This document shows positions 1 to 64,000 of a DNA stretch of 64,000 nt, one piece after another. Under the pieces are notes generated by a model. That model saw nothing but the letters and a program-made list of their open reading frames with translations, was not told where the DNA came from and did no database searches. The position numbers and the translations under genes were made by a program. How positions within the stretch are numbered: position 1 is the first letter of the stretch; each line of letters begins with the position of its first letter. The stretch lies in the IMG/VR virus record IMGVR_UViG_3300018080_006015, positions 32,001-96,000 of that record; one strand, given 5' to 3'. The stretch is from a virus.

Positions 1-942
1 TGATAATACGAATTTAAAGTAAAGCTTTTCAATAAAAGATGCAGAATTGTATAATTGTTCGTCTAGGAACAGAATCTTACCACCTTTTTTTGTAACTCTT
101 ACCATTTCCTCTAAAGCAACTTTTGTATTAGCACAACTATTAATTGCGCCATAATTTGTAACGATATCAAATGTTTCAGACTCAAAAGGGAGCTTATGGG
201 CGTCAGCTAACAAAAGGGTTACAGGAACATGTTGTTGATTCATGATTTTTTGTCCCTTAGTTAACATTTGTTTAGAAAGATCAACTCCTGTATATTCTGC
301 ATTCAAATTCATCCATCCATGACGAAACAGTGAATTACATGTACCTGTTGCGATGTCTAGCATTTTAAGCTTTGTTGTGGAATTTTGATATTCTTTTTGA
401 AATTCTGAGTGTATTTGTGTAAATGTTTTGGTTGGTTTGTATTGGTGTTTGAATAGTGATATTTTGGTTGGAATAGCTAAAACTAATAAGTAAAATATGT
501 ATTTGTGTTTATATAAAATGTATGATGTGCTTATTAATAATATTCCTACAAAAATATCTGTTATAGATACGCAATGTTGTGAATAAACAAGCCAACAAAT
601 TGAATATCCAACTACAAGCATCAAATATAATACAATAAAAAAATATGCTAACCAGTATTTAATTGATATTTTAATTGGTCTGACCGGAAGGCTTAAAAAT
701 GGCATGAAAAAATTATAAAATCTTCCAAAAAGATTGTTATAAAAAGAATCCATAAGATGTTTATCGTCATTTCTTATTTTCGATTTAATTGAAAAATCTG
801 GAATTCCATTTGTACAAACATATTGTTGTTTACAGTGTTTACATTCCCAATATGTTTTGTGTTTTAAGAATTTTGGGTTTTTACATGTTAAGCATATTAT
901 CGGTGATGTTTTGTTTGTGTTTTTATTGTTATTTTTCGTCAT
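1..942 (-). CDS. Class I SAM-dependent methyltransferase (UbiE/Methyltransf_11-like) with N-terminal Zn-ribbon and an inserted hydrophobic hairpin; 3' end is off the window
   Basis: Not in the ORF track; hand-translated from ATG at 942: MTKNNNKNTNKTSPIICLTCKNPKFLKHKTYWECKHCKQQYVCTNGIPDF..., hydrophobic YWLAYFFIVLYLMLVVGYSICWLV, then MLDIATGT (motif I), GVDLSKQML, ADAHKLPFESETFDIV, LEEMVRVTKKGG. No stop before position 1. Confidence 0.8.
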   Translation of the reverse strand, partial: MTKNNNKNTNKTSPIICLTCKNPKFLKHKTYWECKHCKQQYVCTNGIPDFSIKSKIRNDDKHLMDSFYNNLFGRFYNFFMPFLSLPVRPIKISIKYWLAYFFIVLYLMLVVGYSICWLVYSQHCVSITDIFVGILLISTSYILYKHKYIFYLLVLAIPTKISLFKHQYKPTKTFTQIHSEFQKEYQNSTTKLKMLDIATGTCNSLFRHGWMNLNAEYTGVDLSKQMLTKGQKIMNQQHVPVTLLLADAHKLPFESETFDIVTNYGAINSCANTKVALEEMVRVTKKGGKILFLDEQLYNSASFIEKLYFKFVLS

Positions 943-971
943 TTTTCTTACCAGTCTAATTTATATAATTA

Positions 972-1901
972 TTATTTTGAAATCGCATAACCAAAACCAG
1001 ATTGTCCAAAACCGTTTCCATTATAAAACATATATTTTAGACCATTATATGAAATTACATATGGATATGCCATCATTGAAGAATCCCAATTAGCATCAGA
1101 AACAGAAAAATTAATTTGATCGTCTTTTCTAATCCATTTTTTTCCATTGATAGATTCTGCATAGCCAATTTTATAGCTGTTTTGTAATGTGCTACGATAA
1201 TGTGTGATATTGCGAAAAGAATACCACATTTTATATAATTTATTTTCTTTGATTATTGAGGCGCGAACAATGCCCCCTTCTTTATTGGATTTATAATCAA
1301 TTGCAACGTTGTTATTGCGTTGCCAGTTTATTCCATCATTTGATTCTGCGTATTTTATGTGATAATATGGTTCTGGTTTATTGTTTATCATTTTCCATTT
1401 TGTACATGACATATACCAGTTTTTCCATACATCATTCTCAATCATTACCCATGATGTTCCAGTAAAATGAGGCTCGGTGTGTGTTGTTCCAAATATTGGG
1501 CCATTAGAATATCTTTCGAAGGATTTTCCGCCGTTATAGCTTATGGCCAATCCTATAGAGTTATGATATGGTACTGTTTTTCTTGTTGTCCACCCGGTAT
1601 AATATAGGTATTTTTTGTTTCCATTAGATATTACGCATGATGGCATAACGCCACTGTCATCAAACGTTCCTAATTCGCCAAGATCCAGTACCGGTTTGTG
1701 ATGTTCATATAGTATATTTTGTGGATTTCCGGCTTCTACATCTATAAAGCTTATTCTGCTTTTACCTAAGGCATCTCTTGTAGAAAAATATATTCTCCAA
1801 CGATTTTTTGATATACTATCTATTGTAGGTAGCTGTGCATGTGTCTGATTCCATCGATATTTACCAGATACATTATATATATGGTCTATTTTTTGCCACA
1901 T
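972..1901 (-). CDS. Five-bladed beta-propeller glycosidase-like protein (GH32/43/130 clan-like)
   Basis: Repeated blade motifs (GTFDDSGVMPSCVI, YLYYTGW, IGLAISYNGGKSF, IKYAESNDGINW, IGYAESINGKKW, MFYNGNGFGQSGFGYA); this family is common in bacterial surface-polysaccharide clusters. Confidence 0.7.
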   Translation of the reverse strand: MWQKIDHIYNVSGKYRWNQTHAQLPTIDSISKNRWRIYFSTRDALGKSRISFIDVEAGNPQNILYEHHKPVLDLGELGTFDDSGVMPSCVISNGNKKYLYYTGWTTRKTVPYHNSIGLAISYNGGKSFERYSNGPIFGTTHTEPHFTGTSWVMIENDVWKNWYMSCTKWKMINNKPEPYYHIKYAESNDGINWQRNNNVAIDYKSNKEGGIVRASIIKENKLYKMWYSFRNITHYRSTLQNSYKIGYAESINGKKWIRKDDQINFSVSDANWDSSMMAYPYVISYNGLKYMFYNGNGFGQSGFGYAISK

Positions 1902-2473
1902 TGTTTAGATTTGTTTTTATGTGGAAATGGATTTTTTGTTGGAACTTCTTTGTTTAAGAAATGATAAAAATCAATCCATGAATTATCTTTGCTTACGTCT
2001 AATATAAAAAAATTGTGATGATTTTCAAAATATTGGATTATCATATTATTTCTACATTTGTAAATTTCGGTATAATATGAATCATTTTTAGGAAAATAGT
2101 TATGACCAAAAATTTTATTATGAAATAAAAAGTAACCAGTATGTATTTTAGGCTTTAATACATTAATTACCATTTTTTTTAATGATAATAACCAATCATT
2201 TTGATCGCGAATGGTTAGTATAAATTTGCTATTTGGAAATTCTTTATTAAGATGGATAAAAAAATCATTTGCCGCCCATGGAATATCTTCGAATGATTGG
2301 TATTGGTTGGCAATTTTGAATAGTTTGTCATATTGATTATTAATCCAATATGGCATTAGTTTATTGGAGTTTTTCCAATGACCTTTTAGGTGTTTATATC
2401 CTAAGTTTTTAAGGGCAAATCCTAAAGAAGATGTTCCTGTTTTTGGCCACCCTATTCCAAATATTTTTTTCAT
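1886..2473 (-). CDS. Sulfotransferase (Sulfotransfer_4-like)
   Basis: N-terminal 5'-PSB loop KIFGIGWPKTGTSSL, plus FEDIPW and SKFILTIRD..DWLLS. Confidence 0.8.
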   Translation of the reverse strand: MKKIFGIGWPKTGTSSLGFALKNLGYKHLKGHWKNSNKLMPYWINNQYDKLFKIANQYQSFEDIPWAANDFFIHLNKEFPNSKFILTIRDQNDWLLSLKKMVINVLKPKIHTGYFLFHNKIFGHNYFPKNDSYYTEIYKCRNNMIIQYFENHHNFFILDVSKDNSWIDFYHFLNKEVPTKNPFPHKNKSKQCGKK

Positions 2474-2488
2474 AATTATATATAAATA

Positions 2489-3166
2489 TTAGAAATCAAT
2501 ATCTTTGCTCAATAAAGGCTCATCATTTTTATTCGTGGCATGTTTTGCTGGCGCACCTTTGTATATGTGCCATGGGTTTGTGTCTTTGGTAATTAATGCC
2601 CCCATAGCAATAAGCGATCCTTCTCCAATTTTTGCGCCATCTCTAATTGTTGCGTTTACTCCGAAAAATGAGTTTGCACCTACGTCACAATGTCCAGAAA
2701 GTACAACATGAGATGTGAAGAATACATTGTGGTCAATTTTGCTGTGGTGACCAATATGATTTCCGCTCCAAAAAACACAATTATTGCCAATTTCTACAAA
2801 TGGTTGTATTGTATTGTCTTCAAGGATAAAATTGTTGTCGCCTATTTTGTCGGTTAGAACTGTGGCGTGAGAACTGATATAATTAACAAACGTATATCCC
2901 TTATTTTTGCCCTGGTCGTAAATTGATTCTCGCAAACGATTTATTGATCTATGTGATAATGGTGCGAACAGACAATATTCGTCCGTACTGTAATGTTTTT
3001 CTATATCTTCGAATGGCACAACAGGTAAGCCTTCAAATACCGCATTGTCTGGCATGTACTCTTTAGACACTGTAAATGCAACGACCTCATGTTTGCTATC
3101 GGTTCTTAAATAATAATGAGCCAAAGATGCAAAATCTAAAACTCCAAAAATTATAACTTTAGCCAT
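2489..3166 (-). CDS. Hexapeptide-repeat sugar O/N-acetyltransferase (NeuD/PglD family)
   Basis: VIIFGV N-terminal domain followed by left-handed beta-helix repeats (IGDNNF, IGNNCV, HIGHHSKI, VGANSFFGVNATI, IGEGSLIAMGA), ending GAPAK. Confidence 0.88.
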   Translation of the reverse strand: MAKVIIFGVLDFASLAHYYLRTDSKHEVVAFTVSKEYMPDNAVFEGLPVVPFEDIEKHYSTDEYCLFAPLSHRSINRLRESIYDQGKNKGYTFVNYISSHATVLTDKIGDNNFILEDNTIQPFVEIGNNCVFWSGNHIGHHSKIDHNVFFTSHVVLSGHCDVGANSFFGVNATIRDGAKIGEGSLIAMGALITKDTNPWHIYKGAPAKHATNKNDEPLLSKDIDF

Positions 3167-3181
3167 ATTTAATAGTCTCCA

Positions 3182-3805
3182 TTATTTGTAAATATATGTT
3201 GTATATTCATATAACCCATAGTCTTGTCTAAATGTGAAATTTTTCGATATATTATTTCTCAAAAAATTCGCCAATTTATCAAACGGCAAATGGAAAAGAT
3301 CTTCTCTAGTCCAATCAACATGATGAGACATGAAATTTACGGATAATCCAATTTTGGAATGATTAAATATTTTATTAATCATATTTTTCGTATAATCAAA
3401 CATTTCGGTGAAGGTTAGGTTTTGTTTTTCTGTAAATACCCCATTTGCGATAATGTAATCAAATTTTGGCAGTTGCAATTTGTTTTTCAAGATATCGTAG
3501 CAATAATATGTGTTTTGTGGGTATTTTTGTTTTGATTTGTTGATGAATTTTCTCGAAATATCTAGTCCAGAATATTTTATATTTCGATATTTTTGGACTT
3601 TTATGTAATCATACAAATGAGACAGTCCGCATCCAAAATCCAATAACGTTAAATTATCATTTTTATTTTTAATAACGTCTAGCATAATGCTATGTCTTAT
3701 TTGTGCATCATCAGCATTTGGCCAGTCAACACCTTTTGGTGAATCTCCGTATTTTTCAAAGCAAGCTTCATAGTGTGATACTATATTTAAATATTTTTTC
3801 GTCAT
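3182..3805 (-). CDS. Class I SAM-dependent methyltransferase
   Basis: LLDFGCGLS motif I, YSGLDIS, FDYIIANGVF, C-terminal DYGLYEYTTYIYK typical of a glycan-cluster methyltransferase family. Confidence 0.85.
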   Translation of the reverse strand: MTKKYLNIVSHYEACFEKYGDSPKGVDWPNADDAQIRHSIMLDVIKNKNDNLTLLDFGCGLSHLYDYIKVQKYRNIKYSGLDISRKFINKSKQKYPQNTYYCYDILKNKLQLPKFDYIIANGVFTEKQNLTFTEMFDYTKNMINKIFNHSKIGLSVNFMSHHVDWTREDLFHLPFDKLANFLRNNISKNFTFRQDYGLYEYTTYIYK

Positions 3806-3810
3806 TTTAA

Positions 3811-3840
3811 ATATATGTATTTAACCGCGAAAGTCTCGAC
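3811..3840 (-). promoter_or_regulatory. Candidate promoter GTCGAG-N17-CATATAT, 5 nt upstream of the ATG at 3805
   Basis: Reverse complement reads gtcgag-actttcgcggttaaata-catatat-ttaaa-ATG; same motif and spacing as 13921-13950. Confidence 0.4.
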
Positions 3841-3916
3841 AAAGATTATTTTTGCTTGTTGTCTTGTGTTATTATTGCATTTAAAGAGGGACTATAAAGC
3901 CGAACTTGGTAACAAT

Positions 3917-4849
3917 ATGACAAAATCAAATAACATACAGAAAGTTCCTATTGCCAAAGGTTCTGGGCTTATGGTGTATAATCCCTCTATTGAGTACTTT
4001 ATAGAAAAAATAGCGGGACGTAAATATTTTTCTTTTGTTAGATTTCAGGTTGAATTTTGGTGTACAGCAAGGATAGCATTACAATTTATGGGGTATCGAG
4101 GTTGGGCATATCCAAATTCTATTGATATCACACCGGAATTTATTAAAACATGGTCTCAAAACATGATTCGAGCATGGGAGGAAAAGCAAAGTTATAAGCG
4201 CCCATGGGTATTTAAGTCAGAAATATTTGAAGAACAATTAAATATGATTGTTAATCCAAAGCCAAATAATTTTAAATTGGCGGTAAGTGATCGGGCATGG
4301 TTTTTTGGTAAATTCCCACCACCACCAGGAAATTGGCCGTGGTCTCCCAGAATGGTAAAGAAAATGATACCGAGTGGTGAAATACCATTTAATGCGATAT
4401 GTTGGAGGCGCTGGGGCTATTTTGGAGAGATTCAAAAATTTTTTAATACTTTCAAAGATAAACGTATTGTGATAGTTGGCCCTTATTATTTTGATAATTT
4501 TGGTGAAAAACTTGGTTTGAAAAATTATACACATATTAAGATAAGTCATACAAACGCAAGTGAGTATGTGTACGATTACTTAGAGGAAATAAAGAAGTTT
4601 CATAATAGCATATCGCCAAGTGATGATGTTATATATTTTTTTAGTGGAGGATCTCCTGGTATATGGTTAATACAACAACTACATAATAAATTGCATAACG
4701 CTTTTATGATTGATATTGGTCGGGCATTTGATGTTTATTATTTTTACGACACAATAAGAAAGGGCGATGCTGCGTGGAAATGGGGTTGTTGGTTGGAGAG
4801 AAATCCTCCTAAATGGATTAAGAACAAACTTAGTAATGTAATAAGATAA
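3917..4849 (+). CDS. Putative GT-D-fold-like glycosyltransferase
   Basis: FSFVRF near the N-terminus, KRIVIVGP, and C-terminal IDIGRAFD resemble GT-D/DUF1792-type motifs. Start moved from 3815 to ATG 3917 because the upstream part overlaps the divergent promoter region. Confidence 0.45.
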   Translation: MTKSNNIQKVPIAKGSGLMVYNPSIEYFIEKIAGRKYFSFVRFQVEFWCTARIALQFMGYRGWAYPNSIDITPEFIKTWSQNMIRAWEEKQSYKRPWVFKSEIFEEQLNMIVNPKPNNFKLAVSDRAWFFGKFPPPPGNWPWSPRMVKKMIPSGEIPFNAICWRRWGYFGEIQKFFNTFKDKRIVIVGPYYFDNFGEKLGLKNYTHIKISHTNASEYVYDYLEEIKKFHNSISPSDDVIYFFSGGSPGIWLIQQLHNKLHNAFMIDIGRAFDVYYFYDTIRKGDAAWKWGCWLERNPPKWIKNKLSNVIR

Positions 4850-4861
4850 TTATAGGTAAAT

Positions 4862-5611
4862 ATGGACTTTATTGTATTGACATATGACGACAGGCTGTCT
4901 TTTACGGAATTAATGATAAGATCGTATTTGGATTTTTTTCCGAAATTTGATATTACATTTAATATTCCATACAATAATGACGAAACATTAAGAAAAATAA
5001 AATTATTGCCAGGAAATATTACCCCAATAAAATGTAAAAAAGAGATGAAACCCACCATGTCTGCTTTATTGGGTAGTATACCAGATAATAAATTTGTTTA
5101 TTGGTGTAGTGATGATCGTTATGTGGCAAGTTTTAAAGATGCACAGCGTTTTCGAAAAATCTCTAAAACATTATCTAACAATGCGTCGGTCAATTTAGAC
5201 GCAGTAAGAACGCTAACTATTCCGGCGCAACACAGGCGAAATGTTAAGATTAAATTAGATAAAAACTTAGTATTGTTTAAGTTTTCAGATTCTGTTGTTC
5301 ATGGGTTTTGGAATCATCACTTTATTAGATGTAAGTGGCTGAAAGATATTTTTATTAATAATAATTTGCCTGAAAATTATGAGTTAAGGGATTTACATAA
5401 GTTGATGGGTAACAGAAATAAACAATATAATCATAGAATATATACTGTTGGATCTTCAATATGTGTGTTTGGTGAAACTACATATCATGACAAAATGACA
5501 ATAAATTGTAGAAAAGCAATGAACAAATATGGCATACAGATACCAGAATATCCTTCAGATAATATAAAAATCTTTTTTGATGGAAGACCTAGACTTACTC
5601 GTGTAAAATGA
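4862..5611 (+). CDS. Putative GT-A-like glycosyltransferase / hypothetical protein
   Basis: N-terminal IVLTYD beta-strand and FVYWCSDD DxD-like motif; sits inside the glycan cluster. Confidence 0.4.
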   Translation: MDFIVLTYDDRLSFTELMIRSYLDFFPKFDITFNIPYNNDETLRKIKLLPGNITPIKCKKEMKPTMSALLGSIPDNKFVYWCSDDRYVASFKDAQRFRKISKTLSNNASVNLDAVRTLTIPAQHRRNVKIKLDKNLVLFKFSDSVVHGFWNHHFIRCKWLKDIFINNNLPENYELRDLHKLMGNRNKQYNHRIYTVGSSICVFGETTYHDKMTINCRKAMNKYGIQIPEYPSDNIKIFFDGRPRLTRVK

Positions 5612-5622
5612 TTGGAAATGAT

Positions 5623-5650
5623 GTCAAAAAAAATATTTAAGCAGATATAT
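5623..5650 (+). promoter_or_regulatory. Candidate promoter GTCAAA-N15-GATATAT
   Basis: Intergenic, ends 9 nt upstream of ATG 5660; resembles motifs at 3811-3840(-), 13921 and 27502. Confidence 0.3.
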
Positions 5651-5659
5651 TAGAAAGAT

Positions 5660-6316
5660 ATGAACTCATCTTATGATCCGCGAATGGAACAATATCCCTT
5701 ATTAATTAGTTATCCGCGAAGCGGTAGTAATTGGCTTAATTGCACCTTAGAACTTTACTATAATAAACCTCGTTTAAGGGGTGATGGTCCTGTTACATTT
5801 TTGAAAAATCGAAGAAAAAGAACGGATTATATGTGGTTTCATGACCATGATATTTTTTCGGACCTTAAAGTTGGTCATGATAACATATTATATTTGTATA
5901 GAAACCCAGATGATGTTATTTATTCGCTTTTAATGGCGGAAAATGGGCACACTACTCAGAAATTAGTAGACGATCAAATATTTAGGTTGAAAAAACATTT
6001 TAGAAAGTATATTTTGAACGGAGTCGCTACGGAATGTGTTAGATATGAGTCTTTAAAAAATATGAAATATAAAGAGTTTGATAAAATAATAAAGTTTTTT
6101 AATAAAATCGATGTTTTGAATAAAGGTAAACTAAATAGTGCTATTAAAATAGTAAAAAAGGGACAAATAATTAATAAGGAAGTTGATAAAAGATATTTTA
6201 ATAAAAACATGCTGTCGAGTTCATATGAGGTTGGCCGTAAAAAATTTAAGGATCAATATTCATCATATATCTATGCAAATTTAATTACAAAAGAGTTGAG
6301 TGATTATTTTGTATAA
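5660..6316 (+). CDS. Sulfotransferase
   Basis: LISYPRSGSNW (5'-PSB), YLYRNPDDVIYS (3'-PB), VRYESL. Confidence 0.85.
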   Translation: MNSSYDPRMEQYPLLISYPRSGSNWLNCTLELYYNKPRLRGDGPVTFLKNRRKRTDYMWFHDHDIFSDLKVGHDNILYLYRNPDDVIYSLLMAENGHTTQKLVDDQIFRLKKHFRKYILNGVATECVRYESLKNMKYKEFDKIIKFFNKIDVLNKGKLNSAIKIVKKGQIINKEVDKRYFNKNMLSSSYEVGRKKFKDQYSSYIYANLITKELSDYFV

Positions 6317-6334
6317 TTCTTAATATTTATTAGT

Positions 6335-7102
6335 ATGGATAAAAAACAAATTGTTACAATTTTTCAAACTTATGGAAGTATAAGTATAGTAAAGCAAACT
6401 CTTCCATCGGTTATTGAAGAAACTAAAAAAAATGATGCGGCGTTGATTGTTTTTGATTCTACCGAAATTAAAGATGGCAGAAAAGAGAAATGGCAATATT
6501 TGCAAAATTTAAATGTAAATGACGATTTTTTCTTAATATTATCTTCAAATTTGTCAGTTGCAGATTCTAGAAACACTTGTATGTTTTTAGCGCAGAAGTT
6601 ATATGTTCCAGATTATATTTGTATAATGGATGATGATCATGGTTTTAAGTCGGGTTTCATAGCAAAATTAATAGATGCTATGCAGAAATATTATGGAAAA
6701 ATTGCCCCAAATGGTCTTCGTTTTGGTTTGTTTACCGGATGTGGCGAACATAGGCACGGCCCAAGATTAAATATGAAAGATGGACATACATGTCCAGATC
6801 CTACATGTAAGCCAGGCGCTCTTGGTGGAACAAATGGTTGTTTCAGATGTGCTCCAACTTCCCATTGGAACAATGTGTTAAATGGATATGAATCAGACGA
6901 ATATTTAATATCATATTATCAAACAAGTAGTATAAGTAGAAGAAATTACCACAAAGGATTTACCACTTTAATTGTAAAAAATGGTAGTAAAATGTTTTGT
7001 ATTAATTATTCTGGCAGAGGTGGCTCCGCACCTAAGGGCAAAATGTTGTGGGATGATAAATATACCGCTAGTGATAGGCGCTCAAAATATAGGAAACGTT
7101 AA
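6335..7102 (+). CDS. GT2-like glycosyltransferase
   Basis: LIVFDST, NLSVADSRN, YICIMDDD (DxD) motifs in GT-A order. Confidence 0.65.
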   Translation: MDKKQIVTIFQTYGSISIVKQTLPSVIEETKKNDAALIVFDSTEIKDGRKEKWQYLQNLNVNDDFFLILSSNLSVADSRNTCMFLAQKLYVPDYICIMDDDHGFKSGFIAKLIDAMQKYYGKIAPNGLRFGLFTGCGEHRHGPRLNMKDGHTCPDPTCKPGALGGTNGCFRCAPTSHWNNVLNGYESDEYLISYYQTSSISRRNYHKGFTTLIVKNGSKMFCINYSGRGGSAPKGKMLWDDKYTASDRRSKYRKR

Positions 7103-7106
7103 ATTT

Positions 7107-7775
7107 ATGATGAAAAAAAAGAAACAAAAAATAAGAGAAAGGAAAACTTATTTATTGTCGTTTCCCAGATCGGGAAATACGTGGGTACGATATTGTATTG
7201 CGCATATTATTAATCCAATAGTAGCTGGTTCGCGCCAAAAAACTGTAGATTTAAGTGGTAGTGATAAGGTTTTATTAAAGGTTCATCATATAAATAATGA
7301 TAGGGCTCAAAAAACTAAAAAATCTCATAAATTGATACTGCTGGTTAGAAATCCGTATGAAGCTATTGTTAGAACTATGAATAAAAAGAATATAGGACTA
7401 ACAAAAAGACGTTCCCGCAAATATTTTAATTGTTTGGAAATGTATAATGACTGGGAGGCTGATAAAATATTAATATATTATGAAGACTTAATTTTGAATC
7501 CTAAAAAAACTTTAAAAAAAATATTGAAATTTCTAAACATATCTTCTAGAAATTTGGATGATTTTATATCTTCGTATGAGTTTCATCAAAAAAGAAGCCT
7601 CAAATATTACCACAAAGTAGCTGAACGTGGCCGTACAGAGGGTGACGCAAACAAACTAAATTATCATAGTAAACTAACACACAAAGATAATTTATCTGAA
7701 GTGAAAAGATTAGTAAATTGTGAATATAAAGATTTGTCCATAAAGTACTTAAAGCGATATATGAATAGTGTCTAA
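7107..7775 (+). CDS. Sulfotransferase
   Basis: LLSFPRSGNTW, LLVRNPYEAIV, IYYEDLILNP. Start set at ATG 7107, just after the upstream stop. Confidence 0.85.
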   Translation: MMKKKKQKIRERKTYLLSFPRSGNTWVRYCIAHIINPIVAGSRQKTVDLSGSDKVLLKVHHINNDRAQKTKKSHKLILLVRNPYEAIVRTMNKKNIGLTKRRSRKYFNCLEMYNDWEADKILIYYEDLILNPKKTLKKILKFLNISSRNLDDFISSYEFHQKRSLKYYHKVAERGRTEGDANKLNYHSKLTHKDNLSEVKRLVNCEYKDLSIKYLKRYMNSV

Positions 7776-7784
7776 GGCAAATAA

Positions 7785-8444
7785 ATGCCAAAAAATAACA
7801 ATATAATGATTAATATATACGACATACTTAAAGATATTGTGTTTGAAAATCCAATTGTGTTTGAGATTGGTGTGCACAAAGGTCAAGATACCAAAAAATT
7901 ATTGGATGTATTTAAAAATGTAAATTATTATGGTTTTGAGTGTGATCCGCGCAATATAGCAAATATTAAAACAAATTCGGTATACGATAAGATTACTCTA
8001 GTAGAATTCGCCGTTAGCAATAAGAATGGTGTTGCAGATTTCTATATGTCTAATGGTACTCCACAAACGCATTCCATAAATAATACGGCTTCGTCTTCTT
8101 TACATGAGCCAACTGGACATTTAGAACGATGGAAGTGGGTTACATTTGAAAGGCCAATACAAGTAAACACATGTACATTAGATACGTTTTGTCAAGAAAA
8201 TAACATAGACCATATTGATTTTATTTGGGCAGACGTACAGGGTGGTGAATATAATATGATCCTGGGTGCTCAAAATATTTTAAAATTTACACGATATTTG
8301 TATACAGAATATTCAAATGTTGAGCTTTATAAAGATCAAAAACCATTAAATGATTTGTTGAAAATATTGCCTGGGAATTGGAGCGTTGTTAAAGATTTTA
8401 GGTCAGATGTGTTTTTGAAAAATATTGACCTATACTGCAAGTGA
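7785..8444 (+). CDS. FkbM-family O-methyltransferase
   Basis: VFEIGVHKG, YGFECDP, AVSNKNG, TLDTFC, IDFIWADVQGGE, LYTEY. Confidence 0.9.
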   Translation: MPKNNNIMINIYDILKDIVFENPIVFEIGVHKGQDTKKLLDVFKNVNYYGFECDPRNIANIKTNSVYDKITLVEFAVSNKNGVADFYMSNGTPQTHSINNTASSSLHEPTGHLERWKWVTFERPIQVNTCTLDTFCQENNIDHIDFIWADVQGGEYNMILGAQNILKFTRYLYTEYSNVELYKDQKPLNDLLKILPGNWSVVKDFRSDVFLKNIDLYCK

Positions 8445-8598
8445 TAAATGAGCAAAATATAGAAAAAAAATAAGTGGGCCGATGGTTAACATATATGATG
8501 TTACAGATAATTGCATTCTTATAAGTTTTTTTGTGTTATATTTATTGGTGTGTTTTGACTTTGTGGGGTTATTTGTTTTATAATTTGGTGGTGTTTTT

Positions 8599-9354
8599 AT
8601 GAAAAAATTTATTATTATGTCACCTGTGCGGTCAGGATCTTCATTGTTGAGAAAAATGTGTCATGAGCCGCCATATAGTCACTTTTTGTTTCAGCCATTT
8701 AATTTGAACCAGCTGAGAAAGTTAGGTATTAATAAGTCACTTAAAGTAGTGCAAAACAGAATGGATAATCCATCCAGATTTTTAAATTTTCTATTTTCTA
8801 AATATCATAACGAGTCTGTTGGGGCAAAAGTTATCATTACCAGTAAGGCAAACCATACGTTGGAAAATATATGTAGAAACAAAAACTTTAAAATTATTTT
8901 ATTATATAGAAAAAATTTAAGCGAATCATTTGTTTCTAGAGAATTAGCAAGAACAACTGGACGATGGGGATTACAATCTGGTGATCCTCTACCTAAAATA
9001 AAAAACACATTGCATTTTAATTATCAGGGCATTGAGAAATTTTCCAACAAAGTGTTTAGAAAATTGTCCGCATGTAAGCGCATTTTAGATGACAGATTTA
9101 CAGATGATTATTTGGTTTTATCGTATGAGGATCTCGTAGACAAGAATTTAAAAATTGATATGAAAAATATAAATATTGTTAGGGAATTTGTGGGAATTTC
9201 TAAATTAAGACAATATAATCCGACATCGCAAAAACAAAATGATGAAAAAACTTATTCTATGATTGAGAATAGGCAAGAATTAGATGAAAAATGTGGCAAG
9301 ATGTATGGGTATTTAGGACAAAGATCTGAACCATTAATTTGGAAAGATTTTTAA
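8599..9354 (+). CDS. Sulfotransferase (Stf0/NodH-like)
   Basis: FIIMSPVRSGSSLL, IILLYRKNLSESFVS..LA..TGRW, LSYEDL, KQN. Confidence 0.8.
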   Translation: MKKFIIMSPVRSGSSLLRKMCHEPPYSHFLFQPFNLNQLRKLGINKSLKVVQNRMDNPSRFLNFLFSKYHNESVGAKVIITSKANHTLENICRNKNFKIILLYRKNLSESFVSRELARTTGRWGLQSGDPLPKIKNTLHFNYQGIEKFSNKVFRKLSACKRILDDRFTDDYLVLSYEDLVDKNLKIDMKNINIVREFVGISKLRQYNPTSQKQNDEKTYSMIENRQELDEKCGKMYGYLGQRSEPLIWKDF

Positions 9355-9366
9355 AGGAGAAAACAA

Positions 9367-10371
9367 ATGAAAACAGCGTGTATTACAGGGATAACTGGTC
9401 AAACTGGATCTTATTTGGCGGAACTATTATTAAACAAAGGATATAAAGTATATGGTCTTAATAGGAGAACGAGTACATTTAACACCAGTAGAATAGATCA
9501 TATTTATAAAGATCCTCATATATCAAAACAGTTGGAGTTAGTATATGGGGATATGTCTGATTATTCTTCGTTGGCAAGTTTTGTTGGAGATGCAAAGCCT
9601 GATATTTTCTTTAATCTTGCGGCCCAATCTCACGTGAGAGTTAGTTTTGATATTCCTGAATATACGATGGATATAGTTGCTACAGGTGCTTTGAGGTGTT
9701 TAGAGGCCATACGGAAAAATAGTCCAACAACAAGGTTTTTAAATGCCTCAACATCTGAATTGTTTGGAGATCAACCAGCTCCTCAGAATGAAAAAACACC
9801 GTTTAAATCACGATCACCTTATGCGTGTGCTAAATTGGCAGCTCATAGCGTGACGGTTAATTATAGAGAGGCTTATAATTTATTTGCGGTAAATAGCATA
9901 TCATTCAATCATGAATCTCCAAGAAGAACAGAGAATTTTGTTACACGCAAAATAACCAGGGCCGCAACAAGAATATATTTGGGATTACAAGAAAAGTTAT
10001 ACTTAGGTAATTTAGACTCGAAACGAGATTGGTCTGATGCGCGTGATGTTGTTAGGGGAATGTATAAAATTATTACCGCAAATGAACCCGATGATTTTTG
10101 TATAGCAACTGGTGAAACCCGTTCTGTTAAAGAATTTTTAGAAACGGTATTTTCTAAGCTTAATATGGATTGGAAGGATTATGTTGAGTTTGATCCAAGA
10201 TATTTGCGCCCAACAGAAGTTCCTGAACTATGTGGAGACGCATCAAAAATTAAGGAAACACTTGGGTGGCAACCGGAATATTCTTTTGATGATTTGGTAC
10301 AATCCATGATAGATCACGATCTTGATTTGGCATATAAAGAGCGAGTTACCGGGGAGGAAATAAAAATATGA
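9367..10371 (+). CDS. gmd: GDP-mannose 4,6-dehydratase
   Basis: [73 protein letters not shown]; SD AAAGGAG upstream. Confidence 0.97.
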
Positions 10372-10586
10372 AAATAAAAATAATTAGTGACGGAACAATA
10401 GAGGGCACAAAAGTCGTCAGCGCTAAAACTGGCGAAGAAATAGAGTCTGTTACTAAAATAGGTTGGATGGCTGAGTCCGGTGAAATATATTCAAGAGCTA
10501 TAATAGAAATAATAAATGTGCCTGTCGAGATAGAATCAGATGCAGAATTACAAATAAACGTTCCAATAAATGTGTCTGGAGAATAG
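10368..10586 (+). CDS. Small hypothetical beta-rich protein
   Basis: ATGA overlap with the gmd stop, SD GGAGG, coherent 72-aa ORF. Confidence 0.7.
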
Positions 10587-10588
10587 AT

Positions 10589-11032
10589 ATGGTAAATCCA
10601 AGCGAAAATATTAACTTATTAGATGTTATTGAAAATCGCGTTATTATGCCTGATGGAAATAGTATAAGCGGAATTAGTTTTTTGGAATTAGAGGTAAGTT
10701 CGGACGAATTATTACCATCATTAATAATAAATGTTATACCAAATAAGGTAGATATTAAGGGTGATGCTACGATAAAGCTTTTAGAATGGTCGGAAAAGGA
10801 TGAAAGATTCGAATTTCGTGGAAAAGAAAAGCAAACTAAAGTACACATATATAATGACAGTTTTAACGCTTCTAAAAGAGTTCCATCGTCTGCTGGTTAT
10901 ATTATAGAGGATATAGATAATGATGAAGTTATAGGGGCGTGTCAAAGAGTTAGAATAGAACAAACCTCTACATCAAAATGGATTGAAATCGAACAAATAG
11001 ATTTGAGTTCTTGTCCAGAGGAGCGAAAATGA
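10589..11032 (+). CDS. Hypothetical protein
   Basis: Tightly packed between neighbours; its stop overlaps the fcl start (ATGA). Confidence 0.7.
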   Translation: MVNPSENINLLDVIENRVIMPDGNSISGISFLELEVSSDELLPSLIINVIPNKVDIKGDATIKLLEWSEKDERFEFRGKEKQTKVHIYNDSFNASKRVPSSAGYIIEDIDNDEVIGACQRVRIEQTSTSKWIEIEQIDLSSCPEERK

Positions 11033-11979
11033 TCAGTGTTTTGTGTACAGGGGCAACTGGGTTTTTAGGAAAGCATGTTCAAGATACCTTTGAGCCATAT
11101 ATTGTAAATAATGATTATTTCGTTGCGTTTTTAGGCTCTAATGGTGGTCGTGGTGATTTGGCAAGTCCGGCGTTGGCTTATGATGTTTTTTCTCGTTATG
11201 AACCAGATGTGGTTGTTCATATGGCTGCTGTTTGTGGTGGTATTTTAGCTAATAAAAATGCCCCCGCTAAATTTCTATCTACCAATTTACAAATGGGTTT
11301 AAACATTTTTGAGCTGGCAGTACAGTTTAAAGTAAAATATGTGTATACGCTTGGTAGCGTGTGTAGTTATCCGAAATATTGTCCAGTACCATTTAAAGAA
11401 GATGATATTTGGAATGGTTATCCAGAAGAAACAAATGCCCCATATGGATTTGCTAAAAAGGGTTTGTTGATGCTGGGTAACACATATCGTGAGCAGTATG
11501 GGGTTAGAGGCGCGCATCTTATACCTGTTAATTTATATGGACCTTATGATCATTTTGATTTAGTAAACAGTCACGTAATTCCCGCTCTTATTAATAAGTT
11601 TACAGATGCAATACAAAATAATAAAGATACGGTATATTGTTGGGGTACCGGGGCTGCGTCTAGAGAATTTTTATATGCAGGAGATGCTGCCAAGGCTATT
11701 GTTCAGGCTGTTACAACAGGGCTTGATACAGAATTGCCAATTAATATTGGAACGGGTGATGAGATAACAATTAAAGATTTGGCATATTTAATTGCTAAAC
11801 TTACAGGATTTGAGGGTAATATAGAGTTTACTGGTGAGGTTTCAGATGGCCAGCCAAAACGCAGATTGGATGTGTCTCGCGCAAAAGAGATTATGGGATT
11901 TGAAGCTAAAACAAAATTATTAGAGGGGTTGGTAAGGACAATCTCTTGGTACCAGGATAATTTGGAGAAAACAAAATGA
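11029..11979 (+). CDS. fcl: GDP-L-fucose synthase (GDP-4-keto-6-deoxymannose epimerase/reductase)
   Basis: TGATGFLG, HMAAVCGGILAN, GSVCSYPK, YGFAKK, PVNLYGPYDHF, SHVIPALI, WGTGAASREFLY, DGQPKRRLD. Confidence 0.95.
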   Translation: MISVLCTGATGFLGKHVQDTFEPYIVNNDYFVAFLGSNGGRGDLASPALAYDVFSRYEPDVVVHMAAVCGGILANKNAPAKFLSTNLQMGLNIFELAVQFKVKYVYTLGSVCSYPKYCPVPFKEDDIWNGYPEETNAPYGFAKKGLLMLGNTYREQYGVRGAHLIPVNLYGPYDHFDLVNSHVIPALINKFTDAIQNNKDTVYCWGTGAASREFLYAGDAAKAIVQAVTTGLDTELPINIGTGDEITIKDLAYLIAKLTGFEGNIEFTGEVSDGQPKRRLDVSRAKEIMGFEAKTKLLEGLVRTISWYQDNLEKTK

Positions 11980-12950
11980 CTAATAATAAAAAGAAAGACA
12001 ACAATAAAAAAACATCAGATTATACACAAAAAGAAAAAGATACTAAACTAGAAGTGGTAGAAGATGTTATGCGCGACCCTGAAAAAATTCAGGAACAAAT
12101 TGAAGCTTTGCAGAAGATTGGTCAGGATTATACTGATGAAATTTTAAGTGGTAAGGTTATTGAAAGTACAGAAGACGTAGTTACACATCCGGTAGAATAT
12201 AAAGATCCGAAAGATTCTAAAAAGCTTGAGCAACCATTAGGCGTAGCAATAGATTTAGCTATTGAAATGCGAAATAAAAATATGTTGGATGATGATGCAT
12301 TTATTAGTCAAATAAAGGAAATAAGAAGATGGGATGATGATTTGATTTCTGGGTTTCGTAATAATATAATGAGTGATGATGCTTTTATAGATAACACTTC
12401 TAATTCCGATGATACTGATGTTGTGCCCCCTGTTAGTTCTAGTAAATTATCTGAGGCCAACGCATTAATGATTGGTTTTGATAAGAAATACGCAATGTCT
12501 AAGGCGAATTATATTTATTCTAGAACAGTAATGAAACAATACGAAAAAGACTTGCGCAGTAAGGGTGAGTTTAGCATGAAAGAACAATATTATAAAGCCA
12601 CTTGTGAGTTTTTGGCGGCAGAGCGTAATTATAAGATTTATGATAAAGTATATAATATTGTTGTAAAAAACTTAGATGAATTGTCGATTAATTTAGAAGA
12701 CGTTACTCTGCTAATAGAGAAAAACAATCAGGATCCTGATTTGTCGCCTGAGACATTATCTGCATTATTTGCACACTTAATGCCAACAGAAGAGCAGTTA
12801 AAAAAAGAAAAAGAGCGTCGTAATAGAGTTGTCGTAACTGATGACTTATTTGTAAGATATGAAAAGGAAAAACAAAAAAGTAAAAAAGCAATAGAAAAAG
12901 ACACTGATGTTTCAAGCGCTTTTAATAAAACATGCTCACAGAAAGAATAA
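11976..12950 (+). CDS. Hypothetical charged, helical protein
   Basis: 324-aa ORF, ATGA-coupled to fcl; no recognisable motif. Confidence 0.7.
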   Translation: MTNNKKKDNNKKTSDYTQKEKDTKLEVVEDVMRDPEKIQEQIEALQKIGQDYTDEILSGKVIESTEDVVTHPVEYKDPKDSKKLEQPLGVAIDLAIEMRNKNMLDDDAFISQIKEIRRWDDDLISGFRNNIMSDDAFIDNTSNSDDTDVVPPVSSSKLSEANALMIGFDKKYAMSKANYIYSRTVMKQYEKDLRSKGEFSMKEQYYKATCEFLAAERNYKIYDKVYNIVVKNLDELSINLEDVTLLIEKNNQDPDLSPETLSALFAHLMPTEEQLKKEKERRNRVVVTDDLFVRYEKEKQKSKKAIEKDTDVSSAFNKTCSQKE

Positions 12951-12953
12951 AAT

Positions 12954-13916
12954 ATGAGTAAAAAGAAAATATTAGTAACAGGATCTTGCGGATTTATATT
13001 TTCAAATTTCGTAAGACATGTCTTATATCATCAAAAAGAGTATGATATTGCCAGTATAGATAAGGTTGTTGCTCCAAATAGCCTTCACAATATTTACGCT
13101 AACAAGGGTCACATTTTTTATGTTGGAGATGTGGCTGATCCTCATTTTATAGATGTTGTATTTCAAATAGAGCGTCCAGATATTGTTGTGCATGGTGCGG
13201 CAGAGACCCATGTAGACAATTCAATTAGTGGTGCGGTTCCTTTTATTAAGTCAAATGTTTTAGGAACTCAAGTTATTGTTGATGCATGTGTCAAATATAA
13301 TGTAGAGCGTTTGATTTATATTTCAACTGACGAAATTTATGGGCAGTTATCTAGTGAGTCAGATAAGGCATGGTCTGAAACTTCTCCACTAGATCCAAGA
13401 AACCCATATTCTGCCTCAAAAGCAGCGGGAGAGCTTATTGTACAAGCTGCAAATAAAACCCATAACTTGCAATATAATATTACAAGATGTTGTAATAATT
13501 TTGGACCACGACAATCTGCAGATAAGTTAATGCCAAAGATAATTAACAACATCATACACGGGGAAAAGGTGCCAATATATGGTCAGGGAAAGCAGTTAAG
13601 AGAGTGGATTCACGTTTTCGATAATTGTGAGGCCATTATGACAATTTTGCGCTCCTCTCCACCAAATGAAATATACAACATATCGTCTGGGTATGAGTTT
13701 TCTAATGTGGAAGTGTTCCAAGAGATTTGTAATGTTATGGAAAAGGGTTATGATTTGTTAAACTTTATTAAAGATCCCAGACCAGGACATGATTTTAGAT
13801 ATTCCGTGGACTCTTCTAAGATAAGAAGTCTGGGGTGGAAACCAAAATTTAGGTTTCGAGAAGGGTTAAAACAGTGTGCGGCCTGGTATATAAATAATCA
13901 GTGGATTTTAAGGTAA
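12954..13916 (+). CDS. rfbB: dTDP-glucose 4,6-dehydratase
   Basis: VTGSCGFIFSNF, HGAAETHVDNSI, ISTDEIYG, PYSASKA, TRCCNNFGPRQ, YGQGKQLREWIHV, RPGHDFRY. Confidence 0.92.
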   Translation: MSKKKILVTGSCGFIFSNFVRHVLYHQKEYDIASIDKVVAPNSLHNIYANKGHIFYVGDVADPHFIDVVFQIERPDIVVHGAAETHVDNSISGAVPFIKSNVLGTQVIVDACVKYNVERLIYISTDEIYGQLSSESDKAWSETSPLDPRNPYSASKAAGELIVQAANKTHNLQYNITRCCNNFGPRQSADKLMPKIINNIIHGEKVPIYGQGKQLREWIHVFDNCEAIMTILRSSPPNEIYNISSGYEFSNVEVFQEICNVMEKGYDLLNFIKDPRPGHDFRYSVDSSKIRSLGWKPKFRFREGLKQCAAWYINNQWILR

Positions 13917-13920
13917 TATT

Positions 13921-13950
13921 GTCAAAATCATTGCATAAAATAACATATAT
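13921..13950 (+). promoter_or_regulatory. Candidate promoter GTCAAA-N17-CATATAT upstream of the tubulin/replication operon
   Basis: gtcaaa-atcattgcataaaataa-catatat; same spacing as the motif at 3840-3811(-). Confidence 0.4.
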
Positions 13951-14007
13951 GTAATGCAAAATGATATAGTGTAAGTTTTTGTAATTATTTAGAAAATAGG
14001 AAGAATC

Positions 14008-15372
14008 ATGTCAGTGAAAACAGATGTAGTTGAAGGTAAAAAAGAAGAAATTATAGATGATATTTCTGAGCATGTAGTTACGTCTGCGCCGGAGGTGGAT
14101 GATGATAAATTACAGGCTTTAAAAGAACAATTTGCATCTAAGAATAAGGAACAGGATAAGATGCCCCCTAGAATATTAGAAGAAAAGACAAGAAGTATAA
14201 AGTTTGGTATAATCGGTAGCGGGCAGGCTGGATCGCGTATTGCTGAAACGTTTCATTCATTGGGTTATGAAGCAATTGCAATAAATACCGCCACACAAGA
14301 TTTAGAGCATATAAACATTCCCCAGTCGAATAAGTTGCTTCTGGATTATGGTCTTGGTGGTGCGAGTAAAGATAGAAGTTTAGGAAATGAGGCGGCAGAA
14401 ACACATAAAGACGCAATTTATGCGTTGATTAAAGATAAGTTAGCTGATACTCAAGTGTATGTATTTTGTACGTCTTTGGGGGGCGGTAGCGGTAGTGGTT
14501 CTGTAAATACCATTATCGATATTTTAGCTTCTATTGGAAATCCTATTGTTGTTATTACTGTATTGCCAATGACCAATGAAGATGCGCAAACAAAAAGTAA
14601 CGCACTTGAGTCTTTGTCAGAGCTTGCTGTTAAAGCTAAAGAAAAAATTATTCATAACCTAATTGTTGCCGACAATGCAAAGATTGAATCAATTTTTAGT
14701 GATGTTGGCCAAATGGATTTTTATAATGTTAGCAATAAGGCTATTGTTGAACCATTAGATGTGTTTAATACGTATTCCTCTCAGCCCTCCTCAATTAAAG
14801 GTTTGGATCCAATGGAATTTTTGAAGGTTTTGATTGATGGCGGTGGTTTGAGTTTATATGGCTGTATGAATGTGGCTAATTATGAGGCAGATACAGCTAT
14901 AGCTGAAGCTATAATTACTAATTTGGATTCAGGATTACTTGCCAGCGGGTTTGATCTAAAACAGACTCGTTATGTTGGGGCCATGGTTTTGGCAAACAAG
15001 GATGTTTGGAATAAAATCCCGAGTTCTAGTATAAATTATGCCATGAGTATGGTGCAAGATACCGCTGGAACTCCACTTGGTGTGTTTAGAGGAATTTATA
15101 CGGCAGATATCGAGGAAGATGTTGTGAAGGTTTATTCGTTTTTTAGTGGTTTAGCACTTCCCGAGCCTCGAATCGAAGAGCTTAAAAAGGAAGTTTCATT
15201 ACATCGAACGACTCTTAAAACAAAAGATGTTTCTAGAGATTTAAAGCTTAATATAGATACTGGCGAAAGTGAAACTGTGTCTGCTGTCGAAAAAATTAAA
15301 CAAAAGATTGAAAAGAAAAAGTCAAAATTTGGTCAGTTTACACAAAAGCTAGTAGATAAACGTAATAAATAA
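14008..15372 (+). CDS. Tubulin/FtsZ-superfamily GTPase (PhuZ/TubZ-like)
   Basis: IIGSGQAGSRIA (T1), AINTA, GLGGASKD, signature LGGGSGSG (T4), VLP, DN, GLDPMEF (T7-like); no dcw neighbours. Confidence 0.88.
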   Translation: MSVKTDVVEGKKEEIIDDISEHVVTSAPEVDDDKLQALKEQFASKNKEQDKMPPRILEEKTRSIKFGIIGSGQAGSRIAETFHSLGYEAIAINTATQDLEHINIPQSNKLLLDYGLGGASKDRSLGNEAAETHKDAIYALIKDKLADTQVYVFCTSLGGGSGSGSVNTIIDILASIGNPIVVITVLPMTNEDAQTKSNALESLSELAVKAKEKIIHNLIVADNAKIESIFSDVGQMDFYNVSNKAIVEPLDVFNTYSSQPSSIKGLDPMEFLKVLIDGGGLSLYGCMNVANYEADTAIAEAIITNLDSGLLASGFDLKQTRYVGAMVLANKDVWNKIPSSSINYAMSMVQDTAGTPLGVFRGIYTADIEEDVVKVYSFFSGLALPEPRIEELKKEVSLHRTTLKTKDVSRDLKLNIDTGESETVSAVEKIKQKIEKKKSKFGQFTQKLVDKRNK

Positions 15373-16847
15373 TGGCTAAAATTGTAGTAAAAGACAATAT
15401 CTGTTACATAAAAGAAGAAACAGATATTAATTTTGTGCGCATATTAGATGATGAATTGTCCTTTAGAGTGCAGGGGGCGGAACATACCCGAGCATATAAA
15501 GGCTATTATGTTGGTGGTCAATTTATTCGATGGGATGGAGTTCATCGTATCTTGTCGAATAATTTAACTTTTCCGTATGGATTATTATCTAGAGTTTGTG
15601 AATTATATGAGCGATATGGTAAAGAGATAACAATTCATGAAGAGGAGCTTGAAAGAACTCCAATAAACTCAATAGAAATACTTGGCGCATTAAAGAGAAT
15701 TAATAAATATCCATATCCATATCAGCTAGAAGTTTTAGATACCGTAAAAGAAAGTTATAATGGCATTATACGTATGGCAACCGGATCAGGAAAGTCGATC
15801 ATTGCCGCTTTAATTACCGCATATTTTGGAAAAAAGTCTGTTATTTACGTTATTGGAAAAGATCTTTTGCATCAAACTAAAAGATTTTTTGACGAAATAT
15901 TTGATGATCCCGTGGGCATTATTGGTGATGGCTTATGCGATATTCATGATATTAATATTGCTAGCATATGGACAGTTGGACAGGCATTAGGGCTTAAAAG
16001 CAACAAAATTATTGATGATGTATCAGATGGTGAAAAGAAACTTGATGAGACGAAATATAAATACATCAGAGATATGATGAAAACAAGCAAGGTGCATATT
16101 TTTGACGAGTGTCATTTGGCCGCTTGTGATACAATACAAGAAATATCAAGAAACATAAATCCCGAAAATGTTTATGGAATGAGTGCATCACCATGGAGAG
16201 ATGATGGGGCTGACCTATTAATTGAATGTGTGTTTGGTGGAAAGATTGTAGATATTTCTGCTTCTTATTTGATAAGAAACGGATATTTAGTTAAACCGAT
16301 AATAAAGTTTTTAGAAGTTCCAAAATATCATGAATCATTAAAGAAAAGCTATCCAACAATCTATAAGCATTATGTAATAGAGAATGATATACGTAATAGA
16401 AAAGTCATAATGGGAGCTATTAAACTTGTCGAGCAAGGATATTCTCCATTAGTGTCATATACTCGCATATCACATGGCAAGAAATTATATAAAGAAATTT
16501 CTAAACATATTCCTTGTGTATTATTAAGTGGTAAAGATTCTTCTGATACTAGAATAAGAGCCAAAGATGATTTAGAGAGTGGTAAAATTAAATGTATTTT
16601 AGCATCAACAATATTTGATATAGGTGTTGATTTGCCTTCTTTATCTGGCTTGGTTATTGCCGGTGGTGGAAAATCATCTGTGAGGTCATTGCAGAGAATT
16701 GGAAGGGTGATCCGAAAATTTCCCGGCAAAACACAATCGGCAATTATTGATTTTTTGGATAATGCGCATTTTTTGAGAAAACATTCTCTTGCTAGAAAGA
16801 AAATTTATTCCATTGAAGATGAATTTCATATTATATGGCCGAAATAA
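15372..16847 (+). CDS. Superfamily 2 DNA helicase (UvsW/XPB-like)
   Basis: Q motif YPYQ, ATGSGKS, DECH, SASP, FDIGVDLP, QRIGRVIR; TAATG overlap with the tubulin stop. Confidence 0.9.
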   Translation: MAKIVVKDNICYIKEETDINFVRILDDELSFRVQGAEHTRAYKGYYVGGQFIRWDGVHRILSNNLTFPYGLLSRVCELYERYGKEITIHEEELERTPINSIEILGALKRINKYPYPYQLEVLDTVKESYNGIIRMATGSGKSIIAALITAYFGKKSVIYVIGKDLLHQTKRFFDEIFDDPVGIIGDGLCDIHDINIASIWTVGQALGLKSNKIIDDVSDGEKKLDETKYKYIRDMMKTSKVHIFDECHLAACDTIQEISRNINPENVYGMSASPWRDDGADLLIECVFGGKIVDISASYLIRNGYLVKPIIKFLEVPKYHESLKKSYPTIYKHYVIENDIRNRKVIMGAIKLVEQGYSPLVSYTRISHGKKLYKEISKHIPCVLLSGKDSSDTRIRAKDDLESGKIKCILASTIFDIGVDLPSLSGLVIAGGGKSSVRSLQRIGRVIRKFPGKTQSAIIDFLDNAHFLRKHSLARKKIYSIEDEFHIIWPK

Positions 16848-16860
16848 CGGAGAAATTATT

Positions 16861-17466
16861 ATGATTGATTTGAACGAACAAAGGCGAGAGGCTATTCGCT
16901 TTCTTTCTAAACCCTGGCAAAGATTTTTTAATAGATTCGAAGAGATAGAATCATTAAAAGTTTCTCAGTGGAAACCAATTCATTTGTTGGGATATTTTGA
17001 TAAGAGATATCGTGAACATTATAATAAAAATTTTGCATATAGTTGTAAAAAGGCACCAATGAAATGTACTGAGATAGTTTTAATTAAAAAGATGTGTGCT
17101 ATGTTGGCTACCACGAATATGAGAACTGTCAAAGATTATATTGATTGGGTTTTTGATTGTAAAATTATTCCGCAAAAAATGAAAATAAGAACTTTAGCTT
17201 TTTTTGGTACTCCAGGGTTGGGGAATGAATTCTATGAATATAAATCTGAGCATGATAAAATAAAGCGTACGACAGATTTACCAAAAAAGTTTAAAGACAT
17301 AGGTAATAAATTGGGTTTTCCAATTAATACTTTTGGTGATTTGGCGTTTGCAAAAATGGCACTTGATAAGTATGATAATGATGAGATTCGTGCTCCATAT
17401 AAGGCGCTTTTTGACCAATTGTATTCGGTTGGATTTGAGTTTGAGATGATAAAGGACTTAAAATGA
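16861..17466 (+). CDS. Hypothetical protein in the replication module
   Basis: About 201 aa, basic and helical; start at ATG 16861 after a GGAG SD. Confidence 0.7.
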   Translation: MIDLNEQRREAIRFLSKPWQRFFNRFEEIESLKVSQWKPIHLLGYFDKRYREHYNKNFAYSCKKAPMKCTEIVLIKKMCAMLATTNMRTVKDYIDWVFDCKIIPQKMKIRTLAFFGTPGLGNEFYEYKSEHDKIKRTTDLPKKFKDIGNKLGFPINTFGDLAFAKMALDKYDNDEIRAPYKALFDQLYSVGFEFEMIKDLK

Positions 17467-17741
17467 TCGATCCTAAGCTGTTTGATGATGATATAGATAT
17501 GTGGGACCAATTTGATTTTGATGACGATGATATAGACATATTAGATAGATTGTTTGAAGAAATGATCGATGAAGATGAAGATGATTCAAATACATCATCA
17601 TCGGCTAGAAAAAAAGTTATACCAAAAGGAAAGTTTAAAGATGGTATGATTTGCGCTAAATGCAAAGAATATTACCCATATGCAGTGCCGAATCAGAATG
17701 ATGGGTCAATGGTATGTTATAAGTGTAGGAATAACCTATGA
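17463..17741 (+). CDS. Acidic protein with C-terminal C4 zinc ribbon
   Basis: Asp-rich N-terminal half; CAKC...CYKC; ATGA-coupled at both ends. Confidence 0.7.
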   Translation: MIDPKLFDDDIDMWDQFDFDDDDIDILDRLFEEMIDEDEDDSNTSSSARKKVIPKGKFKDGMICAKCKEYYPYAVPNQNDGSMVCYKCRNNL

Positions 17742-18127
17742 ATTCTATTATAGGAAAAAAGGCTAGAATAACATTTCAAAATGGAACTACAGCAGAGGGT
17801 GTTATTATTGATTGGTCGGATGAACAGTCAATATTGAAGTCCGAAGGTGGCGAAGATTTGTTGATAATAAATAATACACGAAATAATGTTGTGTTTATTC
17901 ATGTGTTCTTTGATAGTCATAATGTGTTTGGCGTCGATGGGGTTATAGAGCCAGATCCTCCTGTATTAGATCATAATGAAACAAATTGGTCCAAACGCAC
18001 CAATAAATTATCTCAAGCAAAAGCTAGGCAAGTACAAGATCTTAAAAGACAGGTGGCCATGCATTTAAAGCGTGGTCCTAGGGCAATAACGGGTAATAAT
18101 TATGTCTTTCCGAATTTCCAGAAGTGA
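17738..18127 (+). CDS. Hypothetical protein, possible Sm/LSm-like N-terminal domain
   Basis: IIGKKARITFQNGTTAEGVIIDWSD..SIL pattern resembles Sm1; fold assignment is tentative. Confidence 0.5.
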   Translation: MNSIIGKKARITFQNGTTAEGVIIDWSDEQSILKSEGGEDLLIINNTRNNVVFIHVFFDSHNVFGVDGVIEPDPPVLDHNETNWSKRTNKLSQAKARQVQDLKRQVAMHLKRGPRAITGNNYVFPNFQK

Positions 18128-18833
18128 TTCATTAATAACTATTCCTCAAAGAAAAGTCGTTGAAGCTCTTGGCAACACATTAAAAGATTGTCCAACATGT
18201 AGTGAGGCCAACGCGCAGCTCGATACGGCTTGTGAAAAATGTAGATTTATCAATACTGCTTTGCAACGATATGCCGCGAGTAATATTCCTATTAGATATT
18301 GGTCTTTAGATATGAACCGAGATTTTAAGGGTAACAAGGCATTATTAGATAAATACAATGAAATTGTTGATGATTTGGAGGGGGCATATAGTCGCGGAAT
18401 TTGTTTGTGTTTTGCAGGCTCACATGGGGTTGGAAAAACACTAATAACAACTAACATTTTAAAAAGAGCGTGCGAAAAAGGTTATAATTGCTTGTATGTT
18501 ACTCTTACAGATATTGTTGAAACAGCAATAGCTAGCCAGTATTCAGATAAAAACATTATTCGCAGAGAATTATTAATGGTTGATTTTTTGGTAATTGATG
18601 AGTTTGATCCTCGATATATGGCAACTGATTCTGCGTCTGATTTGTTTGGAAGAACTTTAGAAAATATATTTCGCACAAGATCACAGAATTGTTTGCCTGT
18701 TTTTATGTGTACAAATTCTCCAAATGTTATTGATTCTTTTGTGGGTTCGATTAAGCTTAGTATTGAGAGTTTGATGAATTATGTGGACATCGTTCCTGTG
18801 GTTGGTTCGGATTTTAGAAAGCATATGAAGTAA
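18102..18833 (+). CDS. DnaC/IstB-like AAA+ helicase loader with N-terminal Zn-binding Cys cluster
   Basis: CPTC...CEKC, NIPIRY, Walker A GSHGVGKT, Walker B LVIDEF, R..N.LP...CTN; directly upstream of DnaB. Confidence 0.85.
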   Translation: MSFRISRSDSLITIPQRKVVEALGNTLKDCPTCSEANAQLDTACEKCRFINTALQRYAASNIPIRYWSLDMNRDFKGNKALLDKYNEIVDDLEGAYSRGICLCFAGSHGVGKTLITTNILKRACEKGYNCLYVTLTDIVETAIASQYSDKNIIRRELLMVDFLVIDEFDPRYMATDSASDLFGRTLENIFRTRSQNCLPVFMCTNSPNVIDSFVGSIKLSIESLMNYVDIVPVVGSDFRKHMK

Positions 18834-18844
18834 GTATGGTGTAA

Positions 18845-20380
18845 ATGATGACTGATATGCATGATATTGCTAGTTTTGATGTTGAAGCTTCAGAAGATGA
18901 TGATATTCGCGTAGAAAGGCAGGATCTTAGACTGCTAAAAGCAATTGTTACAGATAAAACGGTAGCTAGAGAGTTCGTCAGTACATTTGATTATACTTTA
19001 TTTATGTATGATGCCAAGCCATTTGCTAAGTTGGCTATGGATCATATAAAAGCATATAAATCGCCACCAACTAGACGTACAATGCTAGAGTCTGCCTCGG
19101 GCCCTAATGAGCTAAAGGAAAAATTAAATCTTATTTGGGATCAATTAGATGAGGCTGAGTTTAATAGAGATGAATTCGAATATGATCTTGAAAAAGTAAA
19201 ATCTAGATATACAAAAACAGAAATATTAAGCCTTAAAGATAGTTTAGATAATTTTGATTTTGATAACGCCAATCATGAGCGCATTATCAGACAAATACGC
19301 AATAAAGTAGACCTGGCAGATACTGTAAGGCGGGGTCAAAGGCAAGTATATGTTCAAAAAACTATGAAGGATTATATGCCCGAGTTTTTTGAAGAATATA
19401 AGAGAAAGGCTGAGGATCCTGACATTGATGCGGGTATTAATACTGGTTATTCATATTTAGACTATGCTACTGGTGGTTTGCGAAACGCTCAAATGTTGAT
19501 AATTGCAGCAGAATCAAGCGCTGGAAAATCAATGTTACTGAATAATATGGCTATTCAGATTTGGATGCAGAAAAACACCGTATATACAAACAAAGAACAT
19601 TTTGGTAAGGGCTATAATATATTGTATTTTTCTTTAGAGATGCCATTCAAAGCCTGTGTAAGAAGATCTATTGCTAGATTGTCTGAACTTCCGATTTATG
19701 GCATTAGAGATTGTAATATTAAATCAGAATATATTAAAAACTTAAATCGCGCAGTTAATTTTATTAATCAATATCCGTATCATTTTGAGGTTGTTGATAT
19801 TCCTCGCGGTGTTACTGTTGAGCAAATTGAGGCGCGATATGACGAAGCTGTTTCCAATGGTCGTAAGCCTGATGTTGTGGTTGTAGATTATTTGGGATTA
19901 ATGGAGTGTAATGATATAGATGGCGATGATTGGCTTAGATTAGGATATATTTCTGCAAAGTTACATGAATTTGCTCGTGCTTATGATACAATTGTTTTAA
20001 CGGCGGTGCAGCTAAATAGACCCGGAAAAACAATTAAAGACTCTGCCGATCTTATTGGTATGCATAGAATTGGGCGCTCCTCATTAATTATTCATCATGC
20101 GGATATTGGTATACAGATTGAATCGAGAAAAGGTGAAAAAAACTTTCCAGACATGGTGTATCATATTATTAAAAATAGAGACGGTGAGCTTGGAAAACAT
20201 GTATTAAGTAAAAAGTTTTATATGGCTACTATTAAAGATATGGATGAGCCGTATAAACCACCAGAAGGCGATGGTATAGGCTCTTTTATTACAGCTAATG
20301 CCGAAGAAGATATTTCTACGGCACTTCAAAAATATGATTGGTATGGTAAAAAAGAGGATGACGATGGATCCGAAAAATAA
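18845..20380 (+). CDS. dnaB: DnaB-like replicative helicase (SF4)
   Basis: INTGYSYLDYATGGL, AAESSAGKS, YFSLEM, VVVDYLGLM, TAVQLNR, HAD, KNRDG. Confidence 0.9.
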   Translation: MMTDMHDIASFDVEASEDDDIRVERQDLRLLKAIVTDKTVAREFVSTFDYTLFMYDAKPFAKLAMDHIKAYKSPPTRRTMLESASGPNELKEKLNLIWDQLDEAEFNRDEFEYDLEKVKSRYTKTEILSLKDSLDNFDFDNANHERIIRQIRNKVDLADTVRRGQRQVYVQKTMKDYMPEFFEEYKRKAEDPDIDAGINTGYSYLDYATGGLRNAQMLIIAAESSAGKSMLLNNMAIQIWMQKNTVYTNKEHFGKGYNILYFSLEMPFKACVRRSIARLSELPIYGIRDCNIKSEYIKNLNRAVNFINQYPYHFEVVDIPRGVTVEQIEARYDEAVSNGRKPDVVVVDYLGLMECNDIDGDDWLRLGYISAKLHEFARAYDTIVLTAVQLNRPGKTIKDSADLIGMHRIGRSSLIIHHADIGIQIESRKGEKNFPDMVYHIIKNRDGELGKHVLSKKFYMATIKDMDEPYKPPEGDGIGSFITANAEEDISTALQKYDWYGKKEDDDGSEK

Positions 20381-20564
20381 ATATAATGTTGTTGCGAAAG
20401 CCGTTAGAATAGAACATGTCCAACAAGAAGATCGTGTCTTTATTGTGTTTGAGGTTATTGATGAAAAATTTAAAAAACGCATAAAAGAAGATTGGACACA
20501 GGATATAGATCTAAAAGTAGTGGATAAGAAACTTGTCGAATTTACAGATGATACAGAGGAATAA
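20364..20564 (+). CDS. Small hypothetical protein
   Basis: MDPKNKYNVV... after a GAGG SD; overlaps the dnaB 3' end. Confidence 0.6.
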   Translation: MDPKNKYNVVAKAVRIEHVQQEDRVFIVFEVIDEKFKKRIKEDWTQDIDLKVVDKKLVEFTDDTEE

Positions 20565-20566
20565 TT

Positions 20567-20887
20567 ATGCCCACATACGAACACATATGCACACACTGTA
20601 GTTATGAGTGGGAGGAATTTTATAGCATCAAGGCAGATCCTCCTACGGTATGTCCCAAGTGCAAAACAGAGGGAAAAGTAAAGCGTTTAATTTCTGGCGG
20701 ATCTGGAAAAGGTATAGTAACATTAACTGGGCATGAGCTTAATGCTAAAATTAAGTCTGATGCAAAGAAGCTAAAAAGAGCAGCCGGTAAAAACGAAAAA
20801 ATGCTTGCAAATTTAGTAGGCGAGGAAAGATATCATCAAAATAAATTATTGCAAAGCGAAATAAAGAAAGATTTGAAAAATAAATAA
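20567..20887 (+). CDS. FmdB-family zinc-ribbon protein
   Basis: MPTYEHICTHC...CPKC...VKRLIS matches the CxxC_CxxC_SSSS pattern. Confidence 0.85.
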   Translation: MPTYEHICTHCSYEWEEFYSIKADPPTVCPKCKTEGKVKRLISGGSGKGIVTLTGHELNAKIKSDAKKLKRAAGKNEKMLANLVGEERYHQNKLLQSEIKKDLKNK

Positions 20888-20888
20888 T

Positions 20889-21038
20889 ATGGCCCAGCGA
20901 ATAACCATAGATTATTTAATTAGAATTTTGAAAGTATTATTAAAAATTGATAATATTGAAATATTGAAATTAACTATAGAATCTATTATCGAGGAATTAG
21001 AAGAAAAGAAAACAAATAATGGTTATCAAGACATTTAG
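20889..21038 (+). CDS. Small amphipathic-helix protein (49 aa)
   Basis: Not in the track; MAQRITIDYLIRILKVLLKIDNIEILKLTIESIIEELEEKKTNNGYQDI* fills the gap between the FmdB-like and sigma genes. Confidence 0.55.
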   Translation: MAQRITIDYLIRILKVLLKIDNIEILKLTIESIIEELEEKKTNNGYQDI

Positions 21039-21055
21039 TTTATGAAAGGATAACT

Positions 21056-21700
21056 ATGAAATGTTTAGTCAAGGAAGAACTAGATTCTTTGTCACATGAT
21101 TATATTTGCTTTAAGAGGGTTGTTGAAAAGTTTGATTCAAAAGAATTACGCAAAGTTTTTTTAACATATCAGAAGTCTTGTATTAAGAAATTGGAATATT
21201 TGGTTTTTATGAAAACTTATAAATATAAGTCATTTCCAAATTATTTTGATTTACGGCAAGAAGCTTTTGAGGCTCTTTTGTTGGCGTTTAATACATACGA
21301 TCCTAACAAGGGATCTTTTACGTGGTGGGCAAATCAGTATATTAAAACAAGGGTGTCGAGGGCAGCCAATGCGCACTCTACTATAAGGTTTCCGCTTCAC
21401 AAAACAAAGGAAATGACACCATATAAAACCAATAAAATGCCGATCATGGTCGATAAGCGGCCAGATCCTTTGCAATTAGCCGAATCTTCTGAAGATAGCC
21501 AAAACATACAAGAGGCAATAAAATCATTACCAGAAAAACATCAGGCTGTAGTTAATATGACGTTTGGTTGTAATAATGTTAGACAACAATCGATTAACAA
21601 TATACTTGGAATATTAGATTTGACAAGATCTCAATACATAAAAATATTAAAAGAATCAAAATATAAAATAAAAGAACACATTTTACACTTAGAGAGATAG
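21056..21700 (+). CDS. Sigma-70-family RNA polymerase sigma factor (regions 2 and 4)
   Basis: DLRQEAFEALLLAFNTYDPNKGSFTWWANQYIK (regions 2.2-2.4), IRFP, AIKSLPEKHQAVVNMTFG (region 4.1). Confidence 0.85.
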   Translation: MKCLVKEELDSLSHDYICFKRVVEKFDSKELRKVFLTYQKSCIKKLEYLVFMKTYKYKSFPNYFDLRQEAFEALLLAFNTYDPNKGSFTWWANQYIKTRVSRAANAHSTIRFPLHKTKEMTPYKTNKMPIMVDKRPDPLQLAESSEDSQNIQEAIKSLPEKHQAVVNMTFGCNNVRQQSINNILGILDLTRSQYIKILKESKYKIKEHILHLER

Positions 21701-21712
21701 ATAAGCTTAAGG

Positions 21713-24700
21713 ATGATAAGAATGGGAGATAAGACATATACGTACGACGAAGCTATGGCGCGTTCTACAGAATATTTTCATGGCGACTCTTTTGTTGCCA
21801 GTGTATTTGTTGATAAATATGCGCTAAAAGATAGTTATGATAATATTTATGAAATAAGTCCTGTTGATATGCATAAAAGACTCGCCACGGAGTTTGCAAG
21901 AATAGATTCGGATAAATACGGGTTAGATTTTAATGAAAGATATGAGGTATATTTTTCTGCATTAGATAAATTCGCGAGAATTGTTCCAAGTGGTGGTGTA
22001 ATGTCTGCCGTTGGTAATAATTTTCAGTATATGTCTGCTTCCAATTGCGTTGTTGTTGAGCCTCCTAAGGACAGTATTGGTGGAATTTTTGATACTGCCA
22101 AAGCGCTTGCGCAATTATATAAGAGACGTGCAGGGGTCGGAACTGATTTATCTACACTAAGACCTGAAAAAGCTGCAGTAACTAATGCTGCTAAAACGTC
22201 TAGTGGTGCATGGTCTTTTGCTGATTTGTATTCAAGTGTTACTGGAATGATCTGCCAGTCAGGTCGCAGAGGAGCGCTTCTATTATCATTAGATGTTCAT
22301 CATCCTGATGTTTTACAATTTGCACGTATGAAATCTGATCGAACCAAAGTTACAAATGCTAATGTTTCTGTGCGTTTAAGTAATGAGTTTTTAAATGCTG
22401 TAGAAAAAAACATCGAATACGAACAACGCTGGCCGTGCGATGGAAAACCAAAAATATCTAAAATGGTAGATGCAAGAACAGTGTGGAAAGAAATTGCCAC
22501 GAGGGCAGCAGAAGATGGCGATCCTGGAATAATGTTTTGGGATAATGTCTGTGATTATCTACCAGCTCACTGTTATGAACAATTTCGCACAGTTAGCAGC
22601 AATCCCTGTGGTGAAATTAATTTAAGCAGTTATGATTCTTGTCGCTTAATATCAATTAATTTAACAGCTTATGTTAAAAATCCGTTTAAAGATAATGCAT
22701 CATTTGATTTTAAATCATTTTCCGAGGATGTAAAAATCGGAATGCAAATGATTGATAATTTGATTGATCTTGAGTTGGAATTAATTGATCGTATAAAAAC
22801 TATTTGTGACGAAGGGTTTGAAACCGAAATTTGGAATAAGCTTCAAAAATCTGGAGAATTGGGTCGTAGAACAGGCCTAGGAACTCATGGCTTGGCAGAT
22901 GCGCTGGTTCAACTTGGTATTAAATATGACTCAGATGAAGCTTTAAATGCTGTAGATAAAATTTATAAGGCATTAAGAGATAACGCATATCAGATGTCTG
23001 TAGATTTGGCAAAAGTTCGTGGTCCGTTTCCTATTTTTGACTGGGAAAAAGAAAAAAATAACAAATTTATTAAACGATTACCCAGGAAAATTCTTAAGGA
23101 TATGGAAAAATATGGTAGAAGAAATATTTCTTTATTGACGCAGGCGCCTACTGGATCTGTTGCTATAGTTAGTAAGCTTGGCGGATTTGATGCATATAAT
23201 ATTTCATCAGGAATTGAGCCAATATTTCAGATTTCCTATATAAGAAAACGAAAAGTAGATGCTACCAGTGATAATATTGATCATTATGATGAGCAGGGTA
23301 ATGCGTGGAAAAAATATAAAGTATTTCACTCTAATGCAAAGTGTTATTTGGACATGTTTGGTATAAAAGATGATGCTTTACCAGATTATTTTGTAACATC
23401 AGATAATATTGATTGGAAAAAACGTGTAGAAATTCAAGGTGTAGAACAAAAATACATTTGTCATAGTATTAGTTCATGTCTATCCGTTGGTAATCATTTG
23501 GTACATACATCGGATGGTCTATCTTATATAGAAGATATTGTAGGGAAAAGATCAGAGAAGGGGTTTTATAATTTAGCTGAAAGCACAAATACTATTAATC
23601 ACGAAAACCAGCAGGCTAATATTTCTGAGGGCTTTTATAATGGCAAAAGTTATTGTTATCAGATTTCTTTTACTGGTGGCAGGAAAATTATAGGAACTCC
23701 AAATCATAAATTACTTATATTAGGAAATAATCTTGGGACTTTTCGATGGGCTCAGTTGGAGGATATAAAGCCTGGCGATTTTGTAGTTGGAAGAATTGGC
23801 CTGGGTTGTTTTGGGAATAGTCAAAAACATTTTTCTACTACATTGGGGAATTTCAAATCTAGTATTTCTGGAGGAAATACAAAAAAGGTTAAATTACCCA
23901 ATAGAATGAGTAAAAAATTAGCTAGGTTACTTGGGTATTTGACTTCTGACGGATCTGTATCTGATAATGGTATTCGGTTATCACAGTTGCGTAATAATGT
24001 GGTGGATGATTTTATAAATATCATAAAAGATATATTTGGTATTGAATGTTATGTGTGTCCAGACAATCGTGTGGAAGGATTGGTTTCTGTTCAGGTTAAT
24101 AGTCGTATTGTTCGTGATTTTGTGCGTTACTTAGGAATAAACGGTAAAGCTCATGAAAAAACTGTTCCCAGATCTATTTTTAAATGCGCTGGTAGACAGC
24201 AAACAGCTGAATTTATTAAGGGATTAACGTTGGATGGATTTGTGTCATGTAAAAAATTAGGTATAATGACATCTTCTAGTAAGCAGTTGTGTGCGGAGAT
24301 TCAAATTATTTTAGATCAGTTTGGAATTGATTCTGGTATTGTCAAGGTAAATAAAGAAGGAACAATAAGAGAGTTTCCCGGTGGTAATAAATATGCTACA
24401 AAGGATGCGTGGACTGTTTATTGTGGCATGAATGAATCTCAAAAATTTATAGAAAAGATAGGCTTTGCTGAAGACCGAAAAATAGATGAGGCGACAAAAA
24501 AACTTAGAGGACCATCTAGGAAATCTTTGGTAGGTCATATTCCTGATTTGAATGTTAGAAATGTATTTAGAAAGAATATTCTTCCGTCAATAAAATCAAA
24601 CAAATTGTATGAAATGTTTTATTCAATGACATGTTATAATAAACAAGGTATGGATATTACAAGAGATACATTGTTAATGTTATGTGATATGGGTTTAGAT

Positions 24701-25525
24701 GTGTCAAAATATAAATCTGAAATATTTGATGAGACTTTTGTTTTTAGAAAAGTTGTTAGCTCTGATTTTGTGTGGGAAAAAGATACGTATGATTTATCAG
24801 TTGAACATGGCCGCTCTTATGTTGTTAATAATTTTGTATCTCATAATACAATAAATTTGCCGAGAAACACAAAACCACAGGTAATTGCTGATATTTATTG
24901 GTATGCGTGGAAAAATAATTTAAAAGGAATTACCGTGTATGTAGAGGGAACAAAAGATGGTGTTCTTGTTCCAGATGTTGATGAATGTGGAAGGCCATTG
25001 AAGATTATTCCCTCAAATGCTCCTAAAAGGCCCAAAGAGTTAAATTGTGAAATTCATTACGCAACAATTAAGGGAACAAAATGGGCAATTTTGATAGGAT
25101 TACTGCATAATTACCCATATGAGATGTTCATGGGGAAAGCGGAAAAATTCGATATTCCCAATAAATTCAAGGAAGCAAAAATTGTAAAAATTAAAAAGGG
25201 AGTATATAATTTATTAACAAATAGCAATGAATTGTTGGTAGGTGATATAGTTAAAACATCTGACAATGATGATGGAGCATGGACATCTAGAGTTATGTCC
25301 ATGGCATTAAGACATGGTATTCCTGTTGATTATTTGGCAGATCAATTATCAAAGGATGGTAGTGTTGTAGATATAAATAATGTATTAGCCAGGCTTTTAA
25401 GAAGATATATAAAGGTAAGAGATAAGAGTCGCCAGGAAACATGTCCGCAATGTGGTAGTCCTGAACTTATTTATTCCGAAGGTTGTAAAAAGTGTGGTGG
25501 TTGTGGTTGGACAGGATGTGGCTAA
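21713..25525 (+). CDS. nrdJ: Class II (B12-dependent) ribonucleotide reductase, intein-containing, with C-terminal TSCPD-like domain and Zn ribbon
   Basis: SNCVV, GVGTDLSTLRP, QSGRRGA, NANVSV, NPCGEI, CRLISINL, RRTGLG, APTGS, SSGIEP, TINLP, KGITVY; C-terminal CPQC...GCKKCGGCGWTGCG. No NrdB gene adjacent. Confidence 0.93.
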   Translation: MIRMGDKTYTYDEAMARSTEYFHGDSFVASVFVDKYALKDSYDNIYEISPVDMHKRLATEFARIDSDKYGLDFNERYEVYFSALDKFARIVPSGGVMSAVGNNFQYMSASNCVVVEPPKDSIGGIFDTAKALAQLYKRRAGVGTDLSTLRPEKAAVTNAAKTSSGAWSFADLYSSVTGMICQSGRRGALLLSLDVHHPDVLQFARMKSDRTKVTNANVSVRLSNEFLNAVEKNIEYEQRWPCDGKPKISKMVDARTVWKEIATRAAEDGDPGIMFWDNVCDYLPAHCYEQFRTVSSNPCGEINLSSYDSCRLISINLTAYVKNPFKDNASFDFKSFSEDVKIGMQMIDNLIDLELELIDRIKTICDEGFETEIWNKLQKSGELGRRTGLGTHGLADALVQLGIKYDSDEALNAVDKIYKALRDNAYQMSVDLAKVRGPFPIFDWEKEKNNKFIKRLPRKILKDMEKYGRRNISLLTQAPTGSVAIVSKLGGFDAYNISSGIEPIFQISYIRKRKVDATSDNIDHYDEQGNAWKKYKVFHSNAKCYLDMFGIKDDALPDYFVTSDNIDWKKRVEIQGVEQKYICHSISSCLSVGNHLVHTSDGLSYIEDIVGKRSEKGFYNLAESTNTINHENQQANISEGFYNGKSYCYQISFTGGRKIIGTPNHKLLILGNNLGTFRWAQLEDIKPGDFVVGRIGLGCFGNSQKHFSTTLGNFKSSISGGNTKKVKLPNRMSKKLARLLGYLTSDGSVSDNGIRLSQLRNNVVDDFINIIKDIFGIECYVCPDNRVEGLVSVQVNSRIVRDFVRYLGINGKAHEKTVPRSIFKCAGRQQTAEFIKGLTLDGFVSCKKLGIMTSSSKQLCAEIQIILDQFGIDSGIVKVNKEGTIREFPGGNKYATKDAWTVYCGMNESQKFIEKIGFAEDRKIDEATKKLRGPSRKSLVGHIPDLNVRNVFRKNILPSIKSNKLYEMFYSMTCYNKQGMDITRDTLLMLCDMGLDVSKYKSEIFDETFVFRKVVSSDFVWEKDTYDLSVEHGRSYVVNNFVSHNTINLPRNTKPQVIADIYWYAWKNNLKGITVYVEGTKDGVLVPDVDECGRPLKIIPSNAPKRPKELNCEIHYATIKGTKWAILIGLLHNYPYEMFMGKAEKFDIPNKFKEAKIVKIKKGVYNLLTNSNELLVGDIVKTSDNDDGAWTSRVMSMALRHGIPVDYLADQLSKDGSVVDINNVLARLLRRYIKVRDKSRQETCPQCGSPELIYSEGCKKCGGCGWTGCG
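23477..24847 (+). mobile_element. Intein (457 aa) with LAGLIDADG homing endonuclease in nrdJ
   Basis: Splits the SISS|TINLP motif. Begins CLSVG, block B GTPNHKL, LAGLIDADG-like LLGYLTSDG and FIKGLTLDG, block F TYDLSV, ends VSHN with Thr at +1. Confidence 0.95.
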
Positions 25526-25555
25526 TTTTTTTGTTAAATAAATAAAAAAAAGTTA

Positions 25556-25930
25556 ATGAAGAGTGTTATATTAGCTAACAGGGATACATGTCGTATTGTC
25601 GAAGAGGAGGCAAAATACGAATTTACCATACATATTTTAGAAAGTATGGGTATCCCTGAGGACGTGTTGGAAGAATGTTTTCCAGAAGGTGGTTTTAATG
25701 ATTTTTCTGTAAATCATAAAATTAAACTTAGAGATATATTAAGAAAATTTGATATAACTATATTGGGAAATGGTGATGGGGGATTTAAGATATACGTTGA
25801 TAAAGAGGTTGTGGCTGAATGGAAAAAAAGTATTTATTATCTAAAAAAAGATATGTCAAAACTTAAACCATCAGACCAATTGTATGTAGAAGTCCATGTC
25901 GAATATTGGACTATTTTTGAGGAGGAATAA
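25556..25930 (+). CDS. Hypothetical protein
   Basis: 124-aa co-oriented ORF, closely packed. Confidence 0.7.
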   Translation: MKSVILANRDTCRIVEEEAKYEFTIHILESMGIPEDVLEECFPEGGFNDFSVNHKIKLRDILRKFDITILGNGDGGFKIYVDKEVVAEWKKSIYYLKKDMSKLKPSDQLYVEVHVEYWTIFEEE

Positions 25931-25931
25931 T

Positions 25932-26237
25932 ATGGATAAAGATAATGTAACCGAAGAAACAAAAACAGAAGAGACCGAAACAGAAGCGGTTGTTGAAGAA
26001 AAAGCACGATTTGTGTCTAGCGAAGACCTTGAAAAGATTCGTAATGCTAGAGCAAATCTTGGATTTATGACAATGCAGCTTGAAAAGGTAACTACCGATA
26101 AGCGTAGCGCTGAATTGGTATACGAGAACCTTATGCTTCGTGTTTATATGAAGTATGGTCTTGGAGAGATGCATTTTGTGAATGAGGAAACTGGTGAAAT
26201 TCAGGTGCGTAAAGTAGTAGAGGATCAAACGGGATAA
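25932..26237 (+). CDS. Hypothetical acidic coiled-coil protein
   Basis: Strong SD GGAGG before ATG 25932. Confidence 0.7.
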   Translation: MDKDNVTEETKTEETETEAVVEEKARFVSSEDLEKIRNARANLGFMTMQLEKVTTDKRSAELVYENLMLRVYMKYGLGEMHFVNEETGEIQVRKVVEDQTG

Positions 26238-26243
26238 TCAATT

Positions 26244-26522
26244 ATGAAGCACACTATAAATGATTTGGCTGATATGGTAGTAGTACGTAATCATTTGCAA
26301 TTATTGGCAAATGGGCCTCGTGGTGGTCCCGTAAGTAGAGATGAAGAAAAGGCTATTCGGGAATTTATAGAAAAACTAGATCGCAATATAATTAATTGCG
26401 CACTTAGTGATAAGTGTCTTTGTGGCGGATCTGGTTGTTGTAAAAAGTCAGCAAAAAAGAAAACAACAAAGAAAACGACTACAAAAGTTGTTAGGAAAAG
26501 CCAAGATAACGCCGATGAATAA
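26244..26522 (+). CDS. Hypothetical protein with a Cys cluster and Lys/Thr-rich tail
   Basis: CLCGGSGCCKKSAKKKTTKKTTTK. Confidence 0.65.
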   Translation: MKHTINDLADMVVVRNHLQLLANGPRGGPVSRDEEKAIREFIEKLDRNIINCALSDKCLCGGSGCCKKSAKKKTTKKTTTKVVRKSQDNADE

Positions 26523-27306
26523 AGACAGATTTGCTGAGAACCAATTTATTGTATTAAAAGACGATAAGTGGTTAGAAAGACAGCGATATGCCGGCTCGGT
26601 TGTGGCGAAGTGTTTATATCAAGCAAGACAAATGATAGAGCAAAAAACTCCTAATTTGTCATTAAAAGATATTGAGCATGAGTGTGTTAAAATAATAAAA
26701 GACAAAGATTGTTATCCTACCTTCTTGAATTATAAGGGGTTTCCCGGGGCTATATGTGCGTCTGTTAACAAGCAATTAGTCCACGGGATTCCCTCTAATT
26801 ATAAATTAAAAAATGGTGATATTGTAAAAATTGATATTGGCGCTACTTTTGAAGGTGCTATAGGAGATGCTGCAATAACTGTTATTTATGGCGATCCCAT
26901 TTTATCTAAACATACAGAAATGATTGAAGTTTGTAAAAAATCATTATATTTGGCAATATCATCTATTGAAGTTGGAAAAAGGTTGGGCATAATCGGCGAA
27001 ACTATAGATAAATATGTAAAATCATCGGGTTTTAAGCTGATAGCCTCATATGGTGGTCATGGAATTTCATACAATACCCCACATGCGCAACCTTTTGTAT
27101 CGAATCGTGCAAATAAAGATAGTGGCGTTAGAATACAGCCGGGAATGTCTATTACTATAGAACCAATGGTAACTATTGGTAGTGACAAGACAAAAGTAGA
27201 ACGAGATGGTTGGACAGTTACTACAAAAGATGTATCCTCACATTTTGAGCACTCTTTATTTATACGTGAAGATTCAGTAGAAATTCTTACTAAATTGGAA
27301 AATTAA
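26515..27306 (+). CDS. map: Type I methionine aminopeptidase
   Basis: FLNYKGFPGAICASVN..VHGIP, IDIG, GDAA, GGHGI, IEPM, SHFEHS: all five metal ligands present. Confidence 0.95.
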   Translation: MNKDRFAENQFIVLKDDKWLERQRYAGSVVAKCLYQARQMIEQKTPNLSLKDIEHECVKIIKDKDCYPTFLNYKGFPGAICASVNKQLVHGIPSNYKLKNGDIVKIDIGATFEGAIGDAAITVIYGDPILSKHTEMIEVCKKSLYLAISSIEVGKRLGIIGETIDKYVKSSGFKLIASYGGHGISYNTPHAQPFVSNRANKDSGVRIQPGMSITIEPMVTIGSDKTKVERDGWTVTTKDVSSHFEHSLFIREDSVEILTKLEN

Positions 27307-27307
27307 A

Positions 27308-27484
27308 ATGAGAATAGAATTCGATGAAAAAGGTAATAATTTTATTGAAATAAGGGAAGTGGGGGAGAATATCGCTGTAATATTATCTTCTCAAGACGGA
27401 AATAATATTTCAAAAACAATTGTAAATTCGGTATATTTAACAAAGGAGCAATTTTCGAATATTATTAAAGAGCTAGGGTTATAA
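27308..27484 (+). CDS. Small hypothetical protein (58 aa)
   Basis: Not in the track; MRIEFDEKGNNFIEIREVGENIAVILSSQDG...KELGL* starts 1 nt after the map stop. Confidence 0.6.
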   Translation: MRIEFDEKGNNFIEIREVGENIAVILSSQDGNNISKTIVNSVYLTKEQFSNIIKELGL

Positions 27485-27501
27485 TCAGATTTTATCTATT
27501 T

Positions 27502-27527
27502 GTCGAGTAGTAATGTTTAAGTTATAT
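27502..27527 (+). promoter_or_regulatory. Candidate promoter GTCGAG-N13-GTTATAT
   Basis: Intergenic, upstream of 27590; similar to the other three motif copies but with a shorter spacer. Confidence 0.25.
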
Positions 27528-27589
27528 TGTGTTGTAATCGTGTAACTAGTACAAATTATAGGAGAAATTAAAATTGTAGGAGAATATTT

Positions 27590-27925
27590 ATGAAAGCCAG
27601 ACTAAATAAAGTAAAAGTTGATATTTTAGTTAATAGAATAAATAGGCGTAAGCTTACAAATAATACTCAGCGCGCATTGTTGTCATTGTTGATTCGTAAG
27701 GGACAATGGATGTCAAGAACTACGTTACGTATGCCAAATGTAGGTTCTCGTATTCGTGATCTGCGAAAATCAGAGTTTGGCGCCTTTAAAGTAGATTGTG
27801 TAAATGCAAATAAACTTAGTCGTAAGCGAGGAAGTAAGATTACGACACGTCCAACTTATTATAGGTTGGATCCTAAATCAATAACACTAAAGGCCTTAAA
27901 ACGAGCGTTTAAGGGGGTGATATAG
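27590..27925 (+). CDS. Basic winged-helix/HTH DNA-binding protein
   Basis: Highly Arg/Lys-rich; GQWMS...NVGSRIRDLRK..FG...YRL winged-HTH pattern; SD GGAG. Confidence 0.65.
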   Translation: MKARLNKVKVDILVNRINRRKLTNNTQRALLSLLIRKGQWMSRTTLRMPNVGSRIRDLRKSEFGAFKVDCVNANKLSRKRGSKITTRPTYYRLDPKSITLKALKRAFKGVI

Positions 27926-27960
27926 AGACTAAAATTAATATTTAGCAGACCGTTGTGTAT

Positions 27961-28000
27961 AAAACCCGGTGACGATTTCGTCACCGGGTTTTTTGTTTTT
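27961..28000 (+). terminator. Intrinsic (probably bidirectional) terminator
   Basis: Perfect inverted repeat aaaacccggtgacg-attt-cgtcaccgggtttt followed by ttgttttt; lies at the boundary between the replication and structural blocks. Confidence 0.9.
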
Positions 28001-28116
28001 ACACAACCCGTGTTTCCATTATCTAATTATTTTTACAGGCATATTTGAGCATACTTGTGAGATCGTACAGAAATACCTGTAATATATGTTTTTTAACAAC
28101 AAAGTAAAGCTGAAAT

Positions 28117-28686
28117 ATGGGTTATAGTAGTTATCCAAATAAAGTAGATGGTTCAATTGAGCTTCCACCAACTGTTGACAATGTTACACCTGTTAAAGGC
28201 GAAGTTGTTAACAGATTAAGAGATGCCATTATTGCTATAGAATCTGAACTTGGTGTGTTGCCTAGTGGGACATATGGTACCGTTAGAGCCAGGTTAGATG
28301 CTATGGAGGCTCTATTAAGCTGGTTAATTAAAAAAGTTACCGGTGGTGGTACGGGTGCAGCTGGTGGAGTTCCAACACATAAAGATAAGGCGCTAAGTCC
28401 GTTTGTCACTGCTGGAGATGGTTCTTGGACCGGATTGTCATTAACAAAGACTCCTGCAAAAGCGACAAACGGAAATGCCTATGTAACCGTTACCATTAAT
28501 GGATTATCAAGTGTTGTTGGTAATGGTGCGATAAATAGAGAGTGTTATTTTTCCGGTGATGGTGGGGCTACGGCAAGAACTTATAAGCAATTACAAGCCG
28601 GAGATCGTTTATATTGGAATGGTATTATTGCTAATATGGAGCTGGATCCTAATGATACAGTAGATTTTCATTATGACGTTGTTTAA
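28117..28686 (+). CDS. Putative virion structural protein
   Basis: YPNKVD..., VNRLRDAIIAIESELG, TVRARLD N-terminus; C-terminal domain paralogous to the N-terminal region of 31346..32905. Confidence 0.6.
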   Translation: MGYSSYPNKVDGSIELPPTVDNVTPVKGEVVNRLRDAIIAIESELGVLPSGTYGTVRARLDAMEALLSWLIKKVTGGGTGAAGGVPTHKDKALSPFVTAGDGSWTGLSLTKTPAKATNGNAYVTVTINGLSSVVGNGAINRECYFSGDGGATARTYKQLQAGDRLYWNGIIANMELDPNDTVDFHYDVV

Positions 28687-28701
28687 TTTAGTAGGGCAAA
28701 T

Positions 28702-31287
28702 ATGAGCGGCAAAGTAAATCTAAAACAACTATTTCAATCTGATGCGGTTGGAGGCGGAATTATCCATTATGATGGTGATAATTGGGCGTCTTTTAATTCA
28801 ATGTGCGTATTTGATCATATTGCCGGCCTCGGGGATGGTTATTGTGATTCAATTGTGTGGATATTTAATGATGATCAACAACCTGTATTAGGTCAGCTTG
28901 GGTCTCTAAGTGGTGATGGTTACGATTTTATTATTCAAGCACAACCAACTACAGCTCCTGGATCACGGGGTGGTCATTTGGTTTTATCTCCTGGTGTTGG
29001 GGATGCATCTAATGGAGAGGTTATTTTTGTAGTTGGAGCAATTGGTGGACCAGCAGCTGTTGATATGGCCGTTTTAGGTCGTGATGTTGATGGTCCATAT
29101 TTTGAATTTACAGAAGATGCTGATGTGTGGCTTGGTCATGGCATAAGAGAATCAGCTGGTAATGGAAGATTATTACATTTTGAAGCGCAAGAGTCTATTT
29201 CAGCTTTTTCACGTGGTGGAGAACTAAGGTTAAGTGGTGGTGTAGGTGAGGCAACCGCAAATTGGCACGGCCCTGTTACAATTTATAGTGGTTCAACTCA
29301 GGCGGCATCTTTTGATTATTATCATGCCGATATAGATGTTAGGGTTGAGATTGAGCCGGCAGGTCTTGTTGCTACTGGAGAAAGTGCGGTAGATGTAGAT
29401 TTAAACATTGCTGATGTTGATGATGTTTTTGCCGTAAGTGCCACATATACTCGTGGGACAACAATAAGTGGAGATAAATTATACGGATGTTACGCGGGTA
29501 CACCTGGTGATTATTCTGCGGCTGGCGGTGATAGCAGAGAGGTGAGAGTTGCTGCCTATACAGCTAAAACGCCATTTAATGCTCAGTCAGCTGCAACAAT
29601 ATCAGCATTTTATATTGTTGGAGATTCTTCTGGTACAAATACTTATGATTATGGATTGTTCTGTCGTGATGAAACTCTTAGAATTGGCACAGAAGCTATT
29701 AATGTAAATAACGGCCCTGATATTGAGATCATAGCGGGAGATGGAGAAGAAAGTGGAATTACTAATGGCGGTGATATTATTTTAATAGCCGGTGATGGTT
29801 ATGGAGGTGGAAATGATGGTGTTGTTTATATTCCTGGAAAGCTGACGGTTGACGGTGCTTTAGATCCTATTTCTGTAATTATTCAAGACAAGGTGGCCGG
29901 TGATAGTGCATATTTACAAAGTTATGATGGTTACGCTGTGTCATTCGTTAATCCCGGTGATAATTTTGGCCGAATAAGATACAATGATTTAACGCAGGAT
30001 TGGGAGTATTCAACGCCAAATACTGCTGGTTGGCTGTCTATAGGTACTGGTGGTGGTGCTGGAGAATGGACACAATCGGCTAATACTTTATATCCAACAA
30101 CTGCCACAGTAGATACGTGGCAATTCCAAGAAGATCCGGCTTTGGGTGGAGTATTAATAACTCAAGAAGACAACACTTTGAGTAGTGGTTCGGGAGAGAC
30201 TTTTACCATTAGGGCTCAGGCGGCTACTGGCGGTGGTGGTCGTGGTGGAACATTAGTGTTACAGCAGAGTGCTGGTGCATTTGTTGATGGCAGTGTAGAT
30301 GTTTGGGATGCGGCTACGCCTACACCAAATGTAATAATGAGATGGCTTGATGATGGCCCGTATTGTCATGTTCCAAAATTTGCATTTTTATCTAGCGTAG
30401 TTAATCCGACCATTATTCATGAAGCGATTGCTACTGCGGGGACCGATTTAACCATTCAGGCACAACCATCCGAAGACAATGCTGGTGGAGCATTAATTCT
30501 TAACGGTGGTGGTGGAAGTGTAGTTTCTGGCTCATTTGATGGCGGAAATGTTGAAATAAATGGTGGTGATGCAAATGGAACTGGTGGTAATGGTGGCGAT
30601 ATTCAGTTAACCCCAGGAGGAGGGGGATCGGCGAGTGGTGATGATGGTGAAGTAATAATGATTTTTGGCTCATCAATTGTAAATACAACCTTTACAACTG
30701 ACGTTACTGGATATGTTGGCAGTATAGGAATTGTATTTTCACAAGCATCTACTAATCCAATAATTACGCAAGATGGGGGTGGTTTAAGCGGCGATCCTGG
30801 AGATCCACTGACAATAAAGGCTCAAACAGGAGCTAGCGATGCACAAGGCGGAGAACTTAGGTTGTTTGGTGGAAATGGCACAACTACATTTGCTGGCGGT
30901 GATGTGGTAGTTCACGGCGGTACTTCTTCACTTGGTTCTGGGGGAGAGGTACAATTACAAAGCGCAGCAGGTGCGAGCAGAATAAGAGTAGATGATAGTC
31001 ATTCATATTTGGATGAAGATCTTGAGGTAACAGATGATTACGATATTTATCCCACCACTGATGGACAAGGTAGTGTTGGAACAAATGCCAATAGGTTTGG
31101 GCTTATACGTGGAGTTACTGTTACTTCTGGTGACCTGGCGTTTGACGATAGAAAATGCCCAGTGTGTAATCAAGAGTTTCAGGTAGATGACGAGTTAGCA
31201 TTAAAGGTTATCTGTGTTGAGGATGATGATGTAGGACACAGAATTACAAAGACCGTACCAATGCATCAAACATGTTGTAAATCATAA
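28702..31287 (+). CDS. Gly-rich modular fibre/adhesin-like protein (861 aa) with C-terminal Zn-finger-like motif
   Basis: GG-x-hydrophobic repeats, one GKLTVDGALDP/GRIRYN module, C-terminal CPVC...MHQTCC. Confidence 0.65.
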   Translation: MSGKVNLKQLFQSDAVGGGIIHYDGDNWASFNSMCVFDHIAGLGDGYCDSIVWIFNDDQQPVLGQLGSLSGDGYDFIIQAQPTTAPGSRGGHLVLSPGVGDASNGEVIFVVGAIGGPAAVDMAVLGRDVDGPYFEFTEDADVWLGHGIRESAGNGRLLHFEAQESISAFSRGGELRLSGGVGEATANWHGPVTIYSGSTQAASFDYYHADIDVRVEIEPAGLVATGESAVDVDLNIADVDDVFAVSATYTRGTTISGDKLYGCYAGTPGDYSAAGGDSREVRVAAYTAKTPFNAQSAATISAFYIVGDSSGTNTYDYGLFCRDETLRIGTEAINVNNGPDIEIIAGDGEESGITNGGDIILIAGDGYGGGNDGVVYIPGKLTVDGALDPISVIIQDKVAGDSAYLQSYDGYAVSFVNPGDNFGRIRYNDLTQDWEYSTPNTAGWLSIGTGGGAGEWTQSANTLYPTTATVDTWQFQEDPALGGVLITQEDNTLSSGSGETFTIRAQAATGGGGRGGTLVLQQSAGAFVDGSVDVWDAATPTPNVIMRWLDDGPYCHVPKFAFLSSVVNPTIIHEAIATAGTDLTIQAQPSEDNAGGALILNGGGGSVVSGSFDGGNVEINGGDANGTGGNGGDIQLTPGGGGSASGDDGEVIMIFGSSIVNTTFTTDVTGYVGSIGIVFSQASTNPIITQDGGGLSGDPGDPLTIKAQTGASDAQGGELRLFGGNGTTTFAGGDVVVHGGTSSLGSGGEVQLQSAAGASRIRVDDSHSYLDEDLEVTDDYDIYPTTDGQGSVGTNANRFGLIRGVTVTSGDLAFDDRKCPVCNQEFQVDDELALKVICVEDDDVGHRITKTVPMHQTCCKS

Positions 31288-31345
31288 ACAACAAAAACAA
31301 CCAACAAAATAGAGAGTCTGACAATAGAAATAACAGGTTAAAATC

Positions 31346-32905
31346 ATGACAAAGGTTGATCTAAAACAATTTGCTCAAAGTGGGGCCGTTGACCAAAACG
31401 TTATTCGGTATAATGCAACTACAGGTTTGTGGGAACCTGGTGTGGCAGCTTTTTCTGGTGGTGGTGGTGCCCCTACAGCAGAAGACAAAAACCTTATACC
31501 ATTTGCTACCGGACCTGGTAATGGACAAGATACCGGAATTGAAATTAGCGAAGAACCAATAGGAGATCGTTATGTTACGGTAATTGTTAATGGTATTTCT
31601 TCTAGTATAGGAGATGGATATACCTCGTTGGACTGTTATTTTTCTATAGATGGTGGTCTTACAGCTTTAAATCTGTCTGCGATCACTACTGGTGCTAGGT
31701 TATATTGGAATAGTACGATTGCTGGGTTTCAGTTGGCTCCCACGGATGTAGTTGATTTAGATTACGATGTGTTAGATGGTTACAGTCCGGGCCCAGGCCC
31801 TAGTGGCGATTGTGGTTGGACAGATGATGGCGCTGTGGTTCGTTTGACAACTATTACTGATTTTGTTGGTGTTGGTACTGTTGCCCCTAATTTGAAGTTT
31901 GATGTTGTTGGTGATATTGGCGTTTCTAGTTCTCTAGTTGTTGGTCCATTAGCCACCGCTGCAACTGTTGGTGAAATTCGATTAAATACTGATAACTGGG
32001 TAATGTCTCGTCAAGGCGTATCAGATGTGGGCGTTGTTGGTTATGATTCTGCAGGAACAATGTCTGTATTAGGTCATAATAATCCTGCCTTAATGCCATC
32101 ATGGACTGCCGCAATATCAACTAATGGGTTTGTTGCTGGAAGTGCCGTTCCATATATGGCGGTTACTCCAAATTGGGCCGGAGTAAATGGTGTTTATATT
32201 AATTTGGACTCTATTCATTTTGAGGAAACAATTACAAATCCAATTATTACGCAGGATGCAACAAATTCAGCTGGGGCTGCGTCATATTTAGAGCTGTCCG
32301 CACAAGATAATTCAAATGCCGCTGGAATAGGTGGAAATTTGTTATTAGAACCAGGTGATGGAACATTAATGAATGGTGGTGTTCATATTGGGTTTAATCA
32401 CAGCACAACAGATGCAGATATTGGCGTTTGTATAGGCAGATACGCCAGTGCAGAAAATTATGGCGAAGTTGCACAGTCTAATGGTGTTTGGTCTTCTGCC
32501 GGTGAGTCTCAGTCATCTAGTCTGGTTTTAAGGAATGCGTCTTCCGGAGCCGTAACTGTAGATTTGTTTTTAGATGGTATGGCAGAATATTTTGTTTTAG
32601 ATACTATTAGTACATATATTTTTGAAATTAAAGTTGTGGGTTCGTCTCCTTCGTTGTGGCCAAATATAGTATCGGCGGCTTATAAGTTTGAACTATGTGG
32701 TCGTAGAGATAATTTTGGAACACAGATTATGGGATTAGTCAGTAAGACAATTATTTATGAAGACGAAGTTGGTTGGGATTGTGATATTGACATAGATGAT
32801 ACCGGCGCTGATGAATTAAATATACAATGTACAGGAATTGCCGGCAGAGATATCTTTTGGACTGCATATGTTAGAGCCACAAAGGTTCAAATTCCACCAA
32901 TCTAA
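31346..32905 (+). CDS. Modular fibre-like structural protein (519 aa)
   Basis: N-terminus KVDLKQFAQSGA shared with 28702; a domain shared with 28117; GWTDDGAVVRLTT shared with 32929; C-terminal beta domain ending WTAYVRATKV. Confidence 0.65.
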   Translation: MTKVDLKQFAQSGAVDQNVIRYNATTGLWEPGVAAFSGGGGAPTAEDKNLIPFATGPGNGQDTGIEISEEPIGDRYVTVIVNGISSSIGDGYTSLDCYFSIDGGLTALNLSAITTGARLYWNSTIAGFQLAPTDVVDLDYDVLDGYSPGPGPSGDCGWTDDGAVVRLTTITDFVGVGTVAPNLKFDVVGDIGVSSSLVVGPLATAATVGEIRLNTDNWVMSRQGVSDVGVVGYDSAGTMSVLGHNNPALMPSWTAAISTNGFVAGSAVPYMAVTPNWAGVNGVYINLDSIHFEETITNPIITQDATNSAGAASYLELSAQDNSNAAGIGGNLLLEPGDGTLMNGGVHIGFNHSTTDADIGVCIGRYASAENYGEVAQSNGVWSSAGESQSSSLVLRNASSGAVTVDLFLDGMAEYFVLDTISTYIFEIKVVGSSPSLWPNIVSAAYKFELCGRRDNFGTQIMGLVSKTIIYEDEVGWDCDIDIDDTGADELNIQCTGIAGRDIFWTAYVRATKVQIPPI

Positions 32906-32928
32906 AGCAACAAACAGTAGGCATATAA

Positions 32929-35900
32929 ATGGCAAATGGTTTTATATACGACAGAAGTATACCTCAGATTGAATTAATTGATGGTTATGACGGAACTACC
33001 CGTGTAATCATAGACGGATCTGAAAACACTAACAGTAAAGTTTATGTTAATGCTATTGCTGGGAATGGTTTGTCCCCCGTTACTATAGATGCCGACTTTG
33101 GTGCTGGTGTTCAAAATCAAGTCGCGGTATATGCTAATGTTTTTAGATCTGGTCCCATTACAGCATCTGGAGCTGGAATTGGCTGTTATTTGGCTCAGAT
33201 AGAAGAACATGCCGCTGATGATGTGCGTTCTATAATTGCTGGTTATTTGGCGTTGGAGCCTAGAAGATCAGCTCCTCATGCCACAGAAAGCGTAGCTGCA
33301 TTTGCTGCTTTCGGTGATTCTGCCTCTGATAATTTGTGGGACAGTACACTAACGATGTACGGTCAAGATTGTATAATTAATGCAACTTCAATGGGTTCGG
33401 GTAGTGGGCCAAATTTTGCAGTGTATACGGGGCAAGGTTATGACGGTTACGGCGGTGGTGATGCTGTATTTACAATGGGTTACGGCGATATTGCTGGCGG
33501 AGCTGGTGGTAGTTTTATAGTTTTTCCTGGATTAGGGCCAACTAGTGGAGAACATGGATCCGCAATCTTTTGGAGTGTAGATGAAGATCAAACGCCAGTA
33601 CGAATTAGAACCACTGTTCCAAATTTTGCTGATTTGACAAGGTGGGAGAATTATGATGGTTATTTATTAGCTGCTGTAACTGGTGACGGTCATTTTCAGA
33701 TGACAGATGGGGCTGTACCAGGATATGTATTGACATCTGATTTTGATGGAGTCGCTTATTGGGCCCCTAGTGACGGTTATGATGGATATGGTTATTGGAC
33801 ATTAGATGGTAATTTTTTATATCCCAACTTTTCTGATTATGACGTTGTAATAGGTGATACTACAACATCTATTCCTGGGGAAAAATTACGAGTAAATGGC
33901 GATACAACAATAGATGGTAGATTGAGGGTCGGGACGGCTACAGATGCTGTTGGTATTGGCGATTTTTCTTCTGGTATGGTTGGTACTACCAGGTTGCATT
34001 ATAATCAGGCAAATGAGAGTTTAAATCTTTATGATAATGCAAATCAGCAAGTCATTCAATTACAAGCATTTACTCCGCTTTCGACATTGCCCTATGTTGC
34101 GGTTGGACTTGGAACTCTTTTTCTTCCGGGACCAATTAATCCAGTAAGCCCAGAAACTGTAAGAATAGACAGTCCACTTTCTGGTTTGCGCATAGAGGAT
34201 AATTTAGGGCCAGCTGGTAGTTATATTGAGTTTGGAGATGGACAACTTGCTGCCCCATCTCAAGCGATTGGGCCTTTGGGACCTGAGGCTAGATTAATAT
34301 ATCATGCTGGTTTTAATTCTTTAGCGGTTTCTTATGCCGGCGCTCCTTATGTTCCAATTGGTGGTGGCGCACCTTCTGGTTGGACGGATGATGGCGTTGT
34401 TGTTAGATTAACTACCATTAATGATGCTGTAGGTATAGGTACGGCCACGCCAGCAGCTGGTATGAAGCTTCACGTTGTTGGTGATACTTATTTAGAGTGT
34501 GATGATTTTTGGGTAGGTACAGACGGTTATGCGCGCATGACCTATTCTAGGCTGCAAGAATCATTAACCCTATTTGACAGTTCTGATCAGGCAACCATAT
34601 TATTAGACGCATTTACTAATGGTGGGTATATAGGAATAGGATCTACAGCGGTTATGGGTCCAAGCGGTTCAGAGCAATTGAATGTTGATGGTGACGCTTA
34701 TATTGGGGGAAAACTAACCGTAATTGGAGAGATCGATCCTGTTTCAGTAACTATTGAGGACAAAGTTACATTTGATTCGGCTTTTTACGAGGCTTATGAT
34801 GGTAGCAATGTATCTCCTGTTTTACTTTCTGAGTCGAGAGGATTACTTAGATACAATAATTACACACAAGATTGGGAAATGTCTACCCCAAATACTGGCG
34901 GATGGGTTAGTTTTGGTGGTGATGGCTATGCCGGTTATTGGGATCTTAAAGACGGATATATTCTTCATCCATTAGATGATGATTTTGATGTTACTATTGG
35001 GACAGATAGCGTAACAGGTACTGGCGAAAAGTTATACGTATATGGTCGTCAAGTAATACGTTGTGACAATCTTCCGTCTGGATCGTCAGAGGCGCTGTAT
35101 GTTGAGGCGGATATTCAGGAATCCTATCAGGCGGTAATTAACGCTAGTATACGCAGGATGACCCCTCTTGATGGTTATTATTTCGTTACCGGCATTACTA
35201 GTCGTGTTAATAATTTAGCTGCGGACAATATTTATTCTGCCTCTGTGGCATTTGCTGCGGCTGAACCGGATGTAGAAAACCCACAAGCGGTACGAGTTGC
35301 TTATGTAGTAGAAGGCAATCAAGATACCGGCAATTTTTATAATGTTGGTCTTGCGGCGGTTGATCAGGATCTAGAAATCGGATCAGTACGAAGAGCGCCT
35401 GGTGATGGCTTTGATGTTAGAATATCTGCCGGCCAAGGAAGTTTTGATGGTTATGGCGGCACTTTACATTTGAGCAGTGGTGGTGGAGAATCTACAGCTC
35501 CTGGTGGTTATGACGGGGCAGATATTGAAATGTACACCGGTAATGGTGCATCTACTGGTCCTTTTGCGGGTGCGGCAGGAAATTTGCTGATAATATTAGG
35601 TAATGCCTCTTCTGATGGTTTTGTTCCAGCAGATGGTGGTAGTTGTAATGTTGAGTTGGGTTCGGCGGCAGGAATAGGTGGAAATCCTGGAAGATTTACA
35701 ATTACTGGAGCTAATGGTCATTTTTCCGGCCCAATGGCTATATTTCAGAATCAAGATGGTTATTCCGCATTAGAAATTGGCGTAGAAGGATGGGCCTCTG
35801 TTGGTGGCGGATTTGGTCTTGCTAATAGGGGTGATTTTGCGGCCGGAATAAGTGGTGAGTCCAGCGTAATTTATTTCCAAACAGATGGTGCGATGCGTTG

Positions 35901-38900
35901 GAATGATAGTGGTGGGCTTAGTACCGTCACTATAAATGGTAACACTTCTTTTGTGGGTATTGGTACAGATGTACCATTCGGATCTGAGTCGTTAAGTGTT
36001 TTGGGTGATGTTCGTATAGACGGTGAATATTTAAGGTTTTCTAAGTATAGCCCTTCACCCAAAATTACAATAGAAAATTACGACCTTGTTGGTGCTGCAA
36101 ATTCGTTAACTATTAGGTCACAAATTGCAGATAGGCTAAATTCTATTGGTGGTGATTTGATTTTGGGCGCCGGAGATGCGTTAAATCTTAATGGTACTGG
36201 CGGTGATTTAACCATAACGCCAGGACGAGGAAGTAACACGGATGGCACCCTTTATTTACGGGATGGGCAAGGACAATACGGATTATTAGTTAGAACTAGT
36301 GGGGCTTATTCTCCAAACGCATTAGTTGACTTTGGAGCCGCTGAGGTTACTTCTAGTGGAAATCCTATATGGAATTTTGGAACATCATTGGCTACATTTG
36401 GCGGTAATGTTCAAATTGATGGAAAACTGACTGTAGATGGTGCGTTAGATCCCATTTCTGTAACCGTAGAAGATAAAGTTGCCGGAACTGGCGCATATTA
36501 TGAGGCTTATGACGGAAGTTTAGCCGGCGTCGTAAATCCTGGAGATGACTTTGGTAGAATTAGATATAATGACAGCACCGGATCGTTTGAGCTGTCTACA
36601 CCAGTAAGTGGCGGTTGGGTTCCCATGACTGGTGGTGGCGGTGGTGGAGGAGACGGTTATTGGTCCTTAGATGGCTACACATTATATCCAGACAGATTTA
36701 ACTATAATGTTATAATTGGTGACAACCTTCCTTCTGGTTATGGTGAGAAACTGGCCGTACATGGACGCCAGACAATTTTTGGTGGCGCCATTGATCAGGC
36801 CGGGTATAGTGCTCTTTATGTTTCTGCTGAGTGCGATGTAATTGCTAGTAGTGTAATTAGAGCGCAAATGGATCGTGTTAATCCGGCGCCACCAGGCCAG
36901 GTGGTTTCTGGAATTTCTTCTCAGCCTCAAACTATTGTAGGAGATAGCGGTCAATCAGGTACATTTGCCTTTTTTGCAGAAACGCCACAACGATATGATT
37001 TGGATGCGCAGTGTGCGGCCTATGTTTTATTTGGTGACGAAAGTTCGGGAGATTATTATGATGCCGCGTTGTTGTCAGTAGATCAGCGAATGGTATTATC
37101 TACTATTAGGGCCGGAAGTCCTGGTGATGGCCCAAATATCTACTTGGCGCCTTGTGATGGTTATGACGGTTATGGCGGAGATGTTATACTACAAGGTGGT
37201 AGTGCCTTTTGTACTACAACTCCGTATTCTGCCGGAGGAATTCAACTACAAGGTGGTGATGCCCGCTCGATTACCGGTAGCCCATTTCCACCCGGTTCAT
37301 CTATAGATGGTGGTGGAGTTCTAATTGAGCTGGGAGAGGGCGCAGAGGGTGGTAGTAATGGTATATTTAATGTTACAACCCCAAGAAATACCACAGATGA
37401 TTTCGTAATATTTAGGGACGGCTATGATCGCCCGGTATTTTCTGTAGATCCATATCTCGTTGATATTCATACAAATGCTAATGTAAAGAACGACTTGTAT
37501 GTGGGTGGAAAATTAACAGTAGTAGGAGAGATTGATCCTATTGCTGTTATTATAGAGAGCCCATTAAATGATGCATATTTGGAGTTTGGCGACGGTCAAA
37601 GTGCTGTTATTTCTACATCTAATACTGGTCGTATTAGGTATAATGATGCTGAACAGAAGTTCCAGATATCAATTAATACTGGGGATTATGAGGATATTGT
37701 TACTACGGCCTATTCCGTATGGACTCGCGATGTAGCAGGATTTGTATATCCTACATCTGTTTATGATCAGGTGGTTATTGGTGGCTCCGATCCTCCAGGT
37801 ACAGAACAGTTAAGAGTTAGTGGTGGTGATTTCTTAATGGAGGGCGATATTGATTTTGGAGTTAATACAATATCTCCAACATTGTCTCAAAGACAAACAT
37901 CTGGGATCGGTACAGATTTAAATATAGTAGCTCAAAGAACTGTTGGTGACGGATATAATGCGGGTTCATTGTGGTTGGTAGGTGGTAATGCCCCGACAAC
38001 TGGTATGGGGTCTTCGGGTGGCAATGTAATTGTTGCTCCGGGAGATGGTGACACAGAGGGGGCGTTTTATTTGAGAAACGCTGCCTTAGACAATATGATT
38101 ATCGCTCTTGATGATAATATTAACTTTACCGTGGTGGGTGGTGGATCTGGTTCTGTTACGGCAACTGGCAATCCTACTTGGAATTTCGGTACATCAGCAG
38201 CTACTTTTGGCGGAGATGTATTTATAGATGATCAGCTTGGTGTTGGAACAATAACGCCAGACGCTAATTCTAAGGTAGAGATAGAGTACACACAAGTTAC
38301 AAATGGTCGTAGTTTGTTGATTGACCAGACGGTTGGCGCTGTTGGCGTAAATTATGGTGTTGATGTATCTTACACACGGACAAATGGCGCCACTCCGGGA
38401 CAAATGATGTCCGCTTATCATACGGTATTAGCTAATGACGCGGCGGACTCAGGAGTTTGGATGGCCGCTTTCCATGCCGATTTACCAGACAAGCTTCCTG
38501 GTAATGGTATGTTTGGTATTGTTATTACTGGAGATGAGGGTGCCACTCAAAATTATGACCAGGCGTTGGTAACAATAAATCAGTCATGTAACATTAGCAC
38601 CGCACAGTTTAGCGCTGGTAGTTCTTATCCTATTAGATTAAATACAGGATATCCAAGTGGTGATGGTAGTTCGGGCTTCTTGGAATTAGAAAGCCTAGAC
38701 GCCGTAGCAACAGCTCCTGGTAGCGCACATGAGGCTGGAATTATTTATCTTATTGTGGGTGATTCGGCAGCTGGCGATGGTGCGGCAATAGCAGGATCTG
38801 ATATCAGGATGTATACTGGAGCTGCAGCCAGTGGTATTGGTGGTGGTGCTGTAGACGGAGGAGATGTTCAATTAGTTACTGGTCCTGGTGATGGATATGG

Positions 38901-41900
38901 ATATGGTGGTGGTGTTATTCTTTCTGGCACAGGACATGATGAATTTTTCTTGCAAATTAATGATAGTCGTAATGCAGAAACATCTCCGGGAAGCACTGGT
39001 CGTATAATTTATGATGCTTCTATTCAGAGATTTATGATTTCTCAGAACGGATCGGTATATGCTCCAATTGCCACAGATGATGGATATCTTGGTTCTAAGT
39101 GGACGCGAGACGGATCTGTTCTTTATCCAAATTACCCAGCCACTGATTCTGTAGTAATCGGCGGAACATCTTTGGTTTCGGATGAGTCTTTACATGTTAA
39201 TGGGCGACAGATAAATGTTGGAGGAGAGCTTCTTTCTGATGAATCTGCCTTAGAGGTTTCCGGGTCTATAGGACAAACAAGTTCTTCAATAATAAGCTCG
39301 AAAATGGAACGATATGCCGCTTTAAATGCTGGAGATTTTGTTTGCGGCATATCTAGCGACATAAGGACGTTATTGGCAGATGATCCGTTTGCTATAAGAG
39401 CATCATTTGTTGCGTCTGGCGTTTATGGAGATTATGTACCAGCAATAACATCTGCATTTTTAGCAAAACCTGGTGATATTTCTTATGGTAATGTTTTAAC
39501 AGCCTTGGATCAGCATCTAACCATGAACGCCGTAACAAGAGATCCTGGCGATGGTTATCATGTATTTATACACGCAGCTAGTGCTTTCGAAAATGGCGAT
39601 GGCGGTGGGGTGTTTATAAATTCTGGAAACGCTGATGCAACTAGCGCTGGCAGTTATTCTGGGGGACCTATTAGACTTGCGGTTGGTCCATCAGAAGCGT
39701 TGCCTGGTGGAGAGGCTGATGGAGGAGAAATTAGCATACAAACAGGCAGCGGAGTATCAGATGGAGGCGTGTCTGCATATGGTGGGTTGTTTAATATTAG
39801 ATTAGGATCTGGTTCTGGTGCCGGTTATGGCGGTGGTGTATTAATTTCTTCATTAGATGGGTACGACGCATATTTGCAAATGGAATCTGGTGAAAACGCA
39901 CAGGTTTCGGATATTGGTACTGGAAGAATCATATATAATGCTACTACTAATAGATGGGAAGTTTCTGAAGATGGCGGTCCTTATAAACCATTAGTAAGTG
40001 GCGGGAGTGTTGGAGATGGATATTGGTATCGCGATCCTATTGGCGTTTTATATCCCGAAAATGTTGCCGATAATGTGGCTGTAAATGCGACTAGCATGTA
40101 TGATACAGAGGTATTTAGGGCCGCAGGAGATATGGCGGTTGGGGGCGATGTAATATTTGAGTCGCTAGTTGTTGGGCCGTCAATATATCAAGATTCTATT
40201 AGTTCTGGTGGCGCTGAAGCACTAACAATTAGCGCACAAACAACGGATGATGTAGCTGCAAATGGTGGGGACCTTGATCTGTTCGGTGGTAATGGTGGAG
40301 CTACTAGTGGTACGGGCGGTAGTGTTAATATTGCTAGTGGTACTGGTAATAATGACGGAGCTATAAACTTTAAATCGGGCAGTTTTGATCTGTTAAGTTT
40401 TGCAAGTGATGGCGGCACACAATCTCGTATAATTTTTGATAGTGGAGTTAGTGCTGCTAATATTTATGTTGCACAAGAATTTGGTACGGCAAATGGCTGC
40501 GATCTTACAATTTCAGCCCAACCTGGCGCAATTTCAGGGGGTTCTGGCGGTGATTTAAGATTAATTTCTGGGCAACAAACTGGCGGCGGCATAAGTGGAG
40601 ATATTGAGCTGAGATGTGGCTTATTTCCTGTTGCAAGGATATATTCTAATAGTACAATTGCGGGTTTTGTTGCGTTTGATTACTCTATTGGTGATTGTTA
40701 TATTTTACAAGAACAGAGTTCGTCTGGAGATGGCTCTGATTTTTATATTTCGGCTCAGCAGTCATTATCGTCTGGGGACCACGATGGAGGCAAGTTATCA
40801 TTAAGTGCTGGTGATGGATATGGAAACGGAAGTGGCGGAAATGTATTAATACAATCTGGAAATGGTGGGGCTAATGTTTTTGGTTATCCTGGTCAAATTG
40901 AATTTAAAGCCGGATCGCTTGATCTCGCGGTCTTGAGAGAATATAATTTAAGCCCAAATTCTGCTAATTTTGTTTTTGATTCTGAGCTATCAAGTGGTGT
41001 GGTTATTTTTCAGGACACTGCTCCGGTCGGTATGGATGGTGCTGATTTTCTAGTTGGGGCACAAGACGCTGGTGCTGGAGGGTCTAACGGTGGCGATTTA
41101 ATACTATTTTCTGGGCTTGGTAATGTTGCAGATGGCGCAGTTCAAATAAATGCCGGTAATGCTCCAGTTTTCAGAGTAAGCAGAGATAATGGTACATCGT
41201 TAGGACAGATAGAGTTTGATGATAATCTTTCTGGAGTATTAATATCTCAACAAAATCCATCAGTTTCGGGTGATGGGCGTGATATAACAATTCGGGCTCA
41301 AAGTGGTATTGCAGGCTTTGATGGCGGTAATATAGAGATATTGTCAGGAGAGGCTGGTGCAGGTGGTACGGATGGAGATATTATACTTAACGCGGGCAGC
41401 GGAGAAGTATATATACCCGGCAAATTAACTGTAGATGGATATTTAGATCCCTCGGCTGTTATTATAGAAGATAAGGCAACCGGTGATGGTGCCTATTTTG
41501 AGATGTACAATGGTACGGCTGTAGCTGCCCCAGATATTGGTGATAACTTTGCTCGGATACGATATAACAATATATCAAATCAGTTTGAGTCTGCAGTGCC
41601 TGGAGGCAGTTGGCAAGTATTAGGTGGTGGTTCGACCGGTGATGGATATTGGTATAGAGATCCTTTGGGCATTTTATATCCCGAAAATGTTGCTGATAAT
41701 GTTGTTATTGGCGCCGCATCTATGTATGATACAGAGGTGTTTAGAGTAGCGGGAAATACATCTGCTGGTGGGGATATTATATTTGAGTCTTCAGTAACTG
41801 GTCCGTCAATATATCAAGACTCTATTAGCTCAGGAAATGCAGAAACATTAACAATTAGAGCACAATCCACAAGCGACGCGGCAGCAAGTGGTGGCGACTT

Positions 41901-42666
41901 AGATATTTATGCCGGTGCTGCCACAAATATAACGGGTGGTGATGGTGGAAATCTAATACTTCATAGCGGAAATACCGCTGAACCAGGAACAGATAATGGT
42001 TCTATAGATTTGTATAGCGGCAATACAGATCATATGGTTTCGTTTAAGATAGATGGCAGCTACACATTGTTAGAATTTCATCCAGATGTGATGCCCGTTA
42101 TAGTTCAGGAGGACGCTGATTCTGGAGACGGATCCGATCTTGTTATTGTTGCTCAAAGCGCTGCGGAAGATGGAGCAAATAGTGGTGGTAATATTGTAAT
42201 ACAGACTGGTGATGGCTATGATGGCGGAAGTAATGGCATTATAGAGCTTAATGGAAATGTTGAACATAGTTCGGCCGATGTAGTTAGTGGTGTAGCGTTC
42301 GGTATGTCAAATACGACATCTGATGCAAATCCTGTAAGATTATACTTAGACGAATATGATAATGATTTGGTGCTTGAAGATGATTCGGCGTATACTTTTG
42401 ATATTATTGTAACAGCGATAAATACTGGAACAGGAGATGTTGCTTCGTGGCATTTCTATTATTCTGCAAAGCGTTATGGTGGTATTACCTCAGAAGTTAA
42501 TGAGTCGGACAAAACCACGATCAGTGATGAAAGTGGCGGGGTGTGGAGCTGTGATCTGGATGTTAACCAGGCTGTAAACAATGAACTTGATATTGTTTGT
42601 GTCGGAGATGTTGGTGAAAATATCAAGTGGGGCGCAACAGTTAAATTTACCAAAATAAAAATGTAA
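32929..42666 (+). CDS. Giant Gly/Asp-rich repetitive fibre/adhesin-like protein (3245 aa)
   Basis: Single ORF; four GKLTV.G..DP modules, repeated GRIRYN and GDGYW..LYP; about 26 DGY; C-terminal domain ending WGATVKFTKI. Confidence 0.75.
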   Translation: MANGFIYDRSIPQIELIDGYDGTTRVIIDGSENTNSKVYVNAIAGNGLSPVTIDADFGAGVQNQVAVYANVFRSGPITASGAGIGCYLAQIEEHAADDVRSIIAGYLALEPRRSAPHATESVAAFAAFGDSASDNLWDSTLTMYGQDCIINATSMGSGSGPNFAVYTGQGYDGYGGGDAVFTMGYGDIAGGAGGSFIVFPGLGPTSGEHGSAIFWSVDEDQTPVRIRTTVPNFADLTRWENYDGYLLAAVTGDGHFQMTDGAVPGYVLTSDFDGVAYWAPSDGYDGYGYWTLDGNFLYPNFSDYDVVIGDTTTSIPGEKLRVNGDTTIDGRLRVGTATDAVGIGDFSSGMVGTTRLHYNQANESLNLYDNANQQVIQLQAFTPLSTLPYVAVGLGTLFLPGPINPVSPETVRIDSPLSGLRIEDNLGPAGSYIEFGDGQLAAPSQAIGPLGPEARLIYHAGFNSLAVSYAGAPYVPIGGGAPSGWTDDGVVVRLTTINDAVGIGTATPAAGMKLHVVGDTYLECDDFWVGTDGYARMTYSRLQESLTLFDSSDQATILLDAFTNGGYIGIGSTAVMGPSGSEQLNVDGDAYIGGKLTVIGEIDPVSVTIEDKVTFDSAFYEAYDGSNVSPVLLSESRGLLRYNNYTQDWEMSTPNTGGWVSFGGDGYAGYWDLKDGYILHPLDDDFDVTIGTDSVTGTGEKLYVYGRQVIRCDNLPSGSSEALYVEADIQESYQAVINASIRRMTPLDGYYFVTGITSRVNNLAADNIYSASVAFAAAEPDVENPQAVRVAYVVEGNQDTGNFYNVGLAAVDQDLEIGSVRRAPGDGFDVRISAGQGSFDGYGGTLHLSSGGGESTAPGGYDGADIEMYTGNGASTGPFAGAAGNLLIILGNASSDGFVPADGGSCNVELGSAAGIGGNPGRFTITGANGHFSGPMAIFQNQDGYSALEIGVEGWASVGGGFGLANRGDFAAGISGESSVIYFQTDGAMRWNDSGGLSTVTINGNTSFVGIGTDVPFGSESLSVLGDVRIDGEYLRFSKYSPSPKITIENYDLVGAANSLTIRSQIADRLNSIGGDLILGAGDALNLNGTGGDLTITPGRGSNTDGTLYLRDGQGQYGLLVRTSGAYSPNALVDFGAAEVTSSGNPIWNFGTSLATFGGNVQIDGKLTVDGALDPISVTVEDKVAGTGAYYEAYDGSLAGVVNPGDDFGRIRYNDSTGSFELSTPVSGGWVPMTGGGGGGGDGYWSLDGYTLYPDRFNYNVIIGDNLPSGYGEKLAVHGRQTIFGGAIDQAGYSALYVSAECDVIASSVIRAQMDRVNPAPPGQVVSGISSQPQTIVGDSGQSGTFAFFAETPQRYDLDAQCAAYVLFGDESSGDYYDAALLSVDQRMVLSTIRAGSPGDGPNIYLAPCDGYDGYGGDVILQGGSAFCTTTPYSAGGIQLQGGDARSITGSPFPPGSSIDGGGVLIELGEGAEGGSNGIFNVTTPRNTTDDFVIFRDGYDRPVFSVDPYLVDIHTNANVKNDLYVGGKLTVVGEIDPIAVIIESPLNDAYLEFGDGQSAVISTSNTGRIRYNDAEQKFQISINTGDYEDIVTTAYSVWTRDVAGFVYPTSVYDQVVIGGSDPPGTEQLRVSGGDFLMEGDIDFGVNTISPTLSQRQTSGIGTDLNIVAQRTVGDGYNAGSLWLVGGNAPTTGMGSSGGNVIVAPGDGDTEGAFYLRNAALDNMIIALDDNINFTVVGGGSGSVTATGNPTWNFGTSAATFGGDVFIDDQLGVGTITPDANSKVEIEYTQVTNGRSLLIDQTVGAVGVNYGVDVSYTRTNGATPGQMMSAYHTVLANDAADSGVWMAAFHADLPDKLPGNGMFGIVITGDEGATQNYDQALVTINQSCNISTAQFSAGSSYPIRLNTGYPSGDGSSGFLELESLDAVATAPGSAHEAGIIYLIVGDSAAGDGAAIAGSDIRMYTGAAASGIGGGAVDGGDVQLVTGPGDGYGYGGGVILSGTGHDEFFLQINDSRNAETSPGSTGRIIYDASIQRFMISQNGSVYAPIATDDGYLGSKWTRDGSVLYPNYPATDSVVIGGTSLVSDESLHVNGRQINVGGELLSDESALEVSGSIGQTSSSIISSKMERYAALNAGDFVCGISSDIRTLLADDPFAIRASFVASGVYGDYVPAITSAFLAKPGDISYGNVLTALDQHLTMNAVTRDPGDGYHVFIHAASAFENGDGGGVFINSGNADATSAGSYSGGPIRLAVGPSEALPGGEADGGEISIQTGSGVSDGGVSAYGGLFNIRLGSGSGAGYGGGVLISSLDGYDAYLQMESGENAQVSDIGTGRIIYNATTNRWEVSEDGGPYKPLVSGGSVGDGYWYRDPIGVLYPENVADNVAVNATSMYDTEVFRAAGDMAVGGDVIFESLVVGPSIYQDSISSGGAEALTISAQTTDDVAANGGDLDLFGGNGGATSGTGGSVNIASGTGNNDGAINFKSGSFDLLSFASDGGTQSRIIFDSGVSAANIYVAQEFGTANGCDLTISAQPGAISGGSGGDLRLISGQQTGGGISGDIELRCGLFPVARIYSNSTIAGFVAFDYSIGDCYILQEQSSSGDGSDFYISAQQSLSSGDHDGGKLSLSAGDGYGNGSGGNVLIQSGNGGANVFGYPGQIEFKAGSLDLAVLREYNLSPNSANFVFDSELSSGVVIFQDTAPVGMDGADFLVGAQDAGAGGSNGGDLILFSGLGNVADGAVQINAGNAPVFRVSRDNGTSLGQIEFDDNLSGVLISQQNPSVSGDGRDITIRAQSGIAGFDGGNIEILSGEAGAGGTDGDIILNAGSGEVYIPGKLTVDGYLDPSAVIIEDKATGDGAYFEMYNGTAVAAPDIGDNFARIRYNNISNQFESAVPGGSWQVLGGGSTGDGYWYRDPLGILYPENVADNVVIGAASMYDTEVFRVAGNTSAGGDIIFESSVTGPSIYQDSISSGNAETLTIRAQSTSDAAASGGDLDIYAGAATNITGGDGGNLILHSGNTAEPGTDNGSIDLYSGNTDHMVSFKIDGSYTLLEFHPDVMPVIVQEDADSGDGSDLVIVAQSAAEDGANSGGNIVIQTGDGYDGGSNGIIELNGNVEHSSADVVSGVAFGMSNTTSDANPVRLYLDEYDNDLVLEDDSAYTFDIIVTAINTGTGDVASWHFYYSAKRYGGITSEVNESDKTTISDESGGVWSCDLDVNQAVNNELDIVCVGDVGENIKWGATVKFTKIKM
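40015..41900 (+). repeat. Internal diverged duplication (~0.26 kb; copies at ~40015-40280 and ~41640-41900)
   Basis: GDGYWYRDP(I/L)G.LYPENVADNV....SMYDTEVFR.AG....GGD.IFES.V.GPSIYQDSISSG.AE.LTI.AQ occurs twice, with clear nucleotide similarity. Confidence 0.85.
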
Positions 42667-42685
42667 TAAATAAAGAGGTTGAACA

Positions 42686-43924
42686 ATGGGATTTAAGCGA
42701 GATAATGTAATTGGCAGCATAACTCATACAAATGGTATTGTTGTTTTTCCAGATAAAATAACGGTAGGCACAACGTCATTATTGGGCGATGAAACACTAC
42801 GTGTGGATGGTTATGTAACTGTTGGTGGTGCTCTGGTTGATACTTTTATAGAAATGACTGATGGTCAGCTGGTTGATGTTAGTAATCCCAATGAAGGTAG
42901 AATAAGGTATAATGCATCAACACAACATTGGGAAATTTCTTCTAATGGGGGTGCATATCAGGTTATTGATACTAGCGCTGGTGAGTGGACTAGAGTTGGT
43001 GATACTTTGGAACCCAGTACGGCATCAGTAAACACATGGCAGTTTGATGAGACAGCTTTTGGCGAGCCATATATTAAGATTGAGCCAACTAGTTCTGCGC
43101 CGGGTAAGGCTTTAACAGTTATTGCGCAAAATACAAGTGCTGGTAGTTCTGCGGCCGGCGATTTAAGATTATATGGTGGCGAAAGCGCTAATAGTGGTCC
43201 TGGTGGTAATACTACTTTGAAAGGAGGTACGGCAGCGAATGGTACTGGCGGGTATGCACGAGTAGAAGGTGGTAGGGGCGCAACAGGTGACGGTGGTGAT
43301 ATAATAATAATTCCCGGTTCTGGATCTGTTAGTAATGGCGAAATACAAATAAAAGATGCTAATAGTATTGATCAAATTGTTATAGGTAATGATTTAGTTA
43401 ATTTTACAGGTCTGTCTGTTATAGCGGATGGTAATCCAACCTGGGAGTTTGGATCCGGAAACGCTACCTTTGAAGGTAACGTTCTTGTTGAGTCTGATTT
43501 GGAAGTAGAGGGCAAATTAGTTATAGATGGTTATTATGATATGGCGCCTGCTAGAAGCTTGGTGGCTATTGGTCAGACAACCGATACAACCCCAACCGAA
43601 CTTTTAGTTAATCTCGCAGATAGGGTGGTTATACAAGATAATTCTAATTGTTCGTTTTCTTTGTTAGTTTCTGCCAGAAGAGTTGATTCAAATGGCGAAA
43701 ACGCTACATTTATGTTTGAAGGAAATATTCATCGCGATAGCGGAGTGGGAACAACTGTTTTGGATGATTATCAAAAAACTATTGTTCATACCGATGATGC
43801 GGACTGGGATGTAGATATAAGCGCCGATGTAGTAAATGGCGCTCTTAAAATAGAAGTTGTTGGCGAGAACGCAAAAGTCATTATATGGGCAGCAAGAATA
43901 GATACAATGGAAATTGTTTATTAA
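42686..43924 (+). CDS. Modular fibre-like protein (412 aa)
   Basis: N-terminus paralogous to 43992; GRIRYN, GNPTWEFG; C-terminal domain ending WAARIDTMEI. Confidence 0.65.
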   Translation: MGFKRDNVIGSITHTNGIVVFPDKITVGTTSLLGDETLRVDGYVTVGGALVDTFIEMTDGQLVDVSNPNEGRIRYNASTQHWEISSNGGAYQVIDTSAGEWTRVGDTLEPSTASVNTWQFDETAFGEPYIKIEPTSSAPGKALTVIAQNTSAGSSAAGDLRLYGGESANSGPGGNTTLKGGTAANGTGGYARVEGGRGATGDGGDIIIIPGSGSVSNGEIQIKDANSIDQIVIGNDLVNFTGLSVIADGNPTWEFGSGNATFEGNVLVESDLEVEGKLVIDGYYDMAPARSLVAIGQTTDTTPTELLVNLADRVVIQDNSNCSFSLLVSARRVDSNGENATFMFEGNIHRDSGVGTTVLDDYQKTIVHTDDADWDVDISADVVNGALKIEVVGENAKVIIWAARIDTMEIVY

Positions 43925-43991
43925 TTTCCAATTTATGTATCAGAATTAGTGACGCTAATGTGTGGGAATATATTAATGGAGACAATAGGTA

Positions 43992-46900
43992 ATGGGTTTC
44001 ACTAAAAATAATACTGATGGTACTATCATTCATGAAACTGGTGTAGTTTCTTTTCCAGAAAAAATATCTGTTGGTACGGATGTTATCAGAAGTGACGAAA
44101 CCGTTCATATTGATGGATATCTTTTTATAGATAGTGCAGCGAGTGACGCCTGCGTAGAAATGGGCGATGGTTATTTTGCCGATGTTAGTTTGCCTAATGA
44201 GGGTCGTATTAGGTATAATATTGTTACGCAACAGTTTGAGGTGTCTACGGATGGTAACCCCTATGTAGGTATTTCAACTGGTCCTCAGGCTGGTCCTTGG
44301 AATGAGGGTGCTGGAGTAGTATACCCAGATTATGCTGCATGGGACGTGGCTATCGGTGATTCCATTATGTTTGACACCGAAAAGTTGCGAGTTGTAGGTG
44401 ATATCGCCATTCAAGGTGGAATAGTTATTGAGGACTCAGTAGTTGATCCTGCTATTTATCAATATGAGACGGCTGGTGCTGGAAATACTTTATATATAAG
44501 CGCTCAAGAAACTACAACAAATAATCAGACGGCTGGAGATTTACAGCTATTAGGTGGTGATGCTCCGGTACTTGCTGGTGGATCTACTGGCGGAAATGTA
44601 ATTTTAATTCCTGGGGTTGGTGATACTCCTGGTTATACTTCAATCCAAACATCTATTGGTGGCGAGTTGTTTAGGCTGGGATCTGATGGTGTTATTAACT
44701 TTTCAACAAGTGCCACAAGTATAACCGCATCAGGAAATCCAACATTTAATTTTGGCACAAGCCTATCTACATTCGGAGGAGATGTAGATATATCCGGAAA
44801 ACTTACGGTGGATGGATATATCGATCCTGTTGCAATGATTATAGAAAGTGCAGGAAATGATGCGTTCTTAGAGATGGGTGCGGGACAACTTGCTGGAAGA
44901 AGTCAATTAGGAGAGGGTCGAATTAGATATAATGATCTATCTCATCAGTTTGAACTTTCAACAAATAACGATCCTTATGTTGCTATATCTACCGGGGGTT
45001 CTACTAGCCCTTGGACAGAACTGGGTGGCCAAGTATATACTAATAATTCTTCTTGGAATGTTTCGCTCGGCATATCTACCCAATATGATCAAGAAAAATT
45101 GCGAGTCTATGGGGAATCTATTTTTGAAACGGCAGATTTTGATGATGTACCAGTTACAATTAAAGCTGGTCCAGTACAAAACGAGGTTTTGCTTGAGCTT
45201 GTTACTGATACAGAAAACACAATATTTGAAATTGATGGATATGGTGGAGTTTTTTGGGGAGAAGATGTTCCGGCGCCAATCTTAACTCAAGAAACAAATG
45301 CCGGCCCTGGAAATGCAACGAATCTTACAATACAAGCGCAATCTATGGAATCTGGTGGTCTTGGAGATGGCGGATTTCTTATTCTAAAAGGTGGTCTTGG
45401 AGATGGTGTTGGTGGAGCCGCGGGGGCTGTAATTGTAGAGAATGTTGATGCCGGAGCAGTACCGTTTACTATTCAAGGGTCGCCCGGTCAATCAGCTGGC
45501 TATTTTGAAATTAGCGATGGTTACAATATTATTTTTGATGTTGCTGATGATATTTCTGTAGGGTGTGGTGATATTGTTCCTATAAATGCCCCGGGCACAT
45601 TAAGCAACTTGGGCATTTCTGGTGGTGGTGACGAGTGGGGTAGTATATACTTATCGGATGATCAAGAGATAGTATTTGGTACTACACAGGATATCCGGCT
45701 TTATCATAATTCGGCAAGCCATCATCTAGAATTCAATTCTAACGTTGTAAGTGAAACGAATGATGCTTTTCAGTTTTATGCCACAGTAGGTGATGCCAAT
45801 TTTATATCTATTGCAAGTTTAACAGTTACAAGATCTGCCCCGCTAACTGGTGGAAATGTATTTACTGTTTGGGGAGGTGGTGTTGATGGTTATGTGGGCG
45901 ACTCCTCAGATTCAGCTATTGTAGTTTATGGGGCTTTGCCATTAAATACACCATCAGATGCAAATATAATAGGCTTTGCATGTCTTCCATTCGGGATTGA
46001 TTATGATATTGGCTTGTTACTTCCAGATAATGTTCCTATACATTTGGGATCTGATATTTCTTCGGGATCTCAATTATGGCATGATGGGTATGGTGTTGTA
46101 ACAAATAGTAATACGTGGTCATTTGGTGGCGATGTAGATATATCTGGGAAACTAACTGTTGATGGTTATTTAGATCCTCCAGCTGTAATTATCGAAGATA
46201 AGGTTTTTGGTGATGGGGCGTTTTTCGAGATGAAGGATGGTTCAGGTGCTGGTATAAGTTCATCCGATGAGGGTAGAATTCGATATAATCAAGCAGAGCA
46301 AAGATGGGAAATGTCAGCCAATGCTAATCCTTATGAACCAATAGGTGGGGCTAGTACTTCTCCGTGGTCTGAAAATGCTGGCGTTATCTATCCTACGACT
46401 CATGCAACTGATGATGTTGTTATTGGTACGAATGCCATGGTAGGTACTGAAAGATTCTACGTATATGGTGATTCAGCTTTTGGAGCTAGTGCAACGTTTC
46501 CAACTGTAGGATCAATAAGATTGGCGCGAGGTGGTAATAATGGGCTTTATTCTATTGATTCTGGTTCGGCAAATGTTCAATTATTACAGTTTGATTTATC
46601 TGATCAGGTTGTTCTTGGAGGCACAGGGCCAACAGGACCTGCAGATGTTGTAATTCAAGCTGGTGAAGTTTGGTTGTCTGGTGGAATAAATTATTCTACA
46701 TCTAAATTTGAGATGCAGGATGATGAGCTTTATTGGGCAGATAATATTGGTACTCCTCCTGGTGGTCCTTATGTTTATCAAGAGGATAACACAACATCTA
46801 TTGCTAGAAGAGACTTTACAATAATTGCTCAGACCGACAGAATTACAGATGGAACTTCTGGGTGGCTTAAATTGGCAGCAGGAGGCGATACTGGTTATGG

Positions 46901-48938
46901 TGGTGGAATAGGTGGCGATGTAGTTATTTATGGCGGACTATCTGATACTGGTCCAAGTGAGGCTGAAACTGGTGGAGATGTTGTTTTATGTCAAGGAAAT
47001 GGCTACTATACAGGAAAGATTAGATTTACTCAGCCCGCGGCAGCTAGATTGGGGAATCCAGGCGCTGATATTATGGTTATTGATGGTACCACCATTGATA
47101 TGACTGGTGCAACATCTATTTTAGGTCTTCCTGCTGGTGCAACGGCTTGGGAAGATGCTGGAAATACTCTTTATCCCGCAAATAATGAGGATGTTGTAAT
47201 TGGTGGAACAGATGCTGATGGTTACAATTTAAGGGTTGTTGGAGATGCGAAATTTAATAGCGATGTATATATTGATGGTAAACTTACTGTTGATGGATAT
47301 ATTGATCCTATTGGAATTATCCTAGAAGATTATACTGGCGATGGTGCTTTTATACAAATGGCTGACGGTCAAGCTGCAGATGTGAGTTCATCTGATGAGG
47401 GCCGGATAGTTTATAATGCTTCCAATAGTAGATTTGAAATGTCTGTAGATGGAAGTTCTTATCAAGAAATTCCAACAGGCTCTATAGAGTGGACTCGTTC
47501 AAGTGATGTTTTAGAACCATCTACATCATCGGTAAATACATGGCGCTTTGATGTTAATGCTGGGGATGTTGTAATAACTCAAGAAGAAAATCCCGCATTT
47601 AGTTCTTCTGGAGCTATGCTTACAATTAAAGCTCAAGATGCATCTAGTGGTGGTAGTACCGGAGGAATGTTGGCATTAAAACAGGCTGCAGGATGGAGTG
47701 CCGGTGCGGCTGGGCCGATAGAAATACAAGATAGTTCGGGTGCAGAGTTATACACATTTGAAGCCACCGGTCAACTTACCATGGAAGATGATTATGATTT
47801 TGTTCCTGCTACAAGTACTCATGGTCAAATAGGAACAGCATCTTCTAAGTTTAATAATGCTAATTTAAGCGCTTATGCCGCAATTGGTGCCTCAAATCTT
47901 GCTGATGCTGGCGCAGTTAGACTTTCTAATAATACCGGCATATATGGTAGAAATTCTGGAAATTCCGCAAATATACTACTTGTTTCTACTAATGCTACTG
48001 ATGATGTTGTTATCGGTGATTCTTCTACATCTGTTGAGTTAGGTGCGGATTTACATTTCGATGATGATTTTGGACCAAATATTACTCAAAATGATAGAAC
48101 AGGTAATGCTGCTTGGTCTATGGGCATTAAGGCTCAAAGCGTTACTGGTGGTGGAGATTACGCTGGTGGAAGTATTACAATTGAAGGTGGTAATGGTCAA
48201 GGGACTGGATCTGGCGGTGATGTTAATATAACAACAGGAACACCCGGGGCAAGTGGAGCTGCTGGGACAATAGATTTTAGTATAGATTCTACAAAGGTGG
48301 CGTCATTCACTGAGGACGGGACTGGTGAATATGTATTAGAGTTTAATAGATCTAACGATTCTATTATTAGACCTGCAGGAACTTCATCCGCTAATGGTGA
48401 TGATATATACCTACAAGGAGGTACAACTACATTTACAAATGCCGATGGCGGAAATGCTATTATTGATGGTGGTCGCGGAGATGGAACCGGAGATAATGGT
48501 TATGTTGAGTGTCAATCTGGTGGAACGCGCACTCTTCCAATTGGATCGCATACTAGACAAACATTAATTGCTAAACTTGTAAGTATTTCAGGTTCTAGTT
48601 GGGCAAATTTGGGAGACGAGGCTGGTGTCATTGAGTTCGATCCTACCGACTTCCCATCAGCTAAACGAGTTGTTAAATTTGGAGCTGTGTTTAAGAGAGT
48701 AGGTGGTTCTGCTAGCGATATTGTTCACTTACGCTTACGAGAAGTTGGTGGAGCTACATTATCTGGTACGGAAATAACAACAACATCAGATTCTTTAACA
48801 TATGTTGAGGTAACATTAGATGTTGGAACAGATATCCAGAATAGTTCTCAAATATATCGTGTACAAGCTAAGGTAACTGGCGATATTACTGGAGAGGTAG
48901 AAAACGCAGAAATGCGTGTATCTTATGAAACAAGTTAG
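43992..48938 (+). CDS. Large modular fibre/adhesin-like protein (1648 aa)
   Basis: Three GKLTVDGY(I/L)DP modules, four EGRI.YN motifs, distinct C-terminal domain. Confidence 0.7.
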   Translation: MGFTKNNTDGTIIHETGVVSFPEKISVGTDVIRSDETVHIDGYLFIDSAASDACVEMGDGYFADVSLPNEGRIRYNIVTQQFEVSTDGNPYVGISTGPQAGPWNEGAGVVYPDYAAWDVAIGDSIMFDTEKLRVVGDIAIQGGIVIEDSVVDPAIYQYETAGAGNTLYISAQETTTNNQTAGDLQLLGGDAPVLAGGSTGGNVILIPGVGDTPGYTSIQTSIGGELFRLGSDGVINFSTSATSITASGNPTFNFGTSLSTFGGDVDISGKLTVDGYIDPVAMIIESAGNDAFLEMGAGQLAGRSQLGEGRIRYNDLSHQFELSTNNDPYVAISTGGSTSPWTELGGQVYTNNSSWNVSLGISTQYDQEKLRVYGESIFETADFDDVPVTIKAGPVQNEVLLELVTDTENTIFEIDGYGGVFWGEDVPAPILTQETNAGPGNATNLTIQAQSMESGGLGDGGFLILKGGLGDGVGGAAGAVIVENVDAGAVPFTIQGSPGQSAGYFEISDGYNIIFDVADDISVGCGDIVPINAPGTLSNLGISGGGDEWGSIYLSDDQEIVFGTTQDIRLYHNSASHHLEFNSNVVSETNDAFQFYATVGDANFISIASLTVTRSAPLTGGNVFTVWGGGVDGYVGDSSDSAIVVYGALPLNTPSDANIIGFACLPFGIDYDIGLLLPDNVPIHLGSDISSGSQLWHDGYGVVTNSNTWSFGGDVDISGKLTVDGYLDPPAVIIEDKVFGDGAFFEMKDGSGAGISSSDEGRIRYNQAEQRWEMSANANPYEPIGGASTSPWSENAGVIYPTTHATDDVVIGTNAMVGTERFYVYGDSAFGASATFPTVGSIRLARGGNNGLYSIDSGSANVQLLQFDLSDQVVLGGTGPTGPADVVIQAGEVWLSGGINYSTSKFEMQDDELYWADNIGTPPGGPYVYQEDNTTSIARRDFTIIAQTDRITDGTSGWLKLAAGGDTGYGGGIGGDVVIYGGLSDTGPSEAETGGDVVLCQGNGYYTGKIRFTQPAAARLGNPGADIMVIDGTTIDMTGATSILGLPAGATAWEDAGNTLYPANNEDVVIGGTDADGYNLRVVGDAKFNSDVYIDGKLTVDGYIDPIGIILEDYTGDGAFIQMADGQAADVSSSDEGRIVYNASNSRFEMSVDGSSYQEIPTGSIEWTRSSDVLEPSTSSVNTWRFDVNAGDVVITQEENPAFSSSGAMLTIKAQDASSGGSTGGMLALKQAAGWSAGAAGPIEIQDSSGAELYTFEATGQLTMEDDYDFVPATSTHGQIGTASSKFNNANLSAYAAIGASNLADAGAVRLSNNTGIYGRNSGNSANILLVSTNATDDVVIGDSSTSVELGADLHFDDDFGPNITQNDRTGNAAWSMGIKAQSVTGGGDYAGGSITIEGGNGQGTGSGGDVNITTGTPGASGAAGTIDFSIDSTKVASFTEDGTGEYVLEFNRSNDSIIRPAGTSSANGDDIYLQGGTTTFTNADGGNAIIDGGRGDGTGDNGYVECQSGGTRTLPIGSHTRQTLIAKLVSISGSSWANLGDEAGVIEFDPTDFPSAKRVVKFGAVFKRVGGSASDIVHLRLREVGGATLSGTEITTTSDSLTYVEVTLDVGTDIQNSSQIYRVQAKVTGDITGEVENAEMRVSYETS

Positions 48939-48956
48939 TAAAGTTGTGATAAAACT

Positions 48957-49766
48957 ATGGACAATACCGTTTGTAAAAAAATAGGAAGACATTTTTGGCT
49001 ATGGCCTTGGCAACACACAAAAAGGTGTGCTGTTTGTGGTGCCGTAAAAAATCTTAAAGTAGGTGAAAATACCATTACAGCCAGTCCTGACATTCCTCCA
49101 GTTACTGATGTTTTACGCTGGTCAATATCACAGTCATCTTTAAACGAGGGTGATATTGGTATGGACACTAATTTAGGCCGACCTCAAGCATATATGCATT
49201 CGGATAATCGCGATCTCATACACGCTGATGAGTCTATGGCCCAATATGAAACACAAAGATTATCCGCCCCACAACATAGCGTATATTTGGCAGTAGATAG
49301 TTCTAAAGATGTTGCGGTTTCTATTAGTGGGGCTTTTATTGGTGTAAATAGTGGGTTTCCGGTTTATATAGAAATGCGCCCATCTACATATGTCGTTGGA
49401 GCTAATGATTTTGCAGTTATAGAGCGTACAAGATATCGAATAGGCGTAGGAACTGGAGAAGATCATGTAGGTCATAATGGTCATGGTATTATGTATATGA
49501 ATTCAATAGATTCTGGTGAGCGACATGAAGGATGGTTTCAGTCTTTTTTTTGGGTTGATGATCAAAGAGATTGGCTGACAATTACAACACAATCTGGTCA
49601 TACAGAAATATATGAAGCGGCAGAATATATAGTAACATCGCATGCTTATACTAGAATACAAGTTATAGAAGACTTTAATTTAATAGAAATAGCCGGAAAT
49701 GCCAATGATTTTTTTCAAATAGGATCAAGATTTACTGCAGCTTGGTGGCCTATGAAGGCACTCTAG
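48957..49766 (+). CDS. Zn-finger-headed paralog 1 (269 aa)
   Basis: CKKIGRHFWLWPWQHTKRCAVCG; DVLRWS; GDIGM..GRP; EGWFQS; GSRFT..WWPM. Confidence 0.75.
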   Translation: MDNTVCKKIGRHFWLWPWQHTKRCAVCGAVKNLKVGENTITASPDIPPVTDVLRWSISQSSLNEGDIGMDTNLGRPQAYMHSDNRDLIHADESMAQYETQRLSAPQHSVYLAVDSSKDVAVSISGAFIGVNSGFPVYIEMRPSTYVVGANDFAVIERTRYRIGVGTGEDHVGHNGHGIMYMNSIDSGERHEGWFQSFFWVDDQRDWLTITTQSGHTEIYEAAEYIVTSHAYTRIQVIEDFNLIEIAGNANDFFQIGSRFTAAWWPMKAL

Positions 49767-49773
49767 GAAATAT

Positions 49774-50589
49774 ATGAGTACGGGAATTTGTAAAAAAAGA
49801 GGGAAACATTTGTGGATGTGGCCATGGCAACAGACAAAACGATGTTTATTATGTGGCGCTTTTAAAAATTTACATGTTGGGGAAAGTTCATTAACGTGGA
49901 GTCCAGATATTCCACCGGTAACTGATGTTTTGCGGTGGTCCAGCTCAGAATCTCCAACTCAAGCTGGTGATATTGGAATGAGCACAGTTACCGGAAGGCC
50001 AAGATCTTATATTAGTTCTGCAAGTAGGGATTTAGTGCATTATGATGAGGCTATGGTTCAAATAGAAACTATTAACGTGGCTGTTCCGTCCCAAGTTATT
50101 AATTTTACAGGGCTTGATGGCGATATCGATATTGCGTATTGTCTTTCTGGCAATTTTGATGGCGATAATGCTGGTATTCAACATTGGATTGAAATAGATA
50201 TTAATGGAAATGCTCCAACTGTTAATGAGCAATATAGAATAGAGAGGACGCTTTATAATACTAATGTTGGTGGCGTTGTTGAAGATCATACATCTGGCAC
50301 TACAGCTCATCCCATTATGTGGGTAAGAAATTTTGACAGTTCAATTAGGGAGGGATGGTTTCAGTCTTGGATTTGGGCATTAAAGTCATATGATTGGATT
50401 TTTATAAATACTTTGTCTGGTCATAGTGAGTGGGTGGATGGTCAAATTTATATCGTTACATCGCATTCATTTTTGCGCATAGAAGCAGATCAAATCAACA
50501 CAATATCGGTGGATGGTAATATTGGAGCGTATTTTGAGCCTGGTTCAAGGTTTACTCTTGCATATTGGCCGATGAAAGATTTGCCGTAA
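49774..50589 (+). CDS. Zn-finger-headed paralog 2 (271 aa)
   Basis: CKKRGKHLWMWPWQQTKRCLLCG and the same conserved blocks. Confidence 0.75.
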   Translation: MSTGICKKRGKHLWMWPWQQTKRCLLCGAFKNLHVGESSLTWSPDIPPVTDVLRWSSSESPTQAGDIGMSTVTGRPRSYISSASRDLVHYDEAMVQIETINVAVPSQVINFTGLDGDIDIAYCLSGNFDGDNAGIQHWIEIDINGNAPTVNEQYRIERTLYNTNVGGVVEDHTSGTTAHPIMWVRNFDSSIREGWFQSWIWALKSYDWIFINTLSGHSEWVDGQIYIVTSHSFLRIEADQINTISVDGNIGAYFEPGSRFTLAYWPMKDLP

Positions 50590-50602
50590 TTTTGAGGAAA
50601 TA

Positions 50603-51415
50603 ATGAAAAAATCATTGTGTAAAAAAATTGGAAGACATTTTTGGTTATGGCCTTGGCAAAGATGTAAGCGATGTATTGTTTGCGGCGCATTTCAAACCTT
50701 GCAAGCTGGCGAAAATACTATTACTTCCTCCCCTAGTGCGGGATTTGATGTTTTAAGATGGTCTGGCAGTCAAAATGCCTTACAAGCTGGTGATTTGGGT
50801 ATGGATACTGCAACTGGGCGCCCACAAGCATACATTCATTCAGCAAATCGCGATCTTATACATATTGATGAGTCTATGGCTCAAATAGAAACAATACGTG
50901 TATCTGCCCCTACGAATTCTGTGGGTTATGGTCCTGTTGTTGGAGATCGTGCTGGTGCTTTTTGCATAACAGGGATGTATCTGGGATTACAACAGGCTCC
51001 TTCATTGGATTATTTGATTTATTTGGGAGTAAATGGTACAGGACCAGCATTAGGTAATAGTCATTATATTATTGAAGACACATATGGTACTCCGGGTGAT
51101 ACTCAATATTCAGGAAATAGAAATGCTATTGTTCATGGTTGGGATGGAGATTTTGGAGATGTACACGAAGGATGGTTCCAAACTTGGGTGTGGGTAGGTA
51201 GAGATATTGAATATATTGTGGCCAACACTAGGGCGGGAGTTATGCAGTGGGATGATGGGGTGTTGTTTTCTACTACACAACATTCATATTTACGAATGCT
51301 GCAATCAGATGTTGGGTCTGAAATAACCTCATTGGAAATTATTACGGATCCTGTTGGTTTTTTCCAAGCTGGCTCTAGATTTACATTTTCTTGGTGGCCT
51401 ATGCAAACATTATAA
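50603..51415 (+). CDS. Zn-finger-headed paralog 3 (270 aa)
   Basis: CKKIGRHFWLWPWQRCKRCIVCG and the same conserved blocks. Confidence 0.75.
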   Translation: MKKSLCKKIGRHFWLWPWQRCKRCIVCGAFQTLQAGENTITSSPSAGFDVLRWSGSQNALQAGDLGMDTATGRPQAYIHSANRDLIHIDESMAQIETIRVSAPTNSVGYGPVVGDRAGAFCITGMYLGLQQAPSLDYLIYLGVNGTGPALGNSHYIIEDTYGTPGDTQYSGNRNAIVHGWDGDFGDVHEGWFQTWVWVGRDIEYIVANTRAGVMQWDDGVLFSTTQHSYLRMLQSDVGSEITSLEIITDPVGFFQAGSRFTFSWWPMQTL

Positions 51416-51452
51416 AATTTGCACATTAAAATTAAGTAATAATAACAAAAAT

Positions 51453-51504
51453 TTGAGCTATCCAACGCCTAATTTTGCATTGCTGTAGGTATTGAACTAT
51501 CCAA
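51453..51504. repeat. 13-bp direct repeat TTGA(G/A)CTATCCAA x2, 39-bp period
   Basis: ttgagctatccaa at 51453-51465 and ttgaactatccaa at 51492-51504, each followed shortly by cctaat, upstream of the giant ORF. Confidence 0.6.
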
Positions 51505-51557
51505 TTTTACCTAATAAATTGCTTTTTAGTAATAATACACATATAGCGAGATGAATA

Positions 51558-54500
51558 ATGGCGAATGGTTTCATATATAATAGAAGCATCCCAGAAATTA
51601 GACTAATAGACGGTTATGATCAAAACGATGTGGTTATAATTAGTGGAGATCGTGATTCTGGTCTAAATTTGGGTGTTACGGCGGATCTAGATGTTCCCGG
51701 TCCACCACCAATATCTTTTATAACAAGTTTTGGCCCTGGAGTTGTAAATACTGGTGTGGTTTCCGCCACAATGGACCGTCCCGCTCCGATGGTAGATTCA
51801 AGCAGCGGATTGGTATGTTATTTTGCTCAGGCTGAAGAACATGCTGGCGATATAGATACAACGCTTATTGGTGGTTTTGCTGCGATAGAGCCTGTTAGAA
51901 GCCCATTTGGACATGCACACGCAGCAGCTTTTGTTGCTTCAGGAAATCCTGTTACTGGTGATGATTGGGATTCTACCTTATTTTGTCTAGATACCAACTG
52001 TGTTATTACTACTATTACTGGTTTTGATGGTTATGGTCGTTATTTTTTGGTTCAAACTGGTGATGGTTATGAACAGTCTGGTGGAGATGCCATTTTTGCG
52101 CTTGGAGATTCTTATGGTTCTACACCGGATACATATGGTGGTAATTTGCTTGTTCGACCTGGTCTTTCTGAAGTTGGATTTCCTGCAGGAGACCATGGAA
52201 AAGTTGTTTTAGAGGCTAGAGCATCTGATCAGCAGCTTCTTGCAGTGAGGGGGTTTGCAGGACAGACAAGAGACCTTGTAACCTTTACGGATGAAACGGC
52301 CACAACCTATTCTGGAATAACAGCTGATGGAAGATATTTTTTAATTGACGGGGCGATGCCGGGTTATGTGTTAACCTCGGATGCATTTGGGATTGTACGT
52401 TGGGCACCTCCAACTGGCGACGGTTATGATGGTTATAGTTATTGGTCGTTGAATGGTACCGATATTCATCCAATAGACGTGGCGTATAATGTGGCTATCG
52501 GAGATATCGCAACGTCAGGTGGTGGTGAAGTATTCTACGTTAGTGGAAGATCATTTATGGATGGTGGTTCATTGCCGCCTTTTTCTGATGCGTTATTGGT
52601 TGAGGCTAATTGCGATAATGGAAATGTTTCTGTTATTGAGGCTTCGATACAAAGGATCAATCCATTAGGTCCCGGAGAAATTGTTTCCGCTATTAAAGTT
52701 GGCGCAGAAAATGTCTTGGGAGATCATCCATCTTCAGCTATGGCTGGAATTTTGTTTGATGCTCCAACTATAAATGATTCAAATCCACCATCAGGTGCCA
52801 TAGTTGTATTTGGAGATAGTGCTTCTGGTAATTATTATCAGGGAACTGTTGTGGCTCTTGATCATGATTTAAATTTGTCATGTGATAGAATATTTTCTGG
52901 ACCTGGTGATGGTCCTAATGTGGCAGTATTTGCCGCCAGTGGTGTTTCGAATGGTGTTGGTGGTGTCATTTCTATGCAAACAGGTAGTGCCGATGCAGCT
53001 GGTGCTCCTCCTGGTACTGCACTTGCTGGTGGAGCATTATTATTTCAAACCGGAGATTCATCATCAAGTGCAGCGGCTATAGATGGCCCGCTTATGTATT
53101 TTTTGTGCGGCAATGCGAGTAGCACTAATGGCGATCCAGCTACTGGTGGTGGTGTACAGTTTAATATGGGCTATGGTGACGGCATTGGCGGTCGAACTGG
53201 AGAATTTATCATAAATGATCCAGTTATGAACAAATATGTTAGAGTAGATTTTGATGGTTATTCTACCAGACTAAATGGCGGATTAGATCCTAATTTATCT
53301 AATGCTCAATTTGAAATTCATGCCGATACAAACACAACAAACGGGCCAGGAGCTAGCTTGGCATTATTTGCCAGTAATGCAACTTATGATTTTGGCCCTA
53401 GTGGTTTCGATGGTGGAAATATTTGGCTTCATACTGGTGATGGGTATCAGATTGGTGGCTCTGGCGGATCTGGTGGTAATGTTAATATATTGTGTGGAAG
53501 TGCTGCTGCTGGTGGCTCCGGTTTTGGTGGTGGTGTTATTGTTTCTTTGGGAGAGTCGGATGATTATGATCGACACGGCCGATTTACTGTAGAATCTACT
53601 GTTGGAGGTCCGTATTGTAGTACTTATTCATCATCTCCGGACACAATAGATATTGTTGGTTTTGCACAGAGCACGTTTAGATTAAGTTCGGAGACAATTG
53701 GTGATGGTGTTCCTGGCACATCTTTTTTCATTACTGCATCTAACGGTAATGCATCATTGCCTGGTGGGTATGTTGGTGGTGATTTGTCATTGGTGGCTGG
53801 ACATGGGGCTGTTAATGGCTTATTTGATGCTGATGGTGGTGGGTTATATCTCTTTGGCGGAGATGCTACAAGTGGTAATATAGGCGCTGATGGTGGGTCT
53901 ATATACTTCCATCCCGGTGAAGGTGCTGGTGCTGGTTTTGGTGGCGCGGTTGTAATGCAAGCTGCTGAGGGTCATATTGGTGAGTTTGTTAGAATGCAAA
54001 CTACTGATGGCTATCCTGTATTTTCTGCGGGTGTAGAAGGTTGGGTAGAAATAGGGTCGGCAACAGATCCAACAGATTTGGGTGATTTTTCTTCTGGTAT
54101 AGATGGTTATGCTAGGTTATTTTACGATCAATCCGAAGGTGCTATAAATCTATTTAGTGGTAATGGAGTGGCCACAGCGGTTTTGTCCGCAAATGTAAAT
54201 GGTGGATTTTTGGGGTTGGGAACAGTCGGGCCGTTTGGATCTGAACAATTAAGTGTTGTTGGAGATGCGTATATAGGTGGAAAACTAACTGTGGTTGGCG
54301 CTCTAGATCCAATTTCCGTATCTATATTAGATACTATTGGTGCTGGTGATGGTGCATATTATGAGGCTTATGATGGTAGTGGTGTTGCTCCCGTAGGTCC
54401 TGGTGATAGTTTTGGGAGAATTCGTTATAATAATCTGTCTCAATCTTGGGAAGCTTCTACTCCAATTACTGGCGGTTGGTTGCCAATTGGTGGGGGAGGA

Positions 54501-57500
54501 CCATCTGGTGATGGTTATTGGAGCTTAAGTGATGGGTACATATTATATCCACAAAATACAAATTACGATGTAGTAATCGGCGGGACAGATGTTACTGGGG
54601 ATGGTGAAAAATTACGAGTTCAGGGACTTACATTATTAGAAGGTCAACCAGGACAAGAAGATGCTGTAATTGTTAGTGGTTGGTGTGATTTTGATGACGC
54701 AACCGTAGTAAATGTAGAGATGCAGCGATTTTCCGGACTAGGCCCTTATGAGGCAGTTCACGGCTATAAAACAGAAGTAACCAGCATACCAAGCGATCAT
54801 GTTGACTCTTTAACTTCTGCGTTTACTGCAGATGTGCCTGAAATTGGAAATCCTGCAGCATGGTCTTCTGCTTTTACACTTTTTGGAAATGATAGCTCAT
54901 TTGATTCGTATACATTTGCACTATTATCTGTAGATCAAAATCTTAACATAGTTGCTGCAAGATCTCCTTCTGGTGGTCTTCACTCTCCACATATTCAACT
55001 GGCAACTACGACACCTATGGATGGATATGCTGGGGATATTATTATAAATCCAGGAAGTTCTAATGCGGCAAATCCAAATAGTGCTTATAATGGATCGAAT
55101 TTAGATATAATAACTGGAAACGGATCAGCTTCTGGGTTTGGTTATGCGGCAGATGGTGGCCATGTTGAAGTAGAGCTTGGTGGTGGTGCGAGTGGCGATG
55201 GAACAACCCCCGCAATGGGTGGTGGTTTTTATGTAAAATTAGGCGCCGGAGATGGTGTCGGTGCTTTAGGTGGTGTATTTCATATAGCCAATTCTCCAAC
55301 TACAAACAATAATATGTTGGAGCTTACAGAAAATGATGGAACAACAAAGATAGCTGTTCTTGGTTCTCCTGGATATTTTAATTTGGGCCAAATATATGTG
55401 GCGAGTGGCGCCGGAGATTTGGCAGCAGGAGATGGGTACAATTATCTGTATTATGATGCTTCGGAAATGCGTCTGATGATGACGGATTTGCTTGGCAATC
55501 AGCAAATTACATTAGAAGCAGATACAAATGGTGGTTATATTGGGGTAGGTGGCGGAGCAACAATTCCTGCAGGACCAGAACAATTAAGGGTAGCAAACAA
55601 TGCCGTTATAGAAGGTGCGTTAGCTGTTAATGCCTCGGGAATGGCTGGAAATGAAACTCTTAGAGTAGATGGCGTTGCCGGACAACCTATGGCTACATTT
55701 ATAAGGCCGGGCAGTACTTGTGCGTCTTCACAAATTGCCATTGATGTACAGGCAAGGGGCGATATTTTAGCCGGGGATACATGCCAGGTTGTAAGAATTT
55801 TGGGAGGAATTGGAGCCAACAACGCCGGTAGCACAGGTATTGCTTTAGATGTAAATGCAGAAAGCGATGGTAGTTGGACGGCTGGGGCCAGTGGTATTGG
55901 GTTGAAATTATCTGGTGGTAAAGTAGATTCTGATGGTACCTTTATAGTTGAACATATATTGCAGCCAGCAACGATTGGTGGAAACCCATCATATGTTGAT
56001 ACCATATTGAAGGTTGAAAAGGCAGGTGGAACGTTAGTAGATAATTATTTTGAAATTGTAGACCTAACAACTGCTGCATCTCCTATATTTAGTGTTAGTG
56101 AGACATTATTTAATTGTACATTAGATGCAGAGTTTAACGCTGATGTACAAATAGACGGGAAACTAACAGTAGATGGATATATTGATCCGATTGGTATTAT
56201 TATAGAAAGCCTAACTAATGATGCTTTCTTAGAACTTGGCGATGGACAAAATGCTGTTGTATCTGGACCTGGTACTGGTCGTTTAATTTATAATGATTCT
56301 ACACAGGCATTTATGATGTCTGTAGATGGTGGCCCTTACCGTATTATTGGGACGGGCGGTGGTGGAGGTGATGGATATTGGGAGCGTGATGAGTCTGGTT
56401 TCTTGTATCCTGTTTTTTCCGGAGATGATATTGCTCTAGGGTCAGATCCGGCTTCAATTGGAGTTATTAGATTAAATAATAATGAGGGAATTTATTGGAA
56501 TAACACCTTGGGTACTGGAGATATTAGGGGGTTATTCGTTGATTCTAATAATGATGTATTAATTGGAAGTACGGGTGGTTCCCAAAGAGATGTCGTATTA
56601 AATGTTCCAACTGGTAACGAGCTAAGAATGCAAATTAATAGCTCGGATATGGTTGAGGTGGCGTCTAACTATATAATATTAAATCCACGTCAGTTGGTTT
56701 TTGATAGTTCGACAAGCTCACCAATCATATATCAAGACCAAGATATAACACCAGGTGTAACTGGTCAAAACCTTACTGTCCAAGCCCAGAATTGCCCCGG
56801 CGGTGGTGGGGCTGCTGGTGGTTCTTTATATTTGGAGCCTGGAAATGGAAATATAGCAGGTTCTGTTGTTATAACAGACGCAATTACACCCATCATTACA
56901 GTGAATGTAAATGGGGTAGAAATTGGAGATCCATTATTCAGATTCGATAAGAGCATAAGTACCCCAACTATTTATCATGAAGATTCTGATGGTTATACTT
57001 CTTCATTGACTGTCAGGGCACAAGGAACAACACTAAATTCAGGCACAGGAGGAAACCTTAATATTCTAGGCGGCTCTGCGGCTTTTGGTGGCGGATCAAC
57101 TGGTGGAAGTGTTGTTATTCAGGCTGGGGCTGGCGACACTGAAGGATCTGTTCTTATAAGAGAGAGTGCTGGAACTACATGGTTATCATTTGCAGGTGGT
57201 AATATAAACTTTTCTAATGGCACCACAGCTGTAACTGCAAGTAGTAATCCAACTTTCAATTTCGGTTCAGGACTATCTACTTTTGAAGGTGATGTCCAAA
57301 TTGATGGCAAACTAACAGTTGACGGTTATCTGGATCCTGTTGCCGTAATTATTGACAGCGCCACAAATGATGCTTTCTTAGAATTTAATGCAGGAGAAAA
57401 TGCGGCACTTTCTCCGTCTGATGCTGGGCGCATTATTTATGATAATACTTCCAAGTCATTCATGGCATCAGTAGACGGTGGCGCATATGTTGCCTTGGGT

Positions 57501-60500
57501 TCTGGTACAGGAGATGGCTATTGGGGCCGTGATGTAACCGGATTTTTGTATCCAATTGTTCCAACCGATGGTGTTCAAATCGGTGGCGAATTGGAGATGG
57601 ATAATAATATCATCCTGAATAAATCCATGGTCGGTGCGGGATCCCCATCTCATCTAATTGAGTTAATTGGAGAAACCAGCGTAGCAGATCGTTCGGTTTA
57701 TATATACAACAACTCCTGGGCGGCAGTTGATAATTATGGTATTAGGCTTGATGATGATAGCAACAATTTATGTGCTGAATTTGGTTTTGGTGCTGGGCTT
57801 GGCTCTATTTGGAGGTTTAATAATGCTTCAGGTGGTATGAGGCTACATACAGAATCTGGGGTTGAAATTTGGGCACTTAGTCAGGCCGGATCTTGGAATA
57901 TCCAAAATTTGCATGGCATACAATTTACCCAACCAGGATTTTCAGGTGGAGCTAGCGCCAATGCATTTAGGGTTATTGGTGGGGCCCATGTTGAATTACC
58001 CGCTTCTACTGAGAGATCGGATATAAGTTTTGAATTAGGGCGAGATGTAGAATTTGCCGCCGGGGCATTAGCTCAACAGAGAGCGGTAATTGTAGAGGCT
58101 CCGACTTATAAGTTTGATGGCGCCTCCACGTTAACTACAGCTGCCACGTTTGCCATAGAAGGCGCCCCATCAGAAGGTACAAATGCAACTATTACAAATT
58201 CGTATGCATTATGGGTACAATCTGGTGATTCTAGTTTTGGTGGTGATATCTATTTTGATTCATCTGTATTGTCGCCCACAATACAGCAGAATAATACAAC
58301 AGTTGGCGATGGAGAAAACCTAAGAGTAGCCGCACAAAGCAGTTCTGCTATTGGTAGTGCTGGTGGGAATCTAACTCTTGCGGCTGGTTATGGTACCGAT
58401 GGTTATGGTGGTCATTTGGGCTTATATGCCGGTAGTTCCGCGGTCTCTGGAATAGGTGGAAATGTTTATCTAACACCAGGAGAAGGCACAACGGTAGGGC
58501 AGGTAATAATACGTGAGCCGTTTGGTGGTACTAGTATTGTAACGTTTGATGATACGTCAGTCGAATCTCCCGGCAATCCAACATGGAATTTTGGCTCTTC
58601 ATTAGCTACCTTTGAGGGTGATGTACAAATCGACGGCAAGTTGACTGTTGATGGCTATTTAGATCCTATTGCAGTAATAATTGAAAGTGCAACGGATGAT
58701 GCTTTCCTACAATTATCTGCTGGTGAAAATGCTGATATTTCCAGTGCCAATGAATGCCGATTGATATATGATAGTGTTGGTGCTAGATTATTAGTATCTG
58801 CAAATGGCGGTCCGTATTCTCCCATTGATGGTTACGCAGGATCTTCTCCATGGACATATATTGGAGGTGTTTTATATCCGGATAACTATATTACAGACGC
58901 AGTTGTAATTGGTGATAATGCTGTTGTTGGATCAGAGTCATTAAGAGTGGTCGGAAACACCTCTTTGTTAGGAAATGTCGTTATAGAAGAAGGAACAACG
59001 AATCCTTCCATATTACAACTAACAAAAACCTCCGGTGCTGCTCAAACATTATCAATTTCAGCACAGTCTAGCAATGATTCTTCTGGCGGTCCATTAACTC
59101 TAAATGCTGGAAGTGGATATACGACAGGTGGCGATATCAATGTGAACGCTGGTGACGGATATACTTGGGGTAATGGTGGTGCTATTCGGTTGCGTGGTGG
59201 TGATGCTACTGGAATTTTGGGTAGTGGTGGTCATGTTTACATCCAAGGCGGAGATTCTGTTGGTGGTACTCAGGGTTATATTATTACTAATTCCAGCCAG
59301 GTTGTGTTTAAGGATTTCTCTGGAACTACATTTGCCTCCATAAGTAATGATAATGAGGCATTGTATTTCTCTGGCGGCTCCTCTCCAACCATTCAACATC
59401 TTGCTACAAATACATTTACCAATCCACTATCTATTATTGGCCAAAACAGCTCAACGGAAGATGGTGGCAATGTTGTAATTTCCGGCGGAGATGCAACGGG
59501 AGCTACTGATAAGTCTGGAGGCGATGTCGAGCTTTATGGTGGGTCCGGAAATGGTATTGGAGTGGCGGGTATTGTTCACTTATTTGGTAGTGGTCATATT
59601 CTAACTGTTGATGGATATGATCGGGTAGGCGTATCTGATGTCGTAACAATAGACGTGGCAAAAGATCGATCTGATGCGTTTAGGTTGATGGAAGATACAA
59701 ATCTTTATATGCAGGTCTTTACAGATATTGGTTCCGAATCAATTGTCTTCGGGGGAACAACAAATCCGGATTATGAGTTTTTTGGTACGGGAACCGCAAC
59801 GTTCGAAGGCGACGTGGAAATAGGAGGCAAACTTACTGTAGACGGTTATATCGACCCGGTAGCCGTAATAATAGAGAGTGCGACAAATGATGCTTACCTT
59901 GGGTTGAGTGCTGGGCAAAACGCCTCACGTAGTGCTGCGGATGAGGGAAAGATTATTTACAATGCAGTTTCGCAGAAATTCCAACTTTCAGCTAATGGAA
60001 ATGCTTTTGTAGATTTAGCAACTGGAGGAAGCAGTGAATGGAATAGAACTGGCGATGTTCTAACTCCCGCAACTGCTAGCGTAAACTATTGGGAATTTGA
60101 TTCAACCGCCTTAGATCCGGTTATCACCCAGGCTGATGAAGATGGGTATGATGTTACAGCTCAAACCCTAACCATTAAGGGTCAAGATGTTACTGGTAAT
60201 TTGAGTGTTGGTGGTGCTGTTGAAATTTGGGGTGGTGCTGCCGCGTTGGATAGTGGTGATGGCGGTGATGTAATAATTCATGGCGGAAACGCCCCAAGCG
60301 CTGTCGGTGGTGATGTAATACTAAGACAGTCCGGCGGGTTTAATACTGGCGCAATTAGAATACAAAATGTTGCTAGCGATGACATATTATCCTTTAGCAG
60401 TAATCAAATTAGCGGCTTGGCCAATAACCCAACGTGGTTATTCGGAACTGGAAGTGCTAATTTTGGAGCAGATCTTACCGTTGTTGGTGAGCTTAATGCC

Positions 60501-63500
60501 GGTAGTGTTGATGTTTCTGATTATGTCGAGATAGGAGGCTCACCCGCAGACTCAGGCGCTATTAGACTGGAAAATGCTGATGTTATAAACTTCAGAGAAA
60601 ATGGCGGTCTCGGAAATATACGCGCACTTACAGTAGATGTTAACGACGATATTTTTGTGGGAAGCAATAGTACTTACCAAAGAGATGTTGTTTTGCACGT
60701 ACCTACTGGTAACAATATAAGAATGCAATATGGGCCTGGTATTACAACAGCAGCAAGATTTGTTACTGGTGCAAATGCTGTGGCTATGGATCTTACTGAT
60801 GGTTCTGCCGCTGGTGTTGGAAACCTAAACGAAGGAAGATTGCGTTACAACAATGTTACAGAAACATTCCAGGTGTCTACAAATCATGGTTCTTATGAAG
60901 ATATTTTAACTGGCGCATTTCCTGAAGTCAGTAAATGGACAAAAGATGGTTATGTATTATATCCAAATGATTATGAAAACGAGATAGTTGTTATTGGCGA
61001 CACTTCCCCGTTTACAGATGAAATACTTTCTGTACATGGTAAGCAAGTTATAGATGCTGGAGCGTTAGGAGACAATGACTTTGGATTATCTGTTGTTGGT
61101 TACTTAGACGGTACTCAAACGGCTCTAATTTGGTCTCATATGGTTAGAGACGGTTATTGGGGTGTAAATGGTTTGGCAGGAGCAATTGGTGCTGATGTAG
61201 CGACCCAAATTGGAGATGATCCTGATAGTAATGTGGCGGCTTTTGTTGCCACTCCTCCCGCTATATATTCAACAGATCCCAATACATATGCGTTTTTGGC
61301 AATGTCTGGTGGCGGAACTGGTTATGAGACTACTCTTGGCGCTTTAGAGCAAGATCTGTTAATTCGTACTGATGTTCCCGTTGGCGCTCCAGATGGTTAT
61401 GGTTACGATATTATATTAGAAACCGGACCAGGAACGGCCGCTTCAGGAGCTTATCGTGGCGGTGAAATAACATTGCGCGCTGGCAATGCTGTTGCTGCTG
61501 TTGGGTCACGATCTGATGGCGCTAGCATTTTTGTAGAAACAGGTGATGCTGCTTCAAATGGTGGCGGAAATGCTGATGGTGGTGATTTTGAGGTTCTATT
61601 AGGAGATGGTGCCGGTGGCGGATCTACCGGAAGTATGGTGGTAAGAGCTGGCCTAGGAAATGATGATTATGTTGTATTTGAAAATAACTCAGGGGCCAGA
61701 TCGTTAACGGCTGGTGGTTTAGGTTGGGCTTATGTTGGTTCTGCCTCCGATCCTAGTGCTCCAGGAGACTTTGCTGCTGGATATCAAAATTCTACAAGAA
61801 TGTTTTTCAGTCGTGATTTAGAAACATTTCAATTGTTTGATGGTACAAATGCAAACACTTTTGCCATTGAAATAGATTCAGGTTATGTCGGAATAGGATC
61901 GGGCGCAACAGGTGGGCCATCTGGGACCGAATTATTACAAGTTGATGGTGATGCTTATATAACCGGAAAACTTACTGTTGACGGATATTTAGATCCCATT
62001 GGTGTAATAATAGAGAGTCCAACATTTGATGCTTTCCTTGAACTTGGTGTTGGTGATGGGGCAAGTTTGGCTCCTCCAGATACTGCAAGATTAATTTACG
62101 ACCAATACAATAATAAACTACGAGTATCCTATAGTGGTGCCCCATATCAAGATGTTGGTGGGGATGGATATGGAGCTTCTCTGTGGACACAAGTTGGCGA
62201 TAATATGTGGCCGGCAGCTGGTACTAGCGCTAATGTTATAGTTGGTGATTTCTCTCAAGACGGATATGAGAAATTTAAAGTTGTTGGTGATCTTGGTCAG
62301 TCGGTAATGTATGTGGAGCGGCCAGAATCTGATATTACTGACGATAAAGAAACATCTGTAACATTTAACCTTACACCCAATAATATTGTAAGTGGCGGAG
62401 AGGTAGGCGCAGTACACATTCAAGCTGGCGCAAGAGGTGATATAGGGTCTGATACATTTGCTGTTGGCCTTGCTATTGATTCTGTATGGGAAGGTAATAT
62501 GGCATCTGACTCTGTCGCTTCTGCTATGATTGTTGAGTGTGGGACCAGAAGCACTAACGCTGAGTATACTGCTGGTGCTATATTTGTCTTACCAGAAGAA
62601 ATAGAGGGCGGATATGATTCTGGTTTGTCTGATATGTTGCGTTTACTTAATGAGGGCGGCACATTAGGTAACTTTATCAATTGTGAAATGCCTGGTGAAA
62701 TAAGTGCATTTAAGGTAACTGGTGATGGTTATGTTGGTATTGGTCAGGCAAATCCGACAACACAATTAGATGTTGTTGGCAAAACTATATTGCAGGACTT
62801 GCAAATAACAGGATCATTAACTTCTGATGGTTATGTTTTAACTTCAGATAGTTTAGGCAATGCTGTGTGGGCTCCTGCTGGTGGCGGAAGTTATTGGCAG
62901 CGAGATCCTGTTGAAGGAATTGTATATCCTAGCGTATTAACTGATAGTATTGGGGCACCAGCAGATATTATTTCTGTAAACGGTGGAATGCTTTATTGGC
63001 GTGATAGCACTGATACTCTTGATATAGAGGTGTTAACACTTGATGCTTCTGATAATATTATAGTTGGTCAAAATACGACAGATTTTAATAACATTGCACT
63101 ATCTGTCGGAAATTCTGGCGTAATAGAAATGCAAACAGGTGGTCTTGCCAGATATACCGTAGAAAGTAACGGCAACCTTACGATGGAAGGTGATTTTGAT
63201 TTTGTTCCTGATGGAGATGGACAGGGCGAAATTGGAACGACAGGATCTAGATTTGCATCATCGCATTTTAGCTCTTATATGGCTGTTGGTGTTGGTGCTG
63301 GGTTGCCAAGTGTCGGTGCTGTTAGACTGCAAAATAATTTGGCCATTGAGTGGTCTAGTGCGGCAATTAATGATGTTCAAGTTCTTTCGTTAGATAACTC
63401 AGATCAAATAAATGTTGGAAGTTTGGATGCCGATCTTGCCGGTATTATTTACAATACACCATCATCTACATTTCATAGCTTAAGAATAAACAACGCAAGT

Positions 63501-64000
63501 ATTCTTGAGTTGGCATCTGCATTTGTTGAGGTAAGCCCGGCGGATTTGCGATTTGATAATGATGTTAATAATCCTATCTTTAGGCAGTTTGATGATACTA
63601 ACGATTCTGCTACTGGTTGGTTGTTTACTATTCATGCTCAAGACATGACTAGTAATGTTGATACTACTGGTGGTGATTTGTTAATTCGAGCGGGTAATGC
63701 TAATACTGGTGGGACCGGAACAGGCGGAACCTTACATTTGCGAGCGGGTAACTCAACAACAGAAGGTTCCGTAATTATTGAGCAATCTGATGGTACTGGT
63801 ATGATGTCCTTTGCATCTGATACCAATACCGTTACGGCGCCGTCTAATCCAACCTGGAATTTTGGAACTGGTGTTGCAACATTTGGTAACGAGGTAAACG
63901 CTACTAGTTTTGATGCGACAAACTTTATCGAGATAGGAAGTTCTCCAGCAACTGTTGGCGCATTAAGAATGACTAATAATCATTCTGTTTATTGGAGGAA
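51558..64000 (+). CDS. Giant repetitive fibre/adhesin-like protein, >4147 aa, 3' end off the window; paralog of 32929..42666
   Basis: Not in the track because no stop falls in the window. Starts MANGFIYNRSIPEIRLIDGYDQ; the same frame reads ...SSPATVGALRMTNNHSVYWR at the window end; six GKLTV.G..DP modules (~54279, 56157, 57306, 58634, 59825, 61965). Confidence 0.85.
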   Translation, partial: MANGFIYNRSIPEIRLIDGYDQNDVVIISGDRDSGLNLGVTADLDVPGPPPISFITSFGPGVVNTGVVSATMDRPAPMVDSSSGLVCYFAQAEEHAGDIDTTLIGGFAAIEPVRSPFGHAHAAAFVASGNPVTGDDWDSTLFCLDTNCVITTITGFDGYGRYFLVQTGDGYEQSGGDAIFALGDSYGSTPDTYGGNLLVRPGLSEVGFPAGDHGKVVLEARASDQQLLAVRGFAGQTRDLVTFTDETATTYSGITADGRYFLIDGAMPGYVLTSDAFGIVRWAPPTGDGYDGYSYWSLNGTDIHPIDVAYNVAIGDIATSGGGEVFYVSGRSFMDGGSLPPFSDALLVEANCDNGNVSVIEASIQRINPLGPGEIVSAIKVGAENVLGDHPSSAMAGILFDAPTINDSNPPSGAIVVFGDSASGNYYQGTVVALDHDLNLSCDRIFSGPGDGPNVAVFAASGVSNGVGGVISMQTGSADAAGAPPGTALAGGALLFQTGDSSSSAAAIDGPLMYFLCGNASSTNGDPATGGGVQFNMGYGDGIGGRTGEFIINDPVMNKYVRVDFDGYSTRLNGGLDPNLSNAQFEIHADTNTTNGPGASLALFASNATYDFGPSGFDGGNIWLHTGDGYQIGGSGGSGGNVNILCGSAAAGGSGFGGGVIVSLGESDDYDRHGRFTVESTVGGPYCSTYSSSPDTIDIVGFAQSTFRLSSETIGDGVPGTSFFITASNGNASLPGGYVGGDLSLVAGHGAVNGLFDADGGGLYLFGGDATSGNIGADGGSIYFHPGEGAGAGFGGAVVMQAAEGHIGEFVRMQTTDGYPVFSAGVEGWVEIGSATDPTDLGDFSSGIDGYARLFYDQSEGAINLFSGNGVATAVLSANVNGGFLGLGTVGPFGSEQLSVVGDAYIGGKLTVVGALDPISVSILDTIGAGDGAYYEAYDGSGVAPVGPGDSFGRIRYNNLSQSWEASTPITGGWLPIGGGGPSGDGYWSLSDGYILYPQNTNYDVVIGGTDVTGDGEKLRVQGLTLLEGQPGQEDAVIVSGWCDFDDATVVNVEMQRFSGLGPYEAVHGYKTEVTSIPSDHVDSLTSAFTADVPEIGNPAAWSSAFTLFGNDSSFDSYTFALLSVDQNLNIVAARSPSGGLHSPHIQLATTTPMDGYAGDIIINPGSSNAANPNSAYNGSNLDIITGNGSASGFGYAADGGHVEVELGGGASGDGTTPAMGGGFYVKLGAGDGVGALGGVFHIANSPTTNNNMLELTENDGTTKIAVLGSPGYFNLGQIYVASGAGDLAAGDGYNYLYYDASEMRLMMTDLLGNQQITLEADTNGGYIGVGGGATIPAGPEQLRVANNAVIEGALAVNASGMAGNETLRVDGVAGQPMATFIRPGSTCASSQIAIDVQARGDILAGDTCQVVRILGGIGANNAGSTGIALDVNAESDGSWTAGASGIGLKLSGGKVDSDGTFIVEHILQPATIGGNPSYVDTILKVEKAGGTLVDNYFEIVDLTTAASPIFSVSETLFNCTLDAEFNADVQIDGKLTVDGYIDPIGIIIESLTNDAFLELGDGQNAVVSGPGTGRLIYNDSTQAFMMSVDGGPYRIIGTGGGGGDGYWERDESGFLYPVFSGDDIALGSDPASIGVIRLNNNEGIYWNNTLGTGDIRGLFVDSNNDVLIGSTGGSQRDVVLNVPTGNELRMQINSSDMVEVASNYIILNPRQLVFDSSTSSPIIYQDQDITPGVTGQNLTVQAQNCPGGGGAAGGSLYLEPGNGNIAGSVVITDAITPIITVNVNGVEIGDPLFRFDKSISTPTIYHEDSDGYTSSLTVRAQGTTLNSGTGGNLNILGGSAAFGGGSTGGSVVIQAGAGDTEGSVLIRESAGTTWLSFAGGNINFSNGTTAVTASSNPTFNFGSGLSTFEGDVQIDGKLTVDGYLDPVAVIIDSATNDAFLEFNAGENAALSPSDAGRIIYDNTSKSFMASVDGGAYVALGSGTGDGYWGRDVTGFLYPIVPTDGVQIGGELEMDNNIILNKSMVGAGSPSHLIELIGETSVADRSVYIYNNSWAAVDNYGIRLDDDSNNLCAEFGFGAGLGSIWRFNNASGGMRLHTESGVEIWALSQAGSWNIQNLHGIQFTQPGFSGGASANAFRVIGGAHVELPASTERSDISFELGRDVEFAAGALAQQRAVIVEAPTYKFDGASTLTTAATFAIEGAPSEGTNATITNSYALWVQSGDSSFGGDIYFDSSVLSPTIQQNNTTVGDGENLRVAAQSSSAIGSAGGNLTLAAGYGTDGYGGHLGLYAGSSAVSGIGGNVYLTPGEGTTVGQVIIREPFGGTSIVTFDDTSVESPGNPTWNFGSSLATFEGDVQIDGKLTVDGYLDPIAVIIESATDDAFLQLSAGENADISSANECRLIYDSVGARLLVSANGGPYSPIDGYAGSSPWTYIGGVLYPDNYITDAVVIGDNAVVGSESLRVVGNTSLLGNVVIEEGTTNPSILQLTKTSGAAQTLSISAQSSNDSSGGPLTLNAGSGYTTGGDINVNAGDGYTWGNGGAIRLRGGDATGILGSGGHVYIQGGDSVGGTQGYIITNSSQVVFKDFSGTTFASISNDNEALYFSGGSSPTIQHLATNTFTNPLSIIGQNSSTEDGGNVVISGGDATGATDKSGGDVELYGGSGNGIGVAGIVHLFGSGHILTVDGYDRVGVSDVVTIDVAKDRSDAFRLMEDTNLYMQVFTDIGSESIVFGGTTNPDYEFFGTGTATFEGDVEIGGKLTVDGYIDPVAVIIESATNDAYLGLSAGQNASRSAADEGKIIYNAVSQKFQLSANGNAFVDLATGGSSEWNRTGDVLTPATASVNYWEFDSTALDPVITQADEDGYDVTAQTLTIKGQDVTGNLSVGGAVEIWGGAAALDSGDGGDVIIHGGNAPSAVGGDVILRQSGGFNTGAIRIQNVASDDILSFSSNQISGLANNPTWLFGTGSANFGADLTVVGELNAGSVDVSDYVEIGGSPADSGAIRLENADVINFRENGGLGNIRALTVDVNDDIFVGSNSTYQRDVVLHVPTGNNIRMQYGPGITTAARFVTGANAVAMDLTDGSAAGVGNLNEGRLRYNNVTETFQVSTNHGSYEDILTGAFPEVSKWTKDGYVLYPNDYENEIVVIGDTSPFTDEILSVHGKQVIDAGALGDNDFGLSVVGYLDGTQTALIWSHMVRDGYWGVNGLAGAIGADVATQIGDDPDSNVAAFVATPPAIYSTDPNTYAFLAMSGGGTGYETTLGALEQDLLIRTDVPVGAPDGYGYDIILETGPGTAASGAYRGGEITLRAGNAVAAVGSRSDGASIFVETGDAASNGGGNADGGDFEVLLGDGAGGGSTGSMVVRAGLGNDDYVVFENNSGARSLTAGGLGWAYVGSASDPSAPGDFAAGYQNSTRMFFSRDLETFQLFDGTNANTFAIEIDSGYVGIGSGATGGPSGTELLQVDGDAYITGKLTVDGYLDPIGVIIESPTFDAFLELGVGDGASLAPPDTARLIYDQYNNKLRVSYSGAPYQDVGGDGYGASLWTQVGDNMWPAAGTSANVIVGDFSQDGYEKFKVVGDLGQSVMYVERPESDITDDKETSVTFNLTPNNIVSGGEVGAVHIQAGARGDIGSDTFAVGLAIDSVWEGNMASDSVASAMIVECGTRSTNAEYTAGAIFVLPEEIEGGYDSGLSDMLRLLNEGGTLGNFINCEMPGEISAFKVTGDGYVGIGQANPTTQLDVVGKTILQDLQITGSLTSDGYVLTSDSLGNAVWAPAGGGSYWQRDPVEGIVYPSVLTDSIGAPADIISVNGGMLYWRDSTDTLDIEVLTLDASDNIIVGQNTTDFNNIALSVGNSGVIEMQTGGLARYTVESNGNLTMEGDFDFVPDGDGQGEIGTTGSRFASSHFSSYMAVGVGAGLPSVGAVRLQNNLAIEWSSAAINDVQVLSLDNSDQINVGSLDADLAGIIYNTPSSTFHSLRINNASILELASAFVEVSPADLRFDNDVNNPIFRQFDDTNDSATGWLFTIHAQDMTSNVDTTGGDLLIRAGNANTGGTGTGGTLHLRAGNSTTEGSVIIEQSDGTGMMSFASDTNTVTAPSNPTWNFGTGVATFGNEVNATSFDATNFIEIGSSPATVGALRMTNNHSVYWR

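Follow-up and report, generated by a model that had tools for sequence, protein, structure and literature searches.

Short glycosylation sequons include N-x-S/T and, for Bacteroidetes O-glycosylation, D-(S/T)-(A/I/L/V/M/T); we know of no enzyme that reads the tripeptide DGY, and in our literature search we found no paper describing a DGY tag. Mycobacteriophage virions are glycosylated by phage-encoded glycosyltransferases (PMC12619734, citing Freeman 2023), and the same source locates the glycans on the C-terminal ends of capsid and tail-tube subunits. Sugars on tyrosine are described in PMC2943079 for S-layer proteins, where β-Glc or β-Gal is linked to Tyr in SpaA of Paenibacillus alvei and in Thermoanaerobacter.

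The locus considered here is a stretch of 64,000 nucleotides (the window) from an uncultured huge phage, whose contig is a fragment of about 21% completeness by CheckV estimate. It encodes six giant proteins in which a sequence-only reading had noticed an abundance of DGY:

28702..31287, + strand: 861-aa fibre protein, Gly-rich and Lys-poor, 4 DGY; orthologue of P0003
31346..32905, + strand: 519-aa Lys-poor protein, 2 DGY
32929..42666, + strand: 3245-aa giant fibre protein, 26 DGY (1.99 expected)
42686..43924, + strand: 412-aa fibre-related protein, 2 DGY
43992..48938, + strand: 1648-aa fibre protein, 10 DGY; orthologue of P0002
51558..64000, + strand: giant fibre ORF that exits the window, 33 DGY within it; orthologue of P0004

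The counts given in that reading agree with ours (4, 2, 26, 2, 10 and 33), as does its rough expectation of about two copies for the 3245-aa protein, and the absence of DGY from the early part of the window holds for all 25 ORFs of at least 150 aa in the first 28.7 kb. The last ORF reaches 5319 aa and 38 DGY at its full length in the contig. Pooling the six proteins gives 77 DGY, compared with 5.1 expected from composition and 14.2 under a first-order Markov model; the maximum was 14 in 2000 composition shuffles and 27 in 1000 Markov simulations. DGY is the first-ranked tripeptide in these proteins, ahead of GDG (59) and GGG (52), and accounts for 77 of their 410 tyrosines (19%). Look-alike tripeptides, whose equal enrichment had been named as counting against a specific tag, are rare (DGF 2, DGW 0, NGY 2; also DGL 0, DGI 1, SGY 3 and EGY 0). 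Collapsing the repeats leaves 34 to 56 independent DGY contexts, 41 of them singletons at a 7-of-20 threshold, which rules out module duplication as the sole cause, in agreement with that reading. Tandem DGY runs do occur, for example DGYDDGYSDGYSDGY. One of two reported cases of homologous positions toggling between DGY and another sequence (VDGALDP/VDGYLDP) is present; for the other we find IGDGYTS, while its supposed partner VGNGAIN is absent from the 14 proteins searched.

The motif is constrained as protein. In the contig's eight genes with DGY, the nucleotide pattern GAYGGNTAY is found 99 times in coding-strand frame 0, twice in the other frames and once on the opposite strand, and codon choice within DGY equals bulk codon choice. 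This frame and strand specificity, together with the unbiased codons, rules out a DNA-level cause such as a methylation or recombination site, in line with the earlier proposal that selection acts on the protein.

We then followed DGY through a set of 22 records, in which 21 related huge-phage records are at least 200 kb long and 8 relatives are at least 90% complete; genome sizes in this widespread clade reach about 460 kb. All 21 show a strand-asymmetric excess of GAYGGNTAY, with 41–106 copies on the major strand, 3–35 on the minor strand and 4–38 for a reversed-pattern control. Homologues of a 990-aa baseplate protein carry 9.0 DGY each versus 0.22 expected among the 120 matches listed, and the preference for the exact word over near-synonyms also holds in this family. 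DGY is restricted to virion proteins poor in lysine. In the complete relative G003, it occurs at 2.60 per 1000 aa in Lys-poor virion proteins versus 0.16 in Lys-rich ORFs, and DG is followed by Y in 28.6% of cases in the former versus 4.1% elsewhere; G020, also complete, is a weaker replicate of this pattern (20 DGY versus 2.7 expected). The DGY carriers among the clade's outer virion proteins include the fibres, the baseplate periphery and probably the sheath; the sheath family profile gave matches in 3 of 5 records, all of them sub-threshold. The motif is missing from Gly-rich, Lys-poor fibre homologues of other origin: P0198 has 38 DG and 0 DGY, and P0152 and P0226 have 0 DGY. Since these homologues are equally Gly-rich and Lys-poor, composition alone does not produce DGY, and together with the Markov simulations they rule out Gly/Asp-rich composition as its cause.

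Family searches returned little for these proteins. Pfam gave no family in any of the six giant proteins, PHROGs none in the eight proteins tried, and Pfam on ten structural proteins of G003 none in nine, the tenth having only a sub-threshold match. A search of cultured phages with the 1648-aa protein gave zero matches, and IMG/VR scans with the 412-aa protein, P0004, P0003, P0198 and P0152 gave zero relatives. The T4 Gp23 capsid family profile had zero matches in the records and in control genomes alike.

Two features of the sites bear on function. The first is the hydroxyl: F/(Y+F) is 0.011 in 10 DGY columns versus 0.234 in the 26 Tyr columns outside DGY (p = 6e-4), and 0.016 versus 0.159 in a 2232-aa family. 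Tyr is almost never replaced by Phe at DGY, and these alignments indicate that it is the tyrosine hydroxyl that matters. The second is turnover. Proteins of the 2232-aa family hold 3–16 DGY each, distributed over 88 columns, of which 73 are used by no more than 10% of sequences; fibre orthologues have 17 DGY sites in common and 25 that are lineage-specific, Y there alternating with V, S, N or D; and near and far subclades use different sites. In these alignments DGY keeps its density although its positions shift, as a sequon does.

The glycan genes and sulfotransferases considered lie at and near the start of the window:

1886..2473, - strand: Sulfotransfer_4 sulfotransferase; lineage-specific accessory, no co-variation with DGY
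5660..6316, + strand: Sulfotransfer_1-like sulfotransferase; lineage-specific
6335..7102, + strand: GT2 glycosyltransferase; lineage-specific, homologue absent from G003 and G020
6981..7775, + strand: Sulfotransfer_1/3-like sulfotransferase; lineage-specific, best solved relatives are cytosolic SULT1 enzymes
9367..10371, + strand: GDP-mannose 4,6-dehydratase; present in G003 (67% identity), absent from G020
12954..13916, + strand: dTDP-glucose 4,6-dehydratase (RmlB-like); in 22 of 22 records
upstream of the window, genome 14594-15700: GT4 glycosyltransferase; in 22 of 22 records

The sequence-only reading had assigned the modification to the enzymes at 1–13.9 kb. Of these, the dTDP-glucose 4,6-dehydratase is conserved across the clade, but most of the others are lineage-specific: G003 and G020 are without most of them (methyltransferases, GT2, acetyltransferase and sulfotransferases). 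In 29 of 60 loci a distance of at most 10 kb separates the GDP-mannose 4,6-dehydratase from the 990-aa homologue. Only two glycan-cluster genes, GT4 and the dTDP-glucose 4,6-dehydratase, are clade-universal, and GT4 lies directly downstream of the 990-aa baseplate homologue in 59 of 60 loci with full flanks. Their universality keeps glycosylation a candidate explanation. For the same reason their co-occurrence with DGY cannot discriminate, and the role of the two enzymes could instead be glycosylation of DNA, lipid or the host envelope. The more GT2 matches a genome has, the larger is its DGY excess: rho is 0.78 (p = 0.024) in the 8 near-complete genomes and 0.44 (p = 0.047) across all 21 records, both uncorrected for phylogeny and drawn from few points among related genomes.

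We tentatively suggest, as a plausible reading held with limited confidence, that DGY is a Tyr O-glycosylation site primed by the clade-wide GT4. On the proposed scheme, DGY would be kept by selection for its own sake on Lys-poor outer virion proteins, and the phenolic hydroxyl of tyrosine would accept an O-linked sugar. GT4, encoded directly after the baseplate genes, would attach it in the cytoplasm, with a 6-deoxyhexose donor fed by the universal dTDP-glucose 4,6-dehydratase. The accessory set of this phage (GT2, GT10, GT11, methyltransferases, acetyltransferase and sulfotransferases) may then elaborate the glycan, and the sulfotransferases would act on the sugar rather than on tyrosine. 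The whole picture, in which the clade reads DGY through a cytoplasmic GT4 and builds a dense 6-deoxyhexose-based coat on fibres, baseplate and sheath, customised by lineage and here fucosylated, methylated and sulfated, is possible but more doubtful.

GT4 itself falls into no specific family. Its NCBIfam matches lie far below the cut-offs, names in the core glycosyltransferase cluster being generic only, and its best solved relative is 7mi0_A, an unnamed glycosyltransferase; as a single sequence it had no PDB match. A complex prediction pairing GT4 and the 580-990 stretch of the 990-aa protein scored 0.00 in a run without controls, and so speaks neither for binding nor against it. A 724-aa protein of unknown function gave a GT-B-like lead in the ESM Atlas (score 0.89), below the reliable mark. 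The oligosaccharyltransferase family Wzy_C (PF04932) is above cut-off in 0 of 22 records, with the control positive in 9 of 14 genomes. Tyr O-glycosylation as known depends on an extracytoplasmic O-oligosaccharyltransferase; as no Wzy_C-type enzyme is encoded, the glycosylation chemistry would be of a kind not yet described.

A hydrogen bond would also explain the strict need for a hydroxyl. On this alternative, which we consider rather unlikely, DGY would go unmodified and serve as a structural or ion-binding micro-motif: an Asx or type-I' turn whose Tyr hydroxyl forms a fixed hydrogen bond or helps to hold Ca2+ or another cation, taken up time and again in acidic, Gly-rich loops of these virion proteins and stiffening them outside the cell. 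DG is a classic turn former. In an AF2 model (mean pLDDT 78) 10 of 12 DGY tyrosines are in coil versus 11 of 29 others (p = 0.009), and the DGY at strand and helix ends and in loops suit a structural role; for the N-terminal fibre domain, AlphaFold2 with a 4-sequence alignment reached a pLDDT of 32, too low for use. Eight DGY sites of the 990-aa family are 90–100% conserved, which is typical of structural residues. Site 909 aligns with NGL/NGI in the far subclade, and site 594 with MIL/MIV; such matches of DGY to L, I and other hydrophobic residues hint, from the alignment, that the positions may be partly buried. Two DGY of the 990-aa protein occupy positions 5–7 of true dockerin Ca loops (Pfam Dockerin_1, E = 6.6e-9; Foldseek match 4uyp_B, probability 1.0). 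However, these two are the least conserved sites (Y at 51% and 97%), and the [DN]-x-[DN]-x-D-G loop pattern fits only those 2 of 12 in the 990-aa protein and not one of the 77 in the fibres. A fold motif would also be expected in the phage's other proteins and in similar fibres elsewhere, yet the density of DGY in the Lys-rich ORFs is that low background and the fibres P0198, P0152 and P0226 of other phages have no DGY; the fibre and 2232-aa family sites turn over and exchange Y for S, N, V or D; the tandem runs in low-confidence loops look like dosage rather than fold; and NGY, DGF and DGH, which would be expected to do almost as well in a turn, are depleted.

A second alternative, which we regard as unlikely, takes DGY as a non-covalent docking or adhesion word, either through numerous weak Asp+Tyr contacts to a polysaccharide of the host surface or through recognition by a chaperone or by a decoration or assembly protein of the phage. 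Asp plus Tyr is a common sugar-binding pair, and the restriction to outer virion proteins, the density kept despite turnover and the tandem arrays all fit such a word; the signal is moreover clade-specific, which implies a trans-acting reader. No candidate reader was found, however, Trp, the usual sugar-stacking residue, never follows DG in the giant proteins, and DGY also occupies conserved baseplate-protein positions that are not obviously outward-facing.

It is less likely again that a host or unrecognised phage enzyme makes another modification or cross-link (phosphorylation, nucleotidylation or oxidative Tyr-Tyr coupling), or that the labile Asp-Gly bond serves as an ageing timer. The need for the hydroxyl, the exactness of the motif and its restriction to virion proteins would accord with the former, and for the latter Asp-Gly is described as the most aspartimide-prone dipeptide (PMC12447389, PMC5074248). 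A tyrosinase was found in 0 of 22 records, the control genomes being equally silent, and nothing points to a particular chemistry.

The remaining proposal is that of the sequence-only reading itself, in which the sulfotransferases at 1–8 kb of the window sulfate the DGY tyrosines. In its favour are the acidic residue near Tyr and the three sulfotransferase-like genes of the window, with a fourth at genome 29879-30520. The window enzymes match PF17784 and PF00685, and one touches the PF13469 cut-off (27.2 versus 27); their solved relatives are SULT1 aryl and oxamniquine-type enzymes, without TPST or RaxST, so that they resemble small-molecule SULT1-type and Sulfotransfer_4 enzymes. Known sulfation sites typically have an acidic residue at −1 of Tyr, where DGY has Gly. 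Across the clade PF00685 occurs in 5, PF17784 in 2 and PF13469 in 3 of 22 records. Seven of the 8 relatives at least 90% complete are without a match to any of the three, and all of these have a DGY excess; sulfotransferase homologues are absent from 75 of 75 related loci and from both G003 and G020. Enrichment in relatives that lack the enzymes is what the sequence-only reading had itself put down as evidence against its mechanism, and DGY-rich relatives without sulfotransferase supply it for sulfation. Sulfation by the co-encoded enzymes is thus ruled out by the missing co-variation as a general cause of DGY, and is highly improbable even for this phage. Of the original interpretation, a self-selected, protein-level loop motif stands and the sulfotransferase mechanism does not.

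We conclude that DGY acts like a short motif under selection in its own right, as protein and in virion-protein loops, and that it looks like a surface tag, perhaps a sugar-attachment site, rather than a sulfation site. As an exact tripeptide in 10- to 40-fold excess, spread over hundreds of virion proteins with its hydroxyl protected, it is a rare clean case of linear-motif selection in phage structural proteins even if unmodified. If the GT4 reading is true, a tyrosine-directed glycosylation code would have been found in a virus for the first time, and with it a new enzyme class, a direct protein-Tyr O-glycosyltransferase with a defined sequon. A true sequon would further provide a portable tag with a matching enzyme for site-specific Tyr glycosylation, and would mean that huge phages in the environment cover the machinery of host recognition with glycans of their own making, with consequences for receptor binding, shielding from proteases and defence systems, and stability of the particle.

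Set beside known systems, DGY shares with the targets of TPST and RaxST a tyrosine with an acidic neighbour, but the window's sulfotransferases belong to a different type and show no co-variation with it. The DxDxDG loops of dockerins and EF-hands resemble the two loop copies of the 990-aa protein and differ from the fibre copies and from the other baseplate-protein copies, none of which fit. S-layer proteins establish, in the account of PMC2943079, that an O-glycosidic link from sugar to Tyr exists on a prokaryotic surface protein; that source presents 2–4 sites per protein, to which an O-oligosaccharyltransferase transfers the glycan during secretion, and its description of them names no sequon, whereas the present clade lacks a Wzy_C-type oligosaccharyltransferase and assembles its virions in the cytoplasm. 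N-x-S/T and the Bacteroidetes motif are likewise three-residue words, independent of position and fold, whose density is kept despite site turnover; the DGY acceptor, in contrast, would be Tyr. Finally, in the mycobacteriophage system as outlined in PMC12619734, the phage is proposed to decorate its own virion proteins in the cytoplasm with glycosyltransferases that it encodes. The acceptors described there are C-terminal, while the candidate sites here are internal DGY, in dozens to about a hundred copies on fibres and baseplate, and in this clade the GT4 gene lies directly beside the structural genes, as in phage-encoded virion glycosylation.

The six giant fibre-type proteins encoded at window 28702-64000 (861, 519, 3245, 412 and 1648 residues, and the product of the open reading frame at 51558) contain 4, 2, 26, 2, 10 and 33 copies, respectively, of the tripeptide Asp-Gly-Tyr (DGY). 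These are the counts of an earlier, sequence-only reading, which had also seen no DGY in the first part of the window; all 25 upstream ORFs of at least 150 aa lack it. In the six proteins pooled there are 77 copies, where composition predicts 5.1 and a first-order Markov model 14.2; the maxima were 14 in 2000 composition shuffles and 27 in 1000 Markov simulations. DGY is the commonest tripeptide of these proteins and includes 19% of their tyrosines. The idea of an exact word withstood comparison with its look-alikes, since DGF (2), DGW (0) and NGY (2) are not above expectation; the further variants DGL (0), DGI (1), SGY (3) and EGY (0) are at or under it. Three recurrent modules (GKLTV-DGY-[IL]DP, GGG-DGY-W..D..G.LYP and AG-DGY-GGG) account for about one third of the copies. 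Module duplication is nonetheless insufficient, as had been proposed: single-linkage collapse of similar flanks leaves 34 to 56 independent contexts, and 41 contexts are singletons at a flank-similarity threshold of 7 of 20. Across the contig's eight DGY-bearing genes, 99 copies of the pattern GAYGGNTAY lie in frame 0 of the coding strand, against two out of frame and a single one on the opposite strand, and codons inside DGY follow bulk codon usage. Because the pattern is specific to frame and strand and codon choice is that of the bulk, the constraint acts on protein rather than DNA, again as first suggested.

The signal reaches past the window and past Gly-rich fibres. Upstream, a baseplate-associated protein of 990 aa with ordinary glycine content carries 12 DGY, including the tandem run DGYDDGYSDGYSDGY, and its LamG-containing neighbour of 2232 aa carries 5; DGY is absent from two Gly-rich proteins, of 569 and 1260 aa, that are encoded downstream of the fibre genes. 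The source is a single viral contig of 119,629 bp (CheckV completeness 21%), of which the window is bases 32001-96000. With at least 99 DGY in its 119 kb, this contig carries the highest load among the genomes examined here. Fibre orthologues on other contigs contain 9 (P0002), 7 (P0003) and 21 (P0004) copies, with about 1 expected in each. For the 990-aa protein at least 484 homologues were found, of which the 120 listed have 6-12 DGY each (mean 9.0 vs 0.22 expected). A scan of IMG/VR gave 75 loci on contigs measuring at most 459 kb. At these loci the 990-aa homologue has 1-10 DGY and the neighbour of about 2200-2400 aa has 3-16. In all 21 records of at least 200 kb that were counted (L037 was left out) the DGY-coding pattern is strongly strand-asymmetric: each record has 41-106 occurrences on the major strand against 3-35 on the minor, and a reversed-pattern control gives 4-38. 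DGY enrichment is therefore a property of the whole clade.

Within these genomes DGY marks only lysine-poor virion proteins. In the complete 459-kb relative G003, 475 of 508 ORFs lack DGY, and 68 of the 84 copies fall in the 73 ORFs whose Lys content is below 4% (2.60 per 1000 aa vs 0.16 elsewhere); Tyr follows 28.6% of DG dipeptides in Lys-poor ORFs vs 4.1% in other ORFs. These Lys-poor ORFs form one block, comprising the baseplate genes and those directly upstream of them, plus the fibre genes; the block also covers the position at which ORFs of three relatives show weak sheath matches, below threshold. The pattern is weaker in the distant complete relative G020 (20 vs 2.7 expected in Lys-poor ORFs, 22 vs 14.3 in the remainder). 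Virion proteins have a lysine content of 0.5-3%, against 6-13% in the rest of the proteins that the same AT-rich genome encodes (window 28702-64000; G003 L092-L098). This depletion coincides with DGY enrichment and could serve to escape Lys-directed modification, conjugation or proteases. Composition was considered as the source of DGY and ruled out by an exhaustive search in which 145 further fibre homologues were compared. P0129 and P0130 have 23 and 15 DGY and P0196 has Y after 9 of 12 DG, while the equally Gly-rich, Lys-poor P0198 (38 DG), P0152, P0226 and P0174 have no DGY. Since homologues of the same composition range from very DGY-rich to DGY-free, a lineage-specific factor is at work.

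We inspected the evolution of individual sites. Eight DGY tyrosines of the 990-aa family reach 90-100% conservation, where the mean column consensus is 71%, and F/(Y+F) is 0.011 in 10 DGY columns vs 0.234 in 26 other Tyr columns (Mann-Whitney p = 6e-4); none of the 10 vs 18 of the 26 have at least 5% Phe. The 2232-aa family gives 0.016 vs 0.159, from three DGY columns only. Because Phe almost never replaces the DGY tyrosine, the hydroxyl itself is protected. Positions nevertheless shift. In the 2232-aa family the 3-16 DGY per protein are spread over 88 alignment columns, of which 73 are occupied by at most 10% of sequences and none by 80% or more. Fibre orthologue pairs have 17 common and 25 lineage-specific sites, with the tyrosine exchanged for V, S, N or D in well-aligned stretches, and the junction module reads DGY in most copies here, DGA, VGE, IGE or VGA in paralogues and TGL or TGA in distant homologues. 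Near and far subclades of the 990-aa family differ in part (DGY vs NGL/NGI at site 909, DGY vs DDY at 691) and have sites 724 and 921 in common. A motif with a trans-acting reader would be expected to show just this combination of an exact word, tandem expansions, steady density and shifting positions.

An AlphaFold2 model of the 990-aa protein (47 sequences; mean pLDDT 78, pTM 0.74) places 10 of 12 DGY tyrosines in predicted coil vs 11 of 29 other tyrosines (Fisher p = 0.009). Residues 903-927 form a low-confidence loop that holds Y909 and Y921, the pair with the highest conservation. The predicted model of a DGY-dense N-terminal fibre domain was unusable (pLDDT 32). The Foldseek match of the 990-aa model to phage baseplate and central-fibre proteins is weak, that of residues ~594-662 to dockerins firm. 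In two copies, positions 5-7 of the dockerin Ca loops are DGY. DxDxDG fits only these 2 of the 12 DGY of the 990-aa protein and none of the 77 in fibres, so the calcium-loop explanation is local and does not hold for DGY in general. Taken together, the data establish DGY as a real, exact, virion-protein-specific loop motif whose tyrosine hydroxyl is selected and whose density is maintained.

The contig has the hallmarks of a jumbo phage (TubZ-like tubulin, UvsW-like and DnaB-like helicases, an intein-bearing ribonucleotide reductase and a sigma-factor-like protein). Its glycan cluster is ~32 kb long, the window's first 13.9 kb being the tail end, and the giant Gly-rich proteins are placed downstream of the replication genes.

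Genome ~14.5-46 kb, glycosyltransferases of the glycan cluster: GT4 (14594-15700), at least five GT2, GT10- and GT11-type fucosyltransferases, Glyco_trans_1_2
Same cluster, modifiers: four methyltransferases, a hexapeptide acyltransferase, four sulfotransferase-like genes
Same cluster, sugar-nucleotide genes: GDP-mannose dehydratase and two further SDR sugar enzymes
Upstream of the cluster: sheath-initiator, Baseplate_J, the 2232-aa LamG-containing protein, the 990-aa protein with dockerin domain

Other features of the layout were observed. A thioredoxin/DsbH-like gene (L001:14076-14597, genome coordinates), with a homologue in only 1 of 75 related loci, sits between the 990-aa protein gene and GT4; the 990-aa protein has conserved cysteines beside its DGY cluster. 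A GT2 ORF (6335-7102) and a sulfotransferase ORF (window 6981-7775) overlap by ~120 bases as listed, and the real start of the latter is probably further downstream. The tubulin gene (window 14008-15372) adjoins the dehydratase gene, an arrangement kept in G003 and G020 (55-56% identity). The ribonucleotide reductase large subunit (window 21713-25525) is split by an intein with a LAGLIDADG homing-endonuclease domain (Pfam Intein_splicing and LAGLIDADG_3). G+C rises from ~0.30-0.36 in enzyme and replication genes to ~0.39-0.44 in fibre genes (window 28000-64000), consistent with Gly/Asp/Ala-rich, Lys-poor coding. Between the fibre genes, window 48957-51415 encodes three tandem paralogues (269-271 aa, 39-48% mutual identity) that are Lys-poor, DGY-free and without a family match. 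The 861-aa fibre protein (window 28702-31287) ends in a widespread module of ~80-140 residues (residues ~720-860), which forms the C-terminus of most of the 150 representative matches listed, in proteins of very varied length, and is probably a fibre tip or assembly domain.

The sequence-only reading had DGY tyrosines sulfated or glycosylated by the enzymes at window 1-13.9 kb and asked whether motif and enzymes co-vary. Of the glycan cluster, only GT4, encoded upstream of the window, and the dehydratase match the motif's distribution; the sulfotransferases do not. G003, with which the contig is collinear, retains GT4, three GT2, Glyco_trans_1_2, two unknowns and sugar-nucleotide enzymes, and has none of the cluster's sulfotransferases, methyltransferases or fucosyltransferases, nor the acetyltransferase. 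G020 retains only two of the cluster's genes: GT4, at 40% identity, and, at 55%, the one at window 12954-13916, which encodes a clear dTDP-glucose 4,6-dehydratase (E = 6e-79 to 2hun_A). Both occur in 22 of 22 records, and GT4 directly follows the 990-aa homologue in 59 of 60 full-flank loci. In two records (G011:C1:55716-57809 and G014:C1:105200-107281) the dehydratase homologue is matched in two pieces (residues 3-140 and 124-320) within one open frame of ~700 aa, which suggests an intein or other in-frame insertion in this sugar-nucleotide enzyme. GT2 matches range from 0 to 8 per record, and the three records with 0 have the smallest DGY excess; the trend (Spearman rho 0.78, p = 0.024, 8 near-complete genomes; 0.44, p = 0.047, all 21 records), calculated ignoring shared ancestry, is a hint only. 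A Wzy_C-type oligosaccharyltransferase was over the cut-off in 0 of 22 records, in a search whose control worked.

Since GT4 and the dehydratase are the only cluster enzymes whose distribution matches that of DGY, we tentatively favour glycosylation. On this view the DGY tyrosine would be O-glycosylated directly, in the cytoplasm, with a 6-deoxyhexose-type sugar, and the glycan would then be elaborated differently lineage by lineage, sulfation of the glycan being one such step in the present genome. An unmodified turn, hydrogen-bond or cation motif is a rather unlikely alternative, a non-covalent docking or adhesion word seems improbable, and another modification, a cross-link or an Asp-Gly ageing function a long shot.

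Sulfotransferase profiles matched few of the 22 records (PF00685 5, PF17784 2, PF13469 3). All eight records at least 90% complete have a DGY excess and only one of them (G002) has any sulfotransferase match; a homologue is absent from 75 of 75 loci. There is accordingly no co-variation. Relatives without the enzymes (7 of 8) show the same excess, an outcome that the sequence-only reading had named as refuting, and sulfation of tyrosine by phage enzymes is thereby refuted as what causes DGY. That DGY is a tyrosine sulfation site at all is highly improbable, the window enzymes moreover resembling small-molecule SULT1-type and Sulfotransfer_4 enzymes rather than TPST or RaxST.

The present window thus adds an explicit negative test of sulfation, narrows the conserved enzyme set to GT4 and dTDP-glucose dehydratase and ties DGY to lysine depletion. 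Full-text literature searches found no description of a 'DGY motif', nor of DGY with tyrosine and phage, and among the matches listed work on 'Asp-Gly-Tyr' is unrelated to the DGY tag. The motif goes unmentioned in the consulted portion of a paper on moraphages, which are described there as a lineage of large aquatic phages with four core glycosyltransferase orthogroups (PMC12619734).
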